Shown piece by piece: positions 1-64,000 of a stretch of 64,000 nt of DNA. Numbering within the stretch: the stretch's first letter is position 1; every line of letters starts with the position of its first letter. The notes beneath the pieces are model-generated. The model did not search any database. It saw only the letters and a program-made list of their open reading frames with translations, and was not told the origin of the DNA. Source of the stretch: a virus. The position numbers were made by a program, and so were the translations under genes. The stretch covers positions 64,001-128,000 of IMG/VR virus record IMGVR_UViG_3300048014_000353; one strand, written 5' to 3'.

Positions 1-352
1 CGCGCGTGCCGTTGGCGCCTCTCCAACCGACCAGGCGCCCGTCGCCCTCACCACTTTCCCATGCGACCTGCGCGCCGCCGGCCTCACGCGACCACTCGCG
101 AATCTGCGCGCTTCCCGGCACGGCCTCCGACGATAGGTAGTCAGCGAGTGCCGCCACGTACTCGCGCCAGCCCTCGGCGCGATCCTCGTCGGCACCGTCC
201 AGGCAAAACTCGAGCAGCGACGCTGCCGTCTGCGCACCCGAGCGGAGTTGCGCGAGATCGTCGAGCGGGAATGCACCCGTCTCGTCGATGTTCGCCTGCG
301 CGGCCTGGGAGAACCGGAGGGTCCGACCGTCGGACATTGCGTAGCCGCTCAC
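1..352 (-). CDS. Hypothetical protein, 3' end runs off the window start
   Basis: GTG at 352 overlaps the stop of 349..735 (GTGA); frame is open to position 1 (MSGYAMSDGRTLRFSQAAQANIDETGAFPLDDL...); absent from the ORF track because it has no stop in the window. Confidence 0.6.
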   Translation of the reverse strand, partial: MSGYAMSDGRTLRFSQAAQANIDETGAFPLDDLAQLRSGAQTAASLLEFCLDGADEDRAEGWREYVAALADYLSSEAVPGSAQIREWSREAGGAQVAWESGEGDGRLVGWRGANGTR

Positions 353-735
353 GACTGAACCTCGCGCTGTACCAAGCGCACGACGCGCGCAATCGCCCCC
401 AGAGGGACCCGCACGTGCTCGTACGGCAGATCGACGCCACCCTCGCGCCGGAGACCCGCCGAAGCTTGCGTACCATCGTTGTATCGGCGAACGGTCTCAG
501 TCGGCTCACTCACCACGCGACCATCGTCGTCGACGTACGCAATTACATCGCGGCCACCCCACAAGGGTCCTAGCTCAACAATCGCCTCGCGCATCCACAC
601 GGTCGTGCGTGCCCGCGTCACCGAGCGATGCGCGCCGCATTCGCAGTACTGGAGGTCCGCCAGCGTACGCACCGCGACATGCGCATGCACACCAGACCTC
701 ACTTCCCGAGCCGCGTCACAAGTCGAAAACGCCAT
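349..735 (-). CDS. Hypothetical phage protein
   Basis: GAGGAGG RBS upstream of ATG, promoter just upstream, coupled to the next gene. Confidence 0.65.
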   Translation of the reverse strand: MAFSTCDAAREVRSGVHAHVAVRTLADLQYCECGAHRSVTRARTTVWMREAIVELGPLWGGRDVIAYVDDDGRVVSEPTETVRRYNDGTQASAGLRREGGVDLPYEHVRVPLGAIARVVRLVQREVQS

Positions 736-774
736 CCCCGCATCCTCCTCGCCAGCGCCTTGCTGACCAGAATC

Positions 775-803
775 AATCTAGCATGCGGTACATACCGCGC
801 AAG
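775..803 (-). promoter_or_regulatory. Sigma70-like promoter TTGCGC-16-TAGATT with palindromic operator GCGGTA-CA-TACCGC
   Basis: 19-bp sequence gcggtacataccgcgcaag (785-803) repeated exactly at 1402-1420 with the same -35/-10 geometry. Confidence 0.65.
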
Positions 804-868
804 CCCTGTCGTCTGTTTTCTTCAAAAAAAGGTGCGGCATCCTGGCGGTGGTGAATCGTTCGCGCGCT

Positions 869-1081
869 TTAGGTGGACCCCGAGACCGCCGGCCGCCCCA
901 TTTTGCAGCCGTCGCACCGACCGAACTTCGGCCCATGGTCCTCGCACCAGCCACTGACGCGCCGGTACTTGGCGACGCAGACGTCGCACACCCCGAACCG
1001 TGACGTCGTGACCGTCCCGCAGTCGTGGCAGCGACGCTCGATGCGCGCCCCGGGCAAGTCTGCGCCTCCCATCGTCTTCAC
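869..1081 (-). CDS. Small Cys-rich putative zinc-binding protein
   Basis: GTG start overlaps the upstream stop; CHDC, CDVC, CEDH and CDGC motifs in 70 aa. Confidence 0.6.
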   Translation of the reverse strand: MKTMGGADLPGARIERRCHDCGTVTTSRFGVCDVCVAKYRRVSGWCEDHGPKFGRCDGCKMGRPAVSGST

Positions 1082-1344
1082 GCCGCCATCTCGAACGGAG
1101 AGACCGTGCGCGGAATGAGCGCGTAGACGGTCCACTTGGCCGAGTGCTCCTCGATCTCCGCGAACTCGAGCGCCATGCGTTCGGTGAGGGCGCCCACGTC
1201 GGCGTCCGCCTTCCGCCCCTCGGCGTTCTTCGCGTCGCTCTTGCCGAGCGCCTCGGCATACGACCGAACGTACGCCGCCCGCGCCTCCACCACCGTCCGC
1301 GCCGCCAATTTCCAGTTCCCAATCGCGTCCTGAAGAGTGCTCAT
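1078..1344 (-). CDS. Hypothetical helical protein
   Basis: GGGGAG RBS before ATG (MSTLQDAIGNWKL...), first gene behind the 1392-1420 promoter. Confidence 0.7.
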   Translation of the reverse strand: MSTLQDAIGNWKLAARTVVEARAAYVRSYAEALGKSDAKNAEGRKADADVGALTERMALEFAEIEEHSAKWTVYALIPRTVSPFEMAA

Positions 1345-1391
1345 CGTCGGTTCTCCCCGTGGGCCCCCGGAAGGGCCAGTGTCTAAGAGAT

Positions 1392-1420
1392 AGGATAGCG
1401 CGCGGTACATACCGCGCAAG
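1392..1420 (-). promoter_or_regulatory. Sigma70-like promoter TTGCGC-16-TATCCT with the same palindromic operator
   Basis: Exact 19-bp repeat of 785-803; the palindrome arms extend to GCGCGGTA/TACCGCGC. Confidence 0.65.
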
Positions 1421-1682
1421 GGCGAGAGCATCCAAAATCGAAAATATCTGCGAAGTCACTCAACCGATCGATCCCACTGACAAATTCGCCGGTTTTGGCC
1501 TCGTGCGCGACGATGCTGGAAGATCGTGGAGCGTTTCTCCCTCCCGAGGGTGTGGGCGGGCGCTCGCTGGTCGTGCGCCTCGCCCTGGACGGATTGTCTG
1601 CCAGGCGTCAAGCGCTTGAGCGGAACCCGTCGGGGTGGCCGGCAACCGCAGCAGGCGGACCGCATCGCGCGGTCGTAAGCAC

Positions 1683-1892
1683 ATGAATCCTTTGCGCCGG
1701 CAAGTCGACTTCTCCACCATCCGTGTCTTCGACACGACCTTGGCGGAGTCGTCTCACGTGGACGCGCTCCAGCGACTGGGGCGCACGATGGGCAAAGCCC
1801 TCGTCCTTCTCGACAAGAAGGTCCACGAGGCCGGGACCGCCATCGACCGCGAGCTCCACCTCGCCTCCCGGCCCCCCAAGCCGCAGCTCTGA
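1683..1892 (+). CDS. Hypothetical protein
   Basis: ATG start, high GC3, TGATG coupling to the next gene. Confidence 0.55.
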   Translation: MNPLRRQVDFSTIRVFDTTLAESSHVDALQRLGRTMGKALVLLDKKVHEAGTAIDRELHLASRPPKPQL

Positions 1893-2212
1893 TGCGCGTC
1901 CCCTGCGACATGCAGATCGAGAGCCTCGCGACCGCCCTCGTCAACGAGCGGGAAGCGAGCCGCTGGGCGATCCAGATGCAGGCCGAGCACATCGCCCGCA
2001 TCGAGGCCGAGCTCGACGCCGAGATCGGCGCCCGCGCCGCCGCCGAACGGCGAGCCGCCGCCCTGCAGGACGTGGTCGATGCGCTCCGCCCCCCGGCGGC
2101 CCCCTCGCCCCCGCTTCCGCCCCCGAGCGCGCCCGTCGTCACGCACGGCGGCCCTCGCTGCACCAAGCCGTCGCTCGCCAAGGTCTACCCCAGCCCCGGC
2201 CACACGATCTGA
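1892..2212 (+). CDS. Hypothetical coiled-coil protein
   Basis: Heptad-like EAEL/AAAE run, coupled start. Confidence 0.65.
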   Translation: MRVPCDMQIESLATALVNEREASRWAIQMQAEHIARIEAELDAEIGARAAAERRAAALQDVVDALRPPAAPSPPLPPPSAPVVTHGGPRCTKPSLAKVYPSPGHTI

Positions 2213-2219
2213 CCCCCCG

Positions 2220-2420
2220 ATGAAGCTCGCCCAGTACCGGTTCCTCTCGCGCGTCCTCCGAGGCGAACGCCTCCCGGTCACGCGCTTCTTCAACGCCAGC
2301 ATCGCGGCCAGCGTCGCACGCGGCGATCTCCACGCGCACCACGGCCGATGGGCCGCGACCGAAGCCGGTACGCTCCGCTTCCTCGACCAGAAGCCGAAGA
2401 CCAAGCCGGCCGCCTCGTGA
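2220..2420 (+). CDS. Hypothetical protein
   Basis: MKLAQYRFLSRV..., high GC3, stop overlaps the next GTG. Confidence 0.55.
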   Translation: MKLAQYRFLSRVLRGERLPVTRFFNASIAASVARGDLHAHHGRWAATEAGTLRFLDQKPKTKPAAS

Positions 2421-2724
2421 CTCTTTACGCGGTCGAGCGGACGGAGATGGACGGGTGGTTCGCCTGGGCCGGAGAGGTCGCCGCCGTTCGGCGCGCCGGA
2501 CGCTCCACGCCACCGCCGCTGACGCCGGCCTGCAGTTCTCAGCCGTTCACCTTTGCCACTGCGGCATGGGTCTGGCGCGCTTCCGCGGTGTTCCTTCCGA
2601 GGCCCCGTGGGTCTGCGCGACGGTCCTCCGTGGCGCGACCTCCGCCCCCGGACACCTCCGAAACGTTGCGGCCGTCCACGTGCCGCACGAGCAACCCGGC
2701 ATCTCGACCCGCCTCCCCGCATGA
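2417..2724 (+). pseudogene. Possible frameshifted hypothetical gene
   Basis: Coupled GTG start in one frame and coupled stop (ATGA with 2721) in another; codon bias appears to switch frame near 2490-2500. Confidence 0.3.
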
Positions 2725-2987
2725 ACCCCGACTTCCCCTTCCCCCCGCCGCCCCCCTCGGCGTTTCCGACCTGGAAGCTCCCCGACGTGCTCGAGCTCCT
2801 CGCGCTCGCGCGCGACACGGGCGCCTCGCCGGGCCAGCTCCACGAGGCGATCGTGACGCTCGTTCGGGAGAACCCTGGCACCGAGCCCGCGCAGTACCTG
2901 CTCTGCCTGCGGCTCGGAGCGATGACCGCTCTCGCGGAGAAGCGCCGCGCCGAAGACGCCATCGCTAGGGGGCAGTCCGCAGAATGA
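2721..2987 (+). CDS. Hypothetical protein
   Basis: MNPDFPFPPPPP..., ATGA coupling, good GC3. Confidence 0.55.
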   Translation: MNPDFPFPPPPPSAFPTWKLPDVLELLALARDTGASPGQLHEAIVTLVRENPGTEPAQYLLCLRLGAMTALAEKRRAEDAIARGQSAE

Positions 2988-3031
2988 CCGCGATGCCCGT
3001 AAGTCATTGATCCTGCGTTTACTGCTCGCCA

Positions 3032-3052
3032 AAAGCAGTGTCACTGTACTTT
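3032..3052. promoter_or_regulatory. Palindrome aaag-CAGTG-t-CACTG-ta-cttt in the convergent intergenic region downstream of the ParB gene
   Basis: Inverted repeat in an AT-richer gap; shares the CACTGT half-site with the 4553-4582 and 5287-5316 elements. Confidence 0.35.
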
Positions 3053-3129
3053 CGTTCACGACACAACGAAACGCGCGAGACCCGTTCGGATCTCGCACGT
3101 CGAACTGTCGTCGGATGTAGGCGCAGGCC

Positions 3130-3978
3130 TTAGGCTGCGCGCGTCGCGCCGGCCGCGAGGAGCTCGAGGCGGAGTGCCTTCAAGGCCTTCTCCATCATCT
3201 CAAGCTTCTGCGCGAGGACGCCGTTTCGGCCGTCGGTCGTCTGCGCGAGCGCGGCGATCTCCGCCCGGGTGAGCCCACGGCCGATGCGCTCTGCCAGTCC
3301 CTCGATTCGCGCAAGCGCGTCGAGCGCGCGGTCCCGGCTCTCCCCGTCGTCCTTCGGGACAGCGAAGAGATCGACTTGAGCCTCGGCGTCAAGGTGCGCT
3401 TGCACCGTGCGCCGAAGTTCCGCGTACGAGCGGCACTTGCCCGCGCCGATGGCGTCGAAGACAAGGCGCTGTCGGAGCGGCGGGAGTTTCGCCATCTCGA
3501 ACGCCTGCGACGGCGTGAGGATGCCGCGGGCGAGCGCGTCCTGGTACTCTGGAGTCAACTTCAAGAGAGCCGTCCTTTCTGTGACACGCCAGACCTGCTT
3601 CAGGCCGAGCCGCTGAGCGAGTTCCTCGGGGGTGAGCCCCGCGTCGAGGCGACGCTGGAACGCGCGCGCCTCCTCGAGCGGGGTGATGTCCTTGCGTTGC
3701 AGGTTCTCGACGATGGCCGCGTCGGCCATGTCGTCGTCCGTCATCTCGACAACCTCGGCCCGGATGGTCTCGGCGCCGAACACCTGGTGCGCGCGCCACC
3801 GTCGCTCGCCGCAGACAATTTCGTAGCCGTCCCCGGACGGACGGACCTTGATCGCCTGGAGAAGGCCTCTGGCCTGGATGCTTGCTGCGAGCTCCTCGAG
3901 TTCGGCCCGCGGGAAGATCTTCCTCGGCTGATGGGGGTTCGGGCGCACCATGCCCATCGGCAGTTCCCGAAGCGTCAC
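3130..3978 (-). CDS. parB: ParB/Spo0J-family protein (ParB-N plus HTH)
   Basis: PNPHQPRKIF, LAASIQARGLLQAIKVR, IVCGERRWRA, IVENLQRKDITPLEEA, then HTH LTPEELAQRLG. Confidence 0.9.
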   Translation of the reverse strand: MTLRELPMGMVRPNPHQPRKIFPRAELEELAASIQARGLLQAIKVRPSGDGYEIVCGERRWRAHQVFGAETIRAEVVEMTDDDMADAAIVENLQRKDITPLEEARAFQRRLDAGLTPEELAQRLGLKQVWRVTERTALLKLTPEYQDALARGILTPSQAFEMAKLPPLRQRLVFDAIGAGKCRSYAELRRTVQAHLDAEAQVDLFAVPKDDGESRDRALDALARIEGLAERIGRGLTRAEIAALAQTTDGRNGVLAQKLEMMEKALKALRLELLAAGATRAA

Positions 3979-4295
3979 GACGCCACCTCGTACTCTTCGC
4001 CCTTCACCGGGTCGAAGAAGTCGGCGATGCGCTCGGCGTCTGCCTCGAGCGCGTCCAGCCGGGCCCGCGCCTCCCGCGCGCTCGCCGCGATGCCACGGTA
4101 CGCCCGTGCGCGGCTCACCTCGGTCGCAAGACCGACCTGCGGTGTGCTCCCGAGGCGCGCTGCCTGGAGTTCGGCGTCCCGGAGCAATCGGAGTACGCCC
4201 TGAAGTTTCTTCGGAAACGATTCGTTCACGTCGGACCTCGCTTGCGAGAACTCCGTGGAGTTCGTGTGGGTGGATGGGAAACGAGGGTCACTCAC
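3975..4295 (-). CDS. Hypothetical protein
   Basis: GTG overlapping the upstream stop; its stop overlaps the parB ATG. Confidence 0.6.
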   Translation of the reverse strand: MSDPRFPSTHTNSTEFSQARSDVNESFPKKLQGVLRLLRDAELQAARLGSTPQVGLATEVSRARAYRGIAASAREARARLDALEADAERIADFFDPVKGEEYEVAS

Positions 4296-4546
4296 CACTG
4301 GGCGAGTTCGTTCTCGAGGAAGACGCGGCGCCCGCCGCGATCGTGCGCGATGAGGTAGACCCACGAGCCGGCCTGCAGCGTGGTCTTCCCATCCGGGTGC
4401 TTATCGCCGGCCCCGCGCCACTGCCCGTCCCCGATGAGGTGGCCCAGGTAGCGGACCGGCCCTACGGTCCTGCGGACCATGTCACCGCCGCCGAACTTTG
4501 CTTTCGTGATGGTCTTCGTGGCGGCGTTGGCTGCGCTGCTGTTCAT
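4292..4546 (-). CDS. Hypothetical protein, probably on a leaderless mRNA
   Basis: ATG lies 7 nt downstream of the -10 box TAGGTT; coupled to the next gene. Confidence 0.6.
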   Translation of the reverse strand: MNSSAANAATKTITKAKFGGGDMVRRTVGPVRYLGHLIGDGQWRGAGDKHPDGKTTLQAGSWVYLIAHDRGGRRVFLENELAQW

Positions 4547-4552
4547 ACGTAT

Positions 4553-4582
4553 AACCTAGCACAATGAAGACAGTGTGCACGA
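4553..4582 (-). promoter_or_regulatory. Promoter TCGTGC-18-TAGGTT with imperfect CACAAT/ACAGTG inverted repeat
   Basis: 12-bp gacagtgtgcac shared with 5303-5314, same spacing. Confidence 0.55.
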
Positions 4583-4779
4583 GATAGGCGCACGCGTATT
4601 CGAAGTTTTTTCTCTCGCGGTTTCAGCAGCCTGCGCGCAGGGTCCCCCTTGCGCGGGTGGGGCAGCACCACCGACCGCTCCAAATAACCACGGGCCCTCG
4701 CGCCTCTTGCCGCCGAGCGCATCGGAACGGCGAAGGGGACGCGAGGGCCCGTGGAAGCCCGGATACCGCGCTTTCGGGC

Positions 4780-5247
4780 TCAACCCGTAAAGAGCGTGCC
4801 TTGGCGTTTGATGTCGAGGGAGCCGGGCGCGGGCGGCTTGGAGATGTCGATCTCCTCGCCGAGCAGCGGTTGCTTGTCCTTGCCGAACGTCAACTCGCCC
4901 ACCTTGACCTGAAGGTGGCGCTCGAACCACGCCGCCACGAGGCGGCGATGGCACCAGTTTTTACCGCCACCGGGTTCGTCGAACGGCGGGATCTCGTAGC
5001 AGAGCAGCACGGGCTCGGCGCCCGCCGCCAGCGTGTGGAGCTCATCCCAGACCGTCTTCGGGTCGAGCGGCCCCAAGATCTCCTTGGCGAAGAGTTCCTC
5101 GTAGCGCGTGCGCGCGACGCTGTTGAACCAGGAGCCAGGCGCGAGCGCCTTGAACTGCCGGTAGCCGGCGGGTGTCCCCCGCGGCGCGAACCGCGCGATC
5201 GAGATGCGCCCCGGCCCCTTGTACGTACGGAATGACCCCGTTTTCAT
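4780..5247 (-). CDS. DUF488-like protein
   Basis: RISIARFAP, LAPGSW, VLLCYE...CHRRLVAAW motifs typical of the DUF488 family. Confidence 0.7.
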   Translation of the reverse strand: MKTGSFRTYKGPGRISIARFAPRGTPAGYRQFKALAPGSWFNSVARTRYEELFAKEILGPLDPKTVWDELHTLAAGAEPVLLCYEIPPFDEPGGGKNWCHRRLVAAWFERHLQVKVGELTFGKDKQPLLGEEIDISKPPAPGSLDIKRQGTLFTG

Positions 5248-5286
5248 CGTCTTGTCCCTTCGGGTGGATGGTGAGTGGCATTGACT

Positions 5287-5316
5287 AATGTAGCACTGTA
5301 CAGACAGTGTGCACAA
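5287..5316 (-). promoter_or_regulatory. Promoter TTGTGC-18-TACATT with palindrome CACTGT-acag-ACAGTG, in the divergent region
   Basis: AT-rich gap between divergent genes; matches the 4553-4582 element. Confidence 0.6.
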
Positions 5317-5338
5317 GAATTAGACGATCGCGAGCCGA

Positions 5339-6691
5339 ATGTTCGTAGGCGCCATCCCCATCGAGTGCATCGAGCAACTCGCGGCCGTGATGCCGGTCGA
5401 GTCGTGGCGCCTGGTCTACTCGTGCTGCTCCGGAAGCTTCCGTGCTGACGAAGCGCTCGGGTCACGCTTCCCGATGCTCAGCATCACGTCGAACGACGTG
5501 GCCCTGCTGTCGTGCGCGATCGGCAAGCTGGCGGTCGGAGATGAACTCCCGCTCACGTTCAAGGAGCGCCTCGCGTTCGCCGAGGACGCGATTGGCGGCG
5601 CAAAGGCCGACCCGATGGACCGCGTCGCGGCCGTGATGGTCGCCTTCGCGATGAGCAAGTTCAAGGGGAACAATCTCTTCGCGCAAAAGCACTTCGCGCA
5701 CTACCAAGAGCACTTCGCGCACTACGTTGCGGGTGCCCGAGAGCGCCTCGAGAAGCGTCTCAGTTCGATTCGGATTACTGGCTTCAACGCCTGCGACTTC
5801 CGGGAGCACGCCAAAGAAGGCATCGCGCGCGGCGCGGCCATCGTCGCCTTTCCACCCACGTACAAGCGTGGCTACGAGGCGATGTACAAATTCCTCGAGC
5901 AGAACGTCAACTGGACCCCGCCCACCTACGACCTCTGGGACCCGGAGCTTCTGCCGGAGTGGGTCACGAGCCTCGACGAGGCCGGTGCCAAGTACGCCAT
6001 CTGGGCCGACCACCTCCTGCCGGGGCGCGAGCCAGTCGCGGGCTTCTTCTCCAGCACCAACAAGCCCGTCTACCTGTACGGGTCGAGCACGCAGGCGAGC
6101 GTGCGCCGCAAGGTGCATCCGGTCGAGGCCTTCCGCTACGTCGCGGTCACCCCGGAGCAGGTGAAGAAAGACGCCACAGTGTCCGTCGTGCGCGCGACCA
6201 GCGCGCAGATGAACTTCCTGAAGGACCACTACCTCGCCAAGGGGATCGCGCACATCTCGGGGCAGTTCAACTTCCTCGTGCTGCTCTCCGGGCGTCTCGT
6301 CGGCGGGTTCATCCTCGCCCGCGACAAGTTCGGTCACGGCGACTCCGCGTACCTCCTGAGCGACTTCTCGATCGTTCGAGAGAACCGACTCTCCAAGCTC
6401 GTCGCGATGATGGCCACGTCTAGGCCGGTCATCGACATCGTCGAGCGGGCTCTCTTCCAGCGAATCCGCAAGATCTCCACGACGGCATTCACCGACAAGC
6501 CGGTGAGCATGAAGTACCGCTGGATCTTCACCCTCGTGGGTCGCAAAGAGAAGCATCTGAATTACGAAAGCGCCGTGAGGCCTGGTGACTACCAAAGCAT
6601 CTACCGGGAGTGGTTCCGAAAGTACGCCCAAGCCGGCGACCCCGGGGGTCGAGCCGCTCCGGGTGGAGCCGCGCAAGGTTCGCCTTCGTGA
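5339..6691 (+). CDS. Putative divergent DNA adenine methyltransferase with a C-terminal GNAT/Mom-like region
   Basis: Motif I-like YSCCSGSF, SNDV, motif IV-like FPPTY; C-terminal YLLSDF...LSKLVAM...TTAFTDKPVSMKYR; sits upstream of a ParB-like gene and terminase. Confidence 0.6.
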   Translation: MFVGAIPIECIEQLAAVMPVESWRLVYSCCSGSFRADEALGSRFPMLSITSNDVALLSCAIGKLAVGDELPLTFKERLAFAEDAIGGAKADPMDRVAAVMVAFAMSKFKGNNLFAQKHFAHYQEHFAHYVAGARERLEKRLSSIRITGFNACDFREHAKEGIARGAAIVAFPPTYKRGYEAMYKFLEQNVNWTPPTYDLWDPELLPEWVTSLDEAGAKYAIWADHLLPGREPVAGFFSSTNKPVYLYGSSTQASVRRKVHPVEAFRYVAVTPEQVKKDATVSVVRATSAQMNFLKDHYLAKGIAHISGQFNFLVLLSGRLVGGFILARDKFGHGDSAYLLSDFSIVRENRLSKLVAMMATSRPVIDIVERALFQRIRKISTTAFTDKPVSMKYRWIFTLVGRKEKHLNYESAVRPGDYQSIYREWFRKYAQAGDPGGRAAPGGAAQGSPS

Positions 6692-7376
6692 TCTGACTCT
6701 CCTCGAGAAGGAGAAGAACCCCCGGTACATGACCGGGCCGCAGTTCAAGCAGCTTACGAGCAACCTCGAAGCCGACGGTGCCATGACGAGCACCCCGACC
6801 GTCCACAAGGGCATCGTCCTCTCCGGAAACCACCGGGTCGAGGCCGCGCTCAAGGCCGGCATCGAGGAGGGGTGGGTGCTCGAGATCCTGAACGAGGATC
6901 TGCCCGACGATCGAAAGATGGCCATCCAGCTTTCGCACAATGCGATCACTGGCCAGGACGACCCCAACCTACTCGCCGACTTCTACAAGAACCTCGACTT
7001 TAGTTGGGCGAAGTACTCCGGCCTGACCGACGACGTTCTCAAAGCAGCGACCAAGCTCGAGAGCGTGTCACTGACAGTCGGCCCCCCCGAGTACACGGAA
7101 CTGATGATGGCGTTCCTACCCGAGGATGCCGACCGGTTCCTGGCCCACATCGACAAGGTGGCCAAGCACGCGGGACGCCGCCACGTGATGGCGGCGCGCT
7201 TCGCCGACTTCGACAAGGCGTTCGACGCGATTGTGCGCGTCAAACAGCTCAAAAACATTCAGAACATCGCCGTCACGTTCGCCACTCTCGTTGAGATGGC
7301 GCTGGAGCGCATCGAGCAGCTCGAAGCCGAACGGGACGCCGAAGGGGAGGCCGCAGTCTCGGCCCCCGTCCCGTAG
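6585..7376 (+). CDS. ParB/Srx N-terminal domain protein
   Basis: KNPRYM...LTSNLEADG...VLSGNHRVEAA; start uncertain, overlaps the methyltransferase 3' end. Confidence 0.75.
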   Translation: MTTKASTGSGSESTPKPATPGVEPLRVEPRKVRLRDLTLLEKEKNPRYMTGPQFKQLTSNLEADGAMTSTPTVHKGIVLSGNHRVEAALKAGIEEGWVLEILNEDLPDDRKMAIQLSHNAITGQDDPNLLADFYKNLDFSWAKYSGLTDDVLKAATKLESVSLTVGPPEYTELMMAFLPEDADRFLAHIDKVAKHAGRRHVMAARFADFDKAFDAIVRVKQLKNIQNIAVTFATLVEMALERIEQLEAERDAEGEAAVSAPVP

Positions 7377-7391
7377 TGCGGTAGGTTTCCG

Positions 7392-7967
7392 ATGTCTCCC
7401 AACGACAATGAAGGCGGGACGCCTTCCCCCGAGATCGCGCCCGTCGTCCCCTCCATCATCGGAGGCGATGGGCCTCCGGGTGGAAGCGCGCCGCCACCCA
7501 CCAAGCGCCGGAGTCCCAACCCCAAGGGGCGAAAGCCGCGCTTCACGATCGCGCAGGTCGAAGAGGCGCTGCGGCACGGCGGCGGACTCTACACGTACGC
7601 CGCGCGCATCCTACACTGCGCGCCGAACACGATCGCGAACTACGTCAACCGGAGCGAGCGTCTTCAGGACGTCCTCTCGGAGTTGAACGTGACGATGCTG
7701 GACCTGGCCGAGGCCAACCTCTTCAAGCACATCGTCGATTCGAACCTGACCGCGCTCATCTTCTATCTGAAGTGCAAGGGGAAGCTGCGGGGCTACGTCG
7801 AGCGTCAAGAGGTCTCCGGCCCTGCCGGCGCGCCGATCGGAGTTCAACTCACCGACGGCGAAGTGGCGAAAATGAGCGACGAGGACATCCTCAGCCGTAT
7901 CGAACAGATCGGGCAGAAGAGTGGGTCCGGAGGAGCAACTTCTTCGTCTAGAGCTCGAAAGGCGTAG
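7392..7967 (+). CDS. Probable terminase small subunit (HTH)
   Basis: HTH-like EEALRHGGGLYTYAARILHC...; AEANL...ALIFYLKCKGK.RGYVERQEV; directly before TerL. Confidence 0.7.
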   Translation: MSPNDNEGGTPSPEIAPVVPSIIGGDGPPGGSAPPPTKRRSPNPKGRKPRFTIAQVEEALRHGGGLYTYAARILHCAPNTIANYVNRSERLQDVLSELNVTMLDLAEANLFKHIVDSNLTALIFYLKCKGKLRGYVERQEVSGPAGAPIGVQLTDGEVAKMSDEDILSRIEQIGQKSGSGGATSSSRARKA

Positions 7968-9378
7968 GCGTCGGCGCACCAATGAGCCACTCGTGGACTA
8001 TGTCCACGACGTCACTCCTCGTTGGGAGCGCCCCGAACACCTCCTTCCGATCTGCTCGCTCTTCGAGCGAATCAAGAACGGCGAGTCGCTCTTCGCGTGC
8101 ATCTCGGTTCCGCCGCAGCACGGCAAGAGCCAGACGATCCTCCACGGCTGCGCGCAGCTCTTTCAGCGCAACCCGACTGACACGATCGCCTACGTCTCCT
8201 ACGGCGCGACCATCGCCGAAGAACAGAGCCGCGATTGCCAGGCGATCCTACGGCGCGCTGGGGTAGCGCTCAACCCGAATGCGCTGTCGGCCGGAAGCTG
8301 GCAGACCGCCGCGGGTGGCCGCTTCTATGCGGTCGGCGTCGGCGGCCCGCTCACAAGCCGGCCGATCACGCGCCTGCTCATCGTCGACGACCCGTACGAA
8401 AACCGGCAGCAGGCCGAGAGCGCCATCACACGAAACCACATCGTCAGCTGGTTCTCGTCGGTCGGCGTCACTCGTATCCACCCGGGCGCCAGCATCATCG
8501 TAGTCCACACGCGGTGGCACGAAGACGATCTCATCGGTCGGCTCACCCGCGGTCTTACCACCGAGGGCATCCCTGGATGGGAGTACGTCAACCTGCCGGC
8601 GATCGCCGACGGAACGGACCCATCACGTCCCGTAGGGACTGCCCTTTGGCATGCACGGCCGCTCGAACTCTTCACGCGCATTCGCGCGAGCGGGTCGCTC
8701 ACGGACCACGACTGGGAGTCGATGTACATGGGGCGCCCGCGCCCCCGTGGAGCCCAGCTCTTTCGCGGCGTCACATACTACAGCGAGCTTCCCAAGACGT
8801 ACCGCGTCGGCAAGGGCGTCGACCTCGCCTACACGGCCAAGAGCCGCGCCGATCACTCGGCCGGCATCGTGGTCCTGCAGGCGGATGAGAAGTTCTACGT
8901 CGCGCACGTCGAGCGTCGCCAGCTGGAACTCGACCAGTTCATCCCGTACCTCGTGGCCCAGTCACGAACGTACAAGGGGGTCTACCGGTTCTCGACCAGC
9001 AGCACCGAGAAGGGCATCGCCCAGCTCTCGAAGCTGCTACCCGCGGACTCCATCCGCATCCATGGCGAGCTCGCCATGAGCGACAAGTTCACCCACTCGC
9101 AGCGCAGTGCGACCGAGTGGAACGCGGGTCGCATCATGGTCCCCGACGAAGCGGCGCAAGCTCAGCTTCGTGCGCTTGGTCTCGACACCGATTGGGTGAA
9201 ACCGTTCGTCGAGGAGATGAACCGCTTCACCGGTGTCTCTGACCGCGAGGACGACCAGTGCGACGCGCTCTTCAACGCGATCGACACCTTCCCAGCCAAG
9301 AAGAGCAAGCCCCCCGTGACCGGTGGCGGCTTCTATCCCGGCATCCAGCACGACGACCTGCCTGCGGGTTACGGCTGA
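7921..9378 (+). CDS. terL: Terminase large subunit
   Basis: Walker A PPQHGKS, Walker B LLIVDDP, TRWHEDDLIG, RNase H-like GVDLA and DDQCDA. Confidence 0.95.
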   Translation: MGPEEQLLRLELERRRRRRTNEPLVDYVHDVTPRWERPEHLLPICSLFERIKNGESLFACISVPPQHGKSQTILHGCAQLFQRNPTDTIAYVSYGATIAEEQSRDCQAILRRAGVALNPNALSAGSWQTAAGGRFYAVGVGGPLTSRPITRLLIVDDPYENRQQAESAITRNHIVSWFSSVGVTRIHPGASIIVVHTRWHEDDLIGRLTRGLTTEGIPGWEYVNLPAIADGTDPSRPVGTALWHARPLELFTRIRASGSLTDHDWESMYMGRPRPRGAQLFRGVTYYSELPKTYRVGKGVDLAYTAKSRADHSAGIVVLQADEKFYVAHVERRQLELDQFIPYLVAQSRTYKGVYRFSTSSTEKGIAQLSKLLPADSIRIHGELAMSDKFTHSQRSATEWNAGRIMVPDEAAQAQLRALGLDTDWVKPFVEEMNRFTGVSDREDDQCDALFNAIDTFPAKKSKPPVTGGGFYPGIQHDDLPAGYG

Positions 9379-9434
9379 TGCCTTTCCACTGACCCGCGCC
9401 ACGACTGGCGCGCCCGAGAGAGCGCGCGAGCGGA

Positions 9435-11753
9435 ATGGCCACCAAGCGAACCAAGCTCCGTCGCACGCCGAAGACCGTGCCGATGGCCTCGCGCGGGACG
9501 CGCCCCGCGTCCTCGGTCATGCCGAAGACCAAGGCGGCGCCCGAGCCGACGTTCCCGATCGCGGTCAATCCGACCCCGGGCGTCCTCGCCCCGCCGCCGC
9601 TCATCGACCGCTACCCCCTCGTCCAGGGGCAGCAGCTCACCTTTACCTATCTCGCGAGCATCTTTCGGCTCGCGACGACGGGCTACCGTCAGCAATTCGT
9701 CGACCTGCTCCGCGAGCTCGTCGAGAACGACGGGCACCTCCTCTCGGTCCTTCAGAAGCGGATCCTGGCAGTCGCAAACGGCCGGATTCGGTTCACGCCT
9801 GCGGTGGATGAGGACCATCCGGAGTCGGAGCTCGCCAAAGAGGTCTGCGAGCTCTGTGAGATTGAGGTCCTCCGGATCCCGAACCTCACGCAGTCGCTGG
9901 CGACGTTGCTCTGGGCGATCTACTACGCGGCCAGCTGCGCAGAGATCATCTGGTCGCGCGATACCGCAGGCTGGCACGTCGACCGGCTCGAGTTCGTGCA
10001 CTCGCGCCGCATTTCGTGGCCGGACTCTCAGTCCTGGGACGCCTACATCTGGGACCAGGGCCAGGTCTACGGGTGGCAGTCCCCGTGGGGCGCGGCGGCC
10101 ACCAATAGCGGTGTTTTCGGTCTTCGGATCGGAAACTGGCCCGGCAAGTTCGTCTTCTACGCGCCCCAGATTCAGGGCGATTACCCCACGCGCGACGGCC
10201 TCGGCCGTCAGGCGGCCATCTTCGCGCTCTTCAAGCGCATCGGTGTTCGTGGCGCCAGCTCGTATCTCGAGCGGTTCGCCAAGGGGTTCATGGACGTCTC
10301 GTACAAGACGTCCCACTCTGACGAACATCCGGACGCCCCCCGCGAAGCGACCGCCGACGACATCGCGATCGCCAACCAGATCGCCGCAGCGCTCGGACCG
10401 GGGAGCGGCAGCTACGCCGCTCACCCGGACTCGATCTCCATCAGCCCGCAGTCGTTCGACGGCGGGTCATCGACCAAGATCACCTGGCAGGAGTGGATCG
10501 GCCTCTGCAACGCGGAGATGAGCAAGCTCGTTCTCGGCGGCACGCTGGGAACGGAAGCGGGCAAGGGCGGCGGCAACCGCGCCCTCGGCGAAGTGATGGA
10601 GCGCGGCGAGGTCGAGCTCCAGCAGTTCGACGCGACGACGCTGGCCGAGACGCTCAAGCGCGACCTGGTCTCGTGGATCGTACGGCTCAATCGGCCCGAC
10701 GCGATTCACCTCGTTCCGAACATCGCGATCCACACGGAGAGCGACCCGGACCCCAAGGCGCTCATCGAGAACGCCGAACGCGTCACGGGGATTGGTGGAG
10801 CGGTCGATCTCGACCAGCTGGCTGAGGACACGGGCGTGCCGCTCGTTCCGAACGAGACGGGCAAGCCGCGTCGCTCGTTCAAGAGCGACATGATCAAGCC
10901 GGAGCTCGTGCAGGACGACCTGCTCAGCCCTGAAGCCAAGAAACAAGCCGCCGCCGACTCCAAGGCCAAGCTGGCCGCCGCCACGCGCCCTCAAGTCGTT
11001 GCGTCCACGCGCTCCAACGGCGTGGACACGGACGACGACCAGGCCGACGACGGCAAGCGCGACCCGAAGAAGGCCCCGGCCGCGAAACCCAACGCCAAGC
11101 CCTCGGGTAAGGTCGCCCCTAAGCCGTCCAAGTCTTCCAAGTCGTCCCCCAAGGACAAGGCCGAGAAGGCGGAGAAGCCTTCGAAGGTCAAGAAGGCGAC
11201 CGACGGTCTCTCCTGCGAAGAGGTGGCGCAGGCCGATGCCTTTCGGAAGTTCCTCTTGTCGTCGAAGCGCGACGACAAGGAGATGGCGTACGCCGTCTAC
11301 GAGGAGCTCCTCGAAGATTATCCGCCCGCGGCGCTCGATTGGATCCTTGCCGCGCACTGGGAGGGTCCGATGGAGATCCCGCTCGACCAGATCGACTTCT
11401 CCCAGAGGAAGACCTGGCGCGCGGACACCGACGACCTCACGCCCTACCGCGACCGCCTCAACAAGGCGCTGGCGGGCAACGGTCCGCGCAAACCCGTCAT
11501 CATCGTCAAGACCCCGGGTAATCCGCTCTACCTCATCGTTGACGGCCACCACCGGACGCTCGCCTGCCTCCTGGAGGGCGTTCCTGCCTGGGCCTACGTC
11601 GCCGAGGTACACGTCGACAACGGCCCGTGGCGCCGGCTGCACGCCGAACAGAAACGCGGCAGCAGCAAGAACGACACGTCCGTCGTCGGCTCCTCCCACG
11701 TCTACAGCCCGGACGGTGATGACGGCCTGCCGGAACACGACGACGAGAGCTGA
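9435..11753 (+). CDS. Portal protein (DUF935/Mu gp29-like) with a Lys-rich linker and C-terminal ParB-like domain
   Basis: ENDGHLLSVLQKR, ERFAKGF, EMSKLVLGGTL...GNRALGEV; C-terminus PVIIVK...IVDGHHRTLA. Confidence 0.85.
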   Translation: MATKRTKLRRTPKTVPMASRGTRPASSVMPKTKAAPEPTFPIAVNPTPGVLAPPPLIDRYPLVQGQQLTFTYLASIFRLATTGYRQQFVDLLRELVENDGHLLSVLQKRILAVANGRIRFTPAVDEDHPESELAKEVCELCEIEVLRIPNLTQSLATLLWAIYYAASCAEIIWSRDTAGWHVDRLEFVHSRRISWPDSQSWDAYIWDQGQVYGWQSPWGAAATNSGVFGLRIGNWPGKFVFYAPQIQGDYPTRDGLGRQAAIFALFKRIGVRGASSYLERFAKGFMDVSYKTSHSDEHPDAPREATADDIAIANQIAAALGPGSGSYAAHPDSISISPQSFDGGSSTKITWQEWIGLCNAEMSKLVLGGTLGTEAGKGGGNRALGEVMERGEVELQQFDATTLAETLKRDLVSWIVRLNRPDAIHLVPNIAIHTESDPDPKALIENAERVTGIGGAVDLDQLAEDTGVPLVPNETGKPRRSFKSDMIKPELVQDDLLSPEAKKQAAADSKAKLAAATRPQVVASTRSNGVDTDDDQADDGKRDPKKAPAAKPNAKPSGKVAPKPSKSSKSSPKDKAEKAEKPSKVKKATDGLSCEEVAQADAFRKFLLSSKRDDKEMAYAVYEELLEDYPPAALDWILAAHWEGPMEIPLDQIDFSQRKTWRADTDDLTPYRDRLNKALAGNGPRKPVIIVKTPGNPLYLIVDGHHRTLACLLEGVPAWAYVAEVHVDNGPWRRLHAEQKRGSSKNDTSVVGSSHVYSPDGDDGLPEHDDES

Positions 11754-11838
11754 GACCGCGCGCGCCTGAGAACGGCGCGCGCGCCGACTCCGCGCGGGCG
11801 CACACGCCCGCCTCACACCCTTCCGAGGACACACGACC

Positions 11839-12270
11839 ATGCAAGTCAACAACGTCAACGACGTCGGCATCACGCTCGCCACCGCCTGCCCGCTCTTCTC
11901 CGCGCAGATCGCAGCCGGCACCACAGCGGTCGCCGAACAGTCGGTCGGCTCGGTCGGCCCCGGCCCGCAGCAGGTCGCGATCGGCGCGATCATCCTCCAG
12001 CCCACCGGCGCGCTCGCCATCTCGGGCTCGGCGTACATCACGGTCAACGTCTACAAGCGCACGGCCGGCGGGTCGCAGACGCTCATCGGCACCATGACGA
12101 CCTTCACCGGTGGCACCGCGCTCGTCGCGTTCACGCCTGTCATGCTGACGCTCCAGTCGGGCGCGGGCTCGTACCTGTCGCCCGGCGACACGGTCACGAT
12201 CGCCGTCACCAACACCGGCGCCGCGTCGCAGCCGCAGTTCTCGATCAGCGGCTTCACGAAGGCCAACTGA
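11839..12270 (+). CDS. Beta-rich hypothetical virion protein
   Basis: GAGGA RBS, Thr/Ala/Gly-rich, located in the head module. Confidence 0.7.
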   Translation: MQVNNVNDVGITLATACPLFSAQIAAGTTAVAEQSVGSVGPGPQQVAIGAIILQPTGALAISGSAYITVNVYKRTAGGSQTLIGTMTTFTGGTALVAFTPVMLTLQSGAGSYLSPGDTVTIAVTNTGAASQPQFSISGFTKAN

Positions 12271-12278
12271 CCCGGCAC

Positions 12279-14843
12279 GTGCCCGCCGTGACGACGAAAC
12301 CCATCCTGCTCGACCTCGCGCCGAGCGACGTGCACACGCCGTCGTCCATGGCGACGGTGAGCGCCGCCAAGCCGGGTCTCCTGGCCAAAGCCGCGCTCGC
12401 CGTCGTCCACGACGACGGCGGTCGCATCCTCACCGTCGCCCGCCCCGAGCCGCCTCACGAGATGGCCCTTCCGGGCGGGATGATCGAGGACGGCGAGACC
12501 GAGGAAACCGCCGCCGCCCGCGAGCTGACCGAGGAAACCGGCATCAAGGCCGATGTCCTCGAGCACATCCTCGACACCCGGAGCCCCGTCGACGGCCGCG
12601 TCGTCTCGATCTTCCGCGTCACGCGGTGGTCGGGCGAGCCGTCCGCCGCCGAGGGCAACCCGGTCCAGTGGATGAAGCCGATCGACCTTGTGGCCCAGGC
12701 CACCCACTTCCGCCCGACCTTGAGGGAACTCATGCCGCACATCCTCCCCGAGGGCGAGATGGCCGAGCGCGCGAACCTCATCGACGCCGCCAAGCGCAAC
12801 GCCCTGGCCGAGTCGAAGTTCGCGCTCCCCGCCCAGCGCAAGTACCCGATCGACACGGCCGCCCGCACGCGCAACGCCGCCGCGCGTCTTGAGCAGCAAA
12901 GGAAGGCCGGCAAGATCTCCGACGCCGACTACAAGACCGCGCGCGTTCGTATCGCCGCCGCCGCGAAGTCGTTCGGCATCGACAGCGAATTCAACGCGCG
13001 CGCCGGCTCGCCGCCGGCCGCCGCCGCCAAGCGACCCGCAGGACGCGGGCGCGGAACCATTCACGTCCGGGCCGACCTGGCTCCCGGGGGAGCTCTCCAC
13101 GTGCGCCATATGACGACGAGCGAGGACGGCGCGCAGGCCTTCGTCCAACTGAGTGACGGAAGCATCGGCCTCCGCGACATCCGCGCGATCAAGCAGGGCG
13201 ACGAGGTCGATCCGGCCACCGCGGGCGTGAAGCTCATCGGCAAAGCCACCTGGAGCGACGGGACGCCCAAGACCCTCGTGTGGATTCAGGTGGCCGAGTG
13301 CGGCGCCTGGCGCGGTCACCCGGCCGGTCCGTTCGAGATGACGCCCAAGACGTTCGCCGAGATCAAGGCCAACTTCGACCAGCGCGGTCTCCCGGTCCCC
13401 TTCGACTACGAGCACGCGAGCGAGCAGGACGCGACGAGTGGCAGCATCCCGATCTCGGGCGCGCCCGCGCCGGGCTGGGTCCACAAGCTCGACAACCGCG
13501 GCATCGGCGGGCTCTGGGGCCTGGTCGAGTGGCTCGACGCCGCGCGCAACGCGATCAAGGAAGGGTCCTACGCCTTCCTGTCGCCTGCCATCCGCTTCGG
13601 GTGCAAGCACCCGGTGACGGGGCAGCCCATCGGCGCGCGGCTCACGTCGGTGGCGCTCACCAACCAGCCGTTCCTGACGTCGCTCGACGACCTTCGCGCG
13701 GCGAAGGACGACTCGGCGCGCGAAGCGCTGCTCGCGAAGTCGCCGCTCCTGTTGAAGGGCTTCGGTGAGAACGTCATCGCCGCCGGCGGCAGCGCGCTCC
13801 TCGACCGTATGGTCCATTCCCCGTCGGGGATCCTCCCCAAGATCAAGGCGGCGCTGAAGCTGCACCCGCTCGCGACGCTGGACGACGTGTCGGGGCATCT
13901 CGGCAAGCTCCGCGAGGCCTGCATGTCGGCCGACGCGGGCGGGTCGTACTGCGGCGAGCCGCTCAGCGACTACTTGGGGCCGCTCACCGACCTCGCGAAC
14001 CCCGGCCTTGGGGCGACCTACACCAACGTCCTCGACGCGCTCGACGCGTTCGTGGACGCCGAGATCGAAAAGCACGTCTTCCAAGGCGTGCCCATGCCGG
14101 ACCCGCCTTCTGCGGCGATGGACGACGACTTTGATGACGGCGGAGGAGACCTCTCCGACCGCCCGGAGAAAACCATGTCCGACAAGACCGCCACGACCCT
14201 CAAGGACGCTCAGGACGAACTCGCCAAGGTCACCGCCGTCAAGGAGTCGGTCGAGGCCGAGCGTACGCAGCTCCTCGCCGACAAGCAGACCCTCGCGACG
14301 GAGAAGACCAACCTCCTGGCGGACAAGGTCAAGCTCGAAGGCGAGAACTCGACGCTCACCCTGCAGCTCCGCGACGCGACGCAGAAGGCGACCGAGGCGG
14401 GCGAAGCCCTTTCGACTGCGAACGCGTCGATCGCCGCCGCTTCCACTGCGCTCGTCCTGAAGGACAAGGAGACGCTCGCCGAGGGTGCCGCGCGCATCGT
14501 CGCCGACAACGTGCGCCTGGCGAAGGAAGTCGCCGACATCAAGGAGGCGGGGCTCGTCGCTGCCGTAGACGACGCCTTCGCGGCGTACAGCGAGAGCAAG
14601 AAGCTCCGCGCCGAGGACAAGCCCATGATGCTCCGCTCGGCCCGCGCCGACCGCGAAGCGTTCGATGCGCTCTACCCGCCGGTCAGCGCCGCGCACCGTC
14701 ACCTCCTCACGACCGTCGTGACCCCCGAGAAGCGCCCGGAAGTGGAGCAGGCGGAGGCAAGTGACCCGATCAAGGTCATGAGCGAAACCGGCTGCAATTA
14801 CGCCGAGGCGCTCGCGCGTATCAACCGCAAGAAGCCCGAATGA
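12279..14843 (+). CDS. Nudix hydrolase / DUF6582-like / Mu I-type prohead protease / scaffold fusion
   Basis: Nudix box GGMIEDGETEETAAARELTEETGI; FALPAQRKYPID segment; WIQV...PVPFDYEHA...APAPGW...WLDAARNAIKEGSYAFLSP...VALTNQPFL; C-terminal coiled coil. Confidence 0.85.
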   Translation: MPAVTTKPILLDLAPSDVHTPSSMATVSAAKPGLLAKAALAVVHDDGGRILTVARPEPPHEMALPGGMIEDGETEETAAARELTEETGIKADVLEHILDTRSPVDGRVVSIFRVTRWSGEPSAAEGNPVQWMKPIDLVAQATHFRPTLRELMPHILPEGEMAERANLIDAAKRNALAESKFALPAQRKYPIDTAARTRNAAARLEQQRKAGKISDADYKTARVRIAAAAKSFGIDSEFNARAGSPPAAAAKRPAGRGRGTIHVRADLAPGGALHVRHMTTSEDGAQAFVQLSDGSIGLRDIRAIKQGDEVDPATAGVKLIGKATWSDGTPKTLVWIQVAECGAWRGHPAGPFEMTPKTFAEIKANFDQRGLPVPFDYEHASEQDATSGSIPISGAPAPGWVHKLDNRGIGGLWGLVEWLDAARNAIKEGSYAFLSPAIRFGCKHPVTGQPIGARLTSVALTNQPFLTSLDDLRAAKDDSAREALLAKSPLLLKGFGENVIAAGGSALLDRMVHSPSGILPKIKAALKLHPLATLDDVSGHLGKLREACMSADAGGSYCGEPLSDYLGPLTDLANPGLGATYTNVLDALDAFVDAEIEKHVFQGVPMPDPPSAAMDDDFDDGGGDLSDRPEKTMSDKTATTLKDAQDELAKVTAVKESVEAERTQLLADKQTLATEKTNLLADKVKLEGENSTLTLQLRDATQKATEAGEALSTANASIAAASTALVLKDKETLAEGAARIVADNVRLAKEVADIKEAGLVAAVDDAFAAYSESKKLRAEDKPMMLRSARADREAFDALYPPVSAAHRHLLTTVVTPEKRPEVEQAEASDPIKVMSETGCNYAEALARINRKKPE

Positions 14844-15901
14844 TCCTCGTCCGCGACATCCAAGGGAACCCCCTCTTCTATCTGGAGGGGGATGTCGCGC
14901 GCGACAGTAGCGGCAAGCCCGTGGCCGTCGCGGTCGACAAGGACGGTGAGTCCAGACGGCTCACGAAGCACGCCGCGCGCGTGATGACCGCCACGTCGCC
15001 GGAGAGCGTCCTCATGGACCTAGCCCCGGGCGACGTGGTGACGCCGTCAACGCAGGACGTCTACGCTATGCCCTTCGGGGACTTCGTCGCCGACCAGGTT
15101 AGCCAGGTTCGCTACGTCAAGAACGATCGCGGCGTCTACTACGCCGAGAACGTCGCCGATGCGACGAGCCTCGTCATGGCAGTGGCGGCTGCCGACGGGA
15201 CGCCGAGCGAGATCAACCCGGGCTTTGGCTCCGGATCGTTCAAGACGACAGGCTACGCGCTTGCGACGCGGCTCTCGCGTTCGCTCGTCAACAACGCCGA
15301 CTTCGACCTCAAGGCGATCGCGCTCCACCGGCTGATCATCGCGCTCCGGCTCGGGCGCGAATACCGGCTCGCGCAGCTCCTCACGACCGCCGCGAACTGG
15401 GCGACCAAGAACCAGATCACTGCGACCGCGAAGTGGAATGGCGGCATCACCGCGAACCCGCTCGCGGACCTTTTCGCCGCGCTCGCCGCTTCCGCGCTCC
15501 CCGCCAGCATGGTGGTGATGCCGGAGCTCGCCGCGCAATACTTTTTCCAGAACGCCAACTCCACCGCCATGCGCGACTACGTGCAGTCGGGCGGTGAGAT
15601 GCCCAAGGTCGTCTTCGCCCGCGCGAAGTTCACGAGCGCGGGCAACGCAGCGTACATCTGGGCGCCGACGCTCCCCGCGAACGTCGCGATGGTGCGCTCC
15701 ACCGACCACTTGCCGACGACGACCACCTACCGGTGGCTCGGCGACGACAAGTGCAAGGACGGCGAGCGCGCCGAAGGGATGCTCGTGCGGCAATTCTGGA
15801 GCAACACCGATGATTCGTACTGGATCATCGCAGCTCACAACGATGCCGAGCTGATGATCGCACCCACGGTGGGAGCCATCATCACCGGCGCGATGGCGTA
15901 A
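14840..15901 (+). CDS. Major capsid protein paralogue 1 (phage capsid E-like)
   Basis: EINPG, YAL, NAD, RLGREYRLAQLLTTAANW, KWNGGITANPL; homologous to 16543..17841. Confidence 0.75.
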   Translation: MILVRDIQGNPLFYLEGDVARDSSGKPVAVAVDKDGESRRLTKHAARVMTATSPESVLMDLAPGDVVTPSTQDVYAMPFGDFVADQVSQVRYVKNDRGVYYAENVADATSLVMAVAAADGTPSEINPGFGSGSFKTTGYALATRLSRSLVNNADFDLKAIALHRLIIALRLGREYRLAQLLTTAANWATKNQITATAKWNGGITANPLADLFAALAASALPASMVVMPELAAQYFFQNANSTAMRDYVQSGGEMPKVVFARAKFTSAGNAAYIWAPTLPANVAMVRSTDHLPTTTTYRWLGDDKCKDGERAEGMLVRQFWSNTDDSYWIIAAHNDAELMIAPTVGAIITGAMA

Positions 15902-16066
15902 CCAACCGATAGGGCCGCGCCCGCCACGAATGCGTGGCGCGGGTTTCCACAACCACAGGGCGGCCATGCGTGGCCTCCGGACACGTCCTCCCATGCGCGC
16001 ACTAGGGCGCGCGGAGCGGGCGCGTGCGGGGGACGGGCGCCTTTTTGTCTCGTCAAGGAGTCCTCC

Positions 16067-16492
16067 ATGTCCGCGACCGATTTCATTTGGGGTGGGCTGC
16101 CGATCTTCGGCGCCGACTGGACCGTCAAGAACACGAGCGGCACGGCCATGACCTCGGGTCAGACCGTCAAGCTCGACGCCTCCAACCCGCTCTCGGCGGC
16201 GCAGGCCGCGCCCGGCGTCGTCCTCACGGCCGCCGTGACGGACTACCCGCTCGGGGTCCTCATCGAAAACATCCCCGTCGCGTCGTACGGCCGCTGCCGC
16301 GTCGAGGGGGGAGCCGTGGCCATCGCCGCCGGCGCGATCTCGGCCGGCGCCATCGTCGGCCCGTCGGGCGCGACCTCGGGTGACGTCACGACCTACACGG
16401 CCGGCGACCCGTCGCTCGGCCAGGCCCTGTCGGCCGCGCTCAACGCCGCCGACCCCATCGCCGTCCGCATCGCGATCTCCAAGAACGCCTGA
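16067..16492 (+). CDS. Capsid decoration/cement protein (DUF2190-like)
   Basis: AAGGAG RBS; Gly/Ala-rich small protein between capsid genes, YPLGV...GAISAGAIV...GQAL..A. Confidence 0.7.
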   Translation: MSATDFIWGGLPIFGADWTVKNTSGTAMTSGQTVKLDASNPLSAAQAAPGVVLTAAVTDYPLGVLIENIPVASYGRCRVEGGAVAIAAGAISAGAIVGPSGATSGDVTTYTAGDPSLGQALSAALNAADPIAVRIAISKNA

Positions 16493-16542
16493 GCGCGGGA
16501 CGCGGTCCTTTTCCACCTTTCACACGTTCGAGGACATTCCGA

Positions 16543-17841
16543 ATGTCGACGCAAAAGCTCGTCTCGCTCAAGGACGTCAAGTCCAACAAGATCCAGTATC
16601 TCGACCTCGCGAGCGGCGCGCTCTACGCCGATCCGGAGGGTCGCCGCACGATCCGTCAGCTCACGCCCACCGAGGTCGTCCTCGGCGACCGCGGGGAGCC
16701 GGTCCGTCACCCGAACGGGGATCTGATCCACTGCTCGGAGCTCGCGAACATCGCGGTCGAGCACTACGCGCGCGGCATGGCGATCTCGATGGGTCGTTCC
16801 GTGCCTTTCGAAGTCACGCGGATGGACGGCTCCACGTCCAAGATGATGTCGTTGCGTGACGGACGCGTCGTCACCATGGACCTCGGTATCTCCGACGTAC
16901 ACACGGCCGCGACCCTGCCGAACTACGTCGGCGGGTACCACATCGCTGACGGGGTCGCGGACATCGCGTCGCCCAGCATCCTCGTGCCGAAGGCCACGGA
17001 CGTCTACTACACGTGGAACGCGACGTCGGACTTCAACCGGAAGATCCCGAACATCACGTCCCCCGGCGGGGCCGTGCCCGAAGTGAACCCCGGCATCGCG
17101 AACGCGACCTACAACACGGTCAACTACGCGCTCGGCGGGTTCCTGCCGACCGAAGTGCAGTCCAACGCGGACGCGCCCCTTCGCCCCTTCGCGAAGATGA
17201 CGCAGATCATCGTGGACGGCATCCGGCTCGAGCGCGAGTACCGCGTGGCGTCGCTGCTCACGACGAGCGGCAACTGGAACAGCAACCTGGTCCAGACCAT
17301 CGCGGCAGGCGCGCAGTGGGACGGCGGCGCGGCAGCCGACCCGCTCTACGTGCTGCACAAGGCGATCGAGCAGTCGTACATGGAGGACAACCTCCGGATC
17401 ATCTGCTCGACGCAGCTGCTCCACGACTTCCTGCGGTCGCCGGCGATCCAGAAGTACTTCCAGTTCAAGGACAGCGTCGCAGGCGTTCCGTCGGCGCAGG
17501 CCGTCGCCGACACCCTGGGCCTCCCGCCCATCTACGCGGCGCAGATGAAGTACATCACGGGCGGCGCGCTCAACTACGTGTGGGGTTCGTCGGTCCTCCT
17601 CGTGCGCGTCCCCAAGGAGACGCCCCCCACGAGCCAGATGGAAGTCGGCACGTCGTACACCATGCGGTGGAACGGCGGCGACGCCCCGGACGGCACGGTC
17701 TCGGGCGGGCTCCTCGTCCGCACGTACTACGACCAGAAGCGCGGTGGGCGCGGCGGCACTCAGGTCGTCGTCACGCACAACGACAGCGAGCAGATGACCT
17801 CCGGCCTCGTTGGCGGACTCCTGCTCAACGTTCACCAGTGA
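16543..17841 (+). CDS. Major capsid protein paralogue 2 (probably the main capsid protein)
   Basis: YVGGY...VADIASP, EVNPG, RLEREYRVASLLTTSGNW, QWDGGAAADPL; very high GC3 and followed by strong hairpins. Confidence 0.85.
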   Translation: MSTQKLVSLKDVKSNKIQYLDLASGALYADPEGRRTIRQLTPTEVVLGDRGEPVRHPNGDLIHCSELANIAVEHYARGMAISMGRSVPFEVTRMDGSTSKMMSLRDGRVVTMDLGISDVHTAATLPNYVGGYHIADGVADIASPSILVPKATDVYYTWNATSDFNRKIPNITSPGGAVPEVNPGIANATYNTVNYALGGFLPTEVQSNADAPLRPFAKMTQIIVDGIRLEREYRVASLLTTSGNWNSNLVQTIAAGAQWDGGAAADPLYVLHKAIEQSYMEDNLRIICSTQLLHDFLRSPAIQKYFQFKDSVAGVPSAQAVADTLGLPPIYAAQMKYITGGALNYVWGSSVLLVRVPKETPPTSQMEVGTSYTMRWNGGDAPDGTVSGGLLVRTYYDQKRGGRGGTQVVVTHNDSEQMTSGLVGGLLLNVHQ

Positions 17842-17846
17842 GCCTT

Positions 17847-17931
17847 GTGAGACGTGACTCGAAAGCGAGGCGCGTCTCACCTCGCTGCTGTACGTCCTGC
17901 CGCCTTGAGGTGCGGGACGTACGGCGGCGAG
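17847..17931 (+). other. Tandem RNA stem-loops after the capsid gene (stabiliser or processing site)
   Basis: GAAA-capped hairpin 17847-17880 and a 20-bp stem 17881-17900/17912-17931 containing three G:U pairs. Confidence 0.6.
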
Positions 17932-17962
17932 CACCTTCTCTCTCTTTACGAAAGAAAGACGA

Positions 17963-18400
17963 ATGCCTCCCAAGAGCCTCGCTGGTTGGTACAAGCTGAA
18001 GAATTGGCTCTTCCGCGGTGGCGTTCATCACGCACCCGGAGATGTCGTGGAACTCTGCCACGAAGATGCCGAGACGGTGCTGAAGCACGGTACGGCGGAG
18101 TCTCACGCGCCCGTCCCGCCCGCGTCCGCCAAGGCCGTGGAGCCCGCGCCCGAGGCCCCCGCAGCCTCCGACCCGCCGGCGCCTTCGGCCGTGACGAGCG
18201 TGTCGATCACCCCCTCCGCACCCGACGCGCAGTCCGGCAAGCGCGGCGGCCCGCAGGGCCGTCCGTCGCAGGCACCGAAGGCCGACCGGTCTGTGTCCGC
18301 CAAGGACGAGAAGCCGGCGGCGAAGGACGACGACAAGTCGCCCGAGGCCGACAAGGCCGCGTCATCGGCGCAGGGCACGCTCAGCGCTACCTCCAAGTAA
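17963..18400 (+). CDS. Head-associated hypothetical protein (short N-terminal domain plus Ala/Pro/Lys tail)
   Basis: YKLKNWLFRGG...PGDVVELCHEDAETVLKHG, resembles small post-capsid proteins. Confidence 0.65.
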   Translation: MPPKSLAGWYKLKNWLFRGGVHHAPGDVVELCHEDAETVLKHGTAESHAPVPPASAKAVEPAPEAPAASDPPAPSAVTSVSITPSAPDAQSGKRGGPQGRPSQAPKADRSVSAKDEKPAAKDDDKSPEADKAASSAQGTLSATSK

Positions 18401-18527
18401 TTCGCCGCTCCGTACCGGAGCAGCAGCTCGGACCGTGATCGGGAACGTCGTCCTGGTCCGGGCTTCGTGTGTGCCGTGACGTTTCCGCCCTCGTCTAGGG
18501 GCGCCTGCTCCCGTGAGACCCGACCCC

Positions 18528-18974
18528 ATGAATTCCACTGCGTCCGAGTCGCCGAAGAAGCCGAAGAAGGCGAAGAAGTCCCTCGCTACGCCCGCCGCCG
18601 CCGCGCCCCCCCCCGCGAAGGCCCCCCCCGGCGTGCGCGTGCTCAAAGAGGGCAACGGCGTGATGAGCGACGAAGACCGTCTGCTCCGCACCAAGAAGCC
18701 GACCGCTGCGGAGCGCAAGCTCGGCGGCCAGTATCGGCTGATTCACGGCAGCATCGTACTTCCGGTCCCGGAGTCCGAGCGACTTCTGCCGGACGGTACG
18801 CTCAACCCGAACGTCCAGACCGTGCGCTACGTGCAGGCCGGCGCCGAGATCGAGCTCGACGACGAGGAGGCGGCGCGTCTCGAGGACGCGGGGCTGATCG
18901 AGCCCCTGAGCGTGAGCCCCCGCCACAGCCGCCTCGGCAAGGTGTGGAGCCCGCCGGTCAACCAGCGGATGTGA
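18528..18974 (+). CDS. Head-associated hypothetical protein
   Basis: AGAEIELDDEEAARLEDAGLIE, similar to the GDVVEL...AE.LL..G module of 17963..18400. Confidence 0.6.
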   Translation: MNSTASESPKKPKKAKKSLATPAAAAPPPAKAPPGVRVLKEGNGVMSDEDRLLRTKKPTAAERKLGGQYRLIHGSIVLPVPESERLLPDGTLNPNVQTVRYVQAGAEIELDDEEAARLEDAGLIEPLSVSPRHSRLGKVWSPPVNQRM

Positions 18975-19012
18975 TTCGGCCCGTCCCGTTCCCCTTTCGG
19001 AGGTCTTGAGCC

Positions 19013-19507
19013 ATGGCGTCGATCTTCGGCCTCACGGCGACCGACCTCGCGAACGCGACGAGCAACGACACGTTGCTCGCGTGTACGGACGACTCGACCC
19101 CGACGTCGCCCGGGGGGACCGGAACGCCGAACCCCACCATCATCGCGGCTCTCATCGATCGCGCCGAGCAGGAGGTCATGTCGTGGCTCGTCACCGAGCT
19201 CGGCCCGCCTCCGCTCAGTAGTGTGCTCATGGCGCAGCTCGCGGCCGACCCGTTCCTGAAGTACGCGGCGCTCGAGTACGCCGTCGCGCTCATGTACGAC
19301 CGGCACCCGGAGTATACACGCACCGGCACCGATCGCAGCGAGCGCATGAAGCGCGCCGACCAGCGCATGGAGCGCGTGCTCGACGCGCGTCAGCGCCCAC
19401 CCACGGTCCCCCAACCGCCGGCGAACGTCGGCGGCACGGTCGTGGACAACGGGCCGCGCATCTACATCGACAGCGCAAACGGCACAAAAAATGCCGGCGA
19501 TTACTAG
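19013..19507 (+). CDS. Head-tail adaptor (Mu gp36/DUF1320-like)
   Basis: GGAGG RBS; ALIDRAEQEV.SWL...; position after the capsid genes. Confidence 0.7.
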   Translation: MASIFGLTATDLANATSNDTLLACTDDSTPTSPGGTGTPNPTIIAALIDRAEQEVMSWLVTELGPPPLSSVLMAQLAADPFLKYAALEYAVALMYDRHPEYTRTGTDRSERMKRADQRMERVLDARQRPPTVPQPPANVGGTVVDNGPRIYIDSANGTKNAGDY

Positions 19508-19516
19508 CCCGCGCGC

Positions 19517-20011
19517 GTGGAGGCTCCGATGACGTCTCCCATCACGATCACCATCGAGGGGCCGGAGGAGATCGACCGCGCGTGGAAGTCGGAGTTCGTG
19601 CCGCACCTGCGCGTCGCCTGCCTTCGCGCGGCGATGGCGGCGGCGAACGAAGGCGCCGCGCTCGCCAAGCGCCTGGTGCCCGTGAGCCTCGTGCCGCGCG
19701 GTAGCCACCTCCGCGACGTCATCTACGCGCGCATCGTGGACGTCGACGAGAAGGGGGTAACGACGGAGATCGGTGCGCCGAAGCCGTACGCCATCTTCGT
19801 CGAGCAGGGGACCAAGCCCCACACGATCACCGCCAAGAGCGGCAAAGCTCTCCGGTGGACCGGCCCTGACGGCGCGGTGCACCTGGCCAAGAGCGTCCAC
19901 CATCCCGGTACGAAGCCGCACCCCTTCATGGGGCCGGCGTACCTGAAGGCCGAGCGCGCACTCCCGGCCGTCCTCGAGACCGAGATCGAGGCGGTCATCG
20001 AACGCTTCTGA
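19517..20011 (+). CDS. Neck/tail completion protein (HK97 gp10-like)
   Basis: PYAIFVEQGTKPH...V.HPGTKPHPFMGPA. Confidence 0.85.
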   Translation: MEAPMTSPITITIEGPEEIDRAWKSEFVPHLRVACLRAAMAAANEGAALAKRLVPVSLVPRGSHLRDVIYARIVDVDEKGVTTEIGAPKPYAIFVEQGTKPHTITAKSGKALRWTGPDGAVHLAKSVHHPGTKPHPFMGPAYLKAERALPAVLETEIEAVIERF

Positions 20012-20028
20012 ACGAGGACCATCCGCAC

Positions 20029-20496
20029 ATGCCGCGCTACTCCATCGGCTTCACCCAGGCGACCGCGCCTTCGACGCTGGCCCCCTGGGCGGTTCTTCGT
20101 GCGCCCGCCGGCGGCCGCGTCCTGCGTGTCCGGCAAATCCAAGTCGTGACCGCCGCCGCGACGGTCGCCCAGGTCGGTATCGCCTGGGCCGGGGCAACCG
20201 TCACCCCGGTCGTCTCGAGCAGTCAGTCTCCGCCGCCGCGCGACCCGCGCGACGTCGCTGCGACCGCGCTCCTCGACGTGGCGTGGGGCACTGCGCCGCA
20301 GCTTCCTTCGGTCCCCGTGTACCTGAAGGAAGCGCTCATCGGCGGCGTACAGGGCAACGGCGCGACGTTCCCCTTCGACGAGCCTCTCATTGTGGTGCCG
20401 AGCGCGCTGCCGAACGCGACGGGGATGCTGGGCATCTGGAACATGGGCGGCGGCAACGGGCCCAGCCTGCTCATCAACGTCGACTACGACGAGTGA
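20029..20496 (+). CDS. Hypothetical virion protein
   Basis: GAGGA RBS, in-operon, good codon bias. Confidence 0.7.
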   Translation: MPRYSIGFTQATAPSTLAPWAVLRAPAGGRVLRVRQIQVVTAAATVAQVGIAWAGATVTPVVSSSQSPPPRDPRDVAATALLDVAWGTAPQLPSVPVYLKEALIGGVQGNGATFPFDEPLIVVPSALPNATGMLGIWNMGGGNGPSLLINVDYDE

Positions 20497-20516
20497 TCTG
20501 AAGAGGAACGACGCCC

Positions 20517-21629
20517 ATGATGCTCGGCGACAGCACGTTCCTGACGCCGGGGCACGTGGAGGGGGCGGAGGCGTCGGCGCTCCACGCGCCCCCGCCGCCC
20601 CCCGTCCTCACGTCGCTGGATCTCGGCGCGGACGTCGTCCCCTTCGAGGGGGTGGCCGAGATCTGGGGGTCGGTCTCGATCCCCACCCAGCCCGCGATCG
20701 CCGGGCAGGTGAGCGGCGACGGTCTCCTCAGCATCTACCTCTCGTACCTGAAGGCGTTCCTCCAGACGGACGGCAACGCGACGGGGGGATGGAGCGCGAT
20801 CGCGCCCGGTCGCCCCATCGTCAACCGGGTGCGTCCTCACAACCCAAACGACTCCGACGCCGAGCCCGACGGCCTGGGATTCGACACCAAGGACCTCCCG
20901 GCGCTCTACCTGTGGCGCGGCGGGCAGCACGAGAGCACCAAGGTCGAGTACATCGCGGAGGACTGGCAGATCGGCACCGCGATGCTGAAGCTCCTCTGGG
21001 TCTTCCCCCTGGGAGTCATCTCGCACCAGCGCGTGCGGCAGTCGTTCGGCGACGCCGTCGCCAAGGCCATCATCACGGCGATCGAGCTCGGTCGGACGCC
21101 GAGTTGGCAGTGGCCCGGGGACCCCGATCCGCTGGCGCCGGCGTTCGGGTCGTTCGTGCACACGTTCACCAACGTGTTCTCGCTGAACGTCACCGAGTGG
21201 AAGCCGGAGTCGGTGGACATCATCATGACCGCCGACGACAAGAGCTCTCGGCGACTTCGCTACCCGGCGATCGAGGTGACTCTCGAGCTCGTCGAGAACC
21301 GCCAGCGCGACGTGCGGCGCTGGAGCGCCCCGTCCGCGCTTCAGCAGACGTTGACCGGCGGTCGCCCTTCGCTTCCCGCGTGGGCTCCGGGCCAGGTCTA
21401 CGCGTCGAACGACTTCATCCAGGCGACGCCCGTCGGGTCGAGCACGCCGTTCGCCTACAAGGCGTACTCGCTCTCGGGAATGGGCGTCACCGGCAACCAG
21501 TCCCCCGCGTGGCCGACGGTCGTGGGGGCGACGGTCGCCGACGGCGCGAGCCTGACCTGGACGTGCAAGGGCGCGGTGCCGCCGTCGGTCATCAGCCGAG
21601 TGGGCGAGGGGGGCGTGGCCATCCAATGA
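20517..21629 (+). CDS. Putative tail terminator-like protein with a C-terminal CBM-like module
   Basis: DLPALYLW, position before the sheath; module WAPGQVY...WPTVVGATVADG..LTWTCKG. Confidence 0.6.
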   Translation: MMLGDSTFLTPGHVEGAEASALHAPPPPPVLTSLDLGADVVPFEGVAEIWGSVSIPTQPAIAGQVSGDGLLSIYLSYLKAFLQTDGNATGGWSAIAPGRPIVNRVRPHNPNDSDAEPDGLGFDTKDLPALYLWRGGQHESTKVEYIAEDWQIGTAMLKLLWVFPLGVISHQRVRQSFGDAVAKAIITAIELGRTPSWQWPGDPDPLAPAFGSFVHTFTNVFSLNVTEWKPESVDIIMTADDKSSRRLRYPAIEVTLELVENRQRDVRRWSAPSALQQTLTGGRPSLPAWAPGQVYASNDFIQATPVGSSTPFAYKAYSLSGMGVTGNQSPAWPTVVGATVADGASLTWTCKGAVPPSVISRVGEGGVAIQ

Positions 21630-21895
21630 TGCACGAGGAAGCCTCCATCTCCCCGGCCGAGCTCCTGCGCGAGATGCGCGCCTGGTTCCCGCGAATCGAG
21701 CGCGGCGCGGCGGTCGACTTGGTGCTGAAGCACGACGAGCTCGGCTTCACGCTCTCGGCCGCGCGCGCCGACAACGGCCGCCCCGTGCACGCGAAGACCT
21801 TCACCCCCGCGTCGATCGCGGCGTTCCCCCGCCGCCCCTGCGACCACGCACGCGACTTCCTGCGCGAGTGCCTCGTCCGCCGGGGGGCCGCATGA
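21626..21895 (+). CDS. Hypothetical protein
   Basis: ATGA coupling at both ends. Confidence 0.6.
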   Translation: MMHEEASISPAELLREMRAWFPRIERGAAVDLVLKHDELGFTLSAARADNGRPVHAKTFTPASIAAFPRRPCDHARDFLRECLVRRGAA

Positions 21896-21993
21896 CGTCC
21901 ATCGATCGGGACCTCGCGCGCTGGACCATGGCGACCATCGCCTTCGGCACCGCGTTCTTCGCGTCGGCCGCGTGGCTCTGGCTCACGCAGTAG
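21892..21993 (+). CDS. 33-aa hydrophobic peptide
   Basis: MTSIDRDLARWTMATIAFGTAFFASAAWLWLTQ, coupled start, one TM segment; below the ORF-track cutoff. Confidence 0.45.
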   Translation: MTSIDRDLARWTMATIAFGTAFFASAAWLWLTQ

Positions 21994-22150
21994 CGCGCCC
22001 GCCCGCCGGTCTTTAGGCCGCGCGCCCGCCCGCGCCTTTCTCGCCGCCGTCTCGCCGCGGGCGAGAGGCGCGCCTTTCCACTCACGACCTCAGGAGCAGC
22101 TGCCCGCCGCGCGAACGCGCGCGCGCGTTGGCCGCGGAGACACGACGCCC

Positions 22151-22861
22151 ATGCCGAAGCTTCCCACGCTCGCCGTGTATGCCAACCCGTGGCACGGCCC
22201 GCTCGATCACAACCACCGTGCGTGCTCGGCCGTCCCCTGGGACCCGAGCGACAACCCGCAGCGCGTGCACGTGGGCGCCGCTCACCGCATGGTCGGCTCC
22301 GGCGAGCAGGCAGAGATCTACTTCGAGTACTCCCAGTACGAGGGGACCGACGGCGTCGCGCTGACGCTCCGCAAGGGTCACGAGGGCATCACCCTCCCGG
22401 CGACCCGCTACTTCCTCGAAGCCATCCGCAACGGCTCGCTCTGGCCGGCGGACGAGAAGACCCACAAGCTCGCCTTCGGCAACCTCGCGCACTACCGCCC
22501 CGTCGCGGACCGCGCGAAGGAAGCGCCGGGCCACGCGCTCGCCGGTCATAAGTACCGCACGGGCGAGGACGCCGAGCCCTCGCCGCGCCCCGCCGTGGGT
22601 GAAGGGGGCCTCGGTCCGCAGCACGCGCACCGCCTCCTCTCCAGCGTGAACACCGTGCACGCCGCGGCGCAGGAGGAGCTCCGCCTCGCCCTCGCCGAGA
22701 GCGCCAAGAAGCAGACCGACGAGGTCGAGAAGACGCGCCTCGTGCTCGCCGACGAGCGCGCGAAGCACGACGCGGCCGATGCCGCGCCGGCGCCGACGCG
22801 CATCGCGCTCACGGCCGACGCCCACCCCGATGACACCGCGCACGAAGGAGGTCACCAGTGA
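22151..22861 (+). CDS. Pre-sheath protein (Mu gp38/DUF2635-like segment)
   Basis: TRYFLEAIRNGSLWPAD resembles YW.RR..DGD; coupled to the sheath gene. Confidence 0.55.
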   Translation: MPKLPTLAVYANPWHGPLDHNHRACSAVPWDPSDNPQRVHVGAAHRMVGSGEQAEIYFEYSQYEGTDGVALTLRKGHEGITLPATRYFLEAIRNGSLWPADEKTHKLAFGNLAHYRPVADRAKEAPGHALAGHKYRTGEDAEPSPRPAVGEGGLGPQHAHRLLSSVNTVHAAAQEELRLALAESAKKQTDEVEKTRLVLADERAKHDAADAAPAPTRIALTADAHPDDTAHEGGHQ

Positions 22862-24558
22862 GCCCCCAATTCGTCATCGCTGGCTTCCCCAGCACCGACT
22901 TCACCCCTGGCGCGTACGGCAAGGTCTCCTACGGGGGCGGCGCCACCAGCGCGGCCAGCATCCCGCTGAAGCTCCTGGTCGTCGGCATGAAGGCCTCGAA
23001 CACGAGCGGCACCTCCGTGCAGGACTCGGAAGTCGACCAGGTCTTCACCGTCTCGCAGGCCGACACCCTCTACGGCATGGGCGGGCAGATCACCCGCGCC
23101 TGCCAGGCCGCGCTCCAGACCCAGGGCGTCAGCGTCTACGGCGCCCCGTGCGCCGTCCCCGCGAGCCCGACCCAGGCCTCGATCCAGTTCTCCATCGTTG
23201 CCGCGCAGACCATCGCCGGCACGCTGACCGTGCGCCTTGGCGGCCTGTCGGTGCAGTGCGGCGTCGGCTCATCGGACACGGCGACCACCATCGCGACGAA
23301 CCTCGCGGCCGCCATCAACTCGGTCCTCCGAATGCCGTTCACGGCCACGTCGTCGGCCGGCATCGTCACCGCGACCTGCATCACGCCCGGCGCCGACGGC
23401 AACGCCTACTTGGGCGCGGTGGACGTCACGCAGTGCGCGGGCGTCACCTGCTCGATGACCGGCACGGTCCGCGCGAACACGACCGCGTACCTCCTCAACG
23501 CGCTCGTCTCGCCGGCCACGGCCAACGGGTACTACTACCAGGTCACGACCGCAGGCACGACCGGCGCAACCGTCCCCACGTTCCCGACGACGATCGGCAC
23601 GACGGTCAGCGACGGGTCTGCCGTCCTCACGTGCGTCGGCAAGGTCCTCACCGGAGGCATCGTGACGGCGTTCGGCGGCGCGGGCGTCGAGAGCGTCGCG
23701 AACGTCCTGGCCGTCATCCAGAACCAGCAGTTCGACCGCATCGCGCTCTGCCAGAACGACGCGACGAACCTGGGGCTCTGGCACACGCAGGTCGATGCGC
23801 AGGCCGGCCCGCTCTCCATCATCCTGCAGCACGTCGTGTGCGCGACCAACGGCACGCTGGCGACGGCGACCTCCCTCGCGCAGACCACGCTCAACGACCA
23901 GCGCTTTCAGGTCATGTGGTACCTGAACGGTGAGACGCACTACTCCGAGATGGCGGCGACCTTTGCCGCGATCCGGACGTCGTACGAGCAGACCGATCCG
24001 GACCACGCGTACGACAACATGGTCCTGCCGGGCGTCGCCCCGCAGTCCCAGCGTCCCGACTGGCCCATCCACGCGACGCTCGTGTCGGCGCTCAACAACG
24101 GCGTCACCCCCATCGGCACGACCCCGTCGAGCCAGGCGTACGTCGTCCGCAGCATCACGAGCCACTCGCTCAACGGCACGACGCCCGACTACTCGTGCCT
24201 CGACACGTCCGAGTCCGTGGTCGCCGACTACTGCCTGGTCTCGCTGCTCCTCTACTGGACCAACGTGTTCCTGCCGAGCAACCCGCGCTGCGGCCCGGAC
24301 CTTCCGGCCAACCAGCCGGCGTACCCGTCGGGGGTCGGCTACCCGACGCTCTGGAGCAAGGTCGCGACGGCCGTGCTCATCGACTTCGAGAACGGCAGCG
24401 TGGGTGGCGCGACCATCCCGCCCATTCTCTACAACGTCGAGGCGAACCCGGTCGTGTCCTCCTGGGACCCGGTGGCTCAGCGCATCATGAGCGCGGTCAC
24501 CGTGCATCCGATGCCGAATCAGCATCAAATCGGAGTATCGGTGAGCCAAAGCCCTTGA
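22858..24558 (+). CDS. Tail sheath protein (Mu gpL-like) with an inserted CBM-like module
   Basis: PGAYGKV, LLVVG, ADTLYG.G, LNNGVTPI, VVRSITS...LDT; internal NGYYYQVTTAGTTGATVPTFPT insert. Confidence 0.9.
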   Translation: MSPQFVIAGFPSTDFTPGAYGKVSYGGGATSAASIPLKLLVVGMKASNTSGTSVQDSEVDQVFTVSQADTLYGMGGQITRACQAALQTQGVSVYGAPCAVPASPTQASIQFSIVAAQTIAGTLTVRLGGLSVQCGVGSSDTATTIATNLAAAINSVLRMPFTATSSAGIVTATCITPGADGNAYLGAVDVTQCAGVTCSMTGTVRANTTAYLLNALVSPATANGYYYQVTTAGTTGATVPTFPTTIGTTVSDGSAVLTCVGKVLTGGIVTAFGGAGVESVANVLAVIQNQQFDRIALCQNDATNLGLWHTQVDAQAGPLSIILQHVVCATNGTLATATSLAQTTLNDQRFQVMWYLNGETHYSEMAATFAAIRTSYEQTDPDHAYDNMVLPGVAPQSQRPDWPIHATLVSALNNGVTPIGTTPSSQAYVVRSITSHSLNGTTPDYSCLDTSESVVADYCLVSLLLYWTNVFLPSNPRCGPDLPANQPAYPSGVGYPTLWSKVATAVLIDFENGSVGGATIPPILYNVEANPVVSSWDPVAQRIMSAVTVHPMPNQHQIGVSVSQSP

Positions 24559-24724
24559 GTTACGAGTAGTTAGCGCCGCCTCGGCGGCGCTCCTCGCTTT
24601 CCCAATCGCGCGGTCCTGAGCCCCTTGCGTCGCCGTCTACGGCGCGAGGGCGCTCGGGGGTGCGCGCCCACGTCTCCGTCTCTCAGCCCGCGCAGCTCTC
24701 GCGCGTCGGCTTCCGCGAGGAACC

Positions 24725-25099
24725 ATGGCGAACATCAAGGTCAAAGCCGCATCGATCTTCATCAACAGCAAGAAGGCCGGCACGCTCGAGGGAACGGACT
24801 ACGAGTACAACTCGGGCGACGAGCCGGTGTTCGGCGACCCGGGCTACGTGACGTCGTCCGACGGCGCCATCACGACGCGCGTGACCGCGACCGGCTTCAA
24901 CCCCGTCCCCGGAAGCGGACTTCTGCTCTTCCAGGCGATGAACAACAAGCAGGACGTGGACGTGTCGCTCTTCCCCATCGACGGGGGTGTGCACACGATC
25001 ACCATGCGGCCGCTGACGGGCAAGGCGCAGTCGAGTCACAAGACCGGCATGCAGTCGAGCAATTACACGTTCATCGGGGGCCAGCCGAAAATTTCTTAG
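24725..25099 (+). CDS. Tail tube protein paralogue 1
   Basis: 124 aa beta-rich, directly after the sheath, GAGGA RBS; 69/124 identical to 25983..26408 (hand count, ungapped). Confidence 0.75.
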   Translation: MANIKVKAASIFINSKKAGTLEGTDYEYNSGDEPVFGDPGYVTSSDGAITTRVTATGFNPVPGSGLLLFQAMNNKQDVDVSLFPIDGGVHTITMRPLTGKAQSSHKTGMQSSNYTFIGGQPKIS

Positions 25100-25926
25100 T
25101 GACTCGAAAGCTTGGCGCCACGGTATCGGCTGCCACCGGGTGGAAGTATCGGCGTTGTGATCGCTTCTTCCGGCGTCATTCCGCGAAAAAGGCGGTTGCG
25201 GAGCACGTTGGTCGTGGTACCAAGATGCTTCGCCCATTCGGCGAGAGTCATCAACTCGCCGTTGACGTCGATCTTGCCGAGCTTCCGTCTCACCGGAATC
25301 GTCACGGCATCTTCCTCTGACCAGCCGGTTCGCAGACGTGCCGACACGGTGATGCGGTCTGTAACGAGTTCATCCGCCCATCCGGCGAGATGTCTCCGCT
25401 CACTGTTGACCGTAACGAATCGGTTGTTCGAGCGATTGCGACCCTGCTGCTTCGGGCTGGCCCAGCAGCAATTCGTTTGAAGGATGCCGCGCGATACGCA
25501 GTCGTCGCAGTGGCCGCACGCGTAATTGCCGTCATTGTCGATTCGCTCCAGCCAGAGTCCTGGATGCGGCTTGATGCCGATATCGAAAGCGAAGTTCTCA
25601 TAGCCCCACGGCCGTTGCCATCTTGCGCAGACGGAGATGCCTCGAGCCCCATACCGTTTGTAGAACGGATGCTCCGGCCGGAAGCAGCGGTCGAGCATTG
25701 CTTCCCACGCTTTGTGGGTCGCCCTCCGAAGCGGGTCGAGCTTCTCCACTCCGCGGTCTGGCAAAGGAGTCGTGTCGCACCAGTAGCAGGCGACCGGAAT
25801 CGGTGCGCCACCAGGCGTGCAGAAGACCAGAAGCTCGCGGCCACAATCGCAGCGTGCCAGCCGTGTGTTGCGAATCGAGGAACCGGTCAGGATTTGGAGC
25901 ATGGGGCCGACGGGCGTAAAGGCCAT
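25096..25926 (-). CDS. Free-standing HNH homing endonuclease
   Basis: RCDCG, WEAMLDRC...YGARGISVCARW, LERIDNDGNY, NCCWAS..QQGRNR, two C-terminal DNA-binding repeats; lower GC; antisense to the operon. Confidence 0.9.
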   Translation of the reverse strand: MAFTPVGPMLQILTGSSIRNTRLARCDCGRELLVFCTPGGAPIPVACYWCDTTPLPDRGVEKLDPLRRATHKAWEAMLDRCFRPEHPFYKRYGARGISVCARWQRPWGYENFAFDIGIKPHPGLWLERIDNDGNYACGHCDDCVSRGILQTNCCWASPKQQGRNRSNNRFVTVNSERRHLAGWADELVTDRITVSARLRTGWSEEDAVTIPVRRKLGKIDVNGELMTLAEWAKHLGTTTNVLRNRLFRGMTPEEAITTPILPPGGSRYRGAKLSSH

Positions 25927-25982
25927 CGGTCCACTCTGGCAGAGCGGTCGAGTACCGCAATCGGTAAACGGAAGGAGCGGCC

Positions 25983-26408
25983 ATGGCGAACGTCAAGGTC
26001 AAGGCCGCCTCCATCTTCCTGAACGGGAAGAAGGTCGGCAACCTGCAAGGCACCGAGTACGTCGTCGAGAGCGGCGACGAGCCCGTCCTCGACTGGTCCG
26101 GCTGGGCCGGCACCACCGACGGCGTCACGACCACGCGCGTGACCGCCTCGGGGTTCAACCCCGTGCCCGGCGGCGACGTGGACATCTTCGCGCAGATCCT
26201 CGCGCACTCCGACATCGACGTCGCGATCTTCCCGATCGACGGCGGCATTCACGTCGTGACGATGCGCGCCCTCAACGGCACGGCGTCGTCCAATCACAAA
26301 TCCGGCTCCCAGGCCTCCAAGTACGTGCTGGTCGGCGGCGCTCCCAAAGTGCTCGGCCGCCGCAACTCGGCGGGCGCGAGCAACGGCATCTCCAGCAACG
26401 GCTCCTGA
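25983..26408 (+). CDS. Tail tube protein paralogue 2
   Basis: GGAAGGAG RBS; ~56% identical to 24725..25099, with a 17-aa C-terminal extension. Confidence 0.75.
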   Translation: MANVKVKAASIFLNGKKVGNLQGTEYVVESGDEPVLDWSGWAGTTDGVTTTRVTASGFNPVPGGDVDIFAQILAHSDIDVAIFPIDGGIHVVTMRALNGTASSNHKSGSQASKYVLVGGAPKVLGRRNSAGASNGISSNGS

Positions 26409-26435
26409 CGCTTCCCCTCCCGCGATAGGACACGG

Positions 26436-27107
26436 ATGAAGTTCGCCATCGCCCTTCAGGGCAAACGGGCGGAGCGCAAGCTCTCGTTCCCCGTGCCGTC
26501 GAACGACGGCACGATGAAGCCACTTGCGTGCGTGTGCGTCCCGCTCACGTCCACGGAGGAATCCGAAGCGCTCGAGTACGCGATGGCGTTCTCGCGGCGC
26601 AAGGGGGTCGAGGCGCCCAAGGTCACCGACCCGCTCTACGACCTCGGGTACATGGCGAAGATCGTGTCGATCGCCGTGCGGGATCCGGACGCCGGCGTCC
26701 CGGGCGAGCGGCCGCCGACCTTCTCGGACGTCGAGGAGGTCCACTCGCTCACGCGCGAGACGGTGACCTACCTCTACACCATCGTGTCCGCGTGGTGCGA
26801 CGAGTGCTCGCCGCTCCGCCGCACCCTTTCCGACAGCGCGATCTACGCAGGAATGCGTGCGCTGGCGAGCGAAGGGGATGACGGTGCGCGTTTTTTCGAT
26901 GGGTTGGGGCCCGCTTTGCAGCGCAACTTCATGCGTATTTTGGCGCGCCAGCTTCTCAGCTTTCTCGAGCCCAAATCGCCGCCTGGCACGCCGCCAGCGA
27001 GCTCGGACACGAAGAGCCCCGCTACGTCGTCGCCCTCACGGCCGCCCAATACAGCGCGTTCAAAGAGCGTGCGTCGGGTGACGCCGAAGGCGACGCGCAA
27101 AAGCTGA
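26436..27107 (+). CDS. Tail assembly chaperone (G-like)
   Basis: Between tube and tape measure; contains slippery site T TTT TTC at 26891-26897. Confidence 0.75.
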   Translation: MKFAIALQGKRAERKLSFPVPSNDGTMKPLACVCVPLTSTEESEALEYAMAFSRRKGVEAPKVTDPLYDLGYMAKIVSIAVRDPDAGVPGERPPTFSDVEEVHSLTRETVTYLYTIVSAWCDECSPLRRTLSDSAIYAGMRALASEGDDGARFFDGLGPALQRNFMRILARQLLSFLEPKSPPGTPPASSDTKSPATSSPSRPPNTARSKSVRRVTPKATRKS

Positions 27108-27172
27108 AGGACGCGATCGCCGCCCGCGACGCTGACAACGAGATCCCTCTCGACCGAAGACCCAAACCATGA
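26891..27172 (+). other. Programmed -1 frameshift site and -1 frame extension (GT-like product 26436..27172)
   Basis: T-TTT-TTC heptamer; -1 frame is open 26882-27172 (FRWVGARFAAQLHAYFG...PLDRRPKP*) and its stop overlaps the ATG of 27169. Confidence 0.75.
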
Positions 27173-27813
27173 GCGCATTCACCAAGGTCACCGTCCGCAA
27201 GCCGGCCCGGACCCTCGTGATCCCGGTGACGATGTTCGCCGACGATTGGTACGGCAGGCCCACAGCGTCGATCGCTGTGGGCCTTCGTCTTTTGTCCGAG
27301 CACGATCTGGAGGTCGCGACCGCCTGCGCCCACCGCTTCGTCGCGGACATGCAGGATCCGGAGCGGCCGGAGAACCGGCTCTACGAGGAGGTCTTCGGTG
27401 CGCGCCTCGCCGCCGAGGCGGTCGCCCGCGCCATCTGCGACCCGAACGACGTGTCGATGAGCCACTCGGTGTTCCCCGCGAGCGAGGACACCATCCCGAC
27501 CGCGCTCACGCCGAAAGGCATCGAGCACGTGTGGGCCGCCCTCGAGCGGATGCACATCGAGCTCAACCCCGCGCTCCTGCCCATCCGGGACCCGGGCGTG
27601 CGGCTGCTGCGCGCGCACCTGCGCGCCGGCTCGCTGGATCGATTGGGAGAGGCGGGACTCGGCATCCGCAAGCTCCTCACCGTCGTGCTCGAGAAGTTCG
27701 TCGAAGCGGCCCCCACGGTCACCGCGGCGGACGTGGACGACGAGGACGCGGAAGACAGCGGAGAGCCGCTCTCGACCTACGCCGTGACGCTGCATGCAGG
27801 AGTGGCTCAGTGA
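27169..27813 (+). CDS. Second chaperone-like tail protein
   Basis: GLRLLSE.D...AEAVARAICDP; position before the tape measure. Confidence 0.55.
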   Translation: MSAFTKVTVRKPARTLVIPVTMFADDWYGRPTASIAVGLRLLSEHDLEVATACAHRFVADMQDPERPENRLYEEVFGARLAAEAVARAICDPNDVSMSHSVFPASEDTIPTALTPKGIEHVWAALERMHIELNPALLPIRDPGVRLLRAHLRAGSLDRLGEAGLGIRKLLTVVLEKFVEAAPTVTAADVDDEDAEDSGEPLSTYAVTLHAGVAQ

Positions 27814-28004
27814 GCGACGCGAACGACTACGAAGAGCGCTTCCCGTACGGCCTGTATTCGCGGCCGGCGGCGCACGTGGCGGACCGCGCGCCGTTGGATA
27901 GGGAGGCCTTCGACCTCTGGCGCCAGGTGGCCGAGAACGGAGGGCTCGTGCTCTACACGCTCGCTGACGGCGAGGTCGTCGTCTACGCGCAGGAGAGCCG
28001 ATGA
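27810..28004 (+). CDS. Small protein carrying a fragment like the baseplate spike N-terminus
   Basis: YEERFPYGLYSRP vs YENHFPYGLYAR in 33098..33946; 18 identical nt. Confidence 0.5.
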   Translation: MSDANDYEERFPYGLYSRPAAHVADRAPLDREAFDLWRQVAENGGLVLYTLADGEVVVYAQESR

Positions 28005-28129
28005 GCCGCGCACGCAAGGCGTGGCGCTGGCTGGCGCTCTGGGTGCTCGGCCCCGCGTGCCTTCGGCAGCGGGAGCGCTGGGCCCCGAGTCTGCACCGTA
28101 CGCTGTACGCGGGGCGTGACCGCGCGTGA
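28001..28129 (+). CDS. Small hypothetical peptide
   Basis: ATGA/GTGA coupling at both ends, 42 aa. Confidence 0.4.
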   Translation: MSRARKAWRWLALWVLGPACLRQRERWAPSLHRTLYAGRDRA

Positions 28130-28512
28130 GTACGACCGCTCGCATCTTGGTGGCGGGCGTCCCCTCCGGCGGCAAGACGACCTTCGCGCGGAAGCTCGCG
28201 GCGCTCTCCCACGTACCCGTGCGCGCGACCGACGACCTCATCGATCTGGGATGGTCGGAGGCCAGTGAGCGCGTCGCGCAGTGGATGACCGAGCCGGGGC
28301 CGTGGATCATCGAAGGCGTCGCCGTCGGGCGCGCGCTTCGCAAGTGGTTCAGTGCCCACCCGACCGGGCGCCCCGCCGACCGCGTGTTCTGGCTGGGGCG
28401 TCCCCACGAGAAGCTGACCGATGGCCAGTGCCGAATGGCACGCGGTTGCGAAACCGTTTTCAAGGAATGCACGCCGGAGCTCCTCGTGCGGGGGGTGCCG
28501 ATCCTCTACTAA
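28126..28512 (+). CDS. Small P-loop kinase-like protein (NMP kinase/AAA_17-like)
   Basis: ILVAGVPSGGKTTFARKLA, TDD, WIIEGV. Confidence 0.75.
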   Translation: MSTTARILVAGVPSGGKTTFARKLAALSHVPVRATDDLIDLGWSEASERVAQWMTEPGPWIIEGVAVGRALRKWFSAHPTGRPADRVFWLGRPHEKLTDGQCRMARGCETVFKECTPELLVRGVPILY

Positions 28513-30852
28513 ATGGCCGCGACCGTTAGAATTCGGATCGTCGCGAACGTGGACGCCTCCTTGGCGAACGTGTTCACGCCCCTCACCACCGCGGCGAAGC
28601 GTGCGCGCGCCGCCGTGGGCGAAGAGATGGGCGCCGCTGCGGCGGCGGTCGGTCCGTACCGCACCGCCGCCCAAGGGGCTGCCGCGGCGACGACCGCGAT
28701 CGCGACGACGGCGAAGCACACACAGACGGCGCTCGGGTCGCTCGCCGATGGCGCGGGCGAGAAGTTCGCGCATCTCGCGCGCGGCATCAAGGAGCTCCCG
28801 GCTGACCTCCGCACCGTGGCCTCGGTCGCGCAGGCGGAGCTGGCGAAGATCGAGCGCGCGCAAGCACGCGCGGCGCTCGGACTCGGGCCGCAGCCGGGTG
28901 CGGCGTTCGCGCGATCGCTCGGCGGCGGCATCGGTCGCCAGATCGGCGGTCCGATCGGCAGCGCGCTCGGGCGCGAAGCCGGTAGCGCGCTCGGCGTCGG
29001 CGGCATGATCGCGGCGTTCCCGCTCGCGCGCCTCGCCATGGGCGCGGTGTCGGGCGCGGCGCGTCTCGGCGGGGACCTCATCCAGGGGCTCGGCGTGAAC
29101 ACGGACATCTCGTCGATGTTCGCGCAGCAGAAGAGCCTCGAGAGCCTCGCGACCAACGTGAGCGCGTTCGGTTACATGCCGAACGATCCACGCAACAGTA
29201 CGCGCGTCGACTCGCAGGAGCTGGTCCACGAAGCGCGCGCGATCGGCGTCAGGACCGGCATCGATCCCACCCAGGCGCTGGAAGGCCTCGAGAAGTTCGT
29301 CGGCAAGACCGGCGACCTCAAGACCGGCCGCGATGCGCTTGAGGACCTCGCGCGCCTCTCGAAGGCATCCGGCGCAAACCTCAACCAGATGGTCAGCGCG
29401 GCGGGCGACGTCTCGAACGTTCTCGGCGACATCCCAGACAAGGGGAAGGTCATCTACGACGTGATGAAGCAGGTCGCCGGCGAAGGCAAGACCGGCGCCG
29501 TGCTCATCAAAGACCTCGCCACGCAGATGGCGAAGGTCGCGTCGGCCGCGCAGATGTTCGAGGGCGATCGCTCAAAGAACATCGGCGTCCTCGGCGCCAT
29601 CGCGCAGGAGGCACGCGGACGCGGCGGCGCGGCGAGCGCCAACCAGGCCGCGACCGCCGTGCAGGGGTTCACGAACGTCTTCGGCAAGCACGCGCGCGTC
29701 GAGGCGTTCAAGGGCTTCGGCGTCGAGCTCCGCGGCAAGACCGGCCAGCTCCGGGAAGCCGACGACATCATCGTGGACACGCTCAACGCCGCCATGCGTG
29801 GCGGAACGAAAATGAGCGGAGGGAAACACTCTCACGCGGTGAAGATCGACGGCGGCGTCAAGGAGTACGCGAACAACTGGCGCCAGATGTTCGCCGACGT
29901 GAGTTCCCAGCGGGCCGTCGCCGGCTTCAGCGCCACGTACCTCGATGCCTACAACGCGTCGAAGGCCAACACGCAACAGGGGCGGATGGAGGAGGCGACT
30001 GCCGCGGTCCGCGCGGAGTTCGAGCGCCTCACCTCGTCCGCCATGAGCGAGAAGGAGGTCCAGGACTCCTTCGCGAAAGCGATGGCCACGAGCGAGAGCC
30101 AGGTCACGGTCTTCAACAACCAGATCTCCGACACCGCCGCGAACCTCGAAAAGGCACTCCTCCCGGCGCTCCTCGAACTCGCGCCCGACCTCGTTCTTCT
30201 GGCGCAGGGGGCGGCCGGCGCCGCCGCCGCGCTTCTCGGCGTCAGCCTTCCGAAGCCGAAGAGCGCCGAAGACCGCGAGCTCGATCGGGACAAGGGCGGC
30301 GTGCGCGCGGCCCAGGAGGCACTCGACAAGGTGCAAGCCGCCGACGACGCGCGTGCGGTCCCCGGTCAGGAGTTCGAGTACGGCAAGGGGCCGATCGCCC
30401 CGAACAAGCTGCTCGACCTTCCGCTCCCGGTGAAGCCGACGCCGTTTCCCGACGAGGTCGCGCGCCAGATCAAAGAGACCGAGGCGCGCGAGTTTGGAGA
30501 GCGGACCGAGGGCGAATCGAAGATCGCGGGCGCCCGACAGAAGCTCGCGGCGCTCGGCGTCCCGGTGGACAAGATCACCGACGACGACCTCCAGAACCTC
30601 ACCAAGTACGGCTCGTCGGGAATCACCGACGGGATGCACATCGACGCGACTCAAGTGCAGGAGGCCTCCAAGCAGATGCAGGAGGGCAAGGCCGAGGTCG
30701 CCGACGCGCAGAAGAACATCGACCTCGCCAAGGCGGTCGAGAGCGGCGTCGTCGCGGCCTTCAACCGCGGCCTCTTCGTGAAGACCGACGCTCCGCCGGT
30801 GACCGCACCGGACCCGAACGCCAGCAAGCGTATGCCGGCCGACTCCCAGTGA
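28513..30852 (+). CDS. Tape measure protein
   Basis: 779 aa, Ala-rich and helical, between chaperones and the DNA-circularisation-like gene. Confidence 0.9.
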   Translation: MAATVRIRIVANVDASLANVFTPLTTAAKRARAAVGEEMGAAAAAVGPYRTAAQGAAAATTAIATTAKHTQTALGSLADGAGEKFAHLARGIKELPADLRTVASVAQAELAKIERAQARAALGLGPQPGAAFARSLGGGIGRQIGGPIGSALGREAGSALGVGGMIAAFPLARLAMGAVSGAARLGGDLIQGLGVNTDISSMFAQQKSLESLATNVSAFGYMPNDPRNSTRVDSQELVHEARAIGVRTGIDPTQALEGLEKFVGKTGDLKTGRDALEDLARLSKASGANLNQMVSAAGDVSNVLGDIPDKGKVIYDVMKQVAGEGKTGAVLIKDLATQMAKVASAAQMFEGDRSKNIGVLGAIAQEARGRGGAASANQAATAVQGFTNVFGKHARVEAFKGFGVELRGKTGQLREADDIIVDTLNAAMRGGTKMSGGKHSHAVKIDGGVKEYANNWRQMFADVSSQRAVAGFSATYLDAYNASKANTQQGRMEEATAAVRAEFERLTSSAMSEKEVQDSFAKAMATSESQVTVFNNQISDTAANLEKALLPALLELAPDLVLLAQGAAGAAAALLGVSLPKPKSAEDRELDRDKGGVRAAQEALDKVQAADDARAVPGQEFEYGKGPIAPNKLLDLPLPVKPTPFPDEVARQIKETEAREFGERTEGESKIAGARQKLAALGVPVDKITDDDLQNLTKYGSSGITDGMHIDATQVQEASKQMQEGKAEVADAQKNIDLAKAVESGVVAAFNRGLFVKTDAPPVTAPDPNASKRMPADSQ

Positions 30853-30867
30853 GGCTGACGTGATCCG

Positions 30868-31809
30868 ATGCCCGGACCTTCCCCGCAGGACAGCCTTCAG
30901 CCGTTCTCCTTCGCAGGGAGCATCTTGCCCTGCGAGGACTATGAGGTGGAGGGCGGTCTGAGGGACCACGTCCACGAATACAGCCACGTGGACGGCGGAG
31001 ACCCGGAGAAGCTCGGCCGTTCGCTCTACCAGATCACGGCGACCATCAACTTTCAGGCGAAGTTGACCCGTTATCCGGGGCTCTGGCCGAACATCCTCAA
31101 TGCGCTCACGACGATGTGGGAGCAGGGAACGACGTCCACGCTGGTCGTTCCGTCGATCGGTCCCATCCAAGCCTACGCGCTGAAGTGGAACCGGAAGTGG
31201 ACCGCGCGCGTTCGAAGCGGCGAGCGCGTCACGCTCCGCTTCCGCGAAGACGCCACCAACCTCCCGCTGCCCATCACGGTGAGCCAGCCCTCGCCGGCGT
31301 CGATCGCGACGGGCGCGAGCGCGTTGTCGGCCACGCTCGCCCAGGCGCAGGGTCTCGACACGACAGACACGAACCTGTTCGACCAGCTGCAAACGCTGGT
31401 CAACAGCCTCACCGCCGTCACCGACACCGCGTCGCTCTACGGCAACCTCGTCGCCGCGCGCGTGCAGCAGCTCATCTCGCTCTGCCAGCAGATCGACGCG
31501 CTGCCGCATATGCAGTCGCCGCTGAACTGGCCGGTGATGGAGGCTCTCCACCAGGTCTGGGGGAGCTCGGTGCAGTACTCGACCGACCTCCAGAGCCAGA
31601 ACCTCACGCTGTCCTTCTGGACCGTGCCGACCCTCATGACGATCGCCGCCATCTCCGTCCGCCTCTACGGCGACTCGAGCCAAGTGCCGAACCTCCTCGC
31701 CAACAACACCGGCGCCTTCGCGGACCCCCTGGCCATTCCGGCTGGCACCGAGATCGCGTACTACCCGTCGGTCGCGAGCCTCGCCCTCAGCAATCGGGTG
31801 AGCGGATGA
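30868..31809 (+). CDS. Mu gp43/DNA circularisation-like tail protein
   Basis: FSFAG...HVHEYSHVDGGDPEKLGR, LVVPSIGPI, TL.F.ED; C-terminal LysM-like ISVRLYGD...NL...ADPL.IPAG. Confidence 0.8.
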   Translation: MPGPSPQDSLQPFSFAGSILPCEDYEVEGGLRDHVHEYSHVDGGDPEKLGRSLYQITATINFQAKLTRYPGLWPNILNALTTMWEQGTTSTLVVPSIGPIQAYALKWNRKWTARVRSGERVTLRFREDATNLPLPITVSQPSPASIATGASALSATLAQAQGLDTTDTNLFDQLQTLVNSLTAVTDTASLYGNLVAARVQQLISLCQQIDALPHMQSPLNWPVMEALHQVWGSSVQYSTDLQSQNLTLSFWTVPTLMTIAAISVRLYGDSSQVPNLLANNTGAFADPLAIPAGTEIAYYPSVASLALSNRVSG

Positions 31810-33098
31810 CGCGCGGGCCGGATGTCGGAGGGATCAACGACCGCGTGCGCCTGATCCTGGGCGGCGATGAGGTACTCATCGCGGAAGACTGGGACGTGTA
31901 CGAGGGCGTGCTCGAGACCCCCGGCACGTTCTCCCTCACGCTCGGCGCCAACACGCCGTTCGTGGACATGTTCATCCGGCCGCAGCTTCAGAGCCCGTAC
32001 CCCTACGGCCCAAAGTACCCGCCCGGCGTCCCGTTCGTGCTGGAGGTCGATGGCCATCCGCAGATGGCGGGCAAGTACGAGGGGTGGCACTTCGCCGAGG
32101 GCGACTCCAACCGCATCACGCTGAAGGGGCGTGACCAGCTGGGGTCGCTCCTCAAGGCGCACTCCGAGTCTCAGCGGAGCTTCCTCAACGGGACCTACAG
32201 CGAGATGGTCCAGTGGGCCATCGACCAGGTCGCCAACGGTCAGCAATACACGCTCGTCCAATCGAACGCCGCCTCCCGCCAGATCAAGGCGGGCATTCCG
32301 ATCTCCGTCATCTCCGAGCCGACGCTCGTGGACGAGGTGAACTCGGGCGCGACGAGCGGAGGGGAATTCGACGGGACCGACGGCGCGACCGTCGGCGCCG
32401 TCGTCACGACCGAGAAGCAAAACCGCATCCACGAGAACCTCCTGCACTTCTGCCGCAGGCACCTGGATCGCGCGGGGCTGTTTCTTTGGTCGGGCCAGGC
32501 GCCCGGGCTCTACATCCTCTCGCAGCCCAACGGGCAGCAGAAGCCGATCTACCGCATCACACGGAAGCGCGGCCAAGTTCAGAACTCCAACGTCATCCGG
32601 GCGTCGTATTGGTACGACACCTCCGACCGGCATTCGCAGTACACGGTCTACGGGCGGGGCGGGGGAGGCGTCGCGGGTCGGAGCAAGGTCCATGAGACCT
32701 ATACCGACGACGAGATGTACAACTTCTCGCAGCTGCCGGGGAACCTCGGCTTCAACGAGGAGATCCTCTACCGCGACGTGAACGTCGAGAACCGGCAGCA
32801 AGCCGCGTTCTACGGCCTTCGCAAGGCAGCGGAGGAACGTCGGCGCGGCTGGGGCCTGGTCTACACCGTGCGCGGTCACCGCGCGCCGGGCATCAACCCG
32901 GGCGACCCGTGGCCGGTGCTCACGATCGACACGACCATCATGGTCGACGACGACGAGTTTGCACTCGGTCCGTCGGACCCGGAGGGCGGGATCTACTACG
33001 TCGAGAGCGTGCGGCGCATGCGCCGCCCCGAGACGTGCACGCAGATTCGGCTCATGCGCATCCGCGACCTCATCTTCGGAACCGGCGGGATTGCCTGA
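31806..33098 (+). CDS. Baseplate hub (Mu gp44/gpP-like)
   Basis: VRLILGG...WD.Y..VL...FSL, ITLKGRD..G.L, YSQYTV.G; ATG overlaps the upstream stop. Confidence 0.8.
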   Translation: MTRGPDVGGINDRVRLILGGDEVLIAEDWDVYEGVLETPGTFSLTLGANTPFVDMFIRPQLQSPYPYGPKYPPGVPFVLEVDGHPQMAGKYEGWHFAEGDSNRITLKGRDQLGSLLKAHSESQRSFLNGTYSEMVQWAIDQVANGQQYTLVQSNAASRQIKAGIPISVISEPTLVDEVNSGATSGGEFDGTDGATVGAVVTTEKQNRIHENLLHFCRRHLDRAGLFLWSGQAPGLYILSQPNGQQKPIYRITRKRGQVQNSNVIRASYWYDTSDRHSQYTVYGRGGGGVAGRSKVHETYTDDEMYNFSQLPGNLGFNEEILYRDVNVENRQQAAFYGLRKAAEERRRGWGLVYTVRGHRAPGINPGDPWPVLTIDTTIMVDDDEFALGPSDPEGGIYYVESVRRMRRPETCTQIRLMRIRDLIFGTGGIA

Positions 33099-33946
33099 TG
33101 GCGAACGCATTCGAGTGGGATATCGGCGTCGCGATGCTGACGACGTACGACCCCGACGGGTTCGTATCGACGCAGGTGGACGCGCCGGGCGAGAACAACG
33201 CGCAGGTTCACTCCTACGAGAACCACTTCCCGTACGGCCTGTACGCGCGCGCGAGCGACGCGCCGCTCGACGGCAACTCCGCCCCCGACCCGACCAAGAG
33301 CCATCAGGTGCTCTACGCGCTCGAAGGGGGGCAAGGCCACTCCTGGCCGATGGAGAACCCGAGCATCATCTCGCTGCTGCCGACGCTCCAGCCGGGCGAG
33401 TCGCTTTTCTACGGCCCGATGGGCCAGTTCGTTCGCACGACCATCGACGGCCACATTCTCATGTGGACGCCCGGGACCGGCGGCGGCCCCGACCAAAGCC
33501 TGATGTTCGGGCCCGACGGATTCTCGGTGAGCGGCAGCTGGGGGAAGATCCAGCTCGACGAGAACGGCATCACGCTCCAGACGGCCGCGGGCGCGCGCAT
33601 CGACCTCGGCGCGGCCGGCGGCATCCCCGCGCCCACGTCGGCCATCGGCACGCACATCACGATGCAGGCCGGCGCGATCGACGCGCAATGCACGGGCTTC
33701 TCCGCCGGGCCCGACACCTCCGCCGGTGGCATTGCGGCGCCCCTGCCCAACGGGATCTTCCTGATGGCGTGGATGCTGTCGGTGAACGCGGCGCTCACGG
33801 CCATCGCGAGCACGATTCAGGCGGGGGGCGTCACGTCGATGGGCCCGGCTCAGTTCCCGACCGCCGCTGCGGTCGTGGCCGCGGTCGCGTCGGTCATCCC
33901 CCCGACGCCCGTCACGCTCTACACCAACGCCAACGGGATGTTCTGA
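33098..33946 (+). CDS. Baseplate central spike (Mu gp45-like)
   Basis: FPYGLYAR, LQPGESLFYG..GQ, followed by beta-helix-like strands. Confidence 0.7.
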   Translation: MANAFEWDIGVAMLTTYDPDGFVSTQVDAPGENNAQVHSYENHFPYGLYARASDAPLDGNSAPDPTKSHQVLYALEGGQGHSWPMENPSIISLLPTLQPGESLFYGPMGQFVRTTIDGHILMWTPGTGGGPDQSLMFGPDGFSVSGSWGKIQLDENGITLQTAAGARIDLGAAGGIPAPTSAIGTHITMQAGAIDAQCTGFSAGPDTSAGGIAAPLPNGIFLMAWMLSVNAALTAIASTIQAGGVTSMGPAQFPTAAAVVAAVASVIPPTPVTLYTNANGMF

Positions 33947-33949
33947 CCG

Positions 33950-34213
33950 ATGCCGGATCCGCAGCGCTGCATCTCGCCGCCGAGCGTCTCGGTGCCCAGC
34001 CTGCCCGGGCCGTTCTCGGCCAAGGCCTCCTTCTCGCTGAGCATCTCCTACAACCCAAAGTTCTGCTGCAAGCTCCCGCCGCTGCCCAGCCCCCACATTC
34101 CCGTGAACCTGCCGGCGATTCTCATCAATCCGGCCATCACGGTGATCAAGCAGGTCACGGCCATCATCCAGGCGTTTCTGAACCAGTTGCAGGTTCGTTG
34201 CCCGAGGCTCTAA
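33950..34213 (+). CDS. Small Pro/Cys-rich baseplate-region protein
   Basis: In-operon; RC.SPP...FCCKLPPLP...RCP. Confidence 0.55.
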   Translation: MPDPQRCISPPSVSVPSLPGPFSAKASFSLSISYNPKFCCKLPPLPSPHIPVNLPAILINPAITVIKQVTAIIQAFLNQLQVRCPRL

Positions 34214-34217
34214 CCCC

Positions 34218-34769
34218 ATGGGTGCAGGTATCTTCCCGGCCGGCGTCGGCCGCGCGGGGTCCAATCCCGTGCAGGCGCCATCGCCGCAGTACACCGCGCC
34301 CTTCTACGGCGGCCTCGTCGCCGCGGTCCCGGGAACGTACCCGCTCGTGCTCGAGTACGTGCCCAGCCCCCAAGGGGGACCCGGCTTCGTGCAGAACACC
34401 AACGGCACGCTGAGTGGTGTCCATCCCGTCGACCAGCAGGTCGCGCTCGCGCTCTTCATCGAGCTCGGCAGCATCCCGAGCGCGCCGGAGATCGGCTCGA
34501 AGCTGCGCACGGTCTTGTCGCGCACCGATCCGCAGCAGGCCTACCAGACCGCGCTCGATGAAGTGAACCGGGCGCTCGCGCTTCTCTACGCCCAGAAGGC
34601 CATCACGCTCCTGTCCTTCGCGCTCGACCAGAGCACGCCGGGACGCTCCATCCTCGCCATCGGGTACACCAACTTGCTCGACCCTCGCTACAACCCCAAC
34701 AACCCGGCGCTGAGCAACACGGGAAGCGTGGGCGTGGCGGGGAACCGTACGCTGACGGGGAGCGCCTAA
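34218..34769 (+). CDS. Baseplate wedge (gp46/W-like)
   Basis: QQVALAL...GSI...IGS.L; directly before baseplate J. Confidence 0.7.
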   Translation: MGAGIFPAGVGRAGSNPVQAPSPQYTAPFYGGLVAAVPGTYPLVLEYVPSPQGGPGFVQNTNGTLSGVHPVDQQVALALFIELGSIPSAPEIGSKLRTVLSRTDPQQAYQTALDEVNRALALLYAQKAITLLSFALDQSTPGRSILAIGYTNLLDPRYNPNNPALSNTGSVGVAGNRTLTGSA

Positions 34770-36268
34770 TGCCGCTCGACACCCTTCCCGGATCGCTCAC
34801 CGTCCCCGGCCGAAACCAAGAGCGCGATCGCTACCGCTCCAACTACCTGCTCCGGAACCCGGGCGTCCCGACCGGGGAGGGGACCCAGGTGTGGATCGAC
34901 GCGAGCGTGACGGCCGACCAGACGGCGGTCATCTACGCGAACGCGGTCCTCATCGCCAACAGCGTCACGCGCGCGACCTCCATTGGGCCGCAGCTCGACG
35001 CGTGGGCGGCCGCCGCCGGCACGATTCGCCAGCCCGCGGTCGGCGCGAGCGGCTCGGTCATCATCACGGCGGGGGCGACCGGCACGCAGATCCTGGCCGG
35101 CGACGAGCTCACGGTCAACGGCACCCGCTACGAGTGCGCCGCCACGGGCACGTACCTCGACGGCGCGAACGTTCCGGTCACCGGAATCGACACAGGCTAC
35201 GGGACCAACCAGCCCCCGGGCACGGTCCTCACGTGGACCGCGCCCCGACCGGGGTGCGCCACGACCGCGACTGTCTACGAGCAGGAGGACGGCGACGGGC
35301 TCACGGGCGGCGCGCCCGCCGAGACCGACTTCCAGCTCCGGACGCGGCTCGACAACCTCGCGGCCAACCCGCCGGCGAGCGGCAACGACGCGCAGTACCA
35401 GCTCCTCATCGGCACGACGCCGAACGTGGCTGTGCAGCAGCCGTTCACCTACCCGTGCATCAAGGGAGCGGGGAGCAAGGGGATCACGGCCACCCTGCGC
35501 CCGGCGCAGAGCGGCGCATCGCGCATCCCGAACAGCACGCAGCTGAACGCCATCGCGTCGTGGTGCAAGGGGCAGATGCCCGCCGACGACGGGATCTTTC
35601 TCATCACGCTGGTCGCCAACCCGGTCAACGTGAACATGGAGCTCGCCTGGACACCGGGCGCCGGCTCGTGGGCGGACGCCGCGCCCTGGCCTCCGTACGT
35701 GTCGGGCGCGCAGATCGCGGTCGATGCCTCGCAGCCCGCGACCGCGACCAGCTTCTCGCTCACGGGGAACAACGGTACGAACGTCGCCCCCGTCGTCGGG
35801 CAGTCCATCGCCATGCTCGACCTGCCAAACCTCGTATTTAGGCAGAAGAAGATCCTGACGGTGACGGCGTCCGGCACCGACTGGGTCATCACGGTCGATA
35901 CGACCAACGGGGTCTCCGACACGAGCTACACCCCGTTCGGTGGCCAGATCGTAGGCCCGTGGAGCACGGCGCTCAACAGCGTCGTGCAGACCGCCGTGGG
36001 CTACTTCGACGGCCTCGGACCCGGCGAGATGGTCAACTCCTTCGTCGACCCGGGCCTGCGCCAGCGCCGCAGCCCGTCGTCCCCCGGCACCTGGCCGAAT
36101 CAGATCACCAACCGCGTGCTGTCGGCGCTCTTTGACCTCGACGCGATCGAGGACGTCGCGCTCCTCGACCCCGCGATTCCGTTCGTGGCGCCGTCGGGTA
36201 ACCCGGGCGTGAGCGCCTATATGAACACGCTCAACAACCTCGCGTTCTTCGCCGAGGCGCTCACGTGA
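34769..36268 (+). CDS. Baseplate J protein (Mu gp47-like)
   Basis: GPQLDAWA...RQPAVGASG, GIDTG..TN, GGAPAETD..LR.RL, PASGN..QY. Confidence 0.9.
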   Translation: MPLDTLPGSLTVPGRNQERDRYRSNYLLRNPGVPTGEGTQVWIDASVTADQTAVIYANAVLIANSVTRATSIGPQLDAWAAAAGTIRQPAVGASGSVIITAGATGTQILAGDELTVNGTRYECAATGTYLDGANVPVTGIDTGYGTNQPPGTVLTWTAPRPGCATTATVYEQEDGDGLTGGAPAETDFQLRTRLDNLAANPPASGNDAQYQLLIGTTPNVAVQQPFTYPCIKGAGSKGITATLRPAQSGASRIPNSTQLNAIASWCKGQMPADDGIFLITLVANPVNVNMELAWTPGAGSWADAAPWPPYVSGAQIAVDASQPATATSFSLTGNNGTNVAPVVGQSIAMLDLPNLVFRQKKILTVTASGTDWVITVDTTNGVSDTSYTPFGGQIVGPWSTALNSVVQTAVGYFDGLGPGEMVNSFVDPGLRQRRSPSSPGTWPNQITNRVLSALFDLDAIEDVALLDPAIPFVAPSGNPGVSAYMNTLNNLAFFAEALT

Positions 36269-36966
36269 GCTTCGCGCAGCTGAGTCCCGGCCTGTCCCCT
36301 TGGGACTTGCCGACGGCGCGCCGCCCGATCCTCGCCGACTTCAACAACTGCCCCGTCCAGAACGACGCGCTCAACCCGCCCATCCCGGGCGCGATGATGA
36401 CCGCACCGCAGTGGCAGATGACCGACGCCCTGATGGTGGCGCTGGCGCGCGTCACCCCCAGCGCACGCATCAGCGTGGCCGCAGGCACGACTCCGAAGAT
36501 CGTTGGGTGCCAGACGGCCGGCAACACCCTGTCGTCGGCCAACTTCGTCGTCACGCGGAACGCGGCGGGCGACTACTCGATCACCTGGGCCCAGCCCTCG
36601 AGCGCGACCACCTGGTCGCCCGCGTCGACGTACGCGACCGGCGCGTTCGTGCTGCCCCCCCAAGCGACGGGATTTTACTACAAGGCGACGACCGGCGGCA
36701 CAAGCGCGATCACGCAACCCATCTGGCCGATGGCCGTGGGCGCAACGGTCACCGACGGCACCACCACCTGGACGTGCTGGGGCATCGTGAGCTCGCTCCC
36801 CACACCGGCGTCCCAGCCGAGCGCGCGGCTCAACGCGCCCGCCGGGCTCACGAACCTGAACACGGCCGCGTCGGTGAGCGCCATCAACATCCCAAACGGC
36901 GTGCGCGTGACGACCGCGCTGCAGACGCTGCTCGCGGACGTCAACTTCACCGTCGATCTCTGGTGA
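36265..36966 (+). CDS. Baseplate/fibre-associated protein A with CBM-like module
   Basis: Paralogue of 36974..37708 with near-identical DNA blocks. Confidence 0.75.
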   Translation: MSFAQLSPGLSPWDLPTARRPILADFNNCPVQNDALNPPIPGAMMTAPQWQMTDALMVALARVTPSARISVAAGTTPKIVGCQTAGNTLSSANFVVTRNAAGDYSITWAQPSSATTWSPASTYATGAFVLPPQATGFYYKATTGGTSAITQPIWPMAVGATVTDGTTTWTCWGIVSSLPTPASQPSARLNAPAGLTNLNTAASVSAINIPNGVRVTTALQTLLADVNFTVDLW

Positions 36967-36973
36967 CCCACCC

Positions 36974-37708
36974 ATGACCACGGCTGTCATCGAATCCAGC
37001 CCCGGCATCAGCACGTGGGACGTCCTGCCGACGCCCTACCGCCCCGGGGTCGCGGACTTCAACGGCGCGGCCCTCACCGACGACCCCGACGCGCCGCCGA
37101 ACCCGAACGAGTTCCCGACCGCCAACCAGATGAACACCGAGGCGCTGGTGCTCGTCTCGATCGGCAAGATGGTGCCGAACGCGCGCCTCAGCATTCTCGC
37201 CGGCGCGACGCCGTCGATCCTCTACTGCACCGCGGCCGGCAGCAACGTGACCGCGTCGAGCTTCGTCGTCACGCGGAACGCCGCGGGCGACTACTCGATC
37301 ACCTGGGCCCAGCCCTCGGGCACGCTCACGTGGTCCGCCCTCACGGCGTACGCGGTCGGCACGTTCGTGCAGCCGACGAGCGCCGCGACGACGGGCTTCT
37401 ACTACAAGGCGACGGCGATCTCCGGCACCGGCACATCGGGCACGACGCAGCCCACGTGGCCGACGACGATCGGCGGCACGATCGTGGACAACGCGGGTGC
37501 CAATCAGATCACATGGACGTGCATCGGCCCCATCACGCCGATGCCCGCGCCCGTCGCGCAGCCCGACGCGTACATCAACCTCGCCTCGGGGCTCGATGGC
37601 GTGCACGCGTTCTCGATCAGCGCCATCAACATCCCAAACGGCGTGCGCGTGACGACCGCGCAGGGAAGCGCGCTCACTGACATCAACTTCACCGTGAGCA
37701 TGTACTAA
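36974..37708 (+). CDS. Baseplate/fibre-associated protein B with CBM-like module
   Basis: FVVTRNAAGDYSITWAQPS and SAINIPNGVRVTTA shared with 36265..36966. Confidence 0.75.
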   Translation: MTTAVIESSPGISTWDVLPTPYRPGVADFNGAALTDDPDAPPNPNEFPTANQMNTEALVLVSIGKMVPNARLSILAGATPSILYCTAAGSNVTASSFVVTRNAAGDYSITWAQPSGTLTWSALTAYAVGTFVQPTSAATTGFYYKATAISGTGTSGTTQPTWPTTIGGTIVDNAGANQITWTCIGPITPMPAPVAQPDAYINLASGLDGVHAFSISAINIPNGVRVTTAQGSALTDINFTVSMY

Positions 37709-37711
37709 GCC

Positions 37712-39187
37712 GTGCCGCACTTCCTCTCGGCGTTTACCCCGATGGGGATGCTCCGCTTGTCCAGCAAGCTGAGCCCCGTCGAGCTCTGGTACAACGCGAT
37801 CAACGATGCCTACGGCCCCGGCTACAGCCCGGTGGCAGGGTCGCATCAGGACGCGAGCAACTACGCCCGCGCGCGCGCCTTCGCCCGCGCCGACGCCGCC
37901 GCGCAGCGCGCGGGCAACAACCGCAACGGCGCGACCGCCCTCGAGCTGATCCCGCTCCTCGAAGCGGACTACGAGATCTCGCCCGCCGCGACCGCGACCA
38001 TCACCCAGCGCCAAGCGGCCATCGCCGCCGCCCAGGCGCTGCCGGGGGGGGCGAGCTTCTCGAACGTCGCCGCCGTACTCGCGTCAGTGCTGGGTACCGA
38101 CTTCGTGGCGTACCGGCCGCTGGCGACCACGGAGGCGTCAACGTACCCCGTCTGGCCGGGCGCTACAGCGACGCTGAAGAGCAACCCGACCCTAGGGATG
38201 CAGCCCGTCAAGATGTGCGTCTTGACCGAGCCCGTGGGCCAAACCATCCCCGTCAACGGAGAGCCCACCCTCGTCGGGTACACCGATCTGCAGCCAGCGC
38301 CCAAGGGCATCGACGCGAGTGGCAGCCTGCTCGCCCTCTCCGCCTGGGCGTCGACGACGTCCTACACCACGGGCCAGATCCTCGGTCCGCAGAGCCCCAA
38401 CGGCTTCGCCTACGTCTGCACGACCGCAGGCACCAGCGGGACGCTCGAGCCATCGTTCCCGCGCTTCGCGCGTGCCAACGTAACCGATGGTTCGGTCGTC
38501 TGGACGTGCATCGGCACGACCCAGAGCGTCGGCGGGTCGCTGCTCGCCTACCCGTCTCCGTGGAGCGCTAGCATCCCGGCCCTGGCGGCGATCGTGGTCC
38601 AGCCCGACGCGCAGCCCAACGGCCTCGCCTACCAGTGCACGACCGCGGGCGTCACCGGCGCGACCGAGCCGACGTGGCCCACGGTCGTGGGACAAACCGT
38701 CGTCGATGGGACTGCGGTGTGGGAGTGCGTCTCGGTGCTGGCTCCCACGCCCGGCGAAACGGACCTTGCCGCCGGCGACGTCGTCGTCGTGCAGGGCGAG
38801 AACACGTGCCTATCGGAGGTCGTGACCGTGATCGCTACGGTGGGCACCGGTTCGCAGCGGTACTTCTATGCGCCGTTCCAGTACGCGCACGACGCGGGCG
38901 CCACCGTCACGACGATGGACTGGCCCTATGCGTGGTCCACGCAGCGCTTCGCCTTCGTCGTCGTCTCGGCCGCCGCCGCCGTCGATCCGGTGCGCCGGAA
39001 TCTCGTACACACGTGGATGCGCAAGCTCGCCCGCGGTGTCTCGCAGTGGGCCATCGTCCCCGCGGGCGTCCCCATCGGCGGGGCGGGGGAGTCGCTCATT
39101 ACGCCGTTCGCCTTCGGCACGTCCCCGCTGGGCACGGCGCCCCTCGGCAACACGTTCGAGTACTGGCCGACGCAAGCCGGGCGGTGA
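37712..39187 (+). CDS. Baseplate wedge/gp48-like protein with two CBM-like modules
   Basis: ALELIPLLEADY...TITQRQ.A.AA; two NG.AY.CTTAG repeats. Confidence 0.65.
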   Translation: MPHFLSAFTPMGMLRLSSKLSPVELWYNAINDAYGPGYSPVAGSHQDASNYARARAFARADAAAQRAGNNRNGATALELIPLLEADYEISPAATATITQRQAAIAAAQALPGGASFSNVAAVLASVLGTDFVAYRPLATTEASTYPVWPGATATLKSNPTLGMQPVKMCVLTEPVGQTIPVNGEPTLVGYTDLQPAPKGIDASGSLLALSAWASTTSYTTGQILGPQSPNGFAYVCTTAGTSGTLEPSFPRFARANVTDGSVVWTCIGTTQSVGGSLLAYPSPWSASIPALAAIVVQPDAQPNGLAYQCTTAGVTGATEPTWPTVVGQTVVDGTAVWECVSVLAPTPGETDLAAGDVVVVQGENTCLSEVVTVIATVGTGSQRYFYAPFQYAHDAGATVTTMDWPYAWSTQRFAFVVVSAAAAVDPVRRNLVHTWMRKLARGVSQWAIVPAGVPIGGAGESLITPFAFGTSPLGTAPLGNTFEYWPTQAGR

Positions 39188-39192
39188 ATCGA

Positions 39193-39224
39193 GCTTGCGG
39201 TGCATCCGACTCGGATGCGAGGCA
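39193..39224 (+). promoter_or_regulatory. Conserved 32-bp intergenic element with perfect palindrome GCATCCGA-C-TCGGATGC
   Basis: 29/32 match to 61501-61532; lies between a stop codon and an RBS. Confidence 0.55.
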
Positions 39225-39246
39225 TCGGGACCCGGAGGTTTTTCCC

Positions 39247-39528
39247 ATGGCTGCTTGGGTTCACGACGTTCTCACGTTCATCGCTCGCCGCACGCAAACG
39301 CTCGTCTCGGCCGGCAAGCCGCTCCCGATCGCGCAAGCGATGGCGACGGCCGAAGCCTCCGCCCCTCCGGGGTTTGCGAGCGGCCCCTCCCAGAACGCGC
39401 CCTCGTGGTACGGCGAGCACGCGGTCTGCCCCGCTCCCGACTGCGACTGCGCCATCTCGCGGGCCATGAAGAAGTGCGACCGCAAGCGCGCCCGGCGCCT
39501 CGAGCTTGCGCAAAGGAGCGGAGCATGA
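39247..39528 (+). CDS. Hypothetical protein with a CPAPDCDC motif
   Basis: GGAGG RBS, ATG at 39247, coupled to the next gene. Confidence 0.6.
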   Translation: MAAWVHDVLTFIARRTQTLVSAGKPLPIAQAMATAEASAPPGFASGPSQNAPSWYGEHAVCPAPDCDCAISRAMKKCDRKRARRLELAQRSGA

Positions 39529-39746
39529 AGGCCCTCGCAAGCCTCGCCGCCCTCGCGCTCCTCATGTCGATGGCGTGCGGCACTCCAAAGCCTCCCGTCG
39601 AGCCGCCCATCGCCGAAACGGTGGCAAAGCCGGCGCCCGGGGCGCCCGAGCCTGCGGCGGTACCCCGCGCCGCGCCCGCACCGAGCGCCGAACCCCTAGA
39701 CGCTCCGGCCGAACCGCCCCCCGTCCGGCACGACGGCCGCGGGTAA
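39525..39746 (+). CDS. Pro/Ala-rich lipoprotein
   Basis: MKALASLAALALLMSMA|C lipobox. Confidence 0.65.
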   Translation: MKALASLAALALLMSMACGTPKPPVEPPIAETVAKPAPGAPEPAAVPRAAPAPSAEPLDAPAEPPPVRHDGRG

Positions 39747-39784
39747 AAGGCAAGGGGTGGGGGAGGACGGCGCGCGGTCTCCTT

Positions 39785-40420
39785 TCAGTACGGCGAGCCG
39801 CCCGCCGCGCAGCACTCAAGCAGCCCGTTGCCGTTCGACCCGACGGTCACCTCTTCGCCGTCCGCGAGGGTGCCAACGATGAAGGTGATGCCTCCGTAGA
39901 TGATGGGGTTGCACGCCGTCTGGGGGATGCCTCCGTCCTCCTCGTAGAGACAGCCCCAGGGGTTGGTCCCGCAGGCCGGAGGGTACGCCCCGTTCGCCGA
40001 CCCCTTCACGCACCGGGCCGCGGCGGCGATGTTCGCGTCGGGCGTGACCGCGGCGTCGTCCGGCGCGGAGTCCCCCCCTGCCTCAAGCCCTGCGTCCGGA
40101 GCCGACTGGCCGTCGAGTCCCGCGTCTGCGCCATCGAGGGGCGCATCGCGCGCCGCGTCCATCGCCTCCAGCGGGGCGTCGGTCGCGCCCGAGTCCGATG
40201 GCGTCGCGTCGACGGGCGGAGCGTCGGCCTGCGCCTCAAGAGGGGCGCCCCCCGCGTCCTCCGGCGCCGCGTTCACGGTCGCATCCGGCGCGCCTGCGCC
40301 GAGGTGCGTCCCCGCGTCAAGCGCCACCTCCTGCGCGATCACGTCCGTCGTCTTCGACGAGCAGGCTCCCATCACGACCCCGGCCCCCACGACCCCCACC
40401 AGCGCCAGCACGATCCGCAT
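39785..40420 (-). CDS. Antisense lipoprotein with a DAG-rich linker and Cys-rich C-terminal domain (moron-like)
   Basis: MRIVLALVGVVGAGVVMGA|CSS; DAG/DAP repeats typical of myxobacterial lipoproteins; true start is far downstream of the ORF-track start at 42172. Confidence 0.7.
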   Translation of the reverse strand: MRIVLALVGVVGAGVVMGACSSKTTDVIAQEVALDAGTHLGAGAPDATVNAAPEDAGGAPLEAQADAPPVDATPSDSGATDAPLEAMDAARDAPLDGADAGLDGQSAPDAGLEAGGDSAPDDAAVTPDANIAAAARCVKGSANGAYPPACGTNPWGCLYEEDGGIPQTACNPIIYGGITFIVGTLADGEEVTVGSNGNGLLECCAAGGSPY

Positions 40421-40501
40421 GCTTCCCACCATCCGCTGCACCCCGCGACCATGCAAGGTGAACGTTCGTGCGGTGGTCGCATGTCGTAAGGACGTGCGCC
40501 C

Positions 40502-42505
40502 GTGATCGTCATCACGGGTCACTTCCTGCCGACCTTGCCCGAGTGGTCGGCGTCCACGGTCTTTGGTCAGCCGAACGTCCAGCCGAGCCCCCCCAACGGC
40601 TATTACTACCAGTTTCTCAGCACGGGAACGTCCGGTGCCACGCAGCCCGTCTGGCCGACGACCACGGGCGCGTCGGTGAACGACGGCACTATGGTCTGGT
40701 ACTGCCAGGGCTACCTCGCCGCGCAGTTCCAGCTGCAGACGTGGGACCAGAAGCAGGCGCAATCCGTCAACGGAGACCTCGGCGGATGCTGGGCCCCGTC
40801 CACGACGCTCACGATCAGCTCCGCTTCGGGTGGATTTCTTGACGTGACCGGGCCGACGGTCCTGTCGGGCTATGGCCAGCTCGAGACGCAGAGCAGCGCG
40901 CTCGTCTACCTGGACACCGGCGACTTCCCCCAGCTCGCATCGAACCACGCGGGGCAGTACCGCCGCATCCGTACCGACTGCGCGCTCGCGGTGTCCAACC
41001 ACCCGCTCAGTCTGCGGCAGGACTTCGCGCTCTCGGGGCTGCGCGCGACGGCGTGCACGCTGCAGACCTATACGACCGGCCCCGTACTCGGTATCGGCGC
41101 CTGGGCGCCGGCGCTCGTGGTGAGCGTGAACAACATCACGCTGTCGGGCGAGCAGTTCATCGACGGGGTGAGCACGTCGAGCTCGCGCGTGCTCGTGGTC
41201 GGCCAGTCCACCGCGAGCCAGAACGGAATCTACACGAGTGGCTCCGGGGCGTGGACACGCACGAGCGACGCGAACACCGGCGCACTCTTCACCTCCGACA
41301 AGTCGATCAACATTCTGTCCGGGGCGGCGTACGCCGGCTCCACCTGGGCGTATTCGAGCGCCACGACGCCGACCCTCGGCACGTCGGCCGTGTACTTTGC
41401 GCTGGCCAACGACCAGTCGGTCATCGTCACGACGACGCCCGTGCAATGGCAGATGTCCTTGCGGGTGCATGACGGCGCCACGCTCGTAGACGCCGTGCTG
41501 TCTTATCTTGCGACCCTCGGCACACCCAAAGCGCGTGTCGTGGCCGTGAGCGCGCTCGGCGCCGTCACGCCCCTCACGAGCACCTCCGCGGGGGCGGACG
41601 TCAACGGATGGGTGACCGCGCCGACCGCGAGCTCCTCGACCATGATGCAAGCGTGGTCGATTCCCATCGACGGCGGCGCCGCGGGCAACGCCGTCGTGTC
41701 GGTCGCCTCCGACACCTATCTCCTGCAGGTGATAGAGGACCAGACCCAGACCGCGTACCCGGGAGTGATGCCCGTCTACACGAGCGTCTACGCCGCGACG
41801 ACGACCGCGATCGATATGGCCAACGCGCCCGCCACCATCGACGGGGTCACGCTCACGGTGGGACAACGCGTTCTCATCAAGAACCAGACCGACCCGACGC
41901 AAAACGGGGTCTATCTTTACCCCGGCGCGGGCAACTCCTTCGCCTACAAGGGTGAGGCGCCGATCCCCGTCTGGACGCCCAACACCGCCTACGCGGTGGG
42001 CACGAACGTCCAGCCCGGATTCTACAGCTCCGGCGGCCACGTCCTCAGCAAGTCCAACGGGCTCTACTACCAGTGCACCGCCACGTCGGGCACCGGCACC
42101 AGCGCCTCGGCGCCACCGATTTGGCTTACCACCGCGGGGGCCGTCGTCATCGACAACCCCGGAGCCAATCAAGTCACTTGGACCTGCGAGGGCGCACTTC
42201 CTTCGGGCCTGTACACGCAGACGATCGAGATTCGGACCTACGGCCTGCTCCAGGGGGCCGTCGTACCGGTGGTCAACGGCGCGACCAACGGCGGCACGCT
42301 CTGGCAGTACGGAGGGACGAGCATTACGCCGAGCAGCGTGGGAGCGTTGCCCGCGTCGCCGTGGGGCACGATCCCGACCGGACTTGTCAGTGGAACGACC
42401 TCTGACGTTTCGCAGGTGGGCTCTGGCATCTTCTCAGCACCCGGCAATCTCTACAACGACGTCGCCGTCGACCACGTCGATATCGCCGACCAGAGGTTCC
42501 AGTAA
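40502..42505 (+). CDS. Tail fibre-like protein with two CBM-like modules and two TIDGV...RVL repeats
   Basis: NITLSGEQFIDGV...RVLVVGQ...QNGIY; Thr/Gly-rich. Confidence 0.75.
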   Translation: MIVITGHFLPTLPEWSASTVFGQPNVQPSPPNGYYYQFLSTGTSGATQPVWPTTTGASVNDGTMVWYCQGYLAAQFQLQTWDQKQAQSVNGDLGGCWAPSTTLTISSASGGFLDVTGPTVLSGYGQLETQSSALVYLDTGDFPQLASNHAGQYRRIRTDCALAVSNHPLSLRQDFALSGLRATACTLQTYTTGPVLGIGAWAPALVVSVNNITLSGEQFIDGVSTSSSRVLVVGQSTASQNGIYTSGSGAWTRTSDANTGALFTSDKSINILSGAAYAGSTWAYSSATTPTLGTSAVYFALANDQSVIVTTTPVQWQMSLRVHDGATLVDAVLSYLATLGTPKARVVAVSALGAVTPLTSTSAGADVNGWVTAPTASSSTMMQAWSIPIDGGAAGNAVVSVASDTYLLQVIEDQTQTAYPGVMPVYTSVYAATTTAIDMANAPATIDGVTLTVGQRVLIKNQTDPTQNGVYLYPGAGNSFAYKGEAPIPVWTPNTAYAVGTNVQPGFYSSGGHVLSKSNGLYYQCTATSGTGTSASAPPIWLTTAGAVVIDNPGANQVTWTCEGALPSGLYTQTIEIRTYGLLQGAVVPVVNGATNGGTLWQYGGTSITPSSVGALPASPWGTIPTGLVSGTTSDVSQVGSGIFSAPGNLYNDVAVDHVDIADQRFQ

Positions 42506-43311
42506 TGGCTCACGGTACACGCATCCGCACCGATGCGGCCTGGGCGGTTGGCTCGCCCTGGCTCGACAGCGAGCGCATCGCGATGGACGCGGCCCTCACG
42601 AGCGCGCTCAACGGCGACGGGGGCGGGACCTACACGCCCACGGCCAACCTCGTCATCGCGGGGGCGGGGCTTCGGCTGCTGGCGACCACGCACACCCTCT
42701 CGGGGTCGGGCGCGTACCTGGCCACCTCCATCTCTGGCAACAAGCACCTCGTCCACGGGGACAGCGACTATTGCGTGCTCGGGTCGGGGCACTCCGGCAC
42801 GAGTCGCGTCGTCGAAAGTCCCATCACCCGCGCGCGGTACGCTAACGGCTGGACGACCGGCTCCAGCATGATCGTGTCCACCGAGTACGGGGCGACTGCG
42901 CGCATCCCGCTGAACGTCCACGACGGCGCGCAGTTCAGCAGCGTGGCCTTCAACTTTCTGGTCGCAACGAACACCGGGGAGTGCCCCGACGAGACGCCCG
43001 CGCGCTTCGGCGTCTTTGCCAAGGACCAGAACGGCGTCACCTATCCGCTGAGCGCGTCGATGCCCTACCAGGGGCAGCCGAACTACACGAGCGTGGCCGC
43101 TTGGTACAACAGCGGCCTGCCGCAGCAGTTCGTCTACGTCTGCGACGCGTACGCAAGCAACCCGTACGTCCTCGTGGACACGTCCCGGTTTACGTACTTC
43201 GCCGAGATCGTCGAGGCCTCAAGCGTCGTGCAGGCCGACTTCCTGGGAGCGACATGGTTCCAGGACATCCAGTCCGGGTTCGAGAACATCCCCAACCTCG
43301 CGCCGCAATAA
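42505..43311 (+). CDS. Tail fibre-associated protein, paralogue family with 40502 and 43315
   Basis: ALNGDGGGTYTP and PLNVHDGA motifs. Confidence 0.7.
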   Translation: MAHGTRIRTDAAWAVGSPWLDSERIAMDAALTSALNGDGGGTYTPTANLVIAGAGLRLLATTHTLSGSGAYLATSISGNKHLVHGDSDYCVLGSGHSGTSRVVESPITRARYANGWTTGSSMIVSTEYGATARIPLNVHDGAQFSSVAFNFLVATNTGECPDETPARFGVFAKDQNGVTYPLSASMPYQGQPNYTSVAAWYNSGLPQQFVYVCDAYASNPYVLVDTSRFTYFAEIVEASSVVQADFLGATWFQDIQSGFENIPNLAPQ

Positions 43312-43314
43312 GCT

Positions 43315-44523
43315 ATGCCGCACAACGACTTCGTTCGACCCGACGGCCAGTGGCCGCTCGAGACGGTTCCCACTCCGGGTGACGCGCGCGCGCTCGACGT
43401 GGCCCAATACCAAGCCGTCAACGGCGACGCGGGCGGCACCTGGTCCCCCGCGACAGCCATCTCTCTAGGAGGGCGCGGACTCGCCCTCACCGGCGGCCTG
43501 CACCAGATCGCCGGCGGCGTGCGCACGCAGGAAAGGGGCCGCGTGGTCCTCGGGCACAGCGACTTTCCGACATTCAAGACCGCCGCGTCGCGCGTGCTCA
43601 CCGTTCCGCTGCTCGACTACGGGCTCTATTCCTTTCCCGACCAGGTCCCCGCACCCTCGATGGTGCAGCTCGCCCGGTCGCTTTCGCCGCCGGGCACCAT
43701 CTTCTCGTCGTCCTCGCTGCAGTCGGCGGTCTTTCCGATCGATAAGCGTTACATGCACAACGGCGCCACGCTGGCCTCGGCGCTCATCGCGATTGCGATC
43801 GGTCAGTCGCATGCGGTCGTGCCCGCGACACAGCCACAGGCGCTCGTTCTCCGCGACGACTTCATCGTGGGGTCGGCATGCTTTCCGTTCGTAGCGGGCG
43901 CGAACTACAGCCTCCAAGAGTACGTCGTTCCGCCCACGCCGAACGGGTACTTCTACTCGGTCACCACGGGGGGTACGGCGGGCGCCGCGCCCGGCTCGTG
44001 GCCGACGACGTACGGGACGACCATCAACTCCGGGCCGGTGATGTTCACGTGCGATGGGCCCACGTGGTCCGGCGCCTACGCGAGCTTTGCCGATCCGCAC
44101 GGGTGGGCGCCCACCGCGAGCGCCCAGGCCGGGCGACTCATCCAGCCGAGCCCCGCCACCGGGCAGTTCTTCGTCTGCACCGAGACCGGCACGACCGGAA
44201 CGACGCAGCCCACCTGGCCCACCGCGTACCTGTCAGAGGTGAGCGACAATACGACGACCTGGCAAAACCTTGGGTCGATGCTTCCGATTCTGAGCGGGCA
44301 GATGGGGGCCGGAAGCGCCGCCGCTTACTTCAATGGCGGCGTCGCGCAGTCGTTCAGTCTCGCAGCCGTGACCGGGGGCCCGTCGCTCATCGACACGACC
44401 AAGTTCTCCTACGCGCTGCTCGTGGTCGACGAAAACGGCACGAACGCGTTTCTACCGAGCCTCAACATCCTCATCGCGGCCCAGCTCACCTACACGGGAA
44501 TCGCAGACATGCGATTCGAGTGA
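43315..44523 (+). CDS. Tail fibre-associated protein with two CBM-like modules
   Basis: AVNGDAGGTWSP, MHNGATL, two NG/TG.F..TTGGT modules. Confidence 0.7.
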   Translation: MPHNDFVRPDGQWPLETVPTPGDARALDVAQYQAVNGDAGGTWSPATAISLGGRGLALTGGLHQIAGGVRTQERGRVVLGHSDFPTFKTAASRVLTVPLLDYGLYSFPDQVPAPSMVQLARSLSPPGTIFSSSSLQSAVFPIDKRYMHNGATLASALIAIAIGQSHAVVPATQPQALVLRDDFIVGSACFPFVAGANYSLQEYVVPPTPNGYFYSVTTGGTAGAAPGSWPTTYGTTINSGPVMFTCDGPTWSGAYASFADPHGWAPTASAQAGRLIQPSPATGQFFVCTETGTTGTTQPTWPTAYLSEVSDNTTTWQNLGSMLPILSGQMGAGSAAAYFNGGVAQSFSLAAVTGGPSLIDTTKFSYALLVVDENGTNAFLPSLNILIAAQLTYTGIADMRFE

Positions 44524-44529
44524 ACCCCA

Positions 44530-45900
44530 GTGCCGACGCCCCCCTACGCTCAACTCCAGGTTCAGATCAACGGAGGCTCCTACCAGCCGTCGGGGATTGT
44601 GACCGTGGCCGCAGCCCAGGTCATCACACTCTCGGCCGCGAGCACGGTCGGCGTGCGAACATGGCTGTGGGAGATCTACGACTACCCCATCGGCTTCTCC
44701 CTGCCGACAGGCTGGTCGTACGAGAACGGCGCAGGTAGCGCGATGCAGTACGCGGGGGGGGCCAACCCTCCGACGTTCACGATCCCCACGCTCGGGAGCA
44801 CGACGTGGGGCAAGTTCATGCTCCGCCTACGGGTCAACGGCAACCCGCTGCAGTACCAGTCGTCGGGGACGCAGAACACCGGCTTCACCCCGCAGCTGAC
44901 CGACGAGTCCACGTGCCTCAGCCTGTTGTCGGCCAACGGATTCGAAGGCCTGGGGTTCGGCGAGAGCACGCAGGGCGATGTGCTCCGCTCCTGGGCAGGC
45001 ACGATCATGCGCCTCGCGCGCGCGATCACGCTCGCGGGCGGCAGCTTCACCGCCGCCGGTGACCTTTCGGGCACGAGCGCCAATCAGACCGTCGTGGGGC
45101 TCAACACCGTACCTCTGAACACCGCGGACACGTCGGGCGCGCAGTCCGAGGTGTGGATCTACGACACGTCCAACAGCAAGATGAACCTGCGGCAGGCGAC
45201 GACCGATGACCTCGGCGCCGCGTTCTCGCCGACCCTTGCGAGCACGACGGGCGGATCGGGCGTCGTGCAGATCGGCACGTCCTGGCAGCCGACGGTGACA
45301 CCGAACCCGCTCACGAATGCCTCGGGCATCTCGGGCTGCACGCTGCAGGACAACGTCGGCAACAGCCAGTCGGTGAGCTCCGGAGGAGCGCTCGCAGCGC
45401 CCATCTCGGGCGGGATCTACACGAGCGCGAACACGGCGAGCATCAATACGCCGGGCACCTCGATCTCGCTCACGGTCACCGAGACCAAGGGGGGCGTCAC
45501 ACGGACGACCAACCCGGTCACCGAGACCTACGAGGCGCTCGCGTTTGCAGGGCACGGCGCGTCCACGACCGCGACGGGGCTCACGCAGTCGGGCGGGAAC
45601 GCGACGGTCACCGGCCCGGCGGCGGCGCTCGCGGGCGTCTTGCTCGCGTCGCTCACGGGGAGCTCGGCGCCGTTCGGGTCGATCACGCCGTACAACGACT
45701 ATCTCTGGCTCGCGTGGCACTCGAGCTTCGGCTCGACGCACATCATCAAGGACGCGCTCAGCGGGGGGTTTCAGATCGACATGCAGGCGCCGACGTCGTT
45801 CACGACCACGACGTCTACGGGCGTGTCCTGCACCTACTACGTCGCCCGGTCTACGAACAACCTCGGCACGACCGCGATCGAACCGTACTTCTCCACCTGA
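44530..45900 (+). CDS. Tail fibre/structural protein
   Basis: Thr/Ser/Gly-rich; GSFTAAGDLSGTSANQTVVG repeat seen in fibres. Confidence 0.7.
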   Translation: MPTPPYAQLQVQINGGSYQPSGIVTVAAAQVITLSAASTVGVRTWLWEIYDYPIGFSLPTGWSYENGAGSAMQYAGGANPPTFTIPTLGSTTWGKFMLRLRVNGNPLQYQSSGTQNTGFTPQLTDESTCLSLLSANGFEGLGFGESTQGDVLRSWAGTIMRLARAITLAGGSFTAAGDLSGTSANQTVVGLNTVPLNTADTSGAQSEVWIYDTSNSKMNLRQATTDDLGAAFSPTLASTTGGSGVVQIGTSWQPTVTPNPLTNASGISGCTLQDNVGNSQSVSSGGALAAPISGGIYTSANTASINTPGTSISLTVTETKGGVTRTTNPVTETYEALAFAGHGASTTATGLTQSGGNATVTGPAAALAGVLLASLTGSSAPFGSITPYNDYLWLAWHSSFGSTHIIKDALSGGFQIDMQAPTSFTTTTSTGVSCTYYVARSTNNLGTTAIEPYFST

Positions 45901-45909
45901 GGCGGGCAC

Positions 45910-46371
45910 ATGAAATTGTCGATCGGAAAGCTCGACGCCCACGGCGTCGCGAGCTGCGGCCACACCTTGTCCTCGGAGGACCCAGTCCTGTCGTTCGAGC
46001 ACGGCGGGGAGGTGGGGTACGTATGCATGCGCCGCGAGTGCTACCGCCTCTTCGTGGAGGCTGACGCACGCGTCGACGCCGCGGGCGACGGCCTACGCAC
46101 GAAGGCGGAAGCAGCGGCTTCCGCGGCCATTGCGGAGAAGCGCGCGGAGTGGAACGACGCCGAGGACAACGCGGCGCGGGCAGCCGAGCTCGCGGACAAG
46201 GCGGCGGAGGAGGCCAAGTGGTCCCTCTCCCTCACGAAGCGGCGCGCCGCCGTTCACGCCCGCACGGCCTCTGACCGGGCCAAGGCGCAACTCGCTCACC
46301 ACCGCGCGCATGAGCGCACGCCCGCGTTCCACGGCGCGATTGTCTGGGCGCTCGTCGCGAGGGACGCATGA
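45910..46371 (+). CDS. Hypothetical protein (Cys/His N-terminus plus coiled coil)
   Basis: GAGG RBS, coupled to the next gene. Confidence 0.6.
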   Translation: MKLSIGKLDAHGVASCGHTLSSEDPVLSFEHGGEVGYVCMRRECYRLFVEADARVDAAGDGLRTKAEAAASAAIAEKRAEWNDAEDNAARAAELADKAAEEAKWSLSLTKRRAAVHARTASDRAKAQLAHHRAHERTPAFHGAIVWALVARDA

Positions 46372-47693
46372 CGATCAACATCACAGGCACGCTCGTCCCG
46401 GCCTCCGCGACGTTTGGGATCGCCAACGCGAGCGACCTCGTCGGGGGCTTTGCGTCCTACGCGAGCCCGAGCGCGATCGGCGCCATCGCGTCCGGGCGCC
46501 TCATCCTCGGCCAAGAAGCGTACGACCAGTCCACCGGCATTCTCTACCAGCTGACGAGCCTTACGCCCGGCGGCGGCTTCGCCAACGGGACGTGGATCCC
46601 GCTCGTCATTCCGAACGGCGGCGCGTGGTCGCCGGGCGTAGCGACGGTCGCGACCGCGAACATCACCCTCTCCGGTGAGCAGACGATCAACGGCGTCACG
46701 ACGTCGGCGTCGCGCGTGCTCGTCGTGGGGCAGAATTCGACGGCGGCCAACGGCCTCTACACGACCGGAACAGGCGCGTGGACATACACGAGCGACGCGA
46801 ACGTCGCGTCCGACTACATCCTCGGCAAGCAGGTCGCGGTTCTCGGCGGCACCTACGCCGGCACGATCTACGTCTGCAACGCGGTCCCGGCCACACTTGG
46901 CACGAACCCCGTCACGTTCGTCGCCAACGGCACGGGCGGCACCAGCTTCAACGCGGCAAGCCCGCCCCCCATCGGCAACGTCGCCCCCAGCACGGCCTTC
47001 TTCTCGCAGCTCACGCTGAGTGGCCCTGGTCTTTGGGCCAGCGGCGTCGCGCCGCTCGACGGATTTGTCTCCGCGGCCGTCACCGACTCCGGTACGGCGA
47101 CCACGCTTTCGGCCACGCAGTACAACGTCCGCACGATCGCGCTCACCGGGGCCTTGACGGCCGTGCGGACCGTCATCATCCCCACGCAGACCTCGTCGTC
47201 GTACGTGCCGTGGTGGTGGTTTCGAAACGCCTCCACGGGCGGATTTAGCATCACGATCTCCATCGGGTCGGGCGCGACCGTGTCGCTCGCGTCGGGCCAG
47301 ACGGCGATGTGCTGGACCGACGGCACGAACGTATACATCTCGGGCGGTGGTGCGGGCGGTAACACGCTCGTTGGCACGGCGAAGACCGCGGCGTTCACGG
47401 CTTCCGCCGGCAACGATTACAAGATCAACACGACCGGCGGGACCTTCACCGGCACGATGCCGGCGGTCACCGACGGCGCGATCATCTCGTTCATCGACAC
47501 CGAAGCGAGCTGCGGATCGTCCGCATTCAGCGTGACGGCCGCGGGCACGGACAAGGTGATGAGCCCCGCGACGATGACGCTCTCGAGCGCCGGCGGCACG
47601 GTCGTCTGCTTGAACCGCAACTCGCAGTCGGTCCAGTACGAGGGAATCGTGTCCGCGACGCTTGGCAACTACTGGTACCCGAGGAGCAACTGA
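46368..47693 (+). CDS. Tail fibre protein
   Basis: VATANITLSGEQTINGV...RVLVVGQ repeat; TAFTASAGNDYKINTTGGTFTGTMPA module. Confidence 0.75.
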   Translation: MTINITGTLVPASATFGIANASDLVGGFASYASPSAIGAIASGRLILGQEAYDQSTGILYQLTSLTPGGGFANGTWIPLVIPNGGAWSPGVATVATANITLSGEQTINGVTTSASRVLVVGQNSTAANGLYTTGTGAWTYTSDANVASDYILGKQVAVLGGTYAGTIYVCNAVPATLGTNPVTFVANGTGGTSFNAASPPPIGNVAPSTAFFSQLTLSGPGLWASGVAPLDGFVSAAVTDSGTATTLSATQYNVRTIALTGALTAVRTVIIPTQTSSSYVPWWWFRNASTGGFSITISIGSGATVSLASGQTAMCWTDGTNVYISGGGAGGNTLVGTAKTAAFTASAGNDYKINTTGGTFTGTMPAVTDGAIISFIDTEASCGSSAFSVTAAGTDKVMSPATMTLSSAGGTVVCLNRNSQSVQYEGIVSATLGNYWYPRSN

Positions 47694-48487
47694 TGCAACG
47701 CGTTGGACTCTACATCGTCATCGCGTGGGTCACGTGTGCGTCGATCCTCCTCTGCGTTCTTGGGCGTTGGGCATGGGTGACCGACCAGCGCGTGCAGGGC
47801 GCCGGCGCGGAGCCTCCGTGGCGCCTCGGGTCACGTCCAGACCCGACGGGGAACGGCTTCGTAACGACCGTGGGCGGCGAGCTCGCGGCGGCCGGACGAA
47901 ACATCGGTGCGGCCGACCTCGACGCGGCGCTTGCCTCGCCTCCGTGCGTGGGGTGCTCGGTGGCCAACAGCGTCGCGGCGACCTCCTTGTCGGTCGACGC
48001 CGGCGTCACGACCTGCGCGAGCTCGAACGCGCCCGTTCAGGACACCTGCGGGTGGTCGGCGATCACGACGGCCGGCTGGACCCTCGTGGACCAACAGGTC
48101 GCTCCGCCCGCGAACACCTACCAGACTTGGAACACCAAGGTCACCCTCGGTGAAACGACGACCGGCGGGAACGTGACCGGCAACCACTTCGACTCTTTCA
48201 TCACGTTCACTGCATTCACGCTTGTGGACGGCGGCACCTACCTCGTTCCGCAGGGCGGCGCGGCGACACCCACCAAGGTGGCGAGCTTGTCCGTGGTTTC
48301 GGGCACGGGCTGCGCGGGCTGCGTCTACGGGACCGGGTGCACGTGCGGCAATACGACGGGGCTCTTCACCTACGAGGCCATCGTGGACGGCGGATACATC
48401 CAGCTGCAGGTCGAGCAAGCAACCTACGACGCGAGCAGCAACTACTATGCTCGGGCGTCGGTAGACACTCCGGTGCTGCTGCCGTGA
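47693..48487 (+). CDS. Signal-anchored Cys-containing protein
   Basis: N-terminal hydrophobic helix LYIVIAWVTCASILLCVL; TGATG coupling. Confidence 0.65.
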   Translation: MQRVGLYIVIAWVTCASILLCVLGRWAWVTDQRVQGAGAEPPWRLGSRPDPTGNGFVTTVGGELAAAGRNIGAADLDAALASPPCVGCSVANSVAATSLSVDAGVTTCASSNAPVQDTCGWSAITTAGWTLVDQQVAPPANTYQTWNTKVTLGETTTGGNVTGNHFDSFITFTAFTLVDGGTYLVPQGGAATPTKVASLSVVSGTGCAGCVYGTGCTCGNTTGLFTYEAIVDGGYIQLQVEQATYDASSNYYARASVDTPVLLP

Positions 48488-50781
48488 GTACGCGAAGCCT
48501 CAGGGCGGCATGGGCAGCGCTCCTTACCCTCCTAGGTCTCTTCGGGGCGGGGGCGGCCGCGGGAGTCGTGTGCGAAGCGACGGCGCCCGCGGTCCACCCC
48601 CACGTCGTCCTCGAGCGGGCACACGACCAGCGCCGCGGCTATCGCGTCCTCGCGAGCGCGATCGACGTCTTCGTTCCGAAGGCGCAAGCGTTTCCGTACG
48701 GCACGATGATCCAGCCCGCGGCCACGGCGATGAACGTGACCTCGTTGAGCAGCGTGCTCAACACGGGAGGCAGCTCCTACGGTCTGGGCACGAGCATCGG
48801 GTGCCCGGTCACCGCGACCCTGTACCAGAACGGTTCGATCGTTCTTTCCGGACTCACCGTCGTCGCGTGCACGTCCACCACGTTCCAGCTCACGATTCCG
48901 CCCTTGGCGGCGGGACTCTACGACCTGTTCTTTGCGGGTGCGGGGGGCAGCTGGGTCTTCAATCCAGGCCAGCTCTCCGTTACGACGGCGAACAACCCTT
49001 CGACGATCGTGGGCGCCATTCTTCGCGCCGACTGGCCCGCGAAGTCGAACTACTGCGGCGGCACCTCCGCGTGCACGACGACCGGCCAGACGATCACCTC
49101 CATCGTCGATACGAGCGGCAACGGCAACACGTGCGTCCCGGTGGGGTCGCCCACTGTGGACATGAATTCGCCGTACTCGCGGATGCCCAACATCCAGACG
49201 ATGGCGTTCTCGGCGGCATCGTCTCAGTATTGCTCGGTCTCGTCGTTCAGCCTCGGGACGACGAACAAGCTCTACGTGATGGGCGCGTATTTCGTGCGCG
49301 GCACCACGGGCGCGAACCAGGCCCTCTCCGCCACGGCTTCCGGCGGACAGGAATTCTACGTCGCCGGGAGCACTGGCTACGCGGCCGCCTACAATAACGG
49401 CGGCGGGCTCACGCTCACCGATTCCTCGGCGAGCCGCTACAGCACGAACATCGTCTACTACGGCGGCGTCGACGCGTCGGGTTCGAACTACGTCCCGCTG
49501 CTCAACGTGAACGCGACCGGCGCGCTCACGACGAGTGGCGGCTCCTCCCCTTCGATCCCAAATAACTCCGCTTTCGCGATGGGCGCGGTTCCAGGCGGCG
49601 GCTCGTATTTCAACGGGGAGATCTGCGAAGAGATCGTGATGAACGCGGCGCCGACGTCGACGCAGCTTTCGCAGCTCTATTCGTACTTCAACGGGTCTTG
49701 CGGCATGGTCGGTCCCCCCGTGTTCGTAGGGATGACGACCGTCCAAGCCCTGACCGCGAACGCGCCGGCCAACATCGCGGTGACCGGAGTAATGGGAACG
49801 CCCACGGTCGCCGCGAACATCGGCGGCACCTCGACGCCGCTCACGGTGGTGGCGAGCGGAAGCACGTGGATCCAAGTGCAGGTCCCGAGCACGGCCGTCG
49901 GGACGTACGACATCACGGTGACCAACCCGATCGGAGCCGGCGCGACACAAGCGAACGCCATGTCTGTGAGCGCGGGGACGCCGACCCCCGAGATGTGTCT
50001 CGGAGCGAACCTCATCGCATGGTCCGAGGGGGTTCCAACCTGCAACGGGAGTCCATGCCTCGGGGGTAGCCTTGTCTCGGCGTGGCCCGACCTCTCTCAG
50101 TTGGGCAACACGTGGGTCCAAGCGACGGGGGCTGACCAACCCCTGGTCAACAGCCTCGCCGACTCGAACTTCAACGGGTATCCCTCGCTGTCATTCGGCG
50201 GTTCGCCGCAGCAGATGCAGATCGCGAGCTGGACGATCCCCGGCACTCCGACGGCGACCTACGCCTGGATGGTGGCTCGGCTTGGGTCCCTAGGGATTCA
50301 GGTGCTCTTCGACTTCGCGATCGCCGGGAGCGTCCAGGTCCAATACAACACGTCGGCCGGCGTACGCGAGGTCTACAACTCGACGACCGCTCCGTACGGC
50401 ATCCTTACGACCGCGCTGACTCACTTCCTCGTGGGGCGTACGTCGGGGACGGGGACAGCGACGCTCGGGATGAACGTCGACAACGGTACCGAAGCCACCA
50501 ACACGGTGTCGGCCACGCCGGCCTACGGATCGCCAAGCACGAGCTACCTAGGGTCGAGCGGGGGCTCCAACTACGGGACGTTCACGATCGCGATGATCGC
50601 CGTCTCGGGCGGCACGTCGCCGAACATTTCGTGCATGAACACGTACGTCCAGAAGTTCGGAGCGGGGCTCAACATATCCGGCGAGCGCCCCGCGAACGAC
50701 AATGGGCGATTCGTCGCGATGGGACTGGCCGCACTCGCCGTTGCGGTTCGTCGAAGGAAGGCGGTGAAGCGTGCAGCCTGA
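48484..50781 (+). CDS. Exported LamG/concanavalin-like and IPT/TIG-like protein with C-terminal TM plus basic tail
   Basis: GTG coupled start; signal helix; two DTSGNGN/DLSQLGN lectin-like domains; GTYDITVTNP; C-terminus FVAMGLAALAVAVRRRK. Confidence 0.7.
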   Translation: MSTRSLRAAWAALLTLLGLFGAGAAAGVVCEATAPAVHPHVVLERAHDQRRGYRVLASAIDVFVPKAQAFPYGTMIQPAATAMNVTSLSSVLNTGGSSYGLGTSIGCPVTATLYQNGSIVLSGLTVVACTSTTFQLTIPPLAAGLYDLFFAGAGGSWVFNPGQLSVTTANNPSTIVGAILRADWPAKSNYCGGTSACTTTGQTITSIVDTSGNGNTCVPVGSPTVDMNSPYSRMPNIQTMAFSAASSQYCSVSSFSLGTTNKLYVMGAYFVRGTTGANQALSATASGGQEFYVAGSTGYAAAYNNGGGLTLTDSSASRYSTNIVYYGGVDASGSNYVPLLNVNATGALTTSGGSSPSIPNNSAFAMGAVPGGGSYFNGEICEEIVMNAAPTSTQLSQLYSYFNGSCGMVGPPVFVGMTTVQALTANAPANIAVTGVMGTPTVAANIGGTSTPLTVVASGSTWIQVQVPSTAVGTYDITVTNPIGAGATQANAMSVSAGTPTPEMCLGANLIAWSEGVPTCNGSPCLGGSLVSAWPDLSQLGNTWVQATGADQPLVNSLADSNFNGYPSLSFGGSPQQMQIASWTIPGTPTATYAWMVARLGSLGIQVLFDFAIAGSVQVQYNTSAGVREVYNSTTAPYGILTTALTHFLVGRTSGTGTATLGMNVDNGTEATNTVSATPAYGSPSTSYLGSSGGSNYGTFTIAMIAVSGGTSPNISCMNTYVQKFGAGLNISGERPANDNGRFVAMGLAALAVAVRRRKAVKRAA

Positions 50782-51403
50782 GAAGAGACGAGCGGTCATC
50801 GCGGCGTGTGCCGGACTCCTACTGGTTCTTAGTACGGTCGTTCTCGTGCTGACTACGCGCGACGCCAAACCGAACGCCGAAGCGGGAGGCCCGGTGCGCG
50901 TTGCGGAGACGTACCGCACTGGACTCGACGCCGGAGCGGACGTCTCCCACTACATCCTATTTCAGACGGATGCGGGATCGATCGGCGGAGCGGCGCTGGC
51001 CCTTCTCCGTCGCGCCGACCTCGATCTCATCCCCGAGGGGGGCATCCCATCCTACCTCCCAGACGGGACGATCGATCCCTCGCATCCGACGCTGCACGAA
51101 CTGGACATCCTCGCGAACTGCTACGTCCCAGGGGAGTACGCGATCGTCCTGCGGACCAACCAGTTGCGAAACGACCTCGCATGGGCTCAAGCGCTACTCG
51201 CGCGCTGCCAGGGCATCGTGGACGCCGGACAGGCAACCGGCAACGAGGCGGCGTGCCTCGCGGTGGTCACGGCGACCGTGACGCTGACACTCCCCGCGCG
51301 CTGGGCAGCGGACGGTGGTGCGTGCTGGTGGTGGCCGACCGACGGGGGGGTCCCAATGCCGCCCCCACTCCCCGCCGACCTCTACGACGGTGCGACGCCC
51401 TAG
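50771..51403 (+). CDS. Signal-anchored Cys-containing protein
   Basis: N-terminal TM; DAG/DGG motifs. Confidence 0.6.
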   Translation: MQPEKRRAVIAACAGLLLVLSTVVLVLTTRDAKPNAEAGGPVRVAETYRTGLDAGADVSHYILFQTDAGSIGGAALALLRRADLDLIPEGGIPSYLPDGTIDPSHPTLHELDILANCYVPGEYAIVLRTNQLRNDLAWAQALLARCQGIVDAGQATGNEAACLAVVTATVTLTLPARWAADGGACWWWPTDGGVPMPPPLPADLYDGATP

Positions 51404-51475
51404 GGGGCACCAGAACGCGAGGAGGTCATTGGTCTTTGTCATCGCCTTGAGTCCGCGTCGTGAGGCGGAGCCAAC

Positions 51476-52087
51476 ATGAACGAAGTCGAACGTGACGCGG
51501 CGATCGCTGCACTTCCCGAGATCCTCGATCACCTCAAGACCATCAAAGCCAACACCACACTCACCGCGGAAGAGGTCAAGCGCCACGGCGCACGTCTTAC
51601 CCATCTGGAGGAGGACGTGCAGGGCCTGAGGGCCAGCGTGACCACGCTCGAGCAGGAGGTCCGCGCGGGCGTGAACCTTTCCAATGCGGTCGAGGCACCC
51701 ACCGCGGTGGAGCCGTTGCCCTCACCGCTCCCGCCGACATCGGCGGTCCTGGCCCCGATGCGCGCTCCAAGCCGCAGCGTCACGAGCGAGGTGCGGGAGA
51801 GCCTCCGCGCGACCGAGATGGAGACCAAGGCGCAGACGCCGATGCTCCGTCAGATCCTCACCGGTCAGCAGGGGTCCAATGCTCGTCAGGCCGTGAGCGT
51901 GTTCGTGGGCATGACCCTCGCGGTCGCCGTTGCGAACCTCGTCACCTGGTGCCAGCCGGCGATGCCTGCGTCGCCCTTCCGGCAGAACCCCCCGCAGGTG
52001 GCTCCCGCGCCGCGCACGTACGCGCCGCCGCCCGCCGAACTGCCCGCGCCCGCGCCCATTCCGCTGCCGTCACCGCCCACGCGGTGA
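51476..52087 (+). CDS. Coiled-coil protein with a C-terminal TM helix
   Basis: GGAG RBS; heptads followed by VSVFVGMTLAVAVANL. Confidence 0.65.
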   Translation: MNEVERDAAIAALPEILDHLKTIKANTTLTAEEVKRHGARLTHLEEDVQGLRASVTTLEQEVRAGVNLSNAVEAPTAVEPLPSPLPPTSAVLAPMRAPSRSVTSEVRESLRATEMETKAQTPMLRQILTGQQGSNARQAVSVFVGMTLAVAVANLVTWCQPAMPASPFRQNPPQVAPAPRTYAPPPAELPAPAPIPLPSPPTR

Positions 52088-52151
52088 GGTCTCGTCGCGC
52101 GCTCCGTCGAGCGCGCGTCGCGTCTCCGTAACCCGAACCAAGGACAACCCC

Positions 52152-52931
52152 ATGCTCCGAACGAACGCTGTGCGCGTGCGTGACGCCGCCGTGCGTCTTT
52201 TGCCGAACCGTAGCGAGATCTCGCTCACGGTGATGAGCTTCCTGGCGCTCTCGACCATGATCATCTTCAGCCGTGTGGCCTTCGCGCAGCAGGTGGCGCC
52301 GCCCGCCGCCCTCGCGACCGGCACGCCGATCATGCTCTGGGCGAGCGTCGCCGGCATCCTCGTGCACGCGGCCATGAGCCTCGTGGCCCCCGGCACCCCC
52401 ACGCCGTGGAATCTCCCGGCCAGCACGCGCTTTTACCTCGGCGCGGCGCTCAGCGCACTGTCGGGGCTCGCGAGCCTCCTGCAGACCGGCGCCACGGTCC
52501 AGAGCGCGCTCCTCACGTCGCTCGGAACCCTCATCGCCGCGCTCGTCGCCCACGCCCCGCAGCTCGCCGCGAAGGACGAGCCCCGTCCGGGCAACGGTGG
52601 CGGCGGTACGCTCGGCGCGCTCAGCGCGGGTGCGCTCCTGGCGGCAGTCGCGATCGGCGCTTCGGGGTGCACGGCGGCGCAGTCGGCCAACGACCAGAAG
52701 ACCGCCAACTCGGTCCTCTCGGGGCTCCAGCAGGCGTGCGTCGACGCCGAGATGCTCGCGCCAGTCCTCGATCCGTCGCTCTCCGCGACGGACCTCGCCA
52801 CGATCAAGACCACGTGCGGACTCGAGGCCTTCGCCGACAGCGTCATTCAGCAAGCCGAAGCCCTCTTCGCCGCTCAGCCCGCCGTCGCCGCGCAGATGAA
52901 GAAGGTCGCGGCCGCCAAGGCCCACAAGTGA
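52152..52931 (+). CDS. Multi-pass membrane protein (holin-like) with an internal lipobox-like segment
   Basis: AAGGA RBS before ATG 52152; about four hydrophobic helices, then ALLAAVAIGASG|C. Confidence 0.6.
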   Translation: MLRTNAVRVRDAAVRLLPNRSEISLTVMSFLALSTMIIFSRVAFAQQVAPPAALATGTPIMLWASVAGILVHAAMSLVAPGTPTPWNLPASTRFYLGAALSALSGLASLLQTGATVQSALLTSLGTLIAALVAHAPQLAAKDEPRPGNGGGGTLGALSAGALLAAVAIGASGCTAAQSANDQKTANSVLSGLQQACVDAEMLAPVLDPSLSATDLATIKTTCGLEAFADSVIQQAEALFAAQPAVAAQMKKVAAAKAHK

Positions 52932-53221
52932 ACCGCCCCCTGTCGGACGCGTGGTTCGTCCTTGGCGCGCTCGTCGCTCTCTCGCCGGTGCTCTTCGCGT
53001 GCGGGGGCGAGAAGTGGCTGCCGGCGGACACGGCGAGCGCGACGGTCGCCGTGCGCGCCGAAGTGCGCGTCGAGGAGATCTGCGCGGCCGACGGGGGCTC
53101 GTGTGACCCGGCCCTGGTGCGCGCGCTCGTGCGCATGCCGCTCTGCGAGCACGCCTCGATGCTCGCGCACCACGGGCAGACGGTCCCCGACTTGCGAGGT
53201 GTCGCGTGCCAGCCGAAATGA
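52928..53221 (+). CDS. Lipoprotein
   Basis: GTG coupled start; LSPVLFA|CGG. Confidence 0.6.
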   Translation: MNRPLSDAWFVLGALVALSPVLFACGGEKWLPADTASATVAVRAEVRVEEICAADGGSCDPALVRALVRMPLCEHASMLAHHGQTVPDLRGVACQPK

Positions 53222-53493
53222 GATTCGACGAGAGCGTCGTCGCCCAGCACTTCGCCGAGCTCTCGACGCTCACGGGCATGACGCAGCAGGAGTTCGCGGA
53301 CTTCGAACGGCTCTTGCCCGCCGATCAGGCGCTCGTCGTCGAGGGCATGCGCGTGCAGGTGTGGACCCGCGGAGGCGCAAGCGCGCTGCCGAGGATTCTC
53401 GCCATCTTGCAGGTCTTGGCGACGGTCGCGGGCGTGGTGACGGGCGTGAGCGGAGCCATCAGTGCGGTCAACGCGCTCCGAGGGGTGCTCTAG
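53218..53493 (+). CDS. Small protein with C-terminal TM
   Basis: ATGA coupling; LPRILAILQVLATVAGVVTGV. Confidence 0.6.
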   Translation: MRFDESVVAQHFAELSTLTGMTQQEFADFERLLPADQALVVEGMRVQVWTRGGASALPRILAILQVLATVAGVVTGVSGAISAVNALRGVL

Positions 53494-53859
53494 ATGAAGC
53501 TGAAACCCGTCCGATCCACCTACGGCGATCCCTACGGTCACTCGTTCTACTGCCCCGGGTGCAAGGAGTCGCACACGATTCCGACCGTGGGGGATCATGC
53601 CTGGGGATTCAACGGCGACGTTGAGACCCCGACGTTCACCCCCTCGATTCGCGTGTCGTACACGTACGGCGCCGAGCGCATCGAGGTCGTCTGCCACTCG
53701 TTCGTCGAGAGCGGCAAGATTCGTTTCCTTCACGACTGCACGCACGCGTTGCGGGGGCAGACCGTGGAGCTCCCGCAATGGGACGAGAGCCAGTTCGAGG
53801 GCGGCCCCGACGAGGGACCGCGCGCCCTCGCGCTGAAGGCTCTCCTCGCAGATCAATGA
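53494..53859 (+). CDS. DUF6527-like Cys/His protein
   Basis: FYCPGC...WGFNGD...PTFTPSI...CHSFV..G.I.FL.DCTH.L.GQTV. Confidence 0.75.
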   Translation: MKLKPVRSTYGDPYGHSFYCPGCKESHTIPTVGDHAWGFNGDVETPTFTPSIRVSYTYGAERIEVVCHSFVESGKIRFLHDCTHALRGQTVELPQWDESQFEGGPDEGPRALALKALLADQ

Positions 53860-53877
53860 CCTTCCGGAGATTGACCC

Positions 53878-54402
53878 ATGGGTGACTTTCGACTCGAAGT
53901 AGACGCGACCGGCGGACACGGATGCGACCGCGACGCCCATGAAGGGGAAATCGTCCGCGCGTGTGGCCGGCAGGGGTGCCCCGACTGCGAATTCCGGCGC
54001 TTCCTCGCGCAGCCGACGGTGATCGGCACGCTCCGCAGCGCCAAGCTCGTGCACTGGCCGGGGCAGACCTGTGAGGTCGTCGACGAGTACAGGCCGGTCT
54101 ACTACGTCGGCAGCTCCTCGCCGTACATCGAAGCGCGGCGCGTGAAAGGCTCGTTCAAAGCGCCGCCTGCCCCGGCGCCGTCCCCCGAGGTTCCCCCGCC
54201 GGACGTCATCGCCGAACCGGTGAGCGCCCAGCCGCTCGAGACCGCGCCGACCGACCCATCGCCGGCGCTCCTTGCCGAAGCGGCCCCCGCGGCGGCCCCC
54301 GCGCTCAACGGAGATGAGACCGGCAACTCTGCGCCGGGCGTCGCGATCGTCATCGCTGACGCCGCACTCCCCGCTCCTGAGGAGCCCAAGCCGTCGCCGT
54401 GA
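53878..54402 (+). CDS. Hypothetical protein with Cys cluster and Pro/Ala tail
   Basis: GHGC...CGRQGCPDC; coupled to the next gene. Confidence 0.6.
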   Translation: MGDFRLEVDATGGHGCDRDAHEGEIVRACGRQGCPDCEFRRFLAQPTVIGTLRSAKLVHWPGQTCEVVDEYRPVYYVGSSSPYIEARRVKGSFKAPPAPAPSPEVPPPDVIAEPVSAQPLETAPTDPSPALLAEAAPAAAPALNGDETGNSAPGVAIVIADAALPAPEEPKPSP

Positions 54403-54732
54403 GCTGGAGCTGCGTCCTTGTGGACGTGACGCGCAAGACGCCGGAGGAGCGCATGCGGCTCCCGGTCGGAGCGATGTACTTCGCGCCCTGGCTTCTTGCG
54501 CGGCAGTCCGGTCTTTCCCGACAGTACCTGCGCGATTGGATGGGCAAGCGCGCCCCCATCGTGCTCTGCCTGCCGGGTGCGGGGCTTCACTGCCTGGATC
54601 GGGAGTGGTATCCGTACGTCACTCGGCATCGGCCAGCGCCCCGAAGGCGGGTGGCTCTATCACGGCTGGCTGAAGGCCGGCGTCCTGTCCGACGACCTCG
54701 ACGGGCGTACCTATCCGCCGCGTGTCGATTGA
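54399..54732 (+). pseudogene. Apparently frameshifted DUF6527-related gene
   Basis: N-half (LPVGAMYFAPW...LCLPG) in one frame; C-half (LYHGWLKAGVLSDD) in the +1 frame from about 54610. Confidence 0.45.
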
Positions 54733-54767
54733 GTACCGATTGCGGGCCCCTGGTCGAATCGGGTTAG

Positions 54768-54941
54768 GTGAGCGTGGAGAGGGACACGCTCACCCCCATG
54801 TTCGACTTCCCGGATTCGGAGGGGGCACGCACGGAGACACGCGCGCACATGCGCGGCCTGGCGCGCGCGAGCGTGTGGGCCGTCGTCGGTCTTGTTCTCG
54901 CTCTCGCGCTCTACGCCTTCCTCTCCCGAGGGACCCCATGA
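54768..54941 (+). CDS. Small membrane protein
   Basis: GTG start, WAVVGLVLALALYAFL helix, stop overlaps the protease ATG. Confidence 0.5.
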   Translation: MSVERDTLTPMFDFPDSEGARTETRAHMRGLARASVWAVVGLVLALALYAFLSRGTP

Positions 54942-55870
54942 CGACTGCCGCATACGAAGCGATCTCCCGCCAGCACGCCGCCGGCGTGACCCACATCAAC
55001 GGCCGTGGTCTTGGAGGACGCCCCGACCATGCGTCGCGCGCGCCGATGTACGGCGCGGCGCGCACGCTCATCGGCGACTCGCCAGCCCCCAACGGGAGCG
55101 CGTCGCTCGCGCGGTACGAATGCGCCTGCCTCGACCAGGGGCAGACGGGGAGCTGCACGGGGCACGGAACCGTCCAGGCGCTCGCCTGTTCGCGCGCACT
55201 CTCGTTCGTGGCGTCGCCCAACGGGATCTACTGCGGCATCCGGTGCGAGGAGCGGACTCCGGGCCCCAACGGCGTCCTTCCGCCGCTCACGGACTCGGGC
55301 GGGATGCCCGCCGACATCGTGACCGTGCTGCAGAAGATCGGGGTGCGCCCGATCCAGGCGCCAACCGCCGACGGGCGCTACAGCGACGTCGATCCGGCCA
55401 CGGTCAACAACGAGCCGGAGCTCAACGATCTCGCTACCGCAGCGATGACGGTCGAGACTGGCGCGTACCTCATCGACTTCACGGCGCCGAACGCGTCCGA
55501 CCAGATCGCCGCCGCGCTCGACGCCGGCTACGCGATCGGCATCGCAGTCTTCGTGGACTCGGCGTTCGAAGCGTGGGGGTCCAACTGGACCCCGACGACC
55601 GCGCCGGTCAACGACGTGAACCTCAATGACCCGAACGGCGGGGGGCACTGGATGTGCCTCAACGAGTACACGTCCATCAACGGCGTGCGCGTGTTCGCGG
55701 GGATCAATTCGTGGTCGACCAGCTGGGGCGCACCCGCGATGGTCGATCCGGCAAACTGCCCGAACGCGGGCGGTCACTACCGCGTGACCGAGGCATGGCT
55801 CCTGAAAGCCTGCGCCCAGGCGGTCATCTTCCAGTTCGGCGCGGTCGCGTCGAAGAAAGCGGCGGTCTGA
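54938..55870 (+). CDS. Papain-like (C1) cysteine peptidase
   Basis: DQGQTGSCTGHG (oxyanion Gln and catalytic Cys), GGHWM (His), INSWSTSWG (Asn). Confidence 0.9.
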   Translation: MTTAAYEAISRQHAAGVTHINGRGLGGRPDHASRAPMYGAARTLIGDSPAPNGSASLARYECACLDQGQTGSCTGHGTVQALACSRALSFVASPNGIYCGIRCEERTPGPNGVLPPLTDSGGMPADIVTVLQKIGVRPIQAPTADGRYSDVDPATVNNEPELNDLATAAMTVETGAYLIDFTAPNASDQIAAALDAGYAIGIAVFVDSAFEAWGSNWTPTTAPVNDVNLNDPNGGGHWMCLNEYTSINGVRVFAGINSWSTSWGAPAMVDPANCPNAGGHYRVTEAWLLKACAQAVIFQFGAVASKKAAV

Positions 55871-56178
55871 TGCGAACGCTCCTCGCTCTCCTTTGCGCGG
55901 CCGCCACCATCGCGTGCTGCAAGCCGACTCCAACGACGCTCGCGGGCCCCGCGGCCGCAGGCGACGGCGGCCCGACGCCCGCGTCGTTCGCCGATGAGGG
56001 CACGGCCGTGTGCGCGCATCTCTCGGCCATCGGGTGCGCGATGCCAGCGACCTGCGTGCAGGTGTTCCACGACGACCAGGGGAAGCTCACGGACTTCAAG
56101 CCCGCGTGCCTCCTGGCCGCCGCGACGCCCGCCGCCGCGAACGCGTGCGGAACCCTTCGCTGTCCGGTGACCCCATGA
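55870..56178 (+). CDS. Cys-rich lipoprotein
   Basis: MRTLLALLCAAATIA|C; six-Cys C-terminal domain. Confidence 0.7.
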   Translation: MRTLLALLCAAATIACCKPTPTTLAGPAAAGDGGPTPASFADEGTAVCAHLSAIGCAMPATCVQVFHDDQGKLTDFKPACLLAAATPAAANACGTLRCPVTP

Positions 56179-56513
56179 AGTATCTCTCGTTCGACTACCT
56201 GATCGTCGCCCTCTGCGGGGCGCTCTTTGCCGCGATCGCGCTCACCCCCGGGTGCAGCGCGAGCTTCAATGGCGCGGCGACGGCCGCCGCTCCGGGGGAC
56301 TGCGGCGGGCACATGACGTGCGGCAGCTTTTGCTGCACGGAGGCCGAGGACGGCGCGACGGACTGGGAGTGCGGCGGAACCTGGCCCGAGTGCAAGGCCG
56401 GCACGTGCTGCTACACGGGCGAGGGTGCCGTCGGCCCCGGCGACCACAGCGCGACCTTCGGCGGCGCGCGCGCGCCGGTGAGCCGCGTCGTTCCGTTGAC
56501 GGCGCGAAGGTAG
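56175..56513 (+). CDS. Cys-rich lipoprotein
   Basis: ...AIALTPG|CSA; CGGHMTCGSFCC...CKAGTCC. Confidence 0.7.
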   Translation: MKYLSFDYLIVALCGALFAAIALTPGCSASFNGAATAAAPGDCGGHMTCGSFCCTEAEDGATDWECGGTWPECKAGTCCYTGEGAVGPGDHSATFGGARAPVSRVVPLTARR

Positions 56514-56519
56514 GCGCGC

Positions 56520-56714
56520 GTGACGCACACGGTGGCCTTTCTCTTCATCCTGGGCGCGTGCCTCGCGGCGTGCGCCGAGTTCTCGGACGCGGCCGACATC
56601 CCGTGCTCCGACGAGCCGGGCATGGTCCAGGACCATGCGACATGCCTTCCGGAGAAGTTCGCGGCGCCACGGCCGCACGTCGCGCCCACGGACGCAGGGA
56701 AGGGCGCGCGATGA
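56520..56714 (+). CDS. Small lipoprotein
   Basis: FLFILGACLAA|CAE. Confidence 0.6.
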   Translation: MTHTVAFLFILGACLAACAEFSDAADIPCSDEPGMVQDHATCLPEKFAAPRPHVAPTDAGKGAR

Positions 56715-56896
56715 CGACCCATCGGCGGCTCACCTACTGCGACTTCAGGACGCTTGCCGAGGGGCGCCGTCGGCAGCGCAACGAGGACGTATCGCTTCTG
56801 CGGTTGCGGGCGGAAGAGAGTTCGCCGCTTGTGCGCGACCTCCTCAACTCTCTCGCCGACGAGATCGTCGCGCGTGCGGAGAAAGCCGGCGCATGA
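56711..56896 (+). CDS. Hypothetical protein
   Basis: ATGA coupling at both ends. Confidence 0.55.
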   Translation: MTTHRRLTYCDFRTLAEGRRRQRNEDVSLLRLRAEESSPLVRDLLNSLADEIVARAEKAGA

Positions 56897-57096
56897 GTCT
56901 CCGGATGGATCGCCGTTCCGTCTCGCGCGCGTCGCCCGAGGCGCTCCGGCGACTGGCGAGCTTCATCGGCGTCGCGTCGCGCGCGTGCGACTGCGACCGC
57001 TGCCACGCGCGCTTGGCCGAGCTCGTGGTGCGTAAGCTCGACGCCATCGAGCGGGTCGAGGTCACGCGCAAGAGCCGGCGCGAGGTCGCCGCATGA
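56893..57096 (+). CDS. Hypothetical protein with a CDCDRC motif
   Basis: ATGA coupling at both ends. Confidence 0.55.
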   Translation: MSLRMDRRSVSRASPEALRRLASFIGVASRACDCDRCHARLAELVVRKLDAIERVEVTRKSRREVAA

Positions 57097-57548
57097 GGAA
57101 CGACCCGATGGGTGAACGCGACATCGTCGATCTGCTCGCGAAGCACGAGGGGCGAGCCCGACCCGCGCTCGGGCCGCCGCGCACCACGATGGCGCAGATC
57201 GACGCGGCCCTCGCGCGCGCCCACGCGGCCGAGGCCGCGCGCCTCCGTCGGCACGAGGCCGAGGACGCGGCCACGCGCGCGCGCGAGGCGAGCACGGTGC
57301 CCACGCCCGTCGAGCCCGCGCCTCGCCCGGCCCTTCCGCGCGTGCCCCGTCGGCCGAAGGCGGAAGCCGCGCCGAAGCCCGAGCGCGAAGCCCGAACGCC
57401 GACGGCCCCCGAGGGAAGCCGGCTCGCGCAGGTGCAGGCGCGGGTGGAAGAGTTGGCGGCCGCCACGGCGCAAGCGGCACGGCGCAAGAAACTTCAGGAG
57501 GGGATCCAGGCGCAGCGCGCGCGCCTGTTGCGCAAAGCGGGCTGCTAG
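57093..57548 (+). CDS. Hypothetical helical protein
   Basis: Coupled start, Ala/Arg/Glu-rich. Confidence 0.55.
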   Translation: MRNDPMGERDIVDLLAKHEGRARPALGPPRTTMAQIDAALARAHAAEAARLRRHEAEDAATRAREASTVPTPVEPAPRPALPRVPRRPKAEAAPKPEREARTPTAPEGSRLAQVQARVEELAAATAQAARRKKLQEGIQAQRARLLRKAGC

Positions 57549-57628
57549 CCGCAGCGGACACGCCGAGGCGCGACGTCACGGTTCTTGGAGCGAGGAGACC
57601 CACCCTGTCCGTACCCCTTGGGAAGCCG

Positions 57629-58006
57629 ATGATCCTCACCTGCCTGCGTCACCGGACTGCGTCGTGCGACCCCGCGAACAGCTCCATCTGGGAGATGGAC
57701 GTCCGACGCGGCATTCATCCCCCGCGGCCGATCATCATCGCGCGCATCGTGCTCGGCAGCGCACTTCCCATCGACGTCGAGATCCCCATCTGCACCTCGC
57801 GCGTTCCGCGCAAGCTCTCGTGGCCGATCCAGTTCGTCGCGAACGGAACCTGGCGCATCGCGCTCGCCCGCTACGGCCATGACCTCCGTGAGCTCACCGA
57901 GCCCATGGAGTTCGATGATCGCCTTCCCATCGGGAGCCTCGATCTCCTTTGCTGCCCGCCCGACGTGCAGAACGATCTGCTGGGCATCGACGAGCTGCCG
58001 CTATGA
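57629..58006 (+). CDS. Hypothetical protein
   Basis: Stop overlaps the gmk ATG. Confidence 0.5.
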   Translation: MILTCLRHRTASCDPANSSIWEMDVRRGIHPPRPIIIARIVLGSALPIDVEIPICTSRVPRKLSWPIQFVANGTWRIALARYGHDLRELTEPMEFDDRLPIGSLDLLCCPPDVQNDLLGIDELPL

Positions 58007-58635
58007 CCGACCCGCTCCTCGTGTGCCTCGTGGGCCCGAGTGGGGTAGGGAAGAGCACGCTCGCGCAGCGCCTTCTCGCGGAGCGACCGGACTTCACCCG
58101 AAAGATCTCCCACACGTCCCGCAAGCCGCGCGGCTCCGAAGTGCGCGACGTGGACTACCACTTCGTGACGCGCGAGGCGTTCCTGGCGGACGTGCACGCG
58201 GGTCACTTTCTCGAGCACTCGAACGTCTACGACAACCTGTACGGAACGAGCCGCTCGGAAGTCGCGCGCGCCGTCGGCACGGGGAAGCGCGGCCTCGTGC
58301 TCGAGCTCGACGCCTATGGCGCGTCGCAGATGCGAGCGAGCGCGCCCGCGAGCACGGTCGTGGTCTTCATCCTCCCTCCATCGCTGGAGACGCTCGGGCT
58401 TCGCCTCCGGCAGCGAGCCACCGAGGACACGGCGACGATCGAGCGGCGCACCGCGGACGCCCGCGCCGAGATCGTCTTGGTCGATTCCGTCGCGGACTAC
58501 GTGATCGTCAACGACGACGCCGCGAGAGCCGGCAAGACGCTCTCGGCCCTCGTGGAGGCCGAGCTCCTCAAACGCACGAGCCCTGCCTGGGGCGACATGG
58601 CCGCACGTCTTCTGAGGAACGGAGCCATCGCTTGA
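58003..58635 (+). CDS. gmk: Guanylate kinase
   Basis: GPSGVGKST, SHTSRKPR.SE...DYHFV, FLEH..VY.NLYGT, VVVFILPPS..TL..RL..R.TE, DYVIVNDD. Confidence 0.95.
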   Translation: MTDPLLVCLVGPSGVGKSTLAQRLLAERPDFTRKISHTSRKPRGSEVRDVDYHFVTREAFLADVHAGHFLEHSNVYDNLYGTSRSEVARAVGTGKRGLVLELDAYGASQMRASAPASTVVVFILPPSLETLGLRLRQRATEDTATIERRTADARAEIVLVDSVADYVIVNDDAARAGKTLSALVEAELLKRTSPAWGDMAARLLRNGAIA

Positions 58636-58997
58636 AGCTCGCCATTCTCGAAAGCCCCTTCGCAGGCAACACCCGTCGGAACAAGGCCTACGCGCGCGCG
58701 TGCCTCACTGACAGTCTCCGTCGCGGCGAGGCCCCACTGGCATCCAACATCTTGTACACGCAGACCGGCGTGCTGAACGACACCGATCCGGGCGAGCGAC
58801 GGCTCGGCATGGAAGCCGGCTTCGCGTGGGGGAAGGTCGCCGACCTCGTCGTCTTCTACGTCGACTTCGGCTGGAGCGCCGGGATGAACGAGGGACTCCG
58901 GCGCGCGCGCGAGCGCAACGCACACGTGCGGACCCGGACGCTCGGCGGCCCGTGGAGCGCGCTCGCCCCTTCGGACGCCCACTTCTCGGCAGGCTGA
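58632..58997 (+). CDS. Nucleoside deoxyribosyltransferase-like (DUF4406/DUF7768-like) protein
   Basis: TTG coupled start; ILESPFAG...N.AYARAC...RGEAPLAS...D...ER.LG...VVFYVD.G.S.GM. Confidence 0.7.
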   Translation: MKLAILESPFAGNTRRNKAYARACLTDSLRRGEAPLASNILYTQTGVLNDTDPGERRLGMEAGFAWGKVADLVVFYVDFGWSAGMNEGLRRARERNAHVRTRTLGGPWSALAPSDAHFSAG

Positions 58998-59027
58998 TCC
59001 ACCCAAAAGCTGAAGGAGGCACACGGC

Positions 59028-59525
59028 ATGGCGCGCGAGCTTCTCGTCAAGGATGCGGTGGTGGTCGAGCCCGTCACGCGCGTACGCCGTCGTCGCGTCA
59101 TGCCGAAGGTGCCGAAGTTCTACGGCGAGAAGCCTCTCTACTGGTGGAGCTTCGATGCCCCCGAAGGGGAGTGGCACTACGGCTTTGCCCACGGCGAGAC
59201 GATTCAGCAGGTGATGGGGATCACGTCCCCGATCTGGGCGGTGACGACGCATGACCTGCGGTGGGTCCTGTTCGACGAGGTCCTCCTCGAGCCCGACCGG
59301 CGCAGGCACCTGCAAAACCTCTTTTGGCACGAGACCAACCACGTGCTGCCGTTCGGGATGCTCCATCAGCACGCGATCGCGCGCCTGTTGGGCGGCCGTC
59401 GAAACGAAGAGGGCTGGTGCGACCACCTCGCGATGGCGTCGATGCCTCTGTTCGACGCGAAGGTCATTCGTCTCCCGCCGTTGCCACGTCCGAAACGGAT
59501 CGCCGACTGGAGGGCCGCCGTATGA
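59028..59525 (+). CDS. HEXXH metallopeptidase-like protein (ImmA/IrrE-like)
   Basis: LFWHETNH followed by NEEGWCD; AAGGAGG RBS. Confidence 0.6.
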   Translation: MARELLVKDAVVVEPVTRVRRRRVMPKVPKFYGEKPLYWWSFDAPEGEWHYGFAHGETIQQVMGITSPIWAVTTHDLRWVLFDEVLLEPDRRRHLQNLFWHETNHVLPFGMLHQHAIARLLGGRRNEEGWCDHLAMASMPLFDAKVIRLPPLPRPKRIADWRAAV

Positions 59526-60970
59526 ACCCGCACTGGACCGAAGCTGAGCTCCGCCGCCTCAAGGAATCGCTCCGCGGCTGCCGCACGAAGGACGAAGCGA
59601 CCATCGCAGCGCAGCGCATCCGGCGCGGCATCACCGCGACCGCGCTCGACATGGTGTGCACGAAGAAGTTCGGCCGCACCCTCACGCGAATTCTCTACGA
59701 TAACATCAACGGACGGTCGGAGGCACCGGCCGCGCCGGAGCTCGGCCCCACGACCCACGACACCGAGCGCGAGATGCGCGCGGTGCGCGTGCCCGCGGTC
59801 GAGGTGAGGCGCGCGGAGCCCGCGCCGTTGCCGAAGGTCATCGTGCAGCCGGAGGACTTCGAGATCCCGGTCGAGGCCGAGGGGTTCGAGGACCTCGCGG
59901 CGAACGCACCCGCCGACGCGACCCGGGCGCTCAACGCGCTTTCGGAGGATGTGCCGACCGATGCGCGCCAGAGCGAGGCGCCGCTCACGGACCTCGAGCG
60001 GCATCGCCTCGTGCGATCGGTCTCGGAGCTCACCGCCGCCCGCAAGCGGCTCGTGGCCGAGCTGGCCGATAAGGAGGAGCAGATCTCCATCCTCTCGGGC
60101 CTGAAGGCCGCGCCGCCGGCGAAGATCGTCGCGCCCCAAGGGCGAGGGGAGGGGCGCCAGCGCCTCGCGGTGCCGGTGATGCTTCTCTCTGACTGGCACG
60201 TCGAGGAGCCGGTCGACCCCGAGAGCGTCTCCGGTCTCAATACCTACAATCTCGACATCGCCGACGCGTGCATCACCAAGTGCGCCGAAGCGTTCGAGTG
60301 GCTCGTGCGTGACCCGCGCTTCGACATGCGCACGGCCATTGTCGCGATCATCGGCGATCTTTACTCAGGCTACATCCACACGGAGCTGGTCGAGAGCAAC
60401 TTCCTGTCGCCGGTGCAGGCGGTCGTGTGGCTGCAGGAGCGGATCGAGCGAATGCTCCGTCGCATCCTGGCGACGACCGACTTCGAGCGCATCATCGTTC
60501 CCTGCAACGACGGGAATCACGGGCGCCTCACGGACAAGATCCGCGTCTCGACCCGCACCGCCAACAGCCTCGAGTGGTTGCTCTACAAGACGCTCGCCGC
60601 GCGCTTTCAGGACGAGCCGCGGATCGAGTTCCACATCGCCGATGGCGAGTACAACTACATCGACGTCTTCGACCAGACGTACTGCTTCTTTCACGGCGAC
60701 TCGGTGCGGTACATGGGCGGCGTCGGCGGCCTCCTCATCCCGATGAAGCGCGGGCTCAACGAGCTGCGCAAGTACCGGAAGGTGGATCACTTCGCCTTCG
60801 GGCACTTCCACCAGCGCATCGACATTCCGGAAATGTCCGGAAACGGCTCGATGATCGGGATCAACGCCTACGCGATGCGGCTCAAGGTCACTCCCGAGCC
60901 GCGCCAGCAGTCGTTCTTCCTCATCGATGACCAGCGCGGGAAATGCCAGAGCACGCCGATCTGGCTGTGA
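59522..60970 (+). CDS. Calcineurin-like metallophosphoesterase with N-terminal helical and coiled-coil regions
   Basis: LSDWH, IGD, DGNHGR, FHGD, GHFH motifs; MNPHWTEAEL start coupled to the upstream gene. Confidence 0.85.
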   Translation: MNPHWTEAELRRLKESLRGCRTKDEATIAAQRIRRGITATALDMVCTKKFGRTLTRILYDNINGRSEAPAAPELGPTTHDTEREMRAVRVPAVEVRRAEPAPLPKVIVQPEDFEIPVEAEGFEDLAANAPADATRALNALSEDVPTDARQSEAPLTDLERHRLVRSVSELTAARKRLVAELADKEEQISILSGLKAAPPAKIVAPQGRGEGRQRLAVPVMLLSDWHVEEPVDPESVSGLNTYNLDIADACITKCAEAFEWLVRDPRFDMRTAIVAIIGDLYSGYIHTELVESNFLSPVQAVVWLQERIERMLRRILATTDFERIIVPCNDGNHGRLTDKIRVSTRTANSLEWLLYKTLAARFQDEPRIEFHIADGEYNYIDVFDQTYCFFHGDSVRYMGGVGGLLIPMKRGLNELRKYRKVDHFAFGHFHQRIDIPEMSGNGSMIGINAYAMRLKVTPEPRQQSFFLIDDQRGKCQSTPIWL

Positions 60971-60996
60971 CGTTCGACTCAGGAGGAGGCACGACC

Positions 60997-61497
60997 ATGG
61001 AGAAGAAACTCGGCGCACTCCAAGGGATGCTCGACCGCGCGCGGCTCGCGCTTGCCCACCGCGCCGGCGTCCCTGCCGAACGCCTCCGTCACACCATCCG
61101 CGAGCTCCAGACGCTCGCGGACTTTATCAAGGACCATCCGGAAGACAGGACGGTGGAGCGCATCTACGTCCTCGCCGAGCGCGTCGGGGACCTGCATGCG
61201 CGCGTGCGGGAGTGGGCGACGGAGAACCGGGTCTACTACCCGTCCATCGACAGCTCTCCGACGGTGCCCACGCTCTCGAGCGCGGAGATCCAGAGGGCGA
61301 TCGCCGCCATGCCCAAGGGCGCGTCCGAGCCCCCGCCGGCCGTGAGCGCGCAGATCATCGAGGCCATCCGCGGCCCCGAGGACTCGTGCCATGACCACGA
61401 CGGCTTCGCCGACGGCACCGACGCGCGCGACTCGGCCCCCCCGAGCGCGCCGACCTTGCCGCGCCTCGACGACCCCGAGGAAGACGAGCCGGCGTGA
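60997..61497 (+). CDS. Hypothetical protein
   Basis: AGGAGGAGG RBS before ATG 60997. Confidence 0.65.
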   Translation: MEKKLGALQGMLDRARLALAHRAGVPAERLRHTIRELQTLADFIKDHPEDRTVERIYVLAERVGDLHARVREWATENRVYYPSIDSSPTVPTLSSAEIQRAIAAMPKGASEPPPAVSAQIIEAIRGPEDSCHDHDGFADGTDARDSAPPSAPTLPRLDDPEEDEPA

Positions 61498-61500
61498 AAC

Positions 61501-61532
61501 GCTTGCGGCGCGTCCGACTCGCATGCGAGGCA
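61501..61532 (+). promoter_or_regulatory. Second copy of the 32-bp intergenic element
   Basis: gcttgcggcgcgtccgactcgcatgcgaggca, 29/32 identical to 39193-39224. Confidence 0.55.
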
Positions 61533-61552
61533 ATCAACACGCGGGAGTAGCC

Positions 61553-62134
61553 ATGGCCACGAAGAAGAAGCGCACGATCCTTCCCGCCGAGAACGCAGCC
61601 CTGCGCGCTGAAAACGCGCGCCTGAGGGACGAGAACCTGGGCCTGAGGTTCGCGCTCGAGCTTACGCAGAAGATGGCGTCGGCCGCGGCAGCTGCATCGC
61701 TTCCGTCGATCGGAATGTCGGCGCCCGTGCCCCCGATGCCGCCCGTGCCCATCTGCACCCACGACTTCCCGTCGCACATGGTCGGCCCGAGCCCGTGCCG
61801 AAAGTGCGTGATGTGGCCCTACCCGCTGGAAGTCACGTGCTACCCGGAGCCCTATTCGATCTCGGGTGACGGCGTCGCTGCGTTCGTTCTGCGCGACGCC
61901 GTCATGGGCACGCTCACCACGAACCCCGACGGCACGACCACGTTCGAAGACAACAGGGGCAACGTCACGCACGGCGTGTCGCCGCTTCTGAAGGGGGGCG
62001 CGGCGCTTTCGGACCACGGCCTCGTCGTCGGCGGCCCGCAGCGCCCGAACGTGCACGTCGGCGGCAACGAGTCTCTGATCGGCGTGCTCGCGGCGCAGTC
62101 GAGCAGCTTTGTCGGGGTTGGGAGTTCGCACTGA
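61553..62134 (+). CDS. Hypothetical protein (coiled coil, Cys/His cluster, beta C-terminus)
   Basis: GGGAG RBS; TGATG coupling to the endolysin. Confidence 0.6.
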   Translation: MATKKKRTILPAENAALRAENARLRDENLGLRFALELTQKMASAAAAASLPSIGMSAPVPPMPPVPICTHDFPSHMVGPSPCRKCVMWPYPLEVTCYPEPYSISGDGVAAFVLRDAVMGTLTTNPDGTTTFEDNRGNVTHGVSPLLKGGAALSDHGLVVGGPQRPNVHVGGNESLIGVLAAQSSSFVGVGSSH

Positions 62135-62859
62135 TGCCCGTCCTCGGCATCGACGTCGGCGTCGACCAGGGCACCCTCGGCCTCGGCGCGTGGCAGAAGA
62201 TCCGGTCGGAGAACATCGTCTTCGCGTTCCTCCGGTGCATGGAGGGGCTCGACCCGGTCGATTCGACCTACGCCGGGAACGTGACCAGCGCGCTGTCCGC
62301 CGGCATCGTCGTGGGGGCGTACTTCGTCCTTCACCCGTGGCTCGACGTCGCCAGCCAGGTGCGCGCGTGGTTCGCGGCGGCAAAGGGCATCGGCGCCTCG
62401 TACCGAGACCTCGCGCCCGTCATCGACATCGAGCTCGATCACGACGGCGCGCGCGCGATGACCCCCGCGCAGATCCTGGCGGCGCTCATCCTCTGCGCGA
62501 AGACGATGGACGCGGCCTGGGGACGACCGCCAACGATCTACACGTACCCGGATTTCGAGAAGCGAGACATCCTCGGAGGGGGGGACGCGACGCCGCTCGC
62601 GGCGTACCCGCTCTGGCTCGCCGCCTACCAGGCAAGCCCTCCGGCGAAGGCCCCTCTGCCGTGGGCGACGATTACGTTCTGGCAGGAGTCGGGGGGGAAC
62701 AAGTACCGGACCCCGATCGGCACCCCGTGCGACCAGGACGTGTTCCTGGGGGACGAGGCGGCCTTCGCGGCGTTCCTCGCGCCGCCGCGCCCCATTCCCA
62801 ACCCGCTCGCGGGGATCCCGGTGCCCGGCATCGACCCCGACGCGGAACGCGACGCGTGA
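62134..62859 (+). CDS. GH25 muramidase (endolysin)
   Basis: GIDV, AFLRCMEG, VGAYFV, VIDIE (DxE), IYT, LWLAAY, FWQ. Confidence 0.9.
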   Translation: MPVLGIDVGVDQGTLGLGAWQKIRSENIVFAFLRCMEGLDPVDSTYAGNVTSALSAGIVVGAYFVLHPWLDVASQVRAWFAAAKGIGASYRDLAPVIDIELDHDGARAMTPAQILAALILCAKTMDAAWGRPPTIYTYPDFEKRDILGGGDATPLAAYPLWLAAYQASPPAKAPLPWATITFWQESGGNKYRTPIGTPCDQDVFLGDEAAFAAFLAPPRPIPNPLAGIPVPGIDPDAERDA

Positions 62860-62888
62860 ACGAAGCCGGACCTACCCGAAGGAGACCC

Positions 62889-63107
62889 ATGCCCCACAAG
62901 ATCAACCTGAAGAACGTATTCCGGCACCACCCGCCGACCCTCGAGCAGATTCCCAAGTACGAGGCCGTGCGCGCGGGCGCGCTCGCGTTCGCGGAGGTCA
63001 TCGAGGCGACCACCCCGGACGGTCCGGACAAGAGCGCTGCGATTCGCCTCGTGCGCGAGGCCATGATGACGGCCAACGCCGGCATCGCGCTCGACGGGCA
63101 GCTCTGA
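62889..63107 (+). CDS. Acb2/Tad1-like nucleotide-signal sponge protein
   Basis: 72 aa: FRHHPPT.EQ..KYEAVRA.A..FA..I....P.GPDKS.AIR..REAMMTANA.IA matches the Acb2/Tad1 hairpin pattern from memory; AAGGAG RBS. Confidence 0.7.
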   Translation: MPHKINLKNVFRHHPPTLEQIPKYEAVRAGALAFAEVIEATTPDGPDKSAAIRLVREAMMTANAGIALDGQL

Positions 63108-63122
63108 GGGCGCAACAGGGTC

Positions 63123-63365
63123 ATGCCGAAAGACCTGGTTGCGCGACTCTTCGCGGAAGTGCGGCCGAATCTACCGAAGGGGTTCGTCCCCTCCGTCGCG
63201 GTCGTGTGCCCCTTCTGCGAGGGACTCGGCCGGGAGTGCATCTACATCTTCGGCGAGATGCGCGGGGACATCGTCCTCTGCCATAGCGAGCCGACGTGCT
63301 GCGAGTTCCGCGACCGCGAACCGGACGACTTTATGGAGGCGGCGCGCTTTCGGATGACGTCGTAA
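63123..63365 (+). CDS. Small Cys-rich hypothetical protein
   Basis: CPFC and CHSEPTCC; last ORF before the non-coding region. Confidence 0.55.
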   Translation: MPKDLVARLFAEVRPNLPKGFVPSVAVVCPFCEGLGRECIYIFGEMRGDIVLCHSEPTCCEFRDREPDDFMEAARFRMTS

Positions 63366-63484
63366 GGACGCGGTTGCGCGCGCGAACGACTATGCCGTCG
63401 TCCGGCGCGCTGTACCGAGAACGAGCGTCATCAGCGCGGATGTCCTCGCCGGTCTTTGACCGCGCGGCTTCTTAGACTTCGGCC

Positions 63485-63527
63485 AAGGCCACCGGTCCCG
63501 CGAGGGATCGGTGGCCTTTCGTCGTTT
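63485..63527 (+). terminator. Terminator-like hairpin 1 (15-bp stem, GCGA tetraloop, TTTCGTCGTTT tail)
   Basis: aaggccaccggtccc-GCGA-gggatcggtggcctt. Confidence 0.65.
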
Positions 63528-63529
63528 GT

Positions 63530-63790
63530 GGACGTGAAGGAGACAGTCTTCTTGCTAGCGCGACTCGTAAGCAAGTCGTACGGTGGCATCGTGATGACTC
63601 GCTCAGCCGCCGCCACGTCGATTGAATCGCTGCTGCATTCCGCAGCGGCGATGGCGTGCGTCCGCCTTTCGAGCGATCGCCAGACGCCCAAGGCGTATCC
63701 CACCTTCGGAAGCTGGTCGATCAATCCGGAGGTGGGGCAAACGTAGGGCGGCATTCGGAGTAGAGCGATAGCTCGAAACAAGGCCGCCCG
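63530..63790 (+). ncRNA. Candidate structured non-coding RNA of unknown family
   Basis: Dense hairpins with G:U pairs (for example 63616-63642), no coding-like ORF, bounded by twin hairpins, upstream of tRNAs. Confidence 0.35.
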
Positions 63791-63818
63791 GAGAGATCCG
63801 AGGCGGCTTTCGTCGTTT
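63780..63818 (+). terminator. Terminator-like hairpin 2 (GAGA tetraloop, same TTTCGTCGTTT tail)
   Basis: aaggccgcc-cgga-GAGA-tccg-a-ggcggcttt. Confidence 0.55.
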
Positions 63819-63820
63819 CT

Positions 63821-63904
63821 GGGGTGCGATGGCGGGTGGCTCCCGCAGGCCGGCTGTAACCCGGTCGCCAAGGCTAGTGGTTCGAATCCACCGACACCCC
63901 ACCA
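63821..63904 (+). tRNA. tRNA-Tyr(GUA), non-canonical type II, CCA encoded
   Basis: Acceptor GGGGTG/CACCCC, A73, CCA; anticodon stem GCCGG/CCGGT with loop CTGTAAC; variable arm GCC-AA-GGC; T loop GGTTCGAATCC. Confidence 0.75.
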
Positions 63905-63947
63905 GCAAAGAGGACCAGGTGAAACAGGGACCAAAGCACGAAAGCGA

Positions 63948-64000
63948 GGGACGTTAGCACCAAGGTGGTGCGGCCGGCTTTTACCCGGCACGAGGCGTGT
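63948..64000 (+). tRNA. tRNA-Lys(UUU), truncated by the window end
   Basis: GGGACGT-TA-GCAC(D loop with GG)GTGC-G-GCCGG-CTTTTAC-CCGGC-ACGAG-GCGTG-T; T loop and 3' acceptor strand fall outside the window. Confidence 0.75.

What the first reader, a model, noticed from the sequence alone, without database searches (positions are those of the whole stretch)
14840..17841. Two intact, divergent major capsid protein genes
Seen: 14840..15901 and 16543..17841 share colinear blocks (EINPG/EVNPG, YAL, NAD, RLGREYRLAQLLTTAANW/RLEREYRVASLLTTSGNW, KWNGGITANPL/QWDGGAAADPL, AHNDAE/THNDSE). Both are uninterrupted with strong codon bias and flank a decoration gene. Most Mu-like phages have one MCP. Inference: either a vertex/hexon division of labour as in T4 gp23/gp24, or two capsid sizes or types from one genome.
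Basis: partly seen in the sequence, partly recalled or inferred. Interest (0 to 1): 0.7.

Follow-up and report, generated by a model that had tools for sequence, protein, structure and literature searches.

The report
Phage head with two capsid-shell genes
A large uncultured peat/moss phage, and a small group of its relatives, carries a second, diverged copy of its capsid-shell gene; this copy probably builds the five-fold corners of the head, as in phage T4, but it arose separately from T4's and nobody has tested its role.

Summary
Genes 14840-15901 (A, 353 aa) and 16543-17841 (B, 432 aa) are intact, colinear paralogues (28% identity, E 5e-36; profile comparison E 8e-67). They flank a cement gene (PF09956). 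AlphaFold models of both match HK97-fold capsid proteins.

B is the family's ordinary major capsid protein. About 60 related phage loci, including a complete 98-kb genome, have only a B-type gene. A is an accessory second shell gene in a minority of phages, always placed between the protease-scaffold gene and the cement gene.

A evolves faster than B (15 of 15 phage pairs) and has lower GC3 (7 of 7 loci). It has no Shine-Dalgarno sequence and its start overlaps the scaffold gene's stop. It lacks about 13 residues of the axial domain. It keeps the propeptide and the shared DLxxxDV motif, a likely protease site.

The best reading is a specialised minor shell protein, most likely the penton, as with T4 gp24 and mycobacteriophage Jabs MCPp. 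This role is inferred, not shown.

Origin is unresolved. The best tree puts A in an old sister lineage. A recent in-place duplication is disfavoured but not rejected (AU p 0.057).

This scan has reported comparable two-capsid-gene cases on other DNA. The case is rare but not new in kind.

The parts
12279..14843 (+). Fusion protein of 854 aa: NUDIX, DUF6582, Mu gpI-type prohead protease and a C-terminal coiled-coil region read as scaffold. Its stop overlaps the start of A (ATGA).
   Evidence: Pfam PF00293 (8.5e-19), PF20223 (5.5e-11) and PF10123 (6.5e-22). phrog_328 head maturation protease (3.7e-28). Sequence of the overlap. The scaffold reading rests on weak coiled-coil-type Pfam hits at residues 643-757 and on position.
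12312..12335 (+). Copy 1 of the shared motif DLxxxDVH (LDLAPSDVHT), near the N-terminus of the protease-scaffold protein.
   Evidence: Genome-wide six-frame regex search. In relatives a copy lies just upstream of the protease domain.
14840..15901 (+). Capsid paralogue A (353 aa): HK97 fold. It is the accessory copy and the proposed minor or penton shell protein.
   Evidence: (phrog_1005, 9e-13).
15017..15040 (+). Copy 2 of the motif (MDLAPGDVVT), in the low-confidence linker between A's N-terminal domain and its HK97 body. The His is replaced in nearly all A-type sequences examined.
   Evidence: pLDDT is below 50 at residues 53-62. Conservation across A-type sequences (one deep A-type, P0164, keeps His).
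15902..16066 (+). Spacer of 165 nt with GC-rich hairpins, followed by an AAGGAG Shine-Dalgarno for the cement gene. It separates A from the cement and B genes.
   Evidence: A spacer of 80-189 nt with predicted GC-rich stems is found at this position in the loci examined. Its overall fold is no more stable than shuffled sequence (z -0.09).
16067..16492 (+). Cement (decoration) protein, 141 aa.
   Evidence: PF09956 Phage_cement_2, E 9.1e-6, above the curated cutoff.
16543..17841 (+). Capsid paralogue B (432 aa): HK97 fold. It is the ancestral major capsid protein of this phage family.
   Evidence: (phrog_1005, 1.2e-29, full length). It is the only capsid gene in about 60 related loci.
16879..16902 (+). 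Copy 3 of the motif (MDLGISDVHT), in the disordered linker before B's N-arm.
   Evidence: pLDDT is below 50 at residues 101-125. The motif lies about 320 residues from the C-terminus in nearly all close B-type relatives and is missing from the most distant ones.

Best explanation
Both genes encode real HK97-fold shell proteins that enter the prohead as precursors. Each carries a removable N-terminal domain, joined to the fold by a linker with a shared DLxxxDV motif that is probably the site cut by the Mu-type prohead protease.

B is the ancestral, abundant major capsid protein. In most relatives a B-type protein is the only capsid protein, so there it must build both hexamers and pentamers.

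A is an accessory second shell protein found in a minority of these phages. It most likely takes over a minor, geometrically special position, the eleven pentameric vertices, in the way T4 gp24 works with gp23 and Jabs MCPp works with MCPh.

Shown here: homology, fold, conserved synteny, which copy is ancestral, and the relative rates and expression cues. Inferred: cleavage at the motif, presence of A in particles, and the penton position.
For: - Homology and fold. Both family profiles match 3BJQ, a phage-related protein from a Bordetella genome that is also the top Foldseek hit for both models.
- Conserved order protease-scaffold, A, cement, B in the window plus loci L001-L009 (about 7 distinct phages, 40-54% identity for A). 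A Polyangiaceae MAG shows the same order. Equal contig lengths suggest nine more pairs.
- B is ancestral. About 60 distinct B-type loci have protease, usually cement, then one capsid gene. Whole-record searches of a complete 98-kb genome with terminal repeats and of three records 83-88% complete find one capsid gene each.
- A is more diverged than B between the same phages in 15 of 15 pairs (mean 45.5% against 54.9%).
- GC3 is lower in A than in B in 7 of 7 loci.
- A has no Shine-Dalgarno and its ATG overlaps the scaffold stop. Cement has AAGGAG and B has GAGGA.
- A keeps the P-domain and C-terminal blocks (42-50% consensus identity). It is least like B in the axial-domain core (30%, with 13 columns deleted). 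The experimentally defined penton protein of phage Jabs likewise has a reduced axial domain (bioRxiv 10.64898/2026.07.24.740622).
- The motif occurs, in its full form, only three times in the genome, all in head proteins. In A and B it lies in low-confidence linkers (the third copy was not modelled). It is conserved across most of the family, though absent from the most distant B-type relatives.
- Relatives with similar genome sizes manage without A. This fits a dispensable specialisation; from my own knowledge, T4 gp24 can be bypassed by mutations in gp23.
Against: - There are no virion, stoichiometry or multimer data, so the penton assignment is by analogy.
- The expression cues (GC3, Shine-Dalgarno) are weak proxies.
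- The P-domain is the best conserved part of most HK97 families, so the domain pattern discriminates poorly.
- dN/dS is saturated and about equal for both genes (0.4-0.8).
- Metatranscriptome contigs covered parts of B, cement and protease but not A. The tool states that absence of cover cannot be used as evidence.
- A pairs with B-types from at least three B subclades, so it must work with rather different partners. That is not an obvious property of a tightly fitted vertex protein.
Confidence: 0.5

Rival explanations
1. A and B co-assemble throughout the shell. They would form mixed capsomers, or A would form a particular class of hexamers such as those next to the vertices or the portal. 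This would resemble two-component encapsulin shells, or PRD1-like viruses with two capsid proteins.
For: Both keep a full-length HK97 fold, the propeptide and the motif. Two-component HK97-fold shells exist; PDB 9bje, a two-component family 2B encapsulin, appears among the fold hits for B. A's conserved P-domain blocks would fit any lattice position.
Against: A has lower codon bias and no ribosome-binding site, which argues for much lower abundance than B. Relatives build heads of similar genome size with B alone. The solved dual-capsid-protein cases I found for tailed phages (T4, Jabs) are both hexon/penton splits.
Confidence: 0.2
2. A is not a shell subunit of the infectious particle. It would be a capsid-like accessory protein: an assembly nucleator or chaperone, an internal protein, or a decoy that occupies host defence sensors which recognise capsid proteins.
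For: A has a patchy, accessory distribution. It changes faster than B. A and B histories are discordant (L001 against L009: A 47.5%, B 74.9%). A-types pair with B-types of different subclades. These are typical traits of exchangeable accessory or counter-defence genes.
Against: A keeps every element of the fold, the propeptide, the likely processing motif and the lattice-contact blocks. It always sits inside the head-assembly operon, translationally coupled to the scaffold. A decoy would not need any of these.
Confidence: 0.1
3. The two genes give alternative capsids, of two sizes or types, from one genome.
For: None beyond the existence of two genes.
Against: The two genes are co-oriented in the same late head gene block. 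There is one portal, one protease-scaffold and one cement gene, and no invertible or regulatory switch was seen. Phages with the pair and phages without it have similar genome sizes.
Confidence: 0.04
4. A is a redundant or decaying duplicate with no function of its own.
For: A evolves faster than B.
Against: A is intact in 24 clusters at 41-60% identity, with 34 invariant columns. About 17 full-length clusters at the 50% level score above 350 bits against the A profile. A-specific features are conserved, including the replaced His in the motif and the C-terminal GA(L/I)ITGA.
Confidence: 0.02

Closest known systems
Phage T4 gp23 (hexamers) and gp24 (pentameric vertices)
   Same: Two diverged HK97-fold paralogues sit in one head operon behind a protease and scaffold. 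Both are made as precursors cut by the prohead protease. The minor one is smaller. From my own knowledge, gp24 is dispensable in principle, through bypass mutations in gp23.
   Different: The origin is independent: there is no sequence-family match to gp23/gp24 and the head module is Mu-type. A lies upstream of the major gene and the cement gene, not downstream. A is present in only some members of the phage group. A's position in the shell is not known.
Mycobacteriophage Jabs MCPh (ORF72, hexons) and MCPp (ORF73, pentons), T=9 (bioRxiv 10.64898/2026.07.24.740622)
   Same: Two HK97-fold proteins of low identity (18% there, 28% here) are encoded by neighbouring genes. The penton protein is shorter, with a reduced axial domain.
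   Different: Jabs is a siphophage of actinobacteria with no cement protein and a disulfide-linked shell. Here there is a cement protein, a Mu-type protease and propeptides on both proteins. The Jabs roles were solved by cryo-EM; these are predicted.
3BJQ (BB3626), phage-related protein from Bordetella bronchiseptica RB50, and lambda gpE-type capsid proteins (PF03864)
   Same: It is the closest solved structure by sequence profile (B 4.7e-10, A 0.0042) and by fold (Foldseek E 3e-15 and 4e-13).
   Different: 3BJQ has no N-terminal propeptide domain: its sequence aligns from about the motif onward. Pfam PF03864 itself is not matched at E <= 0.1.
Other two-capsid-gene cases noted by this scan on other DNA (e1-811948, e1-5801174, e1-2277604)
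   Same: Adjacent, intact, old HK97-fold paralogues behind a protease-scaffold, read there as hexon/penton pairs.
   Different: They are in different phage or virus lineages. I did not check them here.

Membership tests
HK97-fold major capsid proteins | HK97 fold: N-arm, E-loop hairpin, spine helix and P-domain, A-domain | tested here: met
   AlphaFold models have pLDDT 84 (A) and 81 (B). For both, all listed Foldseek hits in PDB are capsid or encapsulin shell proteins (apart from 3BJQ, whose title says only 'phage-related protein'), with E down to 4e-13 and 3e-15. The named BFVD hits for A are nearly all capsid proteins.
HK97-fold major capsid proteins | Encoded in the head module next to portal, protease and scaffold | tested here: met
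   Gene order is TerL, Portal_Mu, protease-scaffold, A, cement, B, connectors, sheath.
HK97-fold major capsid proteins | Forms the shell of the particle | not testable with these tools
   There is no isolate. No close relative exists among 50,697 phage records; the best hit is Brevibacillus phage Jenst at 22%.
PHROG 1005 (major head protein) | Significant match to the family profile | tested here: met
   B 1.2e-29 over the full length. A 8.9e-13 over a partial stretch, residues 81-217.
T4 gp24-type vertex protein | Paralogue of the phage's own major capsid protein in the same head operon | tested here: met
T4 gp24-type vertex protein | Sequence membership in the T4 gp23/gp24 family | tested here: not met
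   Neither protein matches any Pfam capsid family at E <= 0.1. The only PHROG matched is 1005. The closest structure is 3BJQ, of lambda gpE type. The resemblance to gp24 is one of function, not of descent.
T4 gp24-type vertex protein | Forms pentamers at the eleven non-portal vertices | not testable with these tools
   No multimer prediction or particle data were available. Only indirect cues exist.
Mu gpT major head subunit family (what a Mu-like phage would be expected to carry) | Match to the Mu-type major head family profile | tested here: not met
   The Pfam scan at E <= 0.1 gives no capsid family for A or B. Portal and protease are Mu-type.
Lambda gpE-like capsid proteins (PF03864) | Match to the family profile, or to solved members | tested here: inconclusive
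   There is no Pfam hit. However, the profiles match 3BJQ, and the nearest Atlas structure clusters carry PF03864 in 17-70% of their members.

The most novel reading that the evidence does not exclude
A is a horizontally exchangeable capsid cassette. On this reading it moves among related large soil phages and slots in beside different resident capsid proteins. It would either re-equip their vertices or act as a capsid-like decoy against host sensors that recognise capsid proteins. That would make a shell protein behave like an accessory, defence-related gene.
Probability: 0.1. Interest if true: 0.75.

Novelty: new variant of a known kind. Interest (0 to 1): 0.45.

Why it matters
Nearly all tailed phages build pentamers and hexamers from one protein. 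A separate penton protein had been shown only for T4-type phages and, in 2026, for mycobacteriophage Jabs.

This lineage seems to have added a second shell protein independently, and relatives with and without it are available for comparison. That makes it a natural experiment on what a dedicated vertex protein is for: assembly fidelity, curvature, stability or evasion of host defences.

The shared DLxxxDV motif also offers a testable cleavage code for Mu-type prohead proteases.

Tried and rejected
I could not read the contigs of protein-database hits. Pairings outside the fetched loci therefore rest only on equal contig lengths.
- dN/dS by Nei-Gojobori is uninformative. Synonymous sites are saturated and constrained by GC3 near 0.9, and both genes give 0.4-0.8.
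- Metatranscriptome runs X16-X19 gave only short contigs at low depth.
- I looked for the genomic context of the intermediate capsid proteins (P0168, P0170, P0172-P0176, P0178, P0161). Four single-protein scans and one degenerate DNA pattern scan of viral contigs found nothing.
- 401 Myxococcota genomes gave only the one known MAG plus three distant hits.
- The consensus promoter/terminator scan found nothing in the A-cement spacer. The spacer's overall fold is no better than shuffled sequence. No Rfam family matches.
- The idea that A goes with a bigger genome is rejected. A two-gene phage is 98 kb at 95% complete, and single-gene relatives are 94-101 kb.
- A strictly recent in-place duplication looked acceptable without the intermediate sequences (AU p 0.56). 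With them it costs 22 log-likelihood units (p 0.057).
Full report
**Setting.** The window is bases 64001-128000 of a 138,550-bp linear IMG/VR virus record that CheckV rates 82% complete. DNA runs that hold it come from moss and peat metagenomes. G+C is 63-72% across 2-kb windows and coding is almost all on the + strand.

The region of the finding lies in a myovirus head-tail module. In order, it holds:
- large terminase, 7921-9378;
- Mu-type portal, 9435-11753 (PF06074, 8.8e-53);
- a small Gly/Thr/Ala-rich ORF, 11839-12270;
- an 854-aa fusion of NUDIX, DUF6582, Mu gpI-type protease (PF10123, 6.5e-22) and a coiled-coil C-terminal part read as scaffold, 12279-14843;
- gene A, 14840-15901;
- a cement gene, 16067-16492 (PF09956);
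- gene B, 16543-17841;
- connector genes and a tail sheath.

So the head module is Mu-type, but the phage is not a Mu-like transposable phage in size or content.

- BLASTP gives 28% identity over 383 columns, E 5e-36, colinear from the N-terminal domains to the C-termini.
- Profiles built from 24 A-type and 48 B-type homologues align with probability 100%, E 8e-67.
- Both match PHROG 1005 'major head protein': B 1.2e-29 over its full length, A 8.9e-13 over part.
- No third homologue exists in the record.

**Both adopt the HK97 fold.** AlphaFold2 on the family alignments gave pLDDT 84 (A) and 81 (B), pTM 0.83 and 0.80. Both models show an E-loop hairpin, a long spine helix, and the P- and A-domain strands in the usual order.
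- The best Foldseek hit in the PDB for both is 3BJQ, a phage-related protein from Bordetella bronchiseptica RB50 (E 4e-13 for A, 3e-15 for B). All other listed hits are capsid and encapsulin shells.
- The named hits for A in the viral structure library are nearly all capsid proteins.
- Sequence profiles also reach 3BJQ (B 4.7e-10, A 0.0042).

**Which copy is the ordinary one.**
- Scans of IMG/VR with the two alignments returned about 100 loci. A tblastn survey of them shows protease-scaffold, A, cement, B only in the window's near relatives. These are L001-L009 and re-fetched copies of the same contigs, about 7 distinct phages. A Polyangiaceae MAG contig (L021) has the same order.
- About 60 other distinct loci have a protease, usually a detectable cement gene, and a single B-type gene.
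- Whole-record searches confirm a single capsid gene in a complete 98.4-kb genome with terminal repeats, and in three records of 94-101 kb that are 83-88% complete. A two-gene relative is 98 kb at 95% complete.
- B is therefore the family's all-purpose major capsid protein. A is an add-on, and it does not track genome size.

**Cues to A's abundance and role.**
- A's ATG overlaps the stop of the scaffold gene (ATGA) and has no Shine-Dalgarno sequence. The cement gene has AAGGAG and B has GAGGA.
- A hairpin-rich spacer of 80-189 nt separates A from cement in the two-gene loci examined. Hairpins were folded in those loci only. A gap of comparable length follows the scaffold gene in single-gene relatives, as judged from tblastn coordinates. 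So A was added to the upstream portal-protease-scaffold unit.
- GC3 is lower in A than in B in 7 of 7 loci.
- Between the same pairs of phages, A is always more diverged than B (15 of 15 pairs, mean 45.5% against 54.9%).
- At family level, A and B agree best in the linker motif, the spine-helix/P-domain and the C-terminal strands (42-60% consensus identity). They agree least in the axial-domain core (30%), where A lacks 13 columns.
- The experimentally defined penton protein of phage Jabs is likewise shorter, with a reduced axial domain.
- All of this fits a low-copy shell protein that keeps the lattice contacts but has a changed capsomer core. None of it proves that.

**A shared processing motif.**
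- A six-frame search of the whole record finds the full form of the motif, [LM]DL[AG]xxDV[HV]T, only three times. The sites are the N-terminus of the protease-scaffold protein (12312), A (15017) and B (16879).
- In A and B the motif lies in the only long low-confidence linkers of the models, between a small beta-plus-helix N-terminal domain and the N-arm.
- In B-type proteins, MDLGxxDVH sits about 320 residues from the C-terminus in nearly all close relatives and is missing from the most distant ones. A second copy lies just upstream of the protease domain in most loci. A-type proteins keep DLxxxDV, and nearly all replace the His.
- 3BJQ aligns only from about this point onward, so what precedes the motif is an extension that 3BJQ lacks.
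- I read the motif as the site cut by the Mu-type protease. This is an inference.

**Origin.**
- With only the loci at hand, A sits on a long branch, and a tree that holds A and its partner B's together is as good as the free tree (AU p 0.56).
- An exhaustive profile search of 1.84 billion representative proteins changed the picture. It found about 17 full-length A-type clusters scoring above 350 bits. It also found an intermediate group (P0168, P0170, P0172-P0176, P0178) that is about 29-36% identical to both A and B.
- With these added, the tree splits with full support into two groups. One is an A-superclade (A plus 14 added sequences: the intermediates and deeper A-types). The other is a B-superclade (all B's and all single genes).
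- Forcing the A-superclade next to the partner B's then costs 22 log-likelihood units, AU p 0.057. A is therefore probably an old sister lineage.
- Two readings remain. A may have been acquired from a related phage lineage, which needs few events. Or it may come from an ancient duplication that was lost many times. A recent duplication with fast divergence is disfavoured but not formally rejected.
- I could not obtain the genomic context of the intermediates.

**Mobility.**
- On a tree of B-type proteins, 13 of 15 partners of A-type genes form one clade, sister to the single-gene locus L025.
- The other two fall elsewhere. P0115 is the partner, by equal contig length, of P0005, which is the closest relative of the window's A. 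P0116 is the partner of the deep A-type P0164.
- L001 and L009 share 75% identity in B but only 47.5% in A.
- So A and B have partly separate histories, and the two-gene state changed at least three times.
- Caveat: those two pairings rest only on equal contig lengths.

**Comparison with what is known.**
- T4 gp23/gp24 is the classic hexamer/vertex split.
- A 2026 preprint reports the first icosahedral case, mycobacteriophage Jabs. There MCPh (594 aa) forms 80 hexons and MCPp (257 aa, 18% identity) forms 11 pentons.
- The large phage Goslar uses one protein for both pentons and hexons. So does the Mu-like phage JBD30.
- This scan has already reported similar pairs on other DNA.
- The present pair is an independent, Mu-type-head instance with an unusual gene order and a patchy, partly mobile distribution. 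It is a new variant of a known kind and is functionally untested.

**Verdict.**
- Rival readings: mixed capsomers about 20%, a non-shell role about 10%, two capsid types about 4%, a decaying duplicate about 2%.

Noticed in passing
window 12312-12335, 15017-15040, 16879-16902; also loci L005-L007, L028-L060: The motif [LM]DL[AG]xxDV[HV]T occurs only in three head proteins of this genome. Across most of the phage family it recurs both upstream of the Mu-type protease domain and before the capsid N-arm. It is a likely cleavage or docking code for Mu gpI-type proteases.
   Followed up: partly
window 12279-14843: The prohead protease-scaffold protein carries an N-terminal NUDIX hydrolase domain and a DUF6582 domain in one 854-aa reading frame. 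A head-assembly protein fused to a nucleotide hydrolase is unusual. In some relatives the NUDIX match and the protease match are reported as two separate tblastn segments (L002, L008).
   Followed up: no
window 12285-12580 (RNA run X16): One 506-nt metatranscriptome contig of very high depth (about 5100) matches 296 nt at the 5' end of the protease-scaffold gene with one mismatch. It is preceded by 210 nt of unrelated sequence. This could be a chimera, a highly expressed relative or an artefact.
   Followed up: no
window 15902-16066 and the same position in L001, L005-L009: A spacer of 80-189 nt with GC-rich hairpins always separates gene A from the cement gene. Its position is conserved but its sequence is not. 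It could be a transcript end, a processing site or a late promoter region.
   Followed up: partly
proteins P0101 and P0106 (relatives): In some relatives the cement domain (PF09956) and the B-type capsid protein are fused into one protein of about 545 aa.
   Followed up: no
loci L001 and L009: These two phages share 75% identity in capsid B but only 47.5% in capsid A. This points to recombination inside the head module between the two capsid genes.
   Followed up: partly
window 11839-12270: A 143-aa Gly/Thr/Ala-rich ORF with very high GC3 (0.95) lies between the portal and protease genes. It has no family match in Pfam, PHROGs or NCBIfam. It may be another surface or decoration protein.
   Followed up: no
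window 22858-24558: The tail sheath protein has an inserted segment (residues 201-258) that matches a 'head decoration' PHROG (phrog_20658, 3.6e-8).
   Followed up: no

Follow-up and report, generated by a model that had tools for sequence, protein, structure and literature searches.

The morphogenesis module of this uncultured soil phage carries several of its structural genes in more than one copy, and the question that it raises is whether these paralogues belong to one design, in which two kinds of particle are built, or arose separately. The roles of the products in the virion were read from the genes alone. The IMG/VR record is 138.5 kb in whole; the window, which is the entire stretch of 64,000 nucleotides analysed here, was compared with ∼90 related loci, which are metagenomic fragments, with G001 being 95% complete. 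Paralogues were sought by all-against-all BLASTP of the plus-strand genes of the window, and sets lacking a BLASTP signal were compared by hhalign using alignments built from the relatives. All six sets that a preliminary description had listed proved homologous: the capsid, tube, and baseplate pairs by BLASTP, and the chaperone-like, small head, and fibre sets through profile comparison only, with unrelated control profile pairs giving hhalign probabilities of ≤0.5% in every case. The genes that it had listed as single copy also held up, in that no full-length paralogue of the terminase, portal, sheath, tape measure, or baseplate J gene was found by BLASTP among the plus-strand genes of the window; the sheath matched other genes solely through a shared 60-aa module. 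The 138.5-kb record contains exactly two capsid genes and two tube genes. Values of dN/dS are crude and unreliable throughout because strong GC3 bias saturates the synonymous sites.

The most notable pair of the genome is that created by the second capsid gene, which has been kept by a whole clade. It lies in the following head module.

12279-14843, plus strand: head protease/scaffold polyprotein (NUDIX, DUF6582, and Mu gpI-type protease; PF10123 E 6.5e-22, PF00293 E 8.5e-19, PF20223 E 5.5e-11)
14840-15901, plus strand: capsid paralogue copy 2, 353 aa, candidate vertex/penton protein (BLASTP to 16543; phrog_1005 E 9e-13)
16067-16492, plus strand: capsid cement/decoration protein, between the two capsid genes (PF09956 E 9e-6)
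16543-17841, plus strand: major capsid protein, 432 aa (phrog_1005 E 1.2e-29; 135 homologues found)
17963-18400, plus strand: small head-proximal protein (DUF7210-like motif in common with 18513; tblastn matches only in L003 and L004)
18513-18974, plus strand: head-tail connector-like small protein with DUF7210 motif (phrog_2322 E 1e-4; PF23843 E 9e-4, below the Pfam cut-off)

The two capsid proteins are 28% identical over 383 aa (BLASTP E 2e-34) and both match phrog_1005, "major head protein." The AF2 model of copy 2 has a complete HK97 fold (pLDDT 81; best PDB match 3bjq, E 1.8e-15), with a shorter N-terminal region than that of the major capsid protein and altered loops: the LPNYAAGY motif and RGxRGG loop are lost, and 5 to 10 residues are inserted after the YVW motif. 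Orthologues of copy 2 occur in eight loci and form a single clade, and the same nine genomes group together for copy 2 (support 100) and for the major capsid protein (support 99). Copy 2 is intact in six distinct lineages at 40 to 54% identity, and its dN/dS values of 0.43 to 0.55, versus 0.47 to 0.68 for the major capsid protein in the same pairs, are crude given the saturated synonymous sites. The gene is missing from the sister locus L009 and from more than 40 further loci, in which the protease/scaffold gene abuts the cement gene; in relatives, the cement gene keeps its place ahead of the major capsid gene. Copy 2 would have had one origin or acquisition, in the ancestor of the nine-genome clade, by insertion between the protease/scaffold and cement genes, and would have co-diverged with the major capsid protein since then. 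Relatives without copy 2 build their capsids from the same major capsid family alone, and copy 2 is therefore an add-on. Its start overlaps the stop of the protease/scaffold gene (ATGA) and has no clear ribosome-binding site, and the major capsid gene has GAGGA. The overlap and the weak site suggest a low output, and copy 2 is probably made in smaller amounts than the major capsid protein.

In T4, gp23 forms the hexamers and gp24 the vertex pentamers, and a review treats gp24 as a bypassable protein that was added late in evolution (PMC3012670). The present pair resembles gp23/gp24 in comprising a shorter HK97-fold paralogue in the head module that is retained across a lineage (here at ∼28% pairwise identity) and, like the bypassable gp24, is dispensed with by relatives. 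It differs in its independent origin, belonging to a Mu-like head module (Mu-type portal, gpI-type protease, best solved match 3bjq) rather than to the gp23/gp24 family; in its location upstream of the major capsid gene with the cement gene between; and in that the pentamer role is here only a candidate one. The T=9 capsid of Jabs, a Mycobacterium abscessus siphophage, is reported to contain one hexon and one penton protein (bioRxiv 10.64898/2026.07.24.740622, PMC13419713), which would provide a second tailed phage outside the T4 group that splits its capsid paralogues in this way; Jabs, unlike this phage, is a siphophage of an actinobacterium, and the likeness lies in the division of roles between the paralogues. 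By analogy with these two phages, and considering its conservation and weak translation signals, copy 2 probably forms the vertex (penton) subunit, with copy 2 making pentameric vertices and the 16543 product the hexamers. A place in a mosaic shell or another role would fit equally well: copy 2 may be mixed into the hexamer lattice as in the two-component HK97-type shells known from Family 2B encapsulins (PMC11071501), or may act outside the shell, either by helping assembly or by diverting host defences that sense capsid protein. Its complete fold with several altered loops that are conserved in the major capsid protein agrees with such roles, as does the presence of two-component shells (PDB 9bje and 9bix) among the structure matches. 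We nevertheless consider a non-vertex role unlikely, as T4 and Jabs, the two experimentally resolved cases of phage capsid paralogues, are both hexon/penton divisions, and the signs of low output and the add-on status of copy 2 also speak against it. A heteromeric head, in which one shell contains the major capsid protein and a specialised paralogue, is the best reading of the capsid pair; heteromeric particles were among the possibilities named in the preliminary description.

Downstream of the capsid genes, the two small head proteins are related by hhalign (95.8%, E 7e-9) only through a 48-column DUF7210-like motif, in shallow alignments of 3 and 7 rows, and gave no BLASTP signal; conservation of the 17963 product is confined to its first ∼50 residues. 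The second of these genes, earlier placed at 18528, is an ORF spanning 18513 to 18974.

The tail region that follows contains two further pairs.

22858-24558, plus strand: tail sheath, single copy, with one CBM5/12-like module at residues 200-275 (phrog_165 E 1.5e-47)
24725-25099, plus strand: tail tube protein A, 124 aa, conservative copy (between sheath and chaperone-like genes; structure match)
25096-25926, minus strand: free-standing HNH homing endonuclease gene, 276 aa, antisense (phrog_3377 E 1e-44)
25983-26408, plus strand: tail tube protein B, 141 aa, extra faster-evolving copy (BLASTP to A, tree)
26436-27107, plus strand: tail-assembly-chaperone-like protein 1 (located ahead of the tape measure gene; Atlas hints at tail-assembly-chaperone families, 0.85-0.86)
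27169-27813, plus strand: tail-assembly-chaperone-like protein 2 (paralogue of 26436 by hhalign)
28513-30852, plus strand: tape measure protein, single copy (position and length; 25-50% identity in relatives; no paralogue)

Tube proteins A and B are 56% identical over 123 aa (BLASTP E 5e-52), the DNA similarity is limited to coding sequence, and B has a 17-aa C-terminal extension. In the Atlas, A matched by structure (TM 0.88) a cluster annotated with PF10618 Tail_tube. The tube tree places A and B together as sisters with support of only 86/75, and the branch of B is three times longer (0.56 versus 0.19). Identity to L016 and L035 is 56 to 60% for A versus 43 to 46% for B. No relative of B closer than 47% identity was found among 1.84 billion representatives, although clustering at 50% identity could hide one. 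None of the 24 related loci covering the site has two tube genes; all are single, and judged by sequence tube A is the orthologue of that gene. The reading frame of B is intact (GC3 0.94; crude dN/dS versus L035 of 0.82, subject to GC3 saturation) and has its own strong ribosome-binding site (GGAAGGAG), so the protein is probably made.

The HNH gene between the tube copies, which the preliminary description had omitted, has a G+C content of 0.58 to 0.60, versus ∼0.68 for the window. A 46%-identical homologue is located on the plus strand at the same tube/chaperone junction of G003 (L076), and none was found at that junction of L035. Structural genes are sites where homing endonuclease genes concentrate, and such genes delimit regions of genetic exchange (Barth, Dunham and Seed 2023, PMC10448857). 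As in those systems, a lower-G+C HNH gene here adjoins an essential virion gene, is present or absent at one junction among relatives, and marks a foreign-sequence boundary; unlike in them, the target-type gene next to it has been doubled instead of replaced, and we found no described case of the tube A, antisense HNH, tube B layout in the literature. Tube B is present in this genome only, alongside the HNH gene, and the junction that they occupy carries a homologous endonuclease in a related phage. Recombination driven by the endonuclease most likely produced tube B as a by-product; the protein may act as a minor or redundant tube subunit. Tube-fold paralogues also occur in other contractile systems, namely T4 gp19 with gp48 and gp54, and Afp1/Afp5 and Pvc1/Pvc5 of extracellular contractile injection systems, where most of the tube is built by one paralogue and a specialised ring by the other, and where both paralogues are old and, as far as is known, present throughout the group. 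The present phage shares with them the presence of two tube-family proteins for one contractile tail, but its 24 relatives with a single tube gene exclude tube B as a conserved component of the initiator type.

The chaperone-like genes have a different history. Their products are related by hhalign (98.3%, E 2e-14, 160 columns) without a BLASTP signal, and both genes occur in 26 relatives, in which every tube gene detected was the only one; the pair would stem from an old duplication that the entire phage group shares. The first gene contains a T_TTT_TTC slippery site at 26891 with the -1 frame open to 27172, and probably also yields a -1 frameshift product of the G-T type.

These distributions bear on the proposal, made in the preliminary description, of alternative particles in which two types of head and/or tube share a sheath and baseplate, which would make the duplications one adaptive design. 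Consecutive assemblies (head, tube, chaperones, baseplate periphery, and fibres) do have intact paralogues whose codon bias is of the coding type, and tube B is preceded by a strong ribosome-binding site of its own, but the pairs fail to co-occur in relatives, which carry subsets of them. In the 95% complete G001, capsid copy 2 and the fibre trio occur alongside just one gene each for the tube and the small baseplate protein, and in the 26 phages with the chaperone-like pair every tube gene detected is single. Moreover, a selfish endonuclease gene is linked to the tube pair, and a second set of matching partners is lacking, the sheath, portal, tape measure, and neck genes each being present once. 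Because the paralogue sets are not inherited together, this genome-wide design is unsupported, and we regard it as very improbable. The check that the description had suggested, retention of the pairs in related genomes, gave a positive result for the capsid, chaperone-like, and fibre sets, which are stably kept, and a negative one for the tube and baseplate pairs, for which relatives are single. It had also named decaying duplicates as evidence against its proposal; no decay was seen in any duplicate of this genome, and all reading frames are intact. The sets differ in age and spread across the ∼90 related loci; having arisen at different times and for different reasons, they give no indication of two kinds of particle. 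With a probability of roughly 70%, we conclude that they record five or more independent evolutionary events superimposed within a single morphogenesis module rather than a coordinated scheme for two particle types, and that a single kind of virion is most likely. Apart from the capsid pair, they would reflect the homing-endonuclease by-product and an ordinary diversification of the host-adsorption apparatus, the latter giving rise to the baseplate pair, the fibre trio, and the ten copies of a CBM5/12-like module.

The baseplate genes are as follows.

34769-36268, plus strand: baseplate J (Mu gp47/T4 gp6-like), single copy (PF04865 E 7.8e-22; 322 homologues)
36265-36966, plus strand: small peripheral baseplate protein, fast-evolving copy, 233 aa (CBM5/12-like insert, residues 108-190)
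36974-37708, plus strand: small peripheral baseplate protein, conservative copy, 244 aa (CBM5/12-like insert, residues 110-195)
37712-39187, plus strand: Mu gp48-like baseplate wedge protein with two CBM5/12-like modules (phrog_203 E 2.7e-7; PF10076 weak, below cut-off)

The 36265 and 36974 products are 49% identical over 239 aa (BLASTP E 1e-71; crude dN/dS 0.89, with GC3 saturation), carry the same insert at the same site, and are sisters in the baseplate tree (support 93/91; branches of 0.75 versus 0.26). Among 5.8 billion proteins, the sole close relative of the 36265 product is that of 36974. The latter has an N-terminal PRRP..DxGG anchor motif and a beta-sandwich core (AF2, pLDDT 84) that resembles, by fold match, the terminal knobs of tailspikes and fibres. 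Approximately 18 relatives have 36974 orthologues of 150 to 190 aa, without the insert, between the J and gp48-like genes; the small gene is single in ∼17 relatives and doubled only in L085. The pair would have arisen within this lineage, by tandem duplication of a small lectin-like protein of the baseplate periphery, with one copy remaining conservative and the other evolving rapidly. The duplication could be older than it seems because the closest tail-module relatives (G003 and G004) end before the baseplate; baseplate J also has closer homologues (58 to 60% identity) than those in the loci compared.

Tube B and the 36265 product could instead be functionless passengers, recently acquired or duplicated, unused in the virion, and yet to decay. 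Both are unique to this genome on branches three times the length of those of their partners, tube B is linked to a selfish element, and the crude dN/dS values (0.89 for 36265 versus 36974 and 0.82 for tube B versus L035) agree with this view. Nonetheless, both frames are intact after ∼45 to 50% amino-acid divergence, the nearly invariant positions of each family are kept in both copies of each pair, and the GC3 and ribosome-binding site of tube B are those given above. Neutral decay over such a distance should have left stops or frameshifts, an expectation that would lapse if tube B came from another phage in an already divergent form. We find the passenger explanation unlikely.

Diversification of the adsorption apparatus would extend to the fibre region and to other virion proteins.

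20517-21629, plus strand: virion protein with C-terminal CBM5/12-like module at residues 280-365 (module comparison)
40502-42505, plus strand: fibre protein 1, 667 aa (CBM-like module, anchor at residues 77-160, domain in common with 46368, second CBM-like module)
42505-43311, plus strand: fibre protein 2, 268 aa, with the shared N-terminal anchor and no CBM-like module (hhalign; positional orthologues in L098, L082, and L090)
43315-44523, plus strand: fibre protein 3, 402 aa, with the shared N-terminal anchor and two CBM-like modules (hhalign)
44530-45900, plus strand: conserved downstream fibre-region protein, single copy (N-terminal ∼170 aa conserved in most relatives)
46368-47693, plus strand: virion-associated protein (∼100-aa domain with 52% identity to fibre protein 1, BLASTP E 2e-21; PHROG fibre, decoration, and virion structural families)

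The fibre trio is homologous by hhalign at 98.9 to 99.5% (E 1e-19 to 1e-22), with fibre protein 2 scoring 99.5% (E 1e-22) against the family of protein 3 and 99.2% (E 1e-19) against that of protein 1. Positional orthologues of the trio are present in three relatives (L098/G001, L082, and L090). The trio would comprise three old paralogues with a common baseplate-docking N terminus and different distal parts, as in multi-fibre or branched receptor-binding sets. The 60-aa CBM5/12-like module, a candidate sugar-binding module, is present in ten copies across seven virion proteins. The baseplate insert matches domains of the Pam1 tailspike (7eea) and Carin-1 fibre (8ck1) with Z of 8.2, and chitin-binding CBM5/12 domains with Z of 3.5 to 4.1; unlike in Pam1 and Carin-1, the module here also occurs in sheath and baseplate proteins, and its sugar binding is only predicted. 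Much of the similarity among the fibre genes, and among the baseplate and fibre genes together, is contributed by this mobile module, which is found in the single-copy sheath as well.

The record of this uncultured phage spans 138.5 kb, with an estimated completeness of 82%; the window (bases 64001-128000 of the record) has a G+C content of ~68%. Its morphogenesis module is arranged as follows (window positions; genes are named by their start positions).

Large terminase, + strand (phrog_38)
Portal, Mu-type, + strand (PF06074)
12279-14843, + strand, NUDIX-DUF6582-gpI protease/scaffold polyprotein (PF10123, protease)
Next, + strand: capsid paralogue (14840, here called copy 2), cement protein, major capsid protein (16543), neck proteins, sheath (phrog_165)
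Next, + strand: tube, two chaperone-like genes, tape measure gene, hub genes, baseplate J (PF04865)
Next, + strand: two small baseplate genes, gp48-like wedge gene, fibre genes

A tblastn search of a phage collection matched only three Brevibacillus phage records (two phages), and on the basis of the best match, the capsid at 22% identity, the phage has no close cultured relative. When the major capsid protein was used as a single query against viral contigs, no relatives were found, and alignment queries were needed. Alignments of capsid and baseplate J homologues led to 62 and 27 viral loci, respectively, all of them metagenomic fragments; each locus (designated L plus a number) was taken with up to 10 kb of flank per side and searched with every window protein.

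The preliminary description had proposed that structural genes are systematically doubled across this module and that the phage may therefore build heteromeric or alternative particles, with two head or tube types on a common sheath and baseplate. The paralogy itself was borne out. All-versus-all BLASTP of the window genes recovered the capsid pair (14840/16543, 28% identity over 383 aa, E 2e-34), the tube pair (24725/25983, tubes A and B, 56% over 123 aa, E 5e-52), and the small baseplate pair (36265/36974, 49% over 239 aa, E 1e-71), and gave zero matches within the chaperone-like pair (26436/27169) and the pair of small head proteins (17963/18513). These two weaker pairs were compared by profile-profile alignment, using per-gene alignments built from the related loci. 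The chaperone-like genes are homologous (160 columns, 98.3% probability, E 2e-14), and their match persisted after the removal of two rows in which ORF calling had fused both genes. The likeness of the small head proteins is confined to a 48-column DUF7210-like motif (95.8%, E 7e-9, shallow alignments). The three fibre families (40502, 42505, and 43315) are mutually homologous at 98.9-99.5% probability, with 42505 and 43315 aligning end to end; seven unrelated control pairs all scored ≤0.5%. Terminase, portal, sheath, tape measure, and baseplate J, which had been described as single copy, indeed lack a full-length paralogue by BLASTP, and the complete record holds exactly two capsid genes and exactly two tube genes.

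Copy 2 and the major capsid protein both match phrog_1005. Orthologues of copy 2 (40-51% identity) occur in eight relatives (L003-L008, L010, and L013), always between the protease/scaffold and cement genes, which adjoin each other in every remaining locus. The nine copy 2 proteins, including that of the window, form one clade with a support of 100 and a long stem, and the major capsid proteins of exactly the same nine genomes form one clade with a support of 99, whose sister is L009. Neither L009 nor L012 has copy 2, and their major capsid proteins match that of the window as closely as those of the clade do. The matching clades point to one origin of copy 2 followed by co-inheritance with the major capsid protein. 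An AU test of duplication within the clade versus import did not discriminate between the two (p 0.29 and 0.45).

The AF2 model of copy 2 (pLDDT 81) has a complete HK97 fold, and its best solved match (E 1.8e-15) is 3bjq, a Bordetella prophage-related protein that we take to be a Mu gpT-type capsid protein. In comparison to the major capsid protein, copy 2 has a shorter N-terminal region, and several loops conserved in the major capsid protein are altered. The start codon of copy 2 overlaps the stop codon of the preceding gene and lacks a clear ribosome-binding site; the major capsid gene, by contrast, is provided with GAGGA. The copy 2 reading frames are intact at 40-54% identity across the nine-genome lineage, and dN/dS, for which a value below 1 in retained pairs had been suggested as a check, was 0.43-0.55 for copy 2 and 0.47-0.68 for the major capsid protein. 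These crude NG86 values serve as a relative measure only, since GC3 bias saturates the synonymous sites; on that measure, the constraint on copy 2 is about that on the major capsid protein. Copy 2 is thus an HK97-fold paralogue of the major capsid protein that is encoded in the head module and retained with it throughout the lineage under purifying selection, as far as crude dN/dS indicates.

The documented precedents for such a capsid paralogue are the T4 gp23/gp24 pair (PMC3012670) and phage Jabs, in whose T=9 capsid hexons and pentons are reported to consist of different proteins (PMC13419713, a 2026 preprint). Dedicated penton proteins are known so far only from these two phages. By descent, copy 2 is not a member of the gp23/gp24 family: Pfam and PHROGs searches found no T4 family match for it, its sole match being phrog_1005, and it lies in a head module of Mu type (PF06074 portal, PF10123 protease). 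Copy 2 may nevertheless work like gp24. By analogy with the two precedents, we take copy 2 to be a probable vertex protein that originated independently, with a probability of roughly one half; in that role it would form pentamers at the eleven non-portal vertices, at about 55 copies per virion. Alternatively, copy 2 may be part of a mosaic shell or act outside the shell, which we consider less likely. If copy 2 does form the vertices, dedicated penton proteins would have evolved repeatedly in HK97-fold phages, and the clade together with its sister phages that lack the gene would offer a natural comparison for what a special vertex protein is for. As a separate observation, the copy 2 frame in two relatives is open far upstream into the protease/scaffold region (L003:6784-9399 and L004:6984-9320; 871 and 778 codons stop-to-stop), which may be a real in-frame fusion or a chance open frame in GC-rich DNA.

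The tube pair has a different history. All 24 relatives that cover the tube site have a single tube gene, and tube A is the orthologue of these genes (56-60% identity to L016 and L035, versus 43-46% for tube B). Tubes A and B are sisters in the tree (support 86/75), with the B branch three times longer, and the nearest representative of tube B among 1.84 billion proteins is at most 47% identical. Tube B is intact, with a GC3 of 0.94 and the ribosome-binding site GGAAGGAG. The DNA similarity of the two copies starts at the start codon and stops with the end of the coding sequence. A two-strain assembly artefact is an unlikely source of the duplication in view of the 56% protein identity, the similarity limited to the coding sequence, and the unique gene between the copies. 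The putative tube identity of both proteins is drawn from gene order, size, and structural similarity in the Atlas: the genes lie between the sheath and the chaperone/tape measure genes, their size fits a tube protein of ~120-170 aa, and the matched Atlas cluster (TM 0.88) has PF10618 Tail_tube in only 14% of its members, with other tube families at TM 0.65-0.81. Pfam and PHROGs, as well as a PDB sequence search with the tube profile, returned nothing.

The gene between the tube copies (25096-25926, - strand) encodes an antisense HNH endonuclease of 276 aa, and its stop codon overlaps that of tube A. The product matches phrog_3377 (E 1e-44) and phrog_374 (E 1e-30) in PHROGs and has no Pfam match at E 0.01, and G+C in this region falls to 0.58-0.60 versus ~0.68. 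In the closest tail-module relative, G003, an HNH gene of 46% identity occupies the equivalent tube/chaperone junction in the opposite orientation (L076:516-1367, + strand), with no second tube gene beside it. The tube and chaperone genes of L035 adjoin directly, with no insert, and the HNH gene is absent from other relatives as well. Sporadic occurrence at a fixed site, together with a deviant base composition, marks the gene as a putative free-standing homing endonuclease gene. Homing endonuclease genes are known to adjoin essential structural genes and to mark the boundaries of genetic exchange (PMC10448857), and we read tube B as a probable by-product of endonuclease-driven recombination. 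With an antisense HNH gene set between tubes A and B, the locus is a concrete example of how a selfish endonuclease may have duplicated an essential structural gene, and such duplicates could be one source of new virion components. Separately, the opposite directions of the homologous HNH genes in the two phages suggest that the junction was invaded more than once.

Comparison of the baseplate and fibre genes was confounded by a ~60-aa module resembling CBM5/12 (consensus W..Y..G..V.P..NG.YY..T..GTSG..P.WP..G..V.DG..W.C.G), from which many of their cross-matches stem. Ten copies are found in seven proteins (20517, the sheath, 36265, 36974, and two copies each in the gp48-like protein 37712, 40502, and 43315), and none were found elsewhere in the 138.5-kb record.

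21354-21611, in the 370-aa protein 20517, upstream of the sheath
23455-23682, in the tail sheath
36586-36834, 37301-37558, and 38309-38767, in the baseplate region
40514-40741, 41945-42226, and 43876-44304, in the fibre region

In the AlphaFold model of 36974, the module fits structurally to the C-terminal domain of the tailspike of cyanophage Pam1 as well as to a domain of the Carin-1 fibre (Z 8.2); its fit to chitin-binding domains of the CBM5/12 type is weaker (Z 3.5-4.1, 26-30% identity). Two of the ten copies match Pfam CBM_5_12 (PF02839) at E 0.01, and PDB and Pfam searches with the module gave borderline matches only. The module is probably a decoration with a putative sugar-binding function. 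The sheath-sized ORFs of the related genomes G001, G003, and G004 also bear it. Another shared domain, of ~100 aa, links the fibre protein 40502 (41096-41398) to 46368 (46620-46919) at 52% identity (E 2e-21), and its relatives in PHROGs are head decoration, tail fibre, and virion structural proteins.

Between baseplate J and the gp48-like gene, ~18 relatives encode proteins of 150-190 aa with the conserved motif PRRPSL.D.GGA..DD..PPDP; each of them has one such gene, apart from L085 with two. The CBM5/12-like insert occupies the identical position in both window copies and is absent from the relatives' proteins, and thus the insertion preceded the duplication. The window copies are sisters (support 93/91), with branches of 0.75 for 36265 and 0.26 for 36974. 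A word-based homologue search of limited sensitivity with residues 1-112 of 36265 retrieved only itself and 36974 from 5.8 billion proteins. A Foldseek search with the 36974 model found no match at E 0.001 or better; a wider structural search was informative, and showed the core to be a beta-sandwich like the terminal knobs of tailspikes and pyocin fibres (Z 4.7-7.7). Our reading is that the pair represents a peripheral protein of the adsorption apparatus that was duplicated within the lineage of the window phage. The age of this duplication is less certain, as the loci of the closest baseplate J homologues (58-60% identity) lie outside the comparison. The distant relative L085 has its own tandem small baseplate genes (L085:11470-12549; 190 and 167 aa, both lacking the CBM-like insert), which suggests that duplication of the small baseplate gene may have happened repeatedly; the tree does not resolve whether the two are sisters (support 13/27).

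The remaining sets are shared more widely. Three fibre genes in identical order, whose best matches are their positional counterparts, occur in L098 (the sequence of the related genome G001), L082, and L090; L085 has two fibre genes and most relatives have one. The chaperone-like pair was found in 26 non-redundant loci. It lies directly upstream of the tape measure gene, and 26436 contains an in-frame slippery T_TTT_TTC at 26891, from which the -1 frame is open to 27172 (~93 codons) and meets 27169 in an ATGA overlap. The pair has both the position and the slippery heptamer of G/G-T-type genes; given the in-frame heptamer and the -1 frame open to the start of the next gene, 26436 fits a G/G-T-type chaperone, with 26891-27172 as a candidate programmed frameshift. 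The proteins gave zero Pfam or PHROG matches, and Atlas leads to tail-assembly-chaperone families scored 0.85-0.86 with TM values of only 0.38-0.62. The idea of one chaperone per tube protein was rejected, as the pair is also present in phages with a single tube gene.

The expectation that relatives would keep the same pairs together failed, as the sets dissociate within single genomes. For example, G001 (95% complete) contains copy 2, the fibre trio, and the chaperone-like pair, together with one tube gene and one small baseplate gene. The differing ages and distributions of the sets, along with this dissociation, argue against a coordinated design for two particle types. What survives of the proposal is a heteromeric head, which remains likely. 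The two youngest duplications, those of the tube and small baseplate genes, share an asymmetry of one conservative and one fast-evolving copy, which fits either relaxed selection or specialization; sequence alone cannot separate these. The most ambitious reading, which we regard as improbable, is that several assemblies of the virion are built in two-subunit form. Copy 2 would be a dedicated penton protein that evolved independently among large soil phages whose heads are Mu-like, which would make this clade the third such origin, following T4 and Jabs. In the window phage, a homing endonuclease event would also have brought in tube B as a specialized ring or segment of a tail tube with two components, and a hetero-oligomeric lectin at the baseplate edge would be made of 36265 and 36974. 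For genome scans, a run of seemingly paired genes can be unrelated events stacked together, and co-occurrence in relatives is the test that separates the two.

Three further features of the region were noted. The NUDIX hydrolase and DUF6582 are fused N-terminal to the prohead protease/scaffold in the window (12279-14843); in L010 and L013, the NUDIX part matches separately, upstream of the protease, which suggests that the fusion is variable among relatives. Upstream of the terminase, positions 5339-6691 encode a fusion of phage DAM-like and phage GNAT-like domains (PF22555, E 8e-49; PF22559, E 2e-40). Finally, the interval 31810-33100, between 30868-31809 and the conserved part of 32909-33946, has a counterpart of comparable length (~1.2 kb) in relatives; it is probably occupied by the C-terminal portion of a hub-region gene, the frame 31116-33098.
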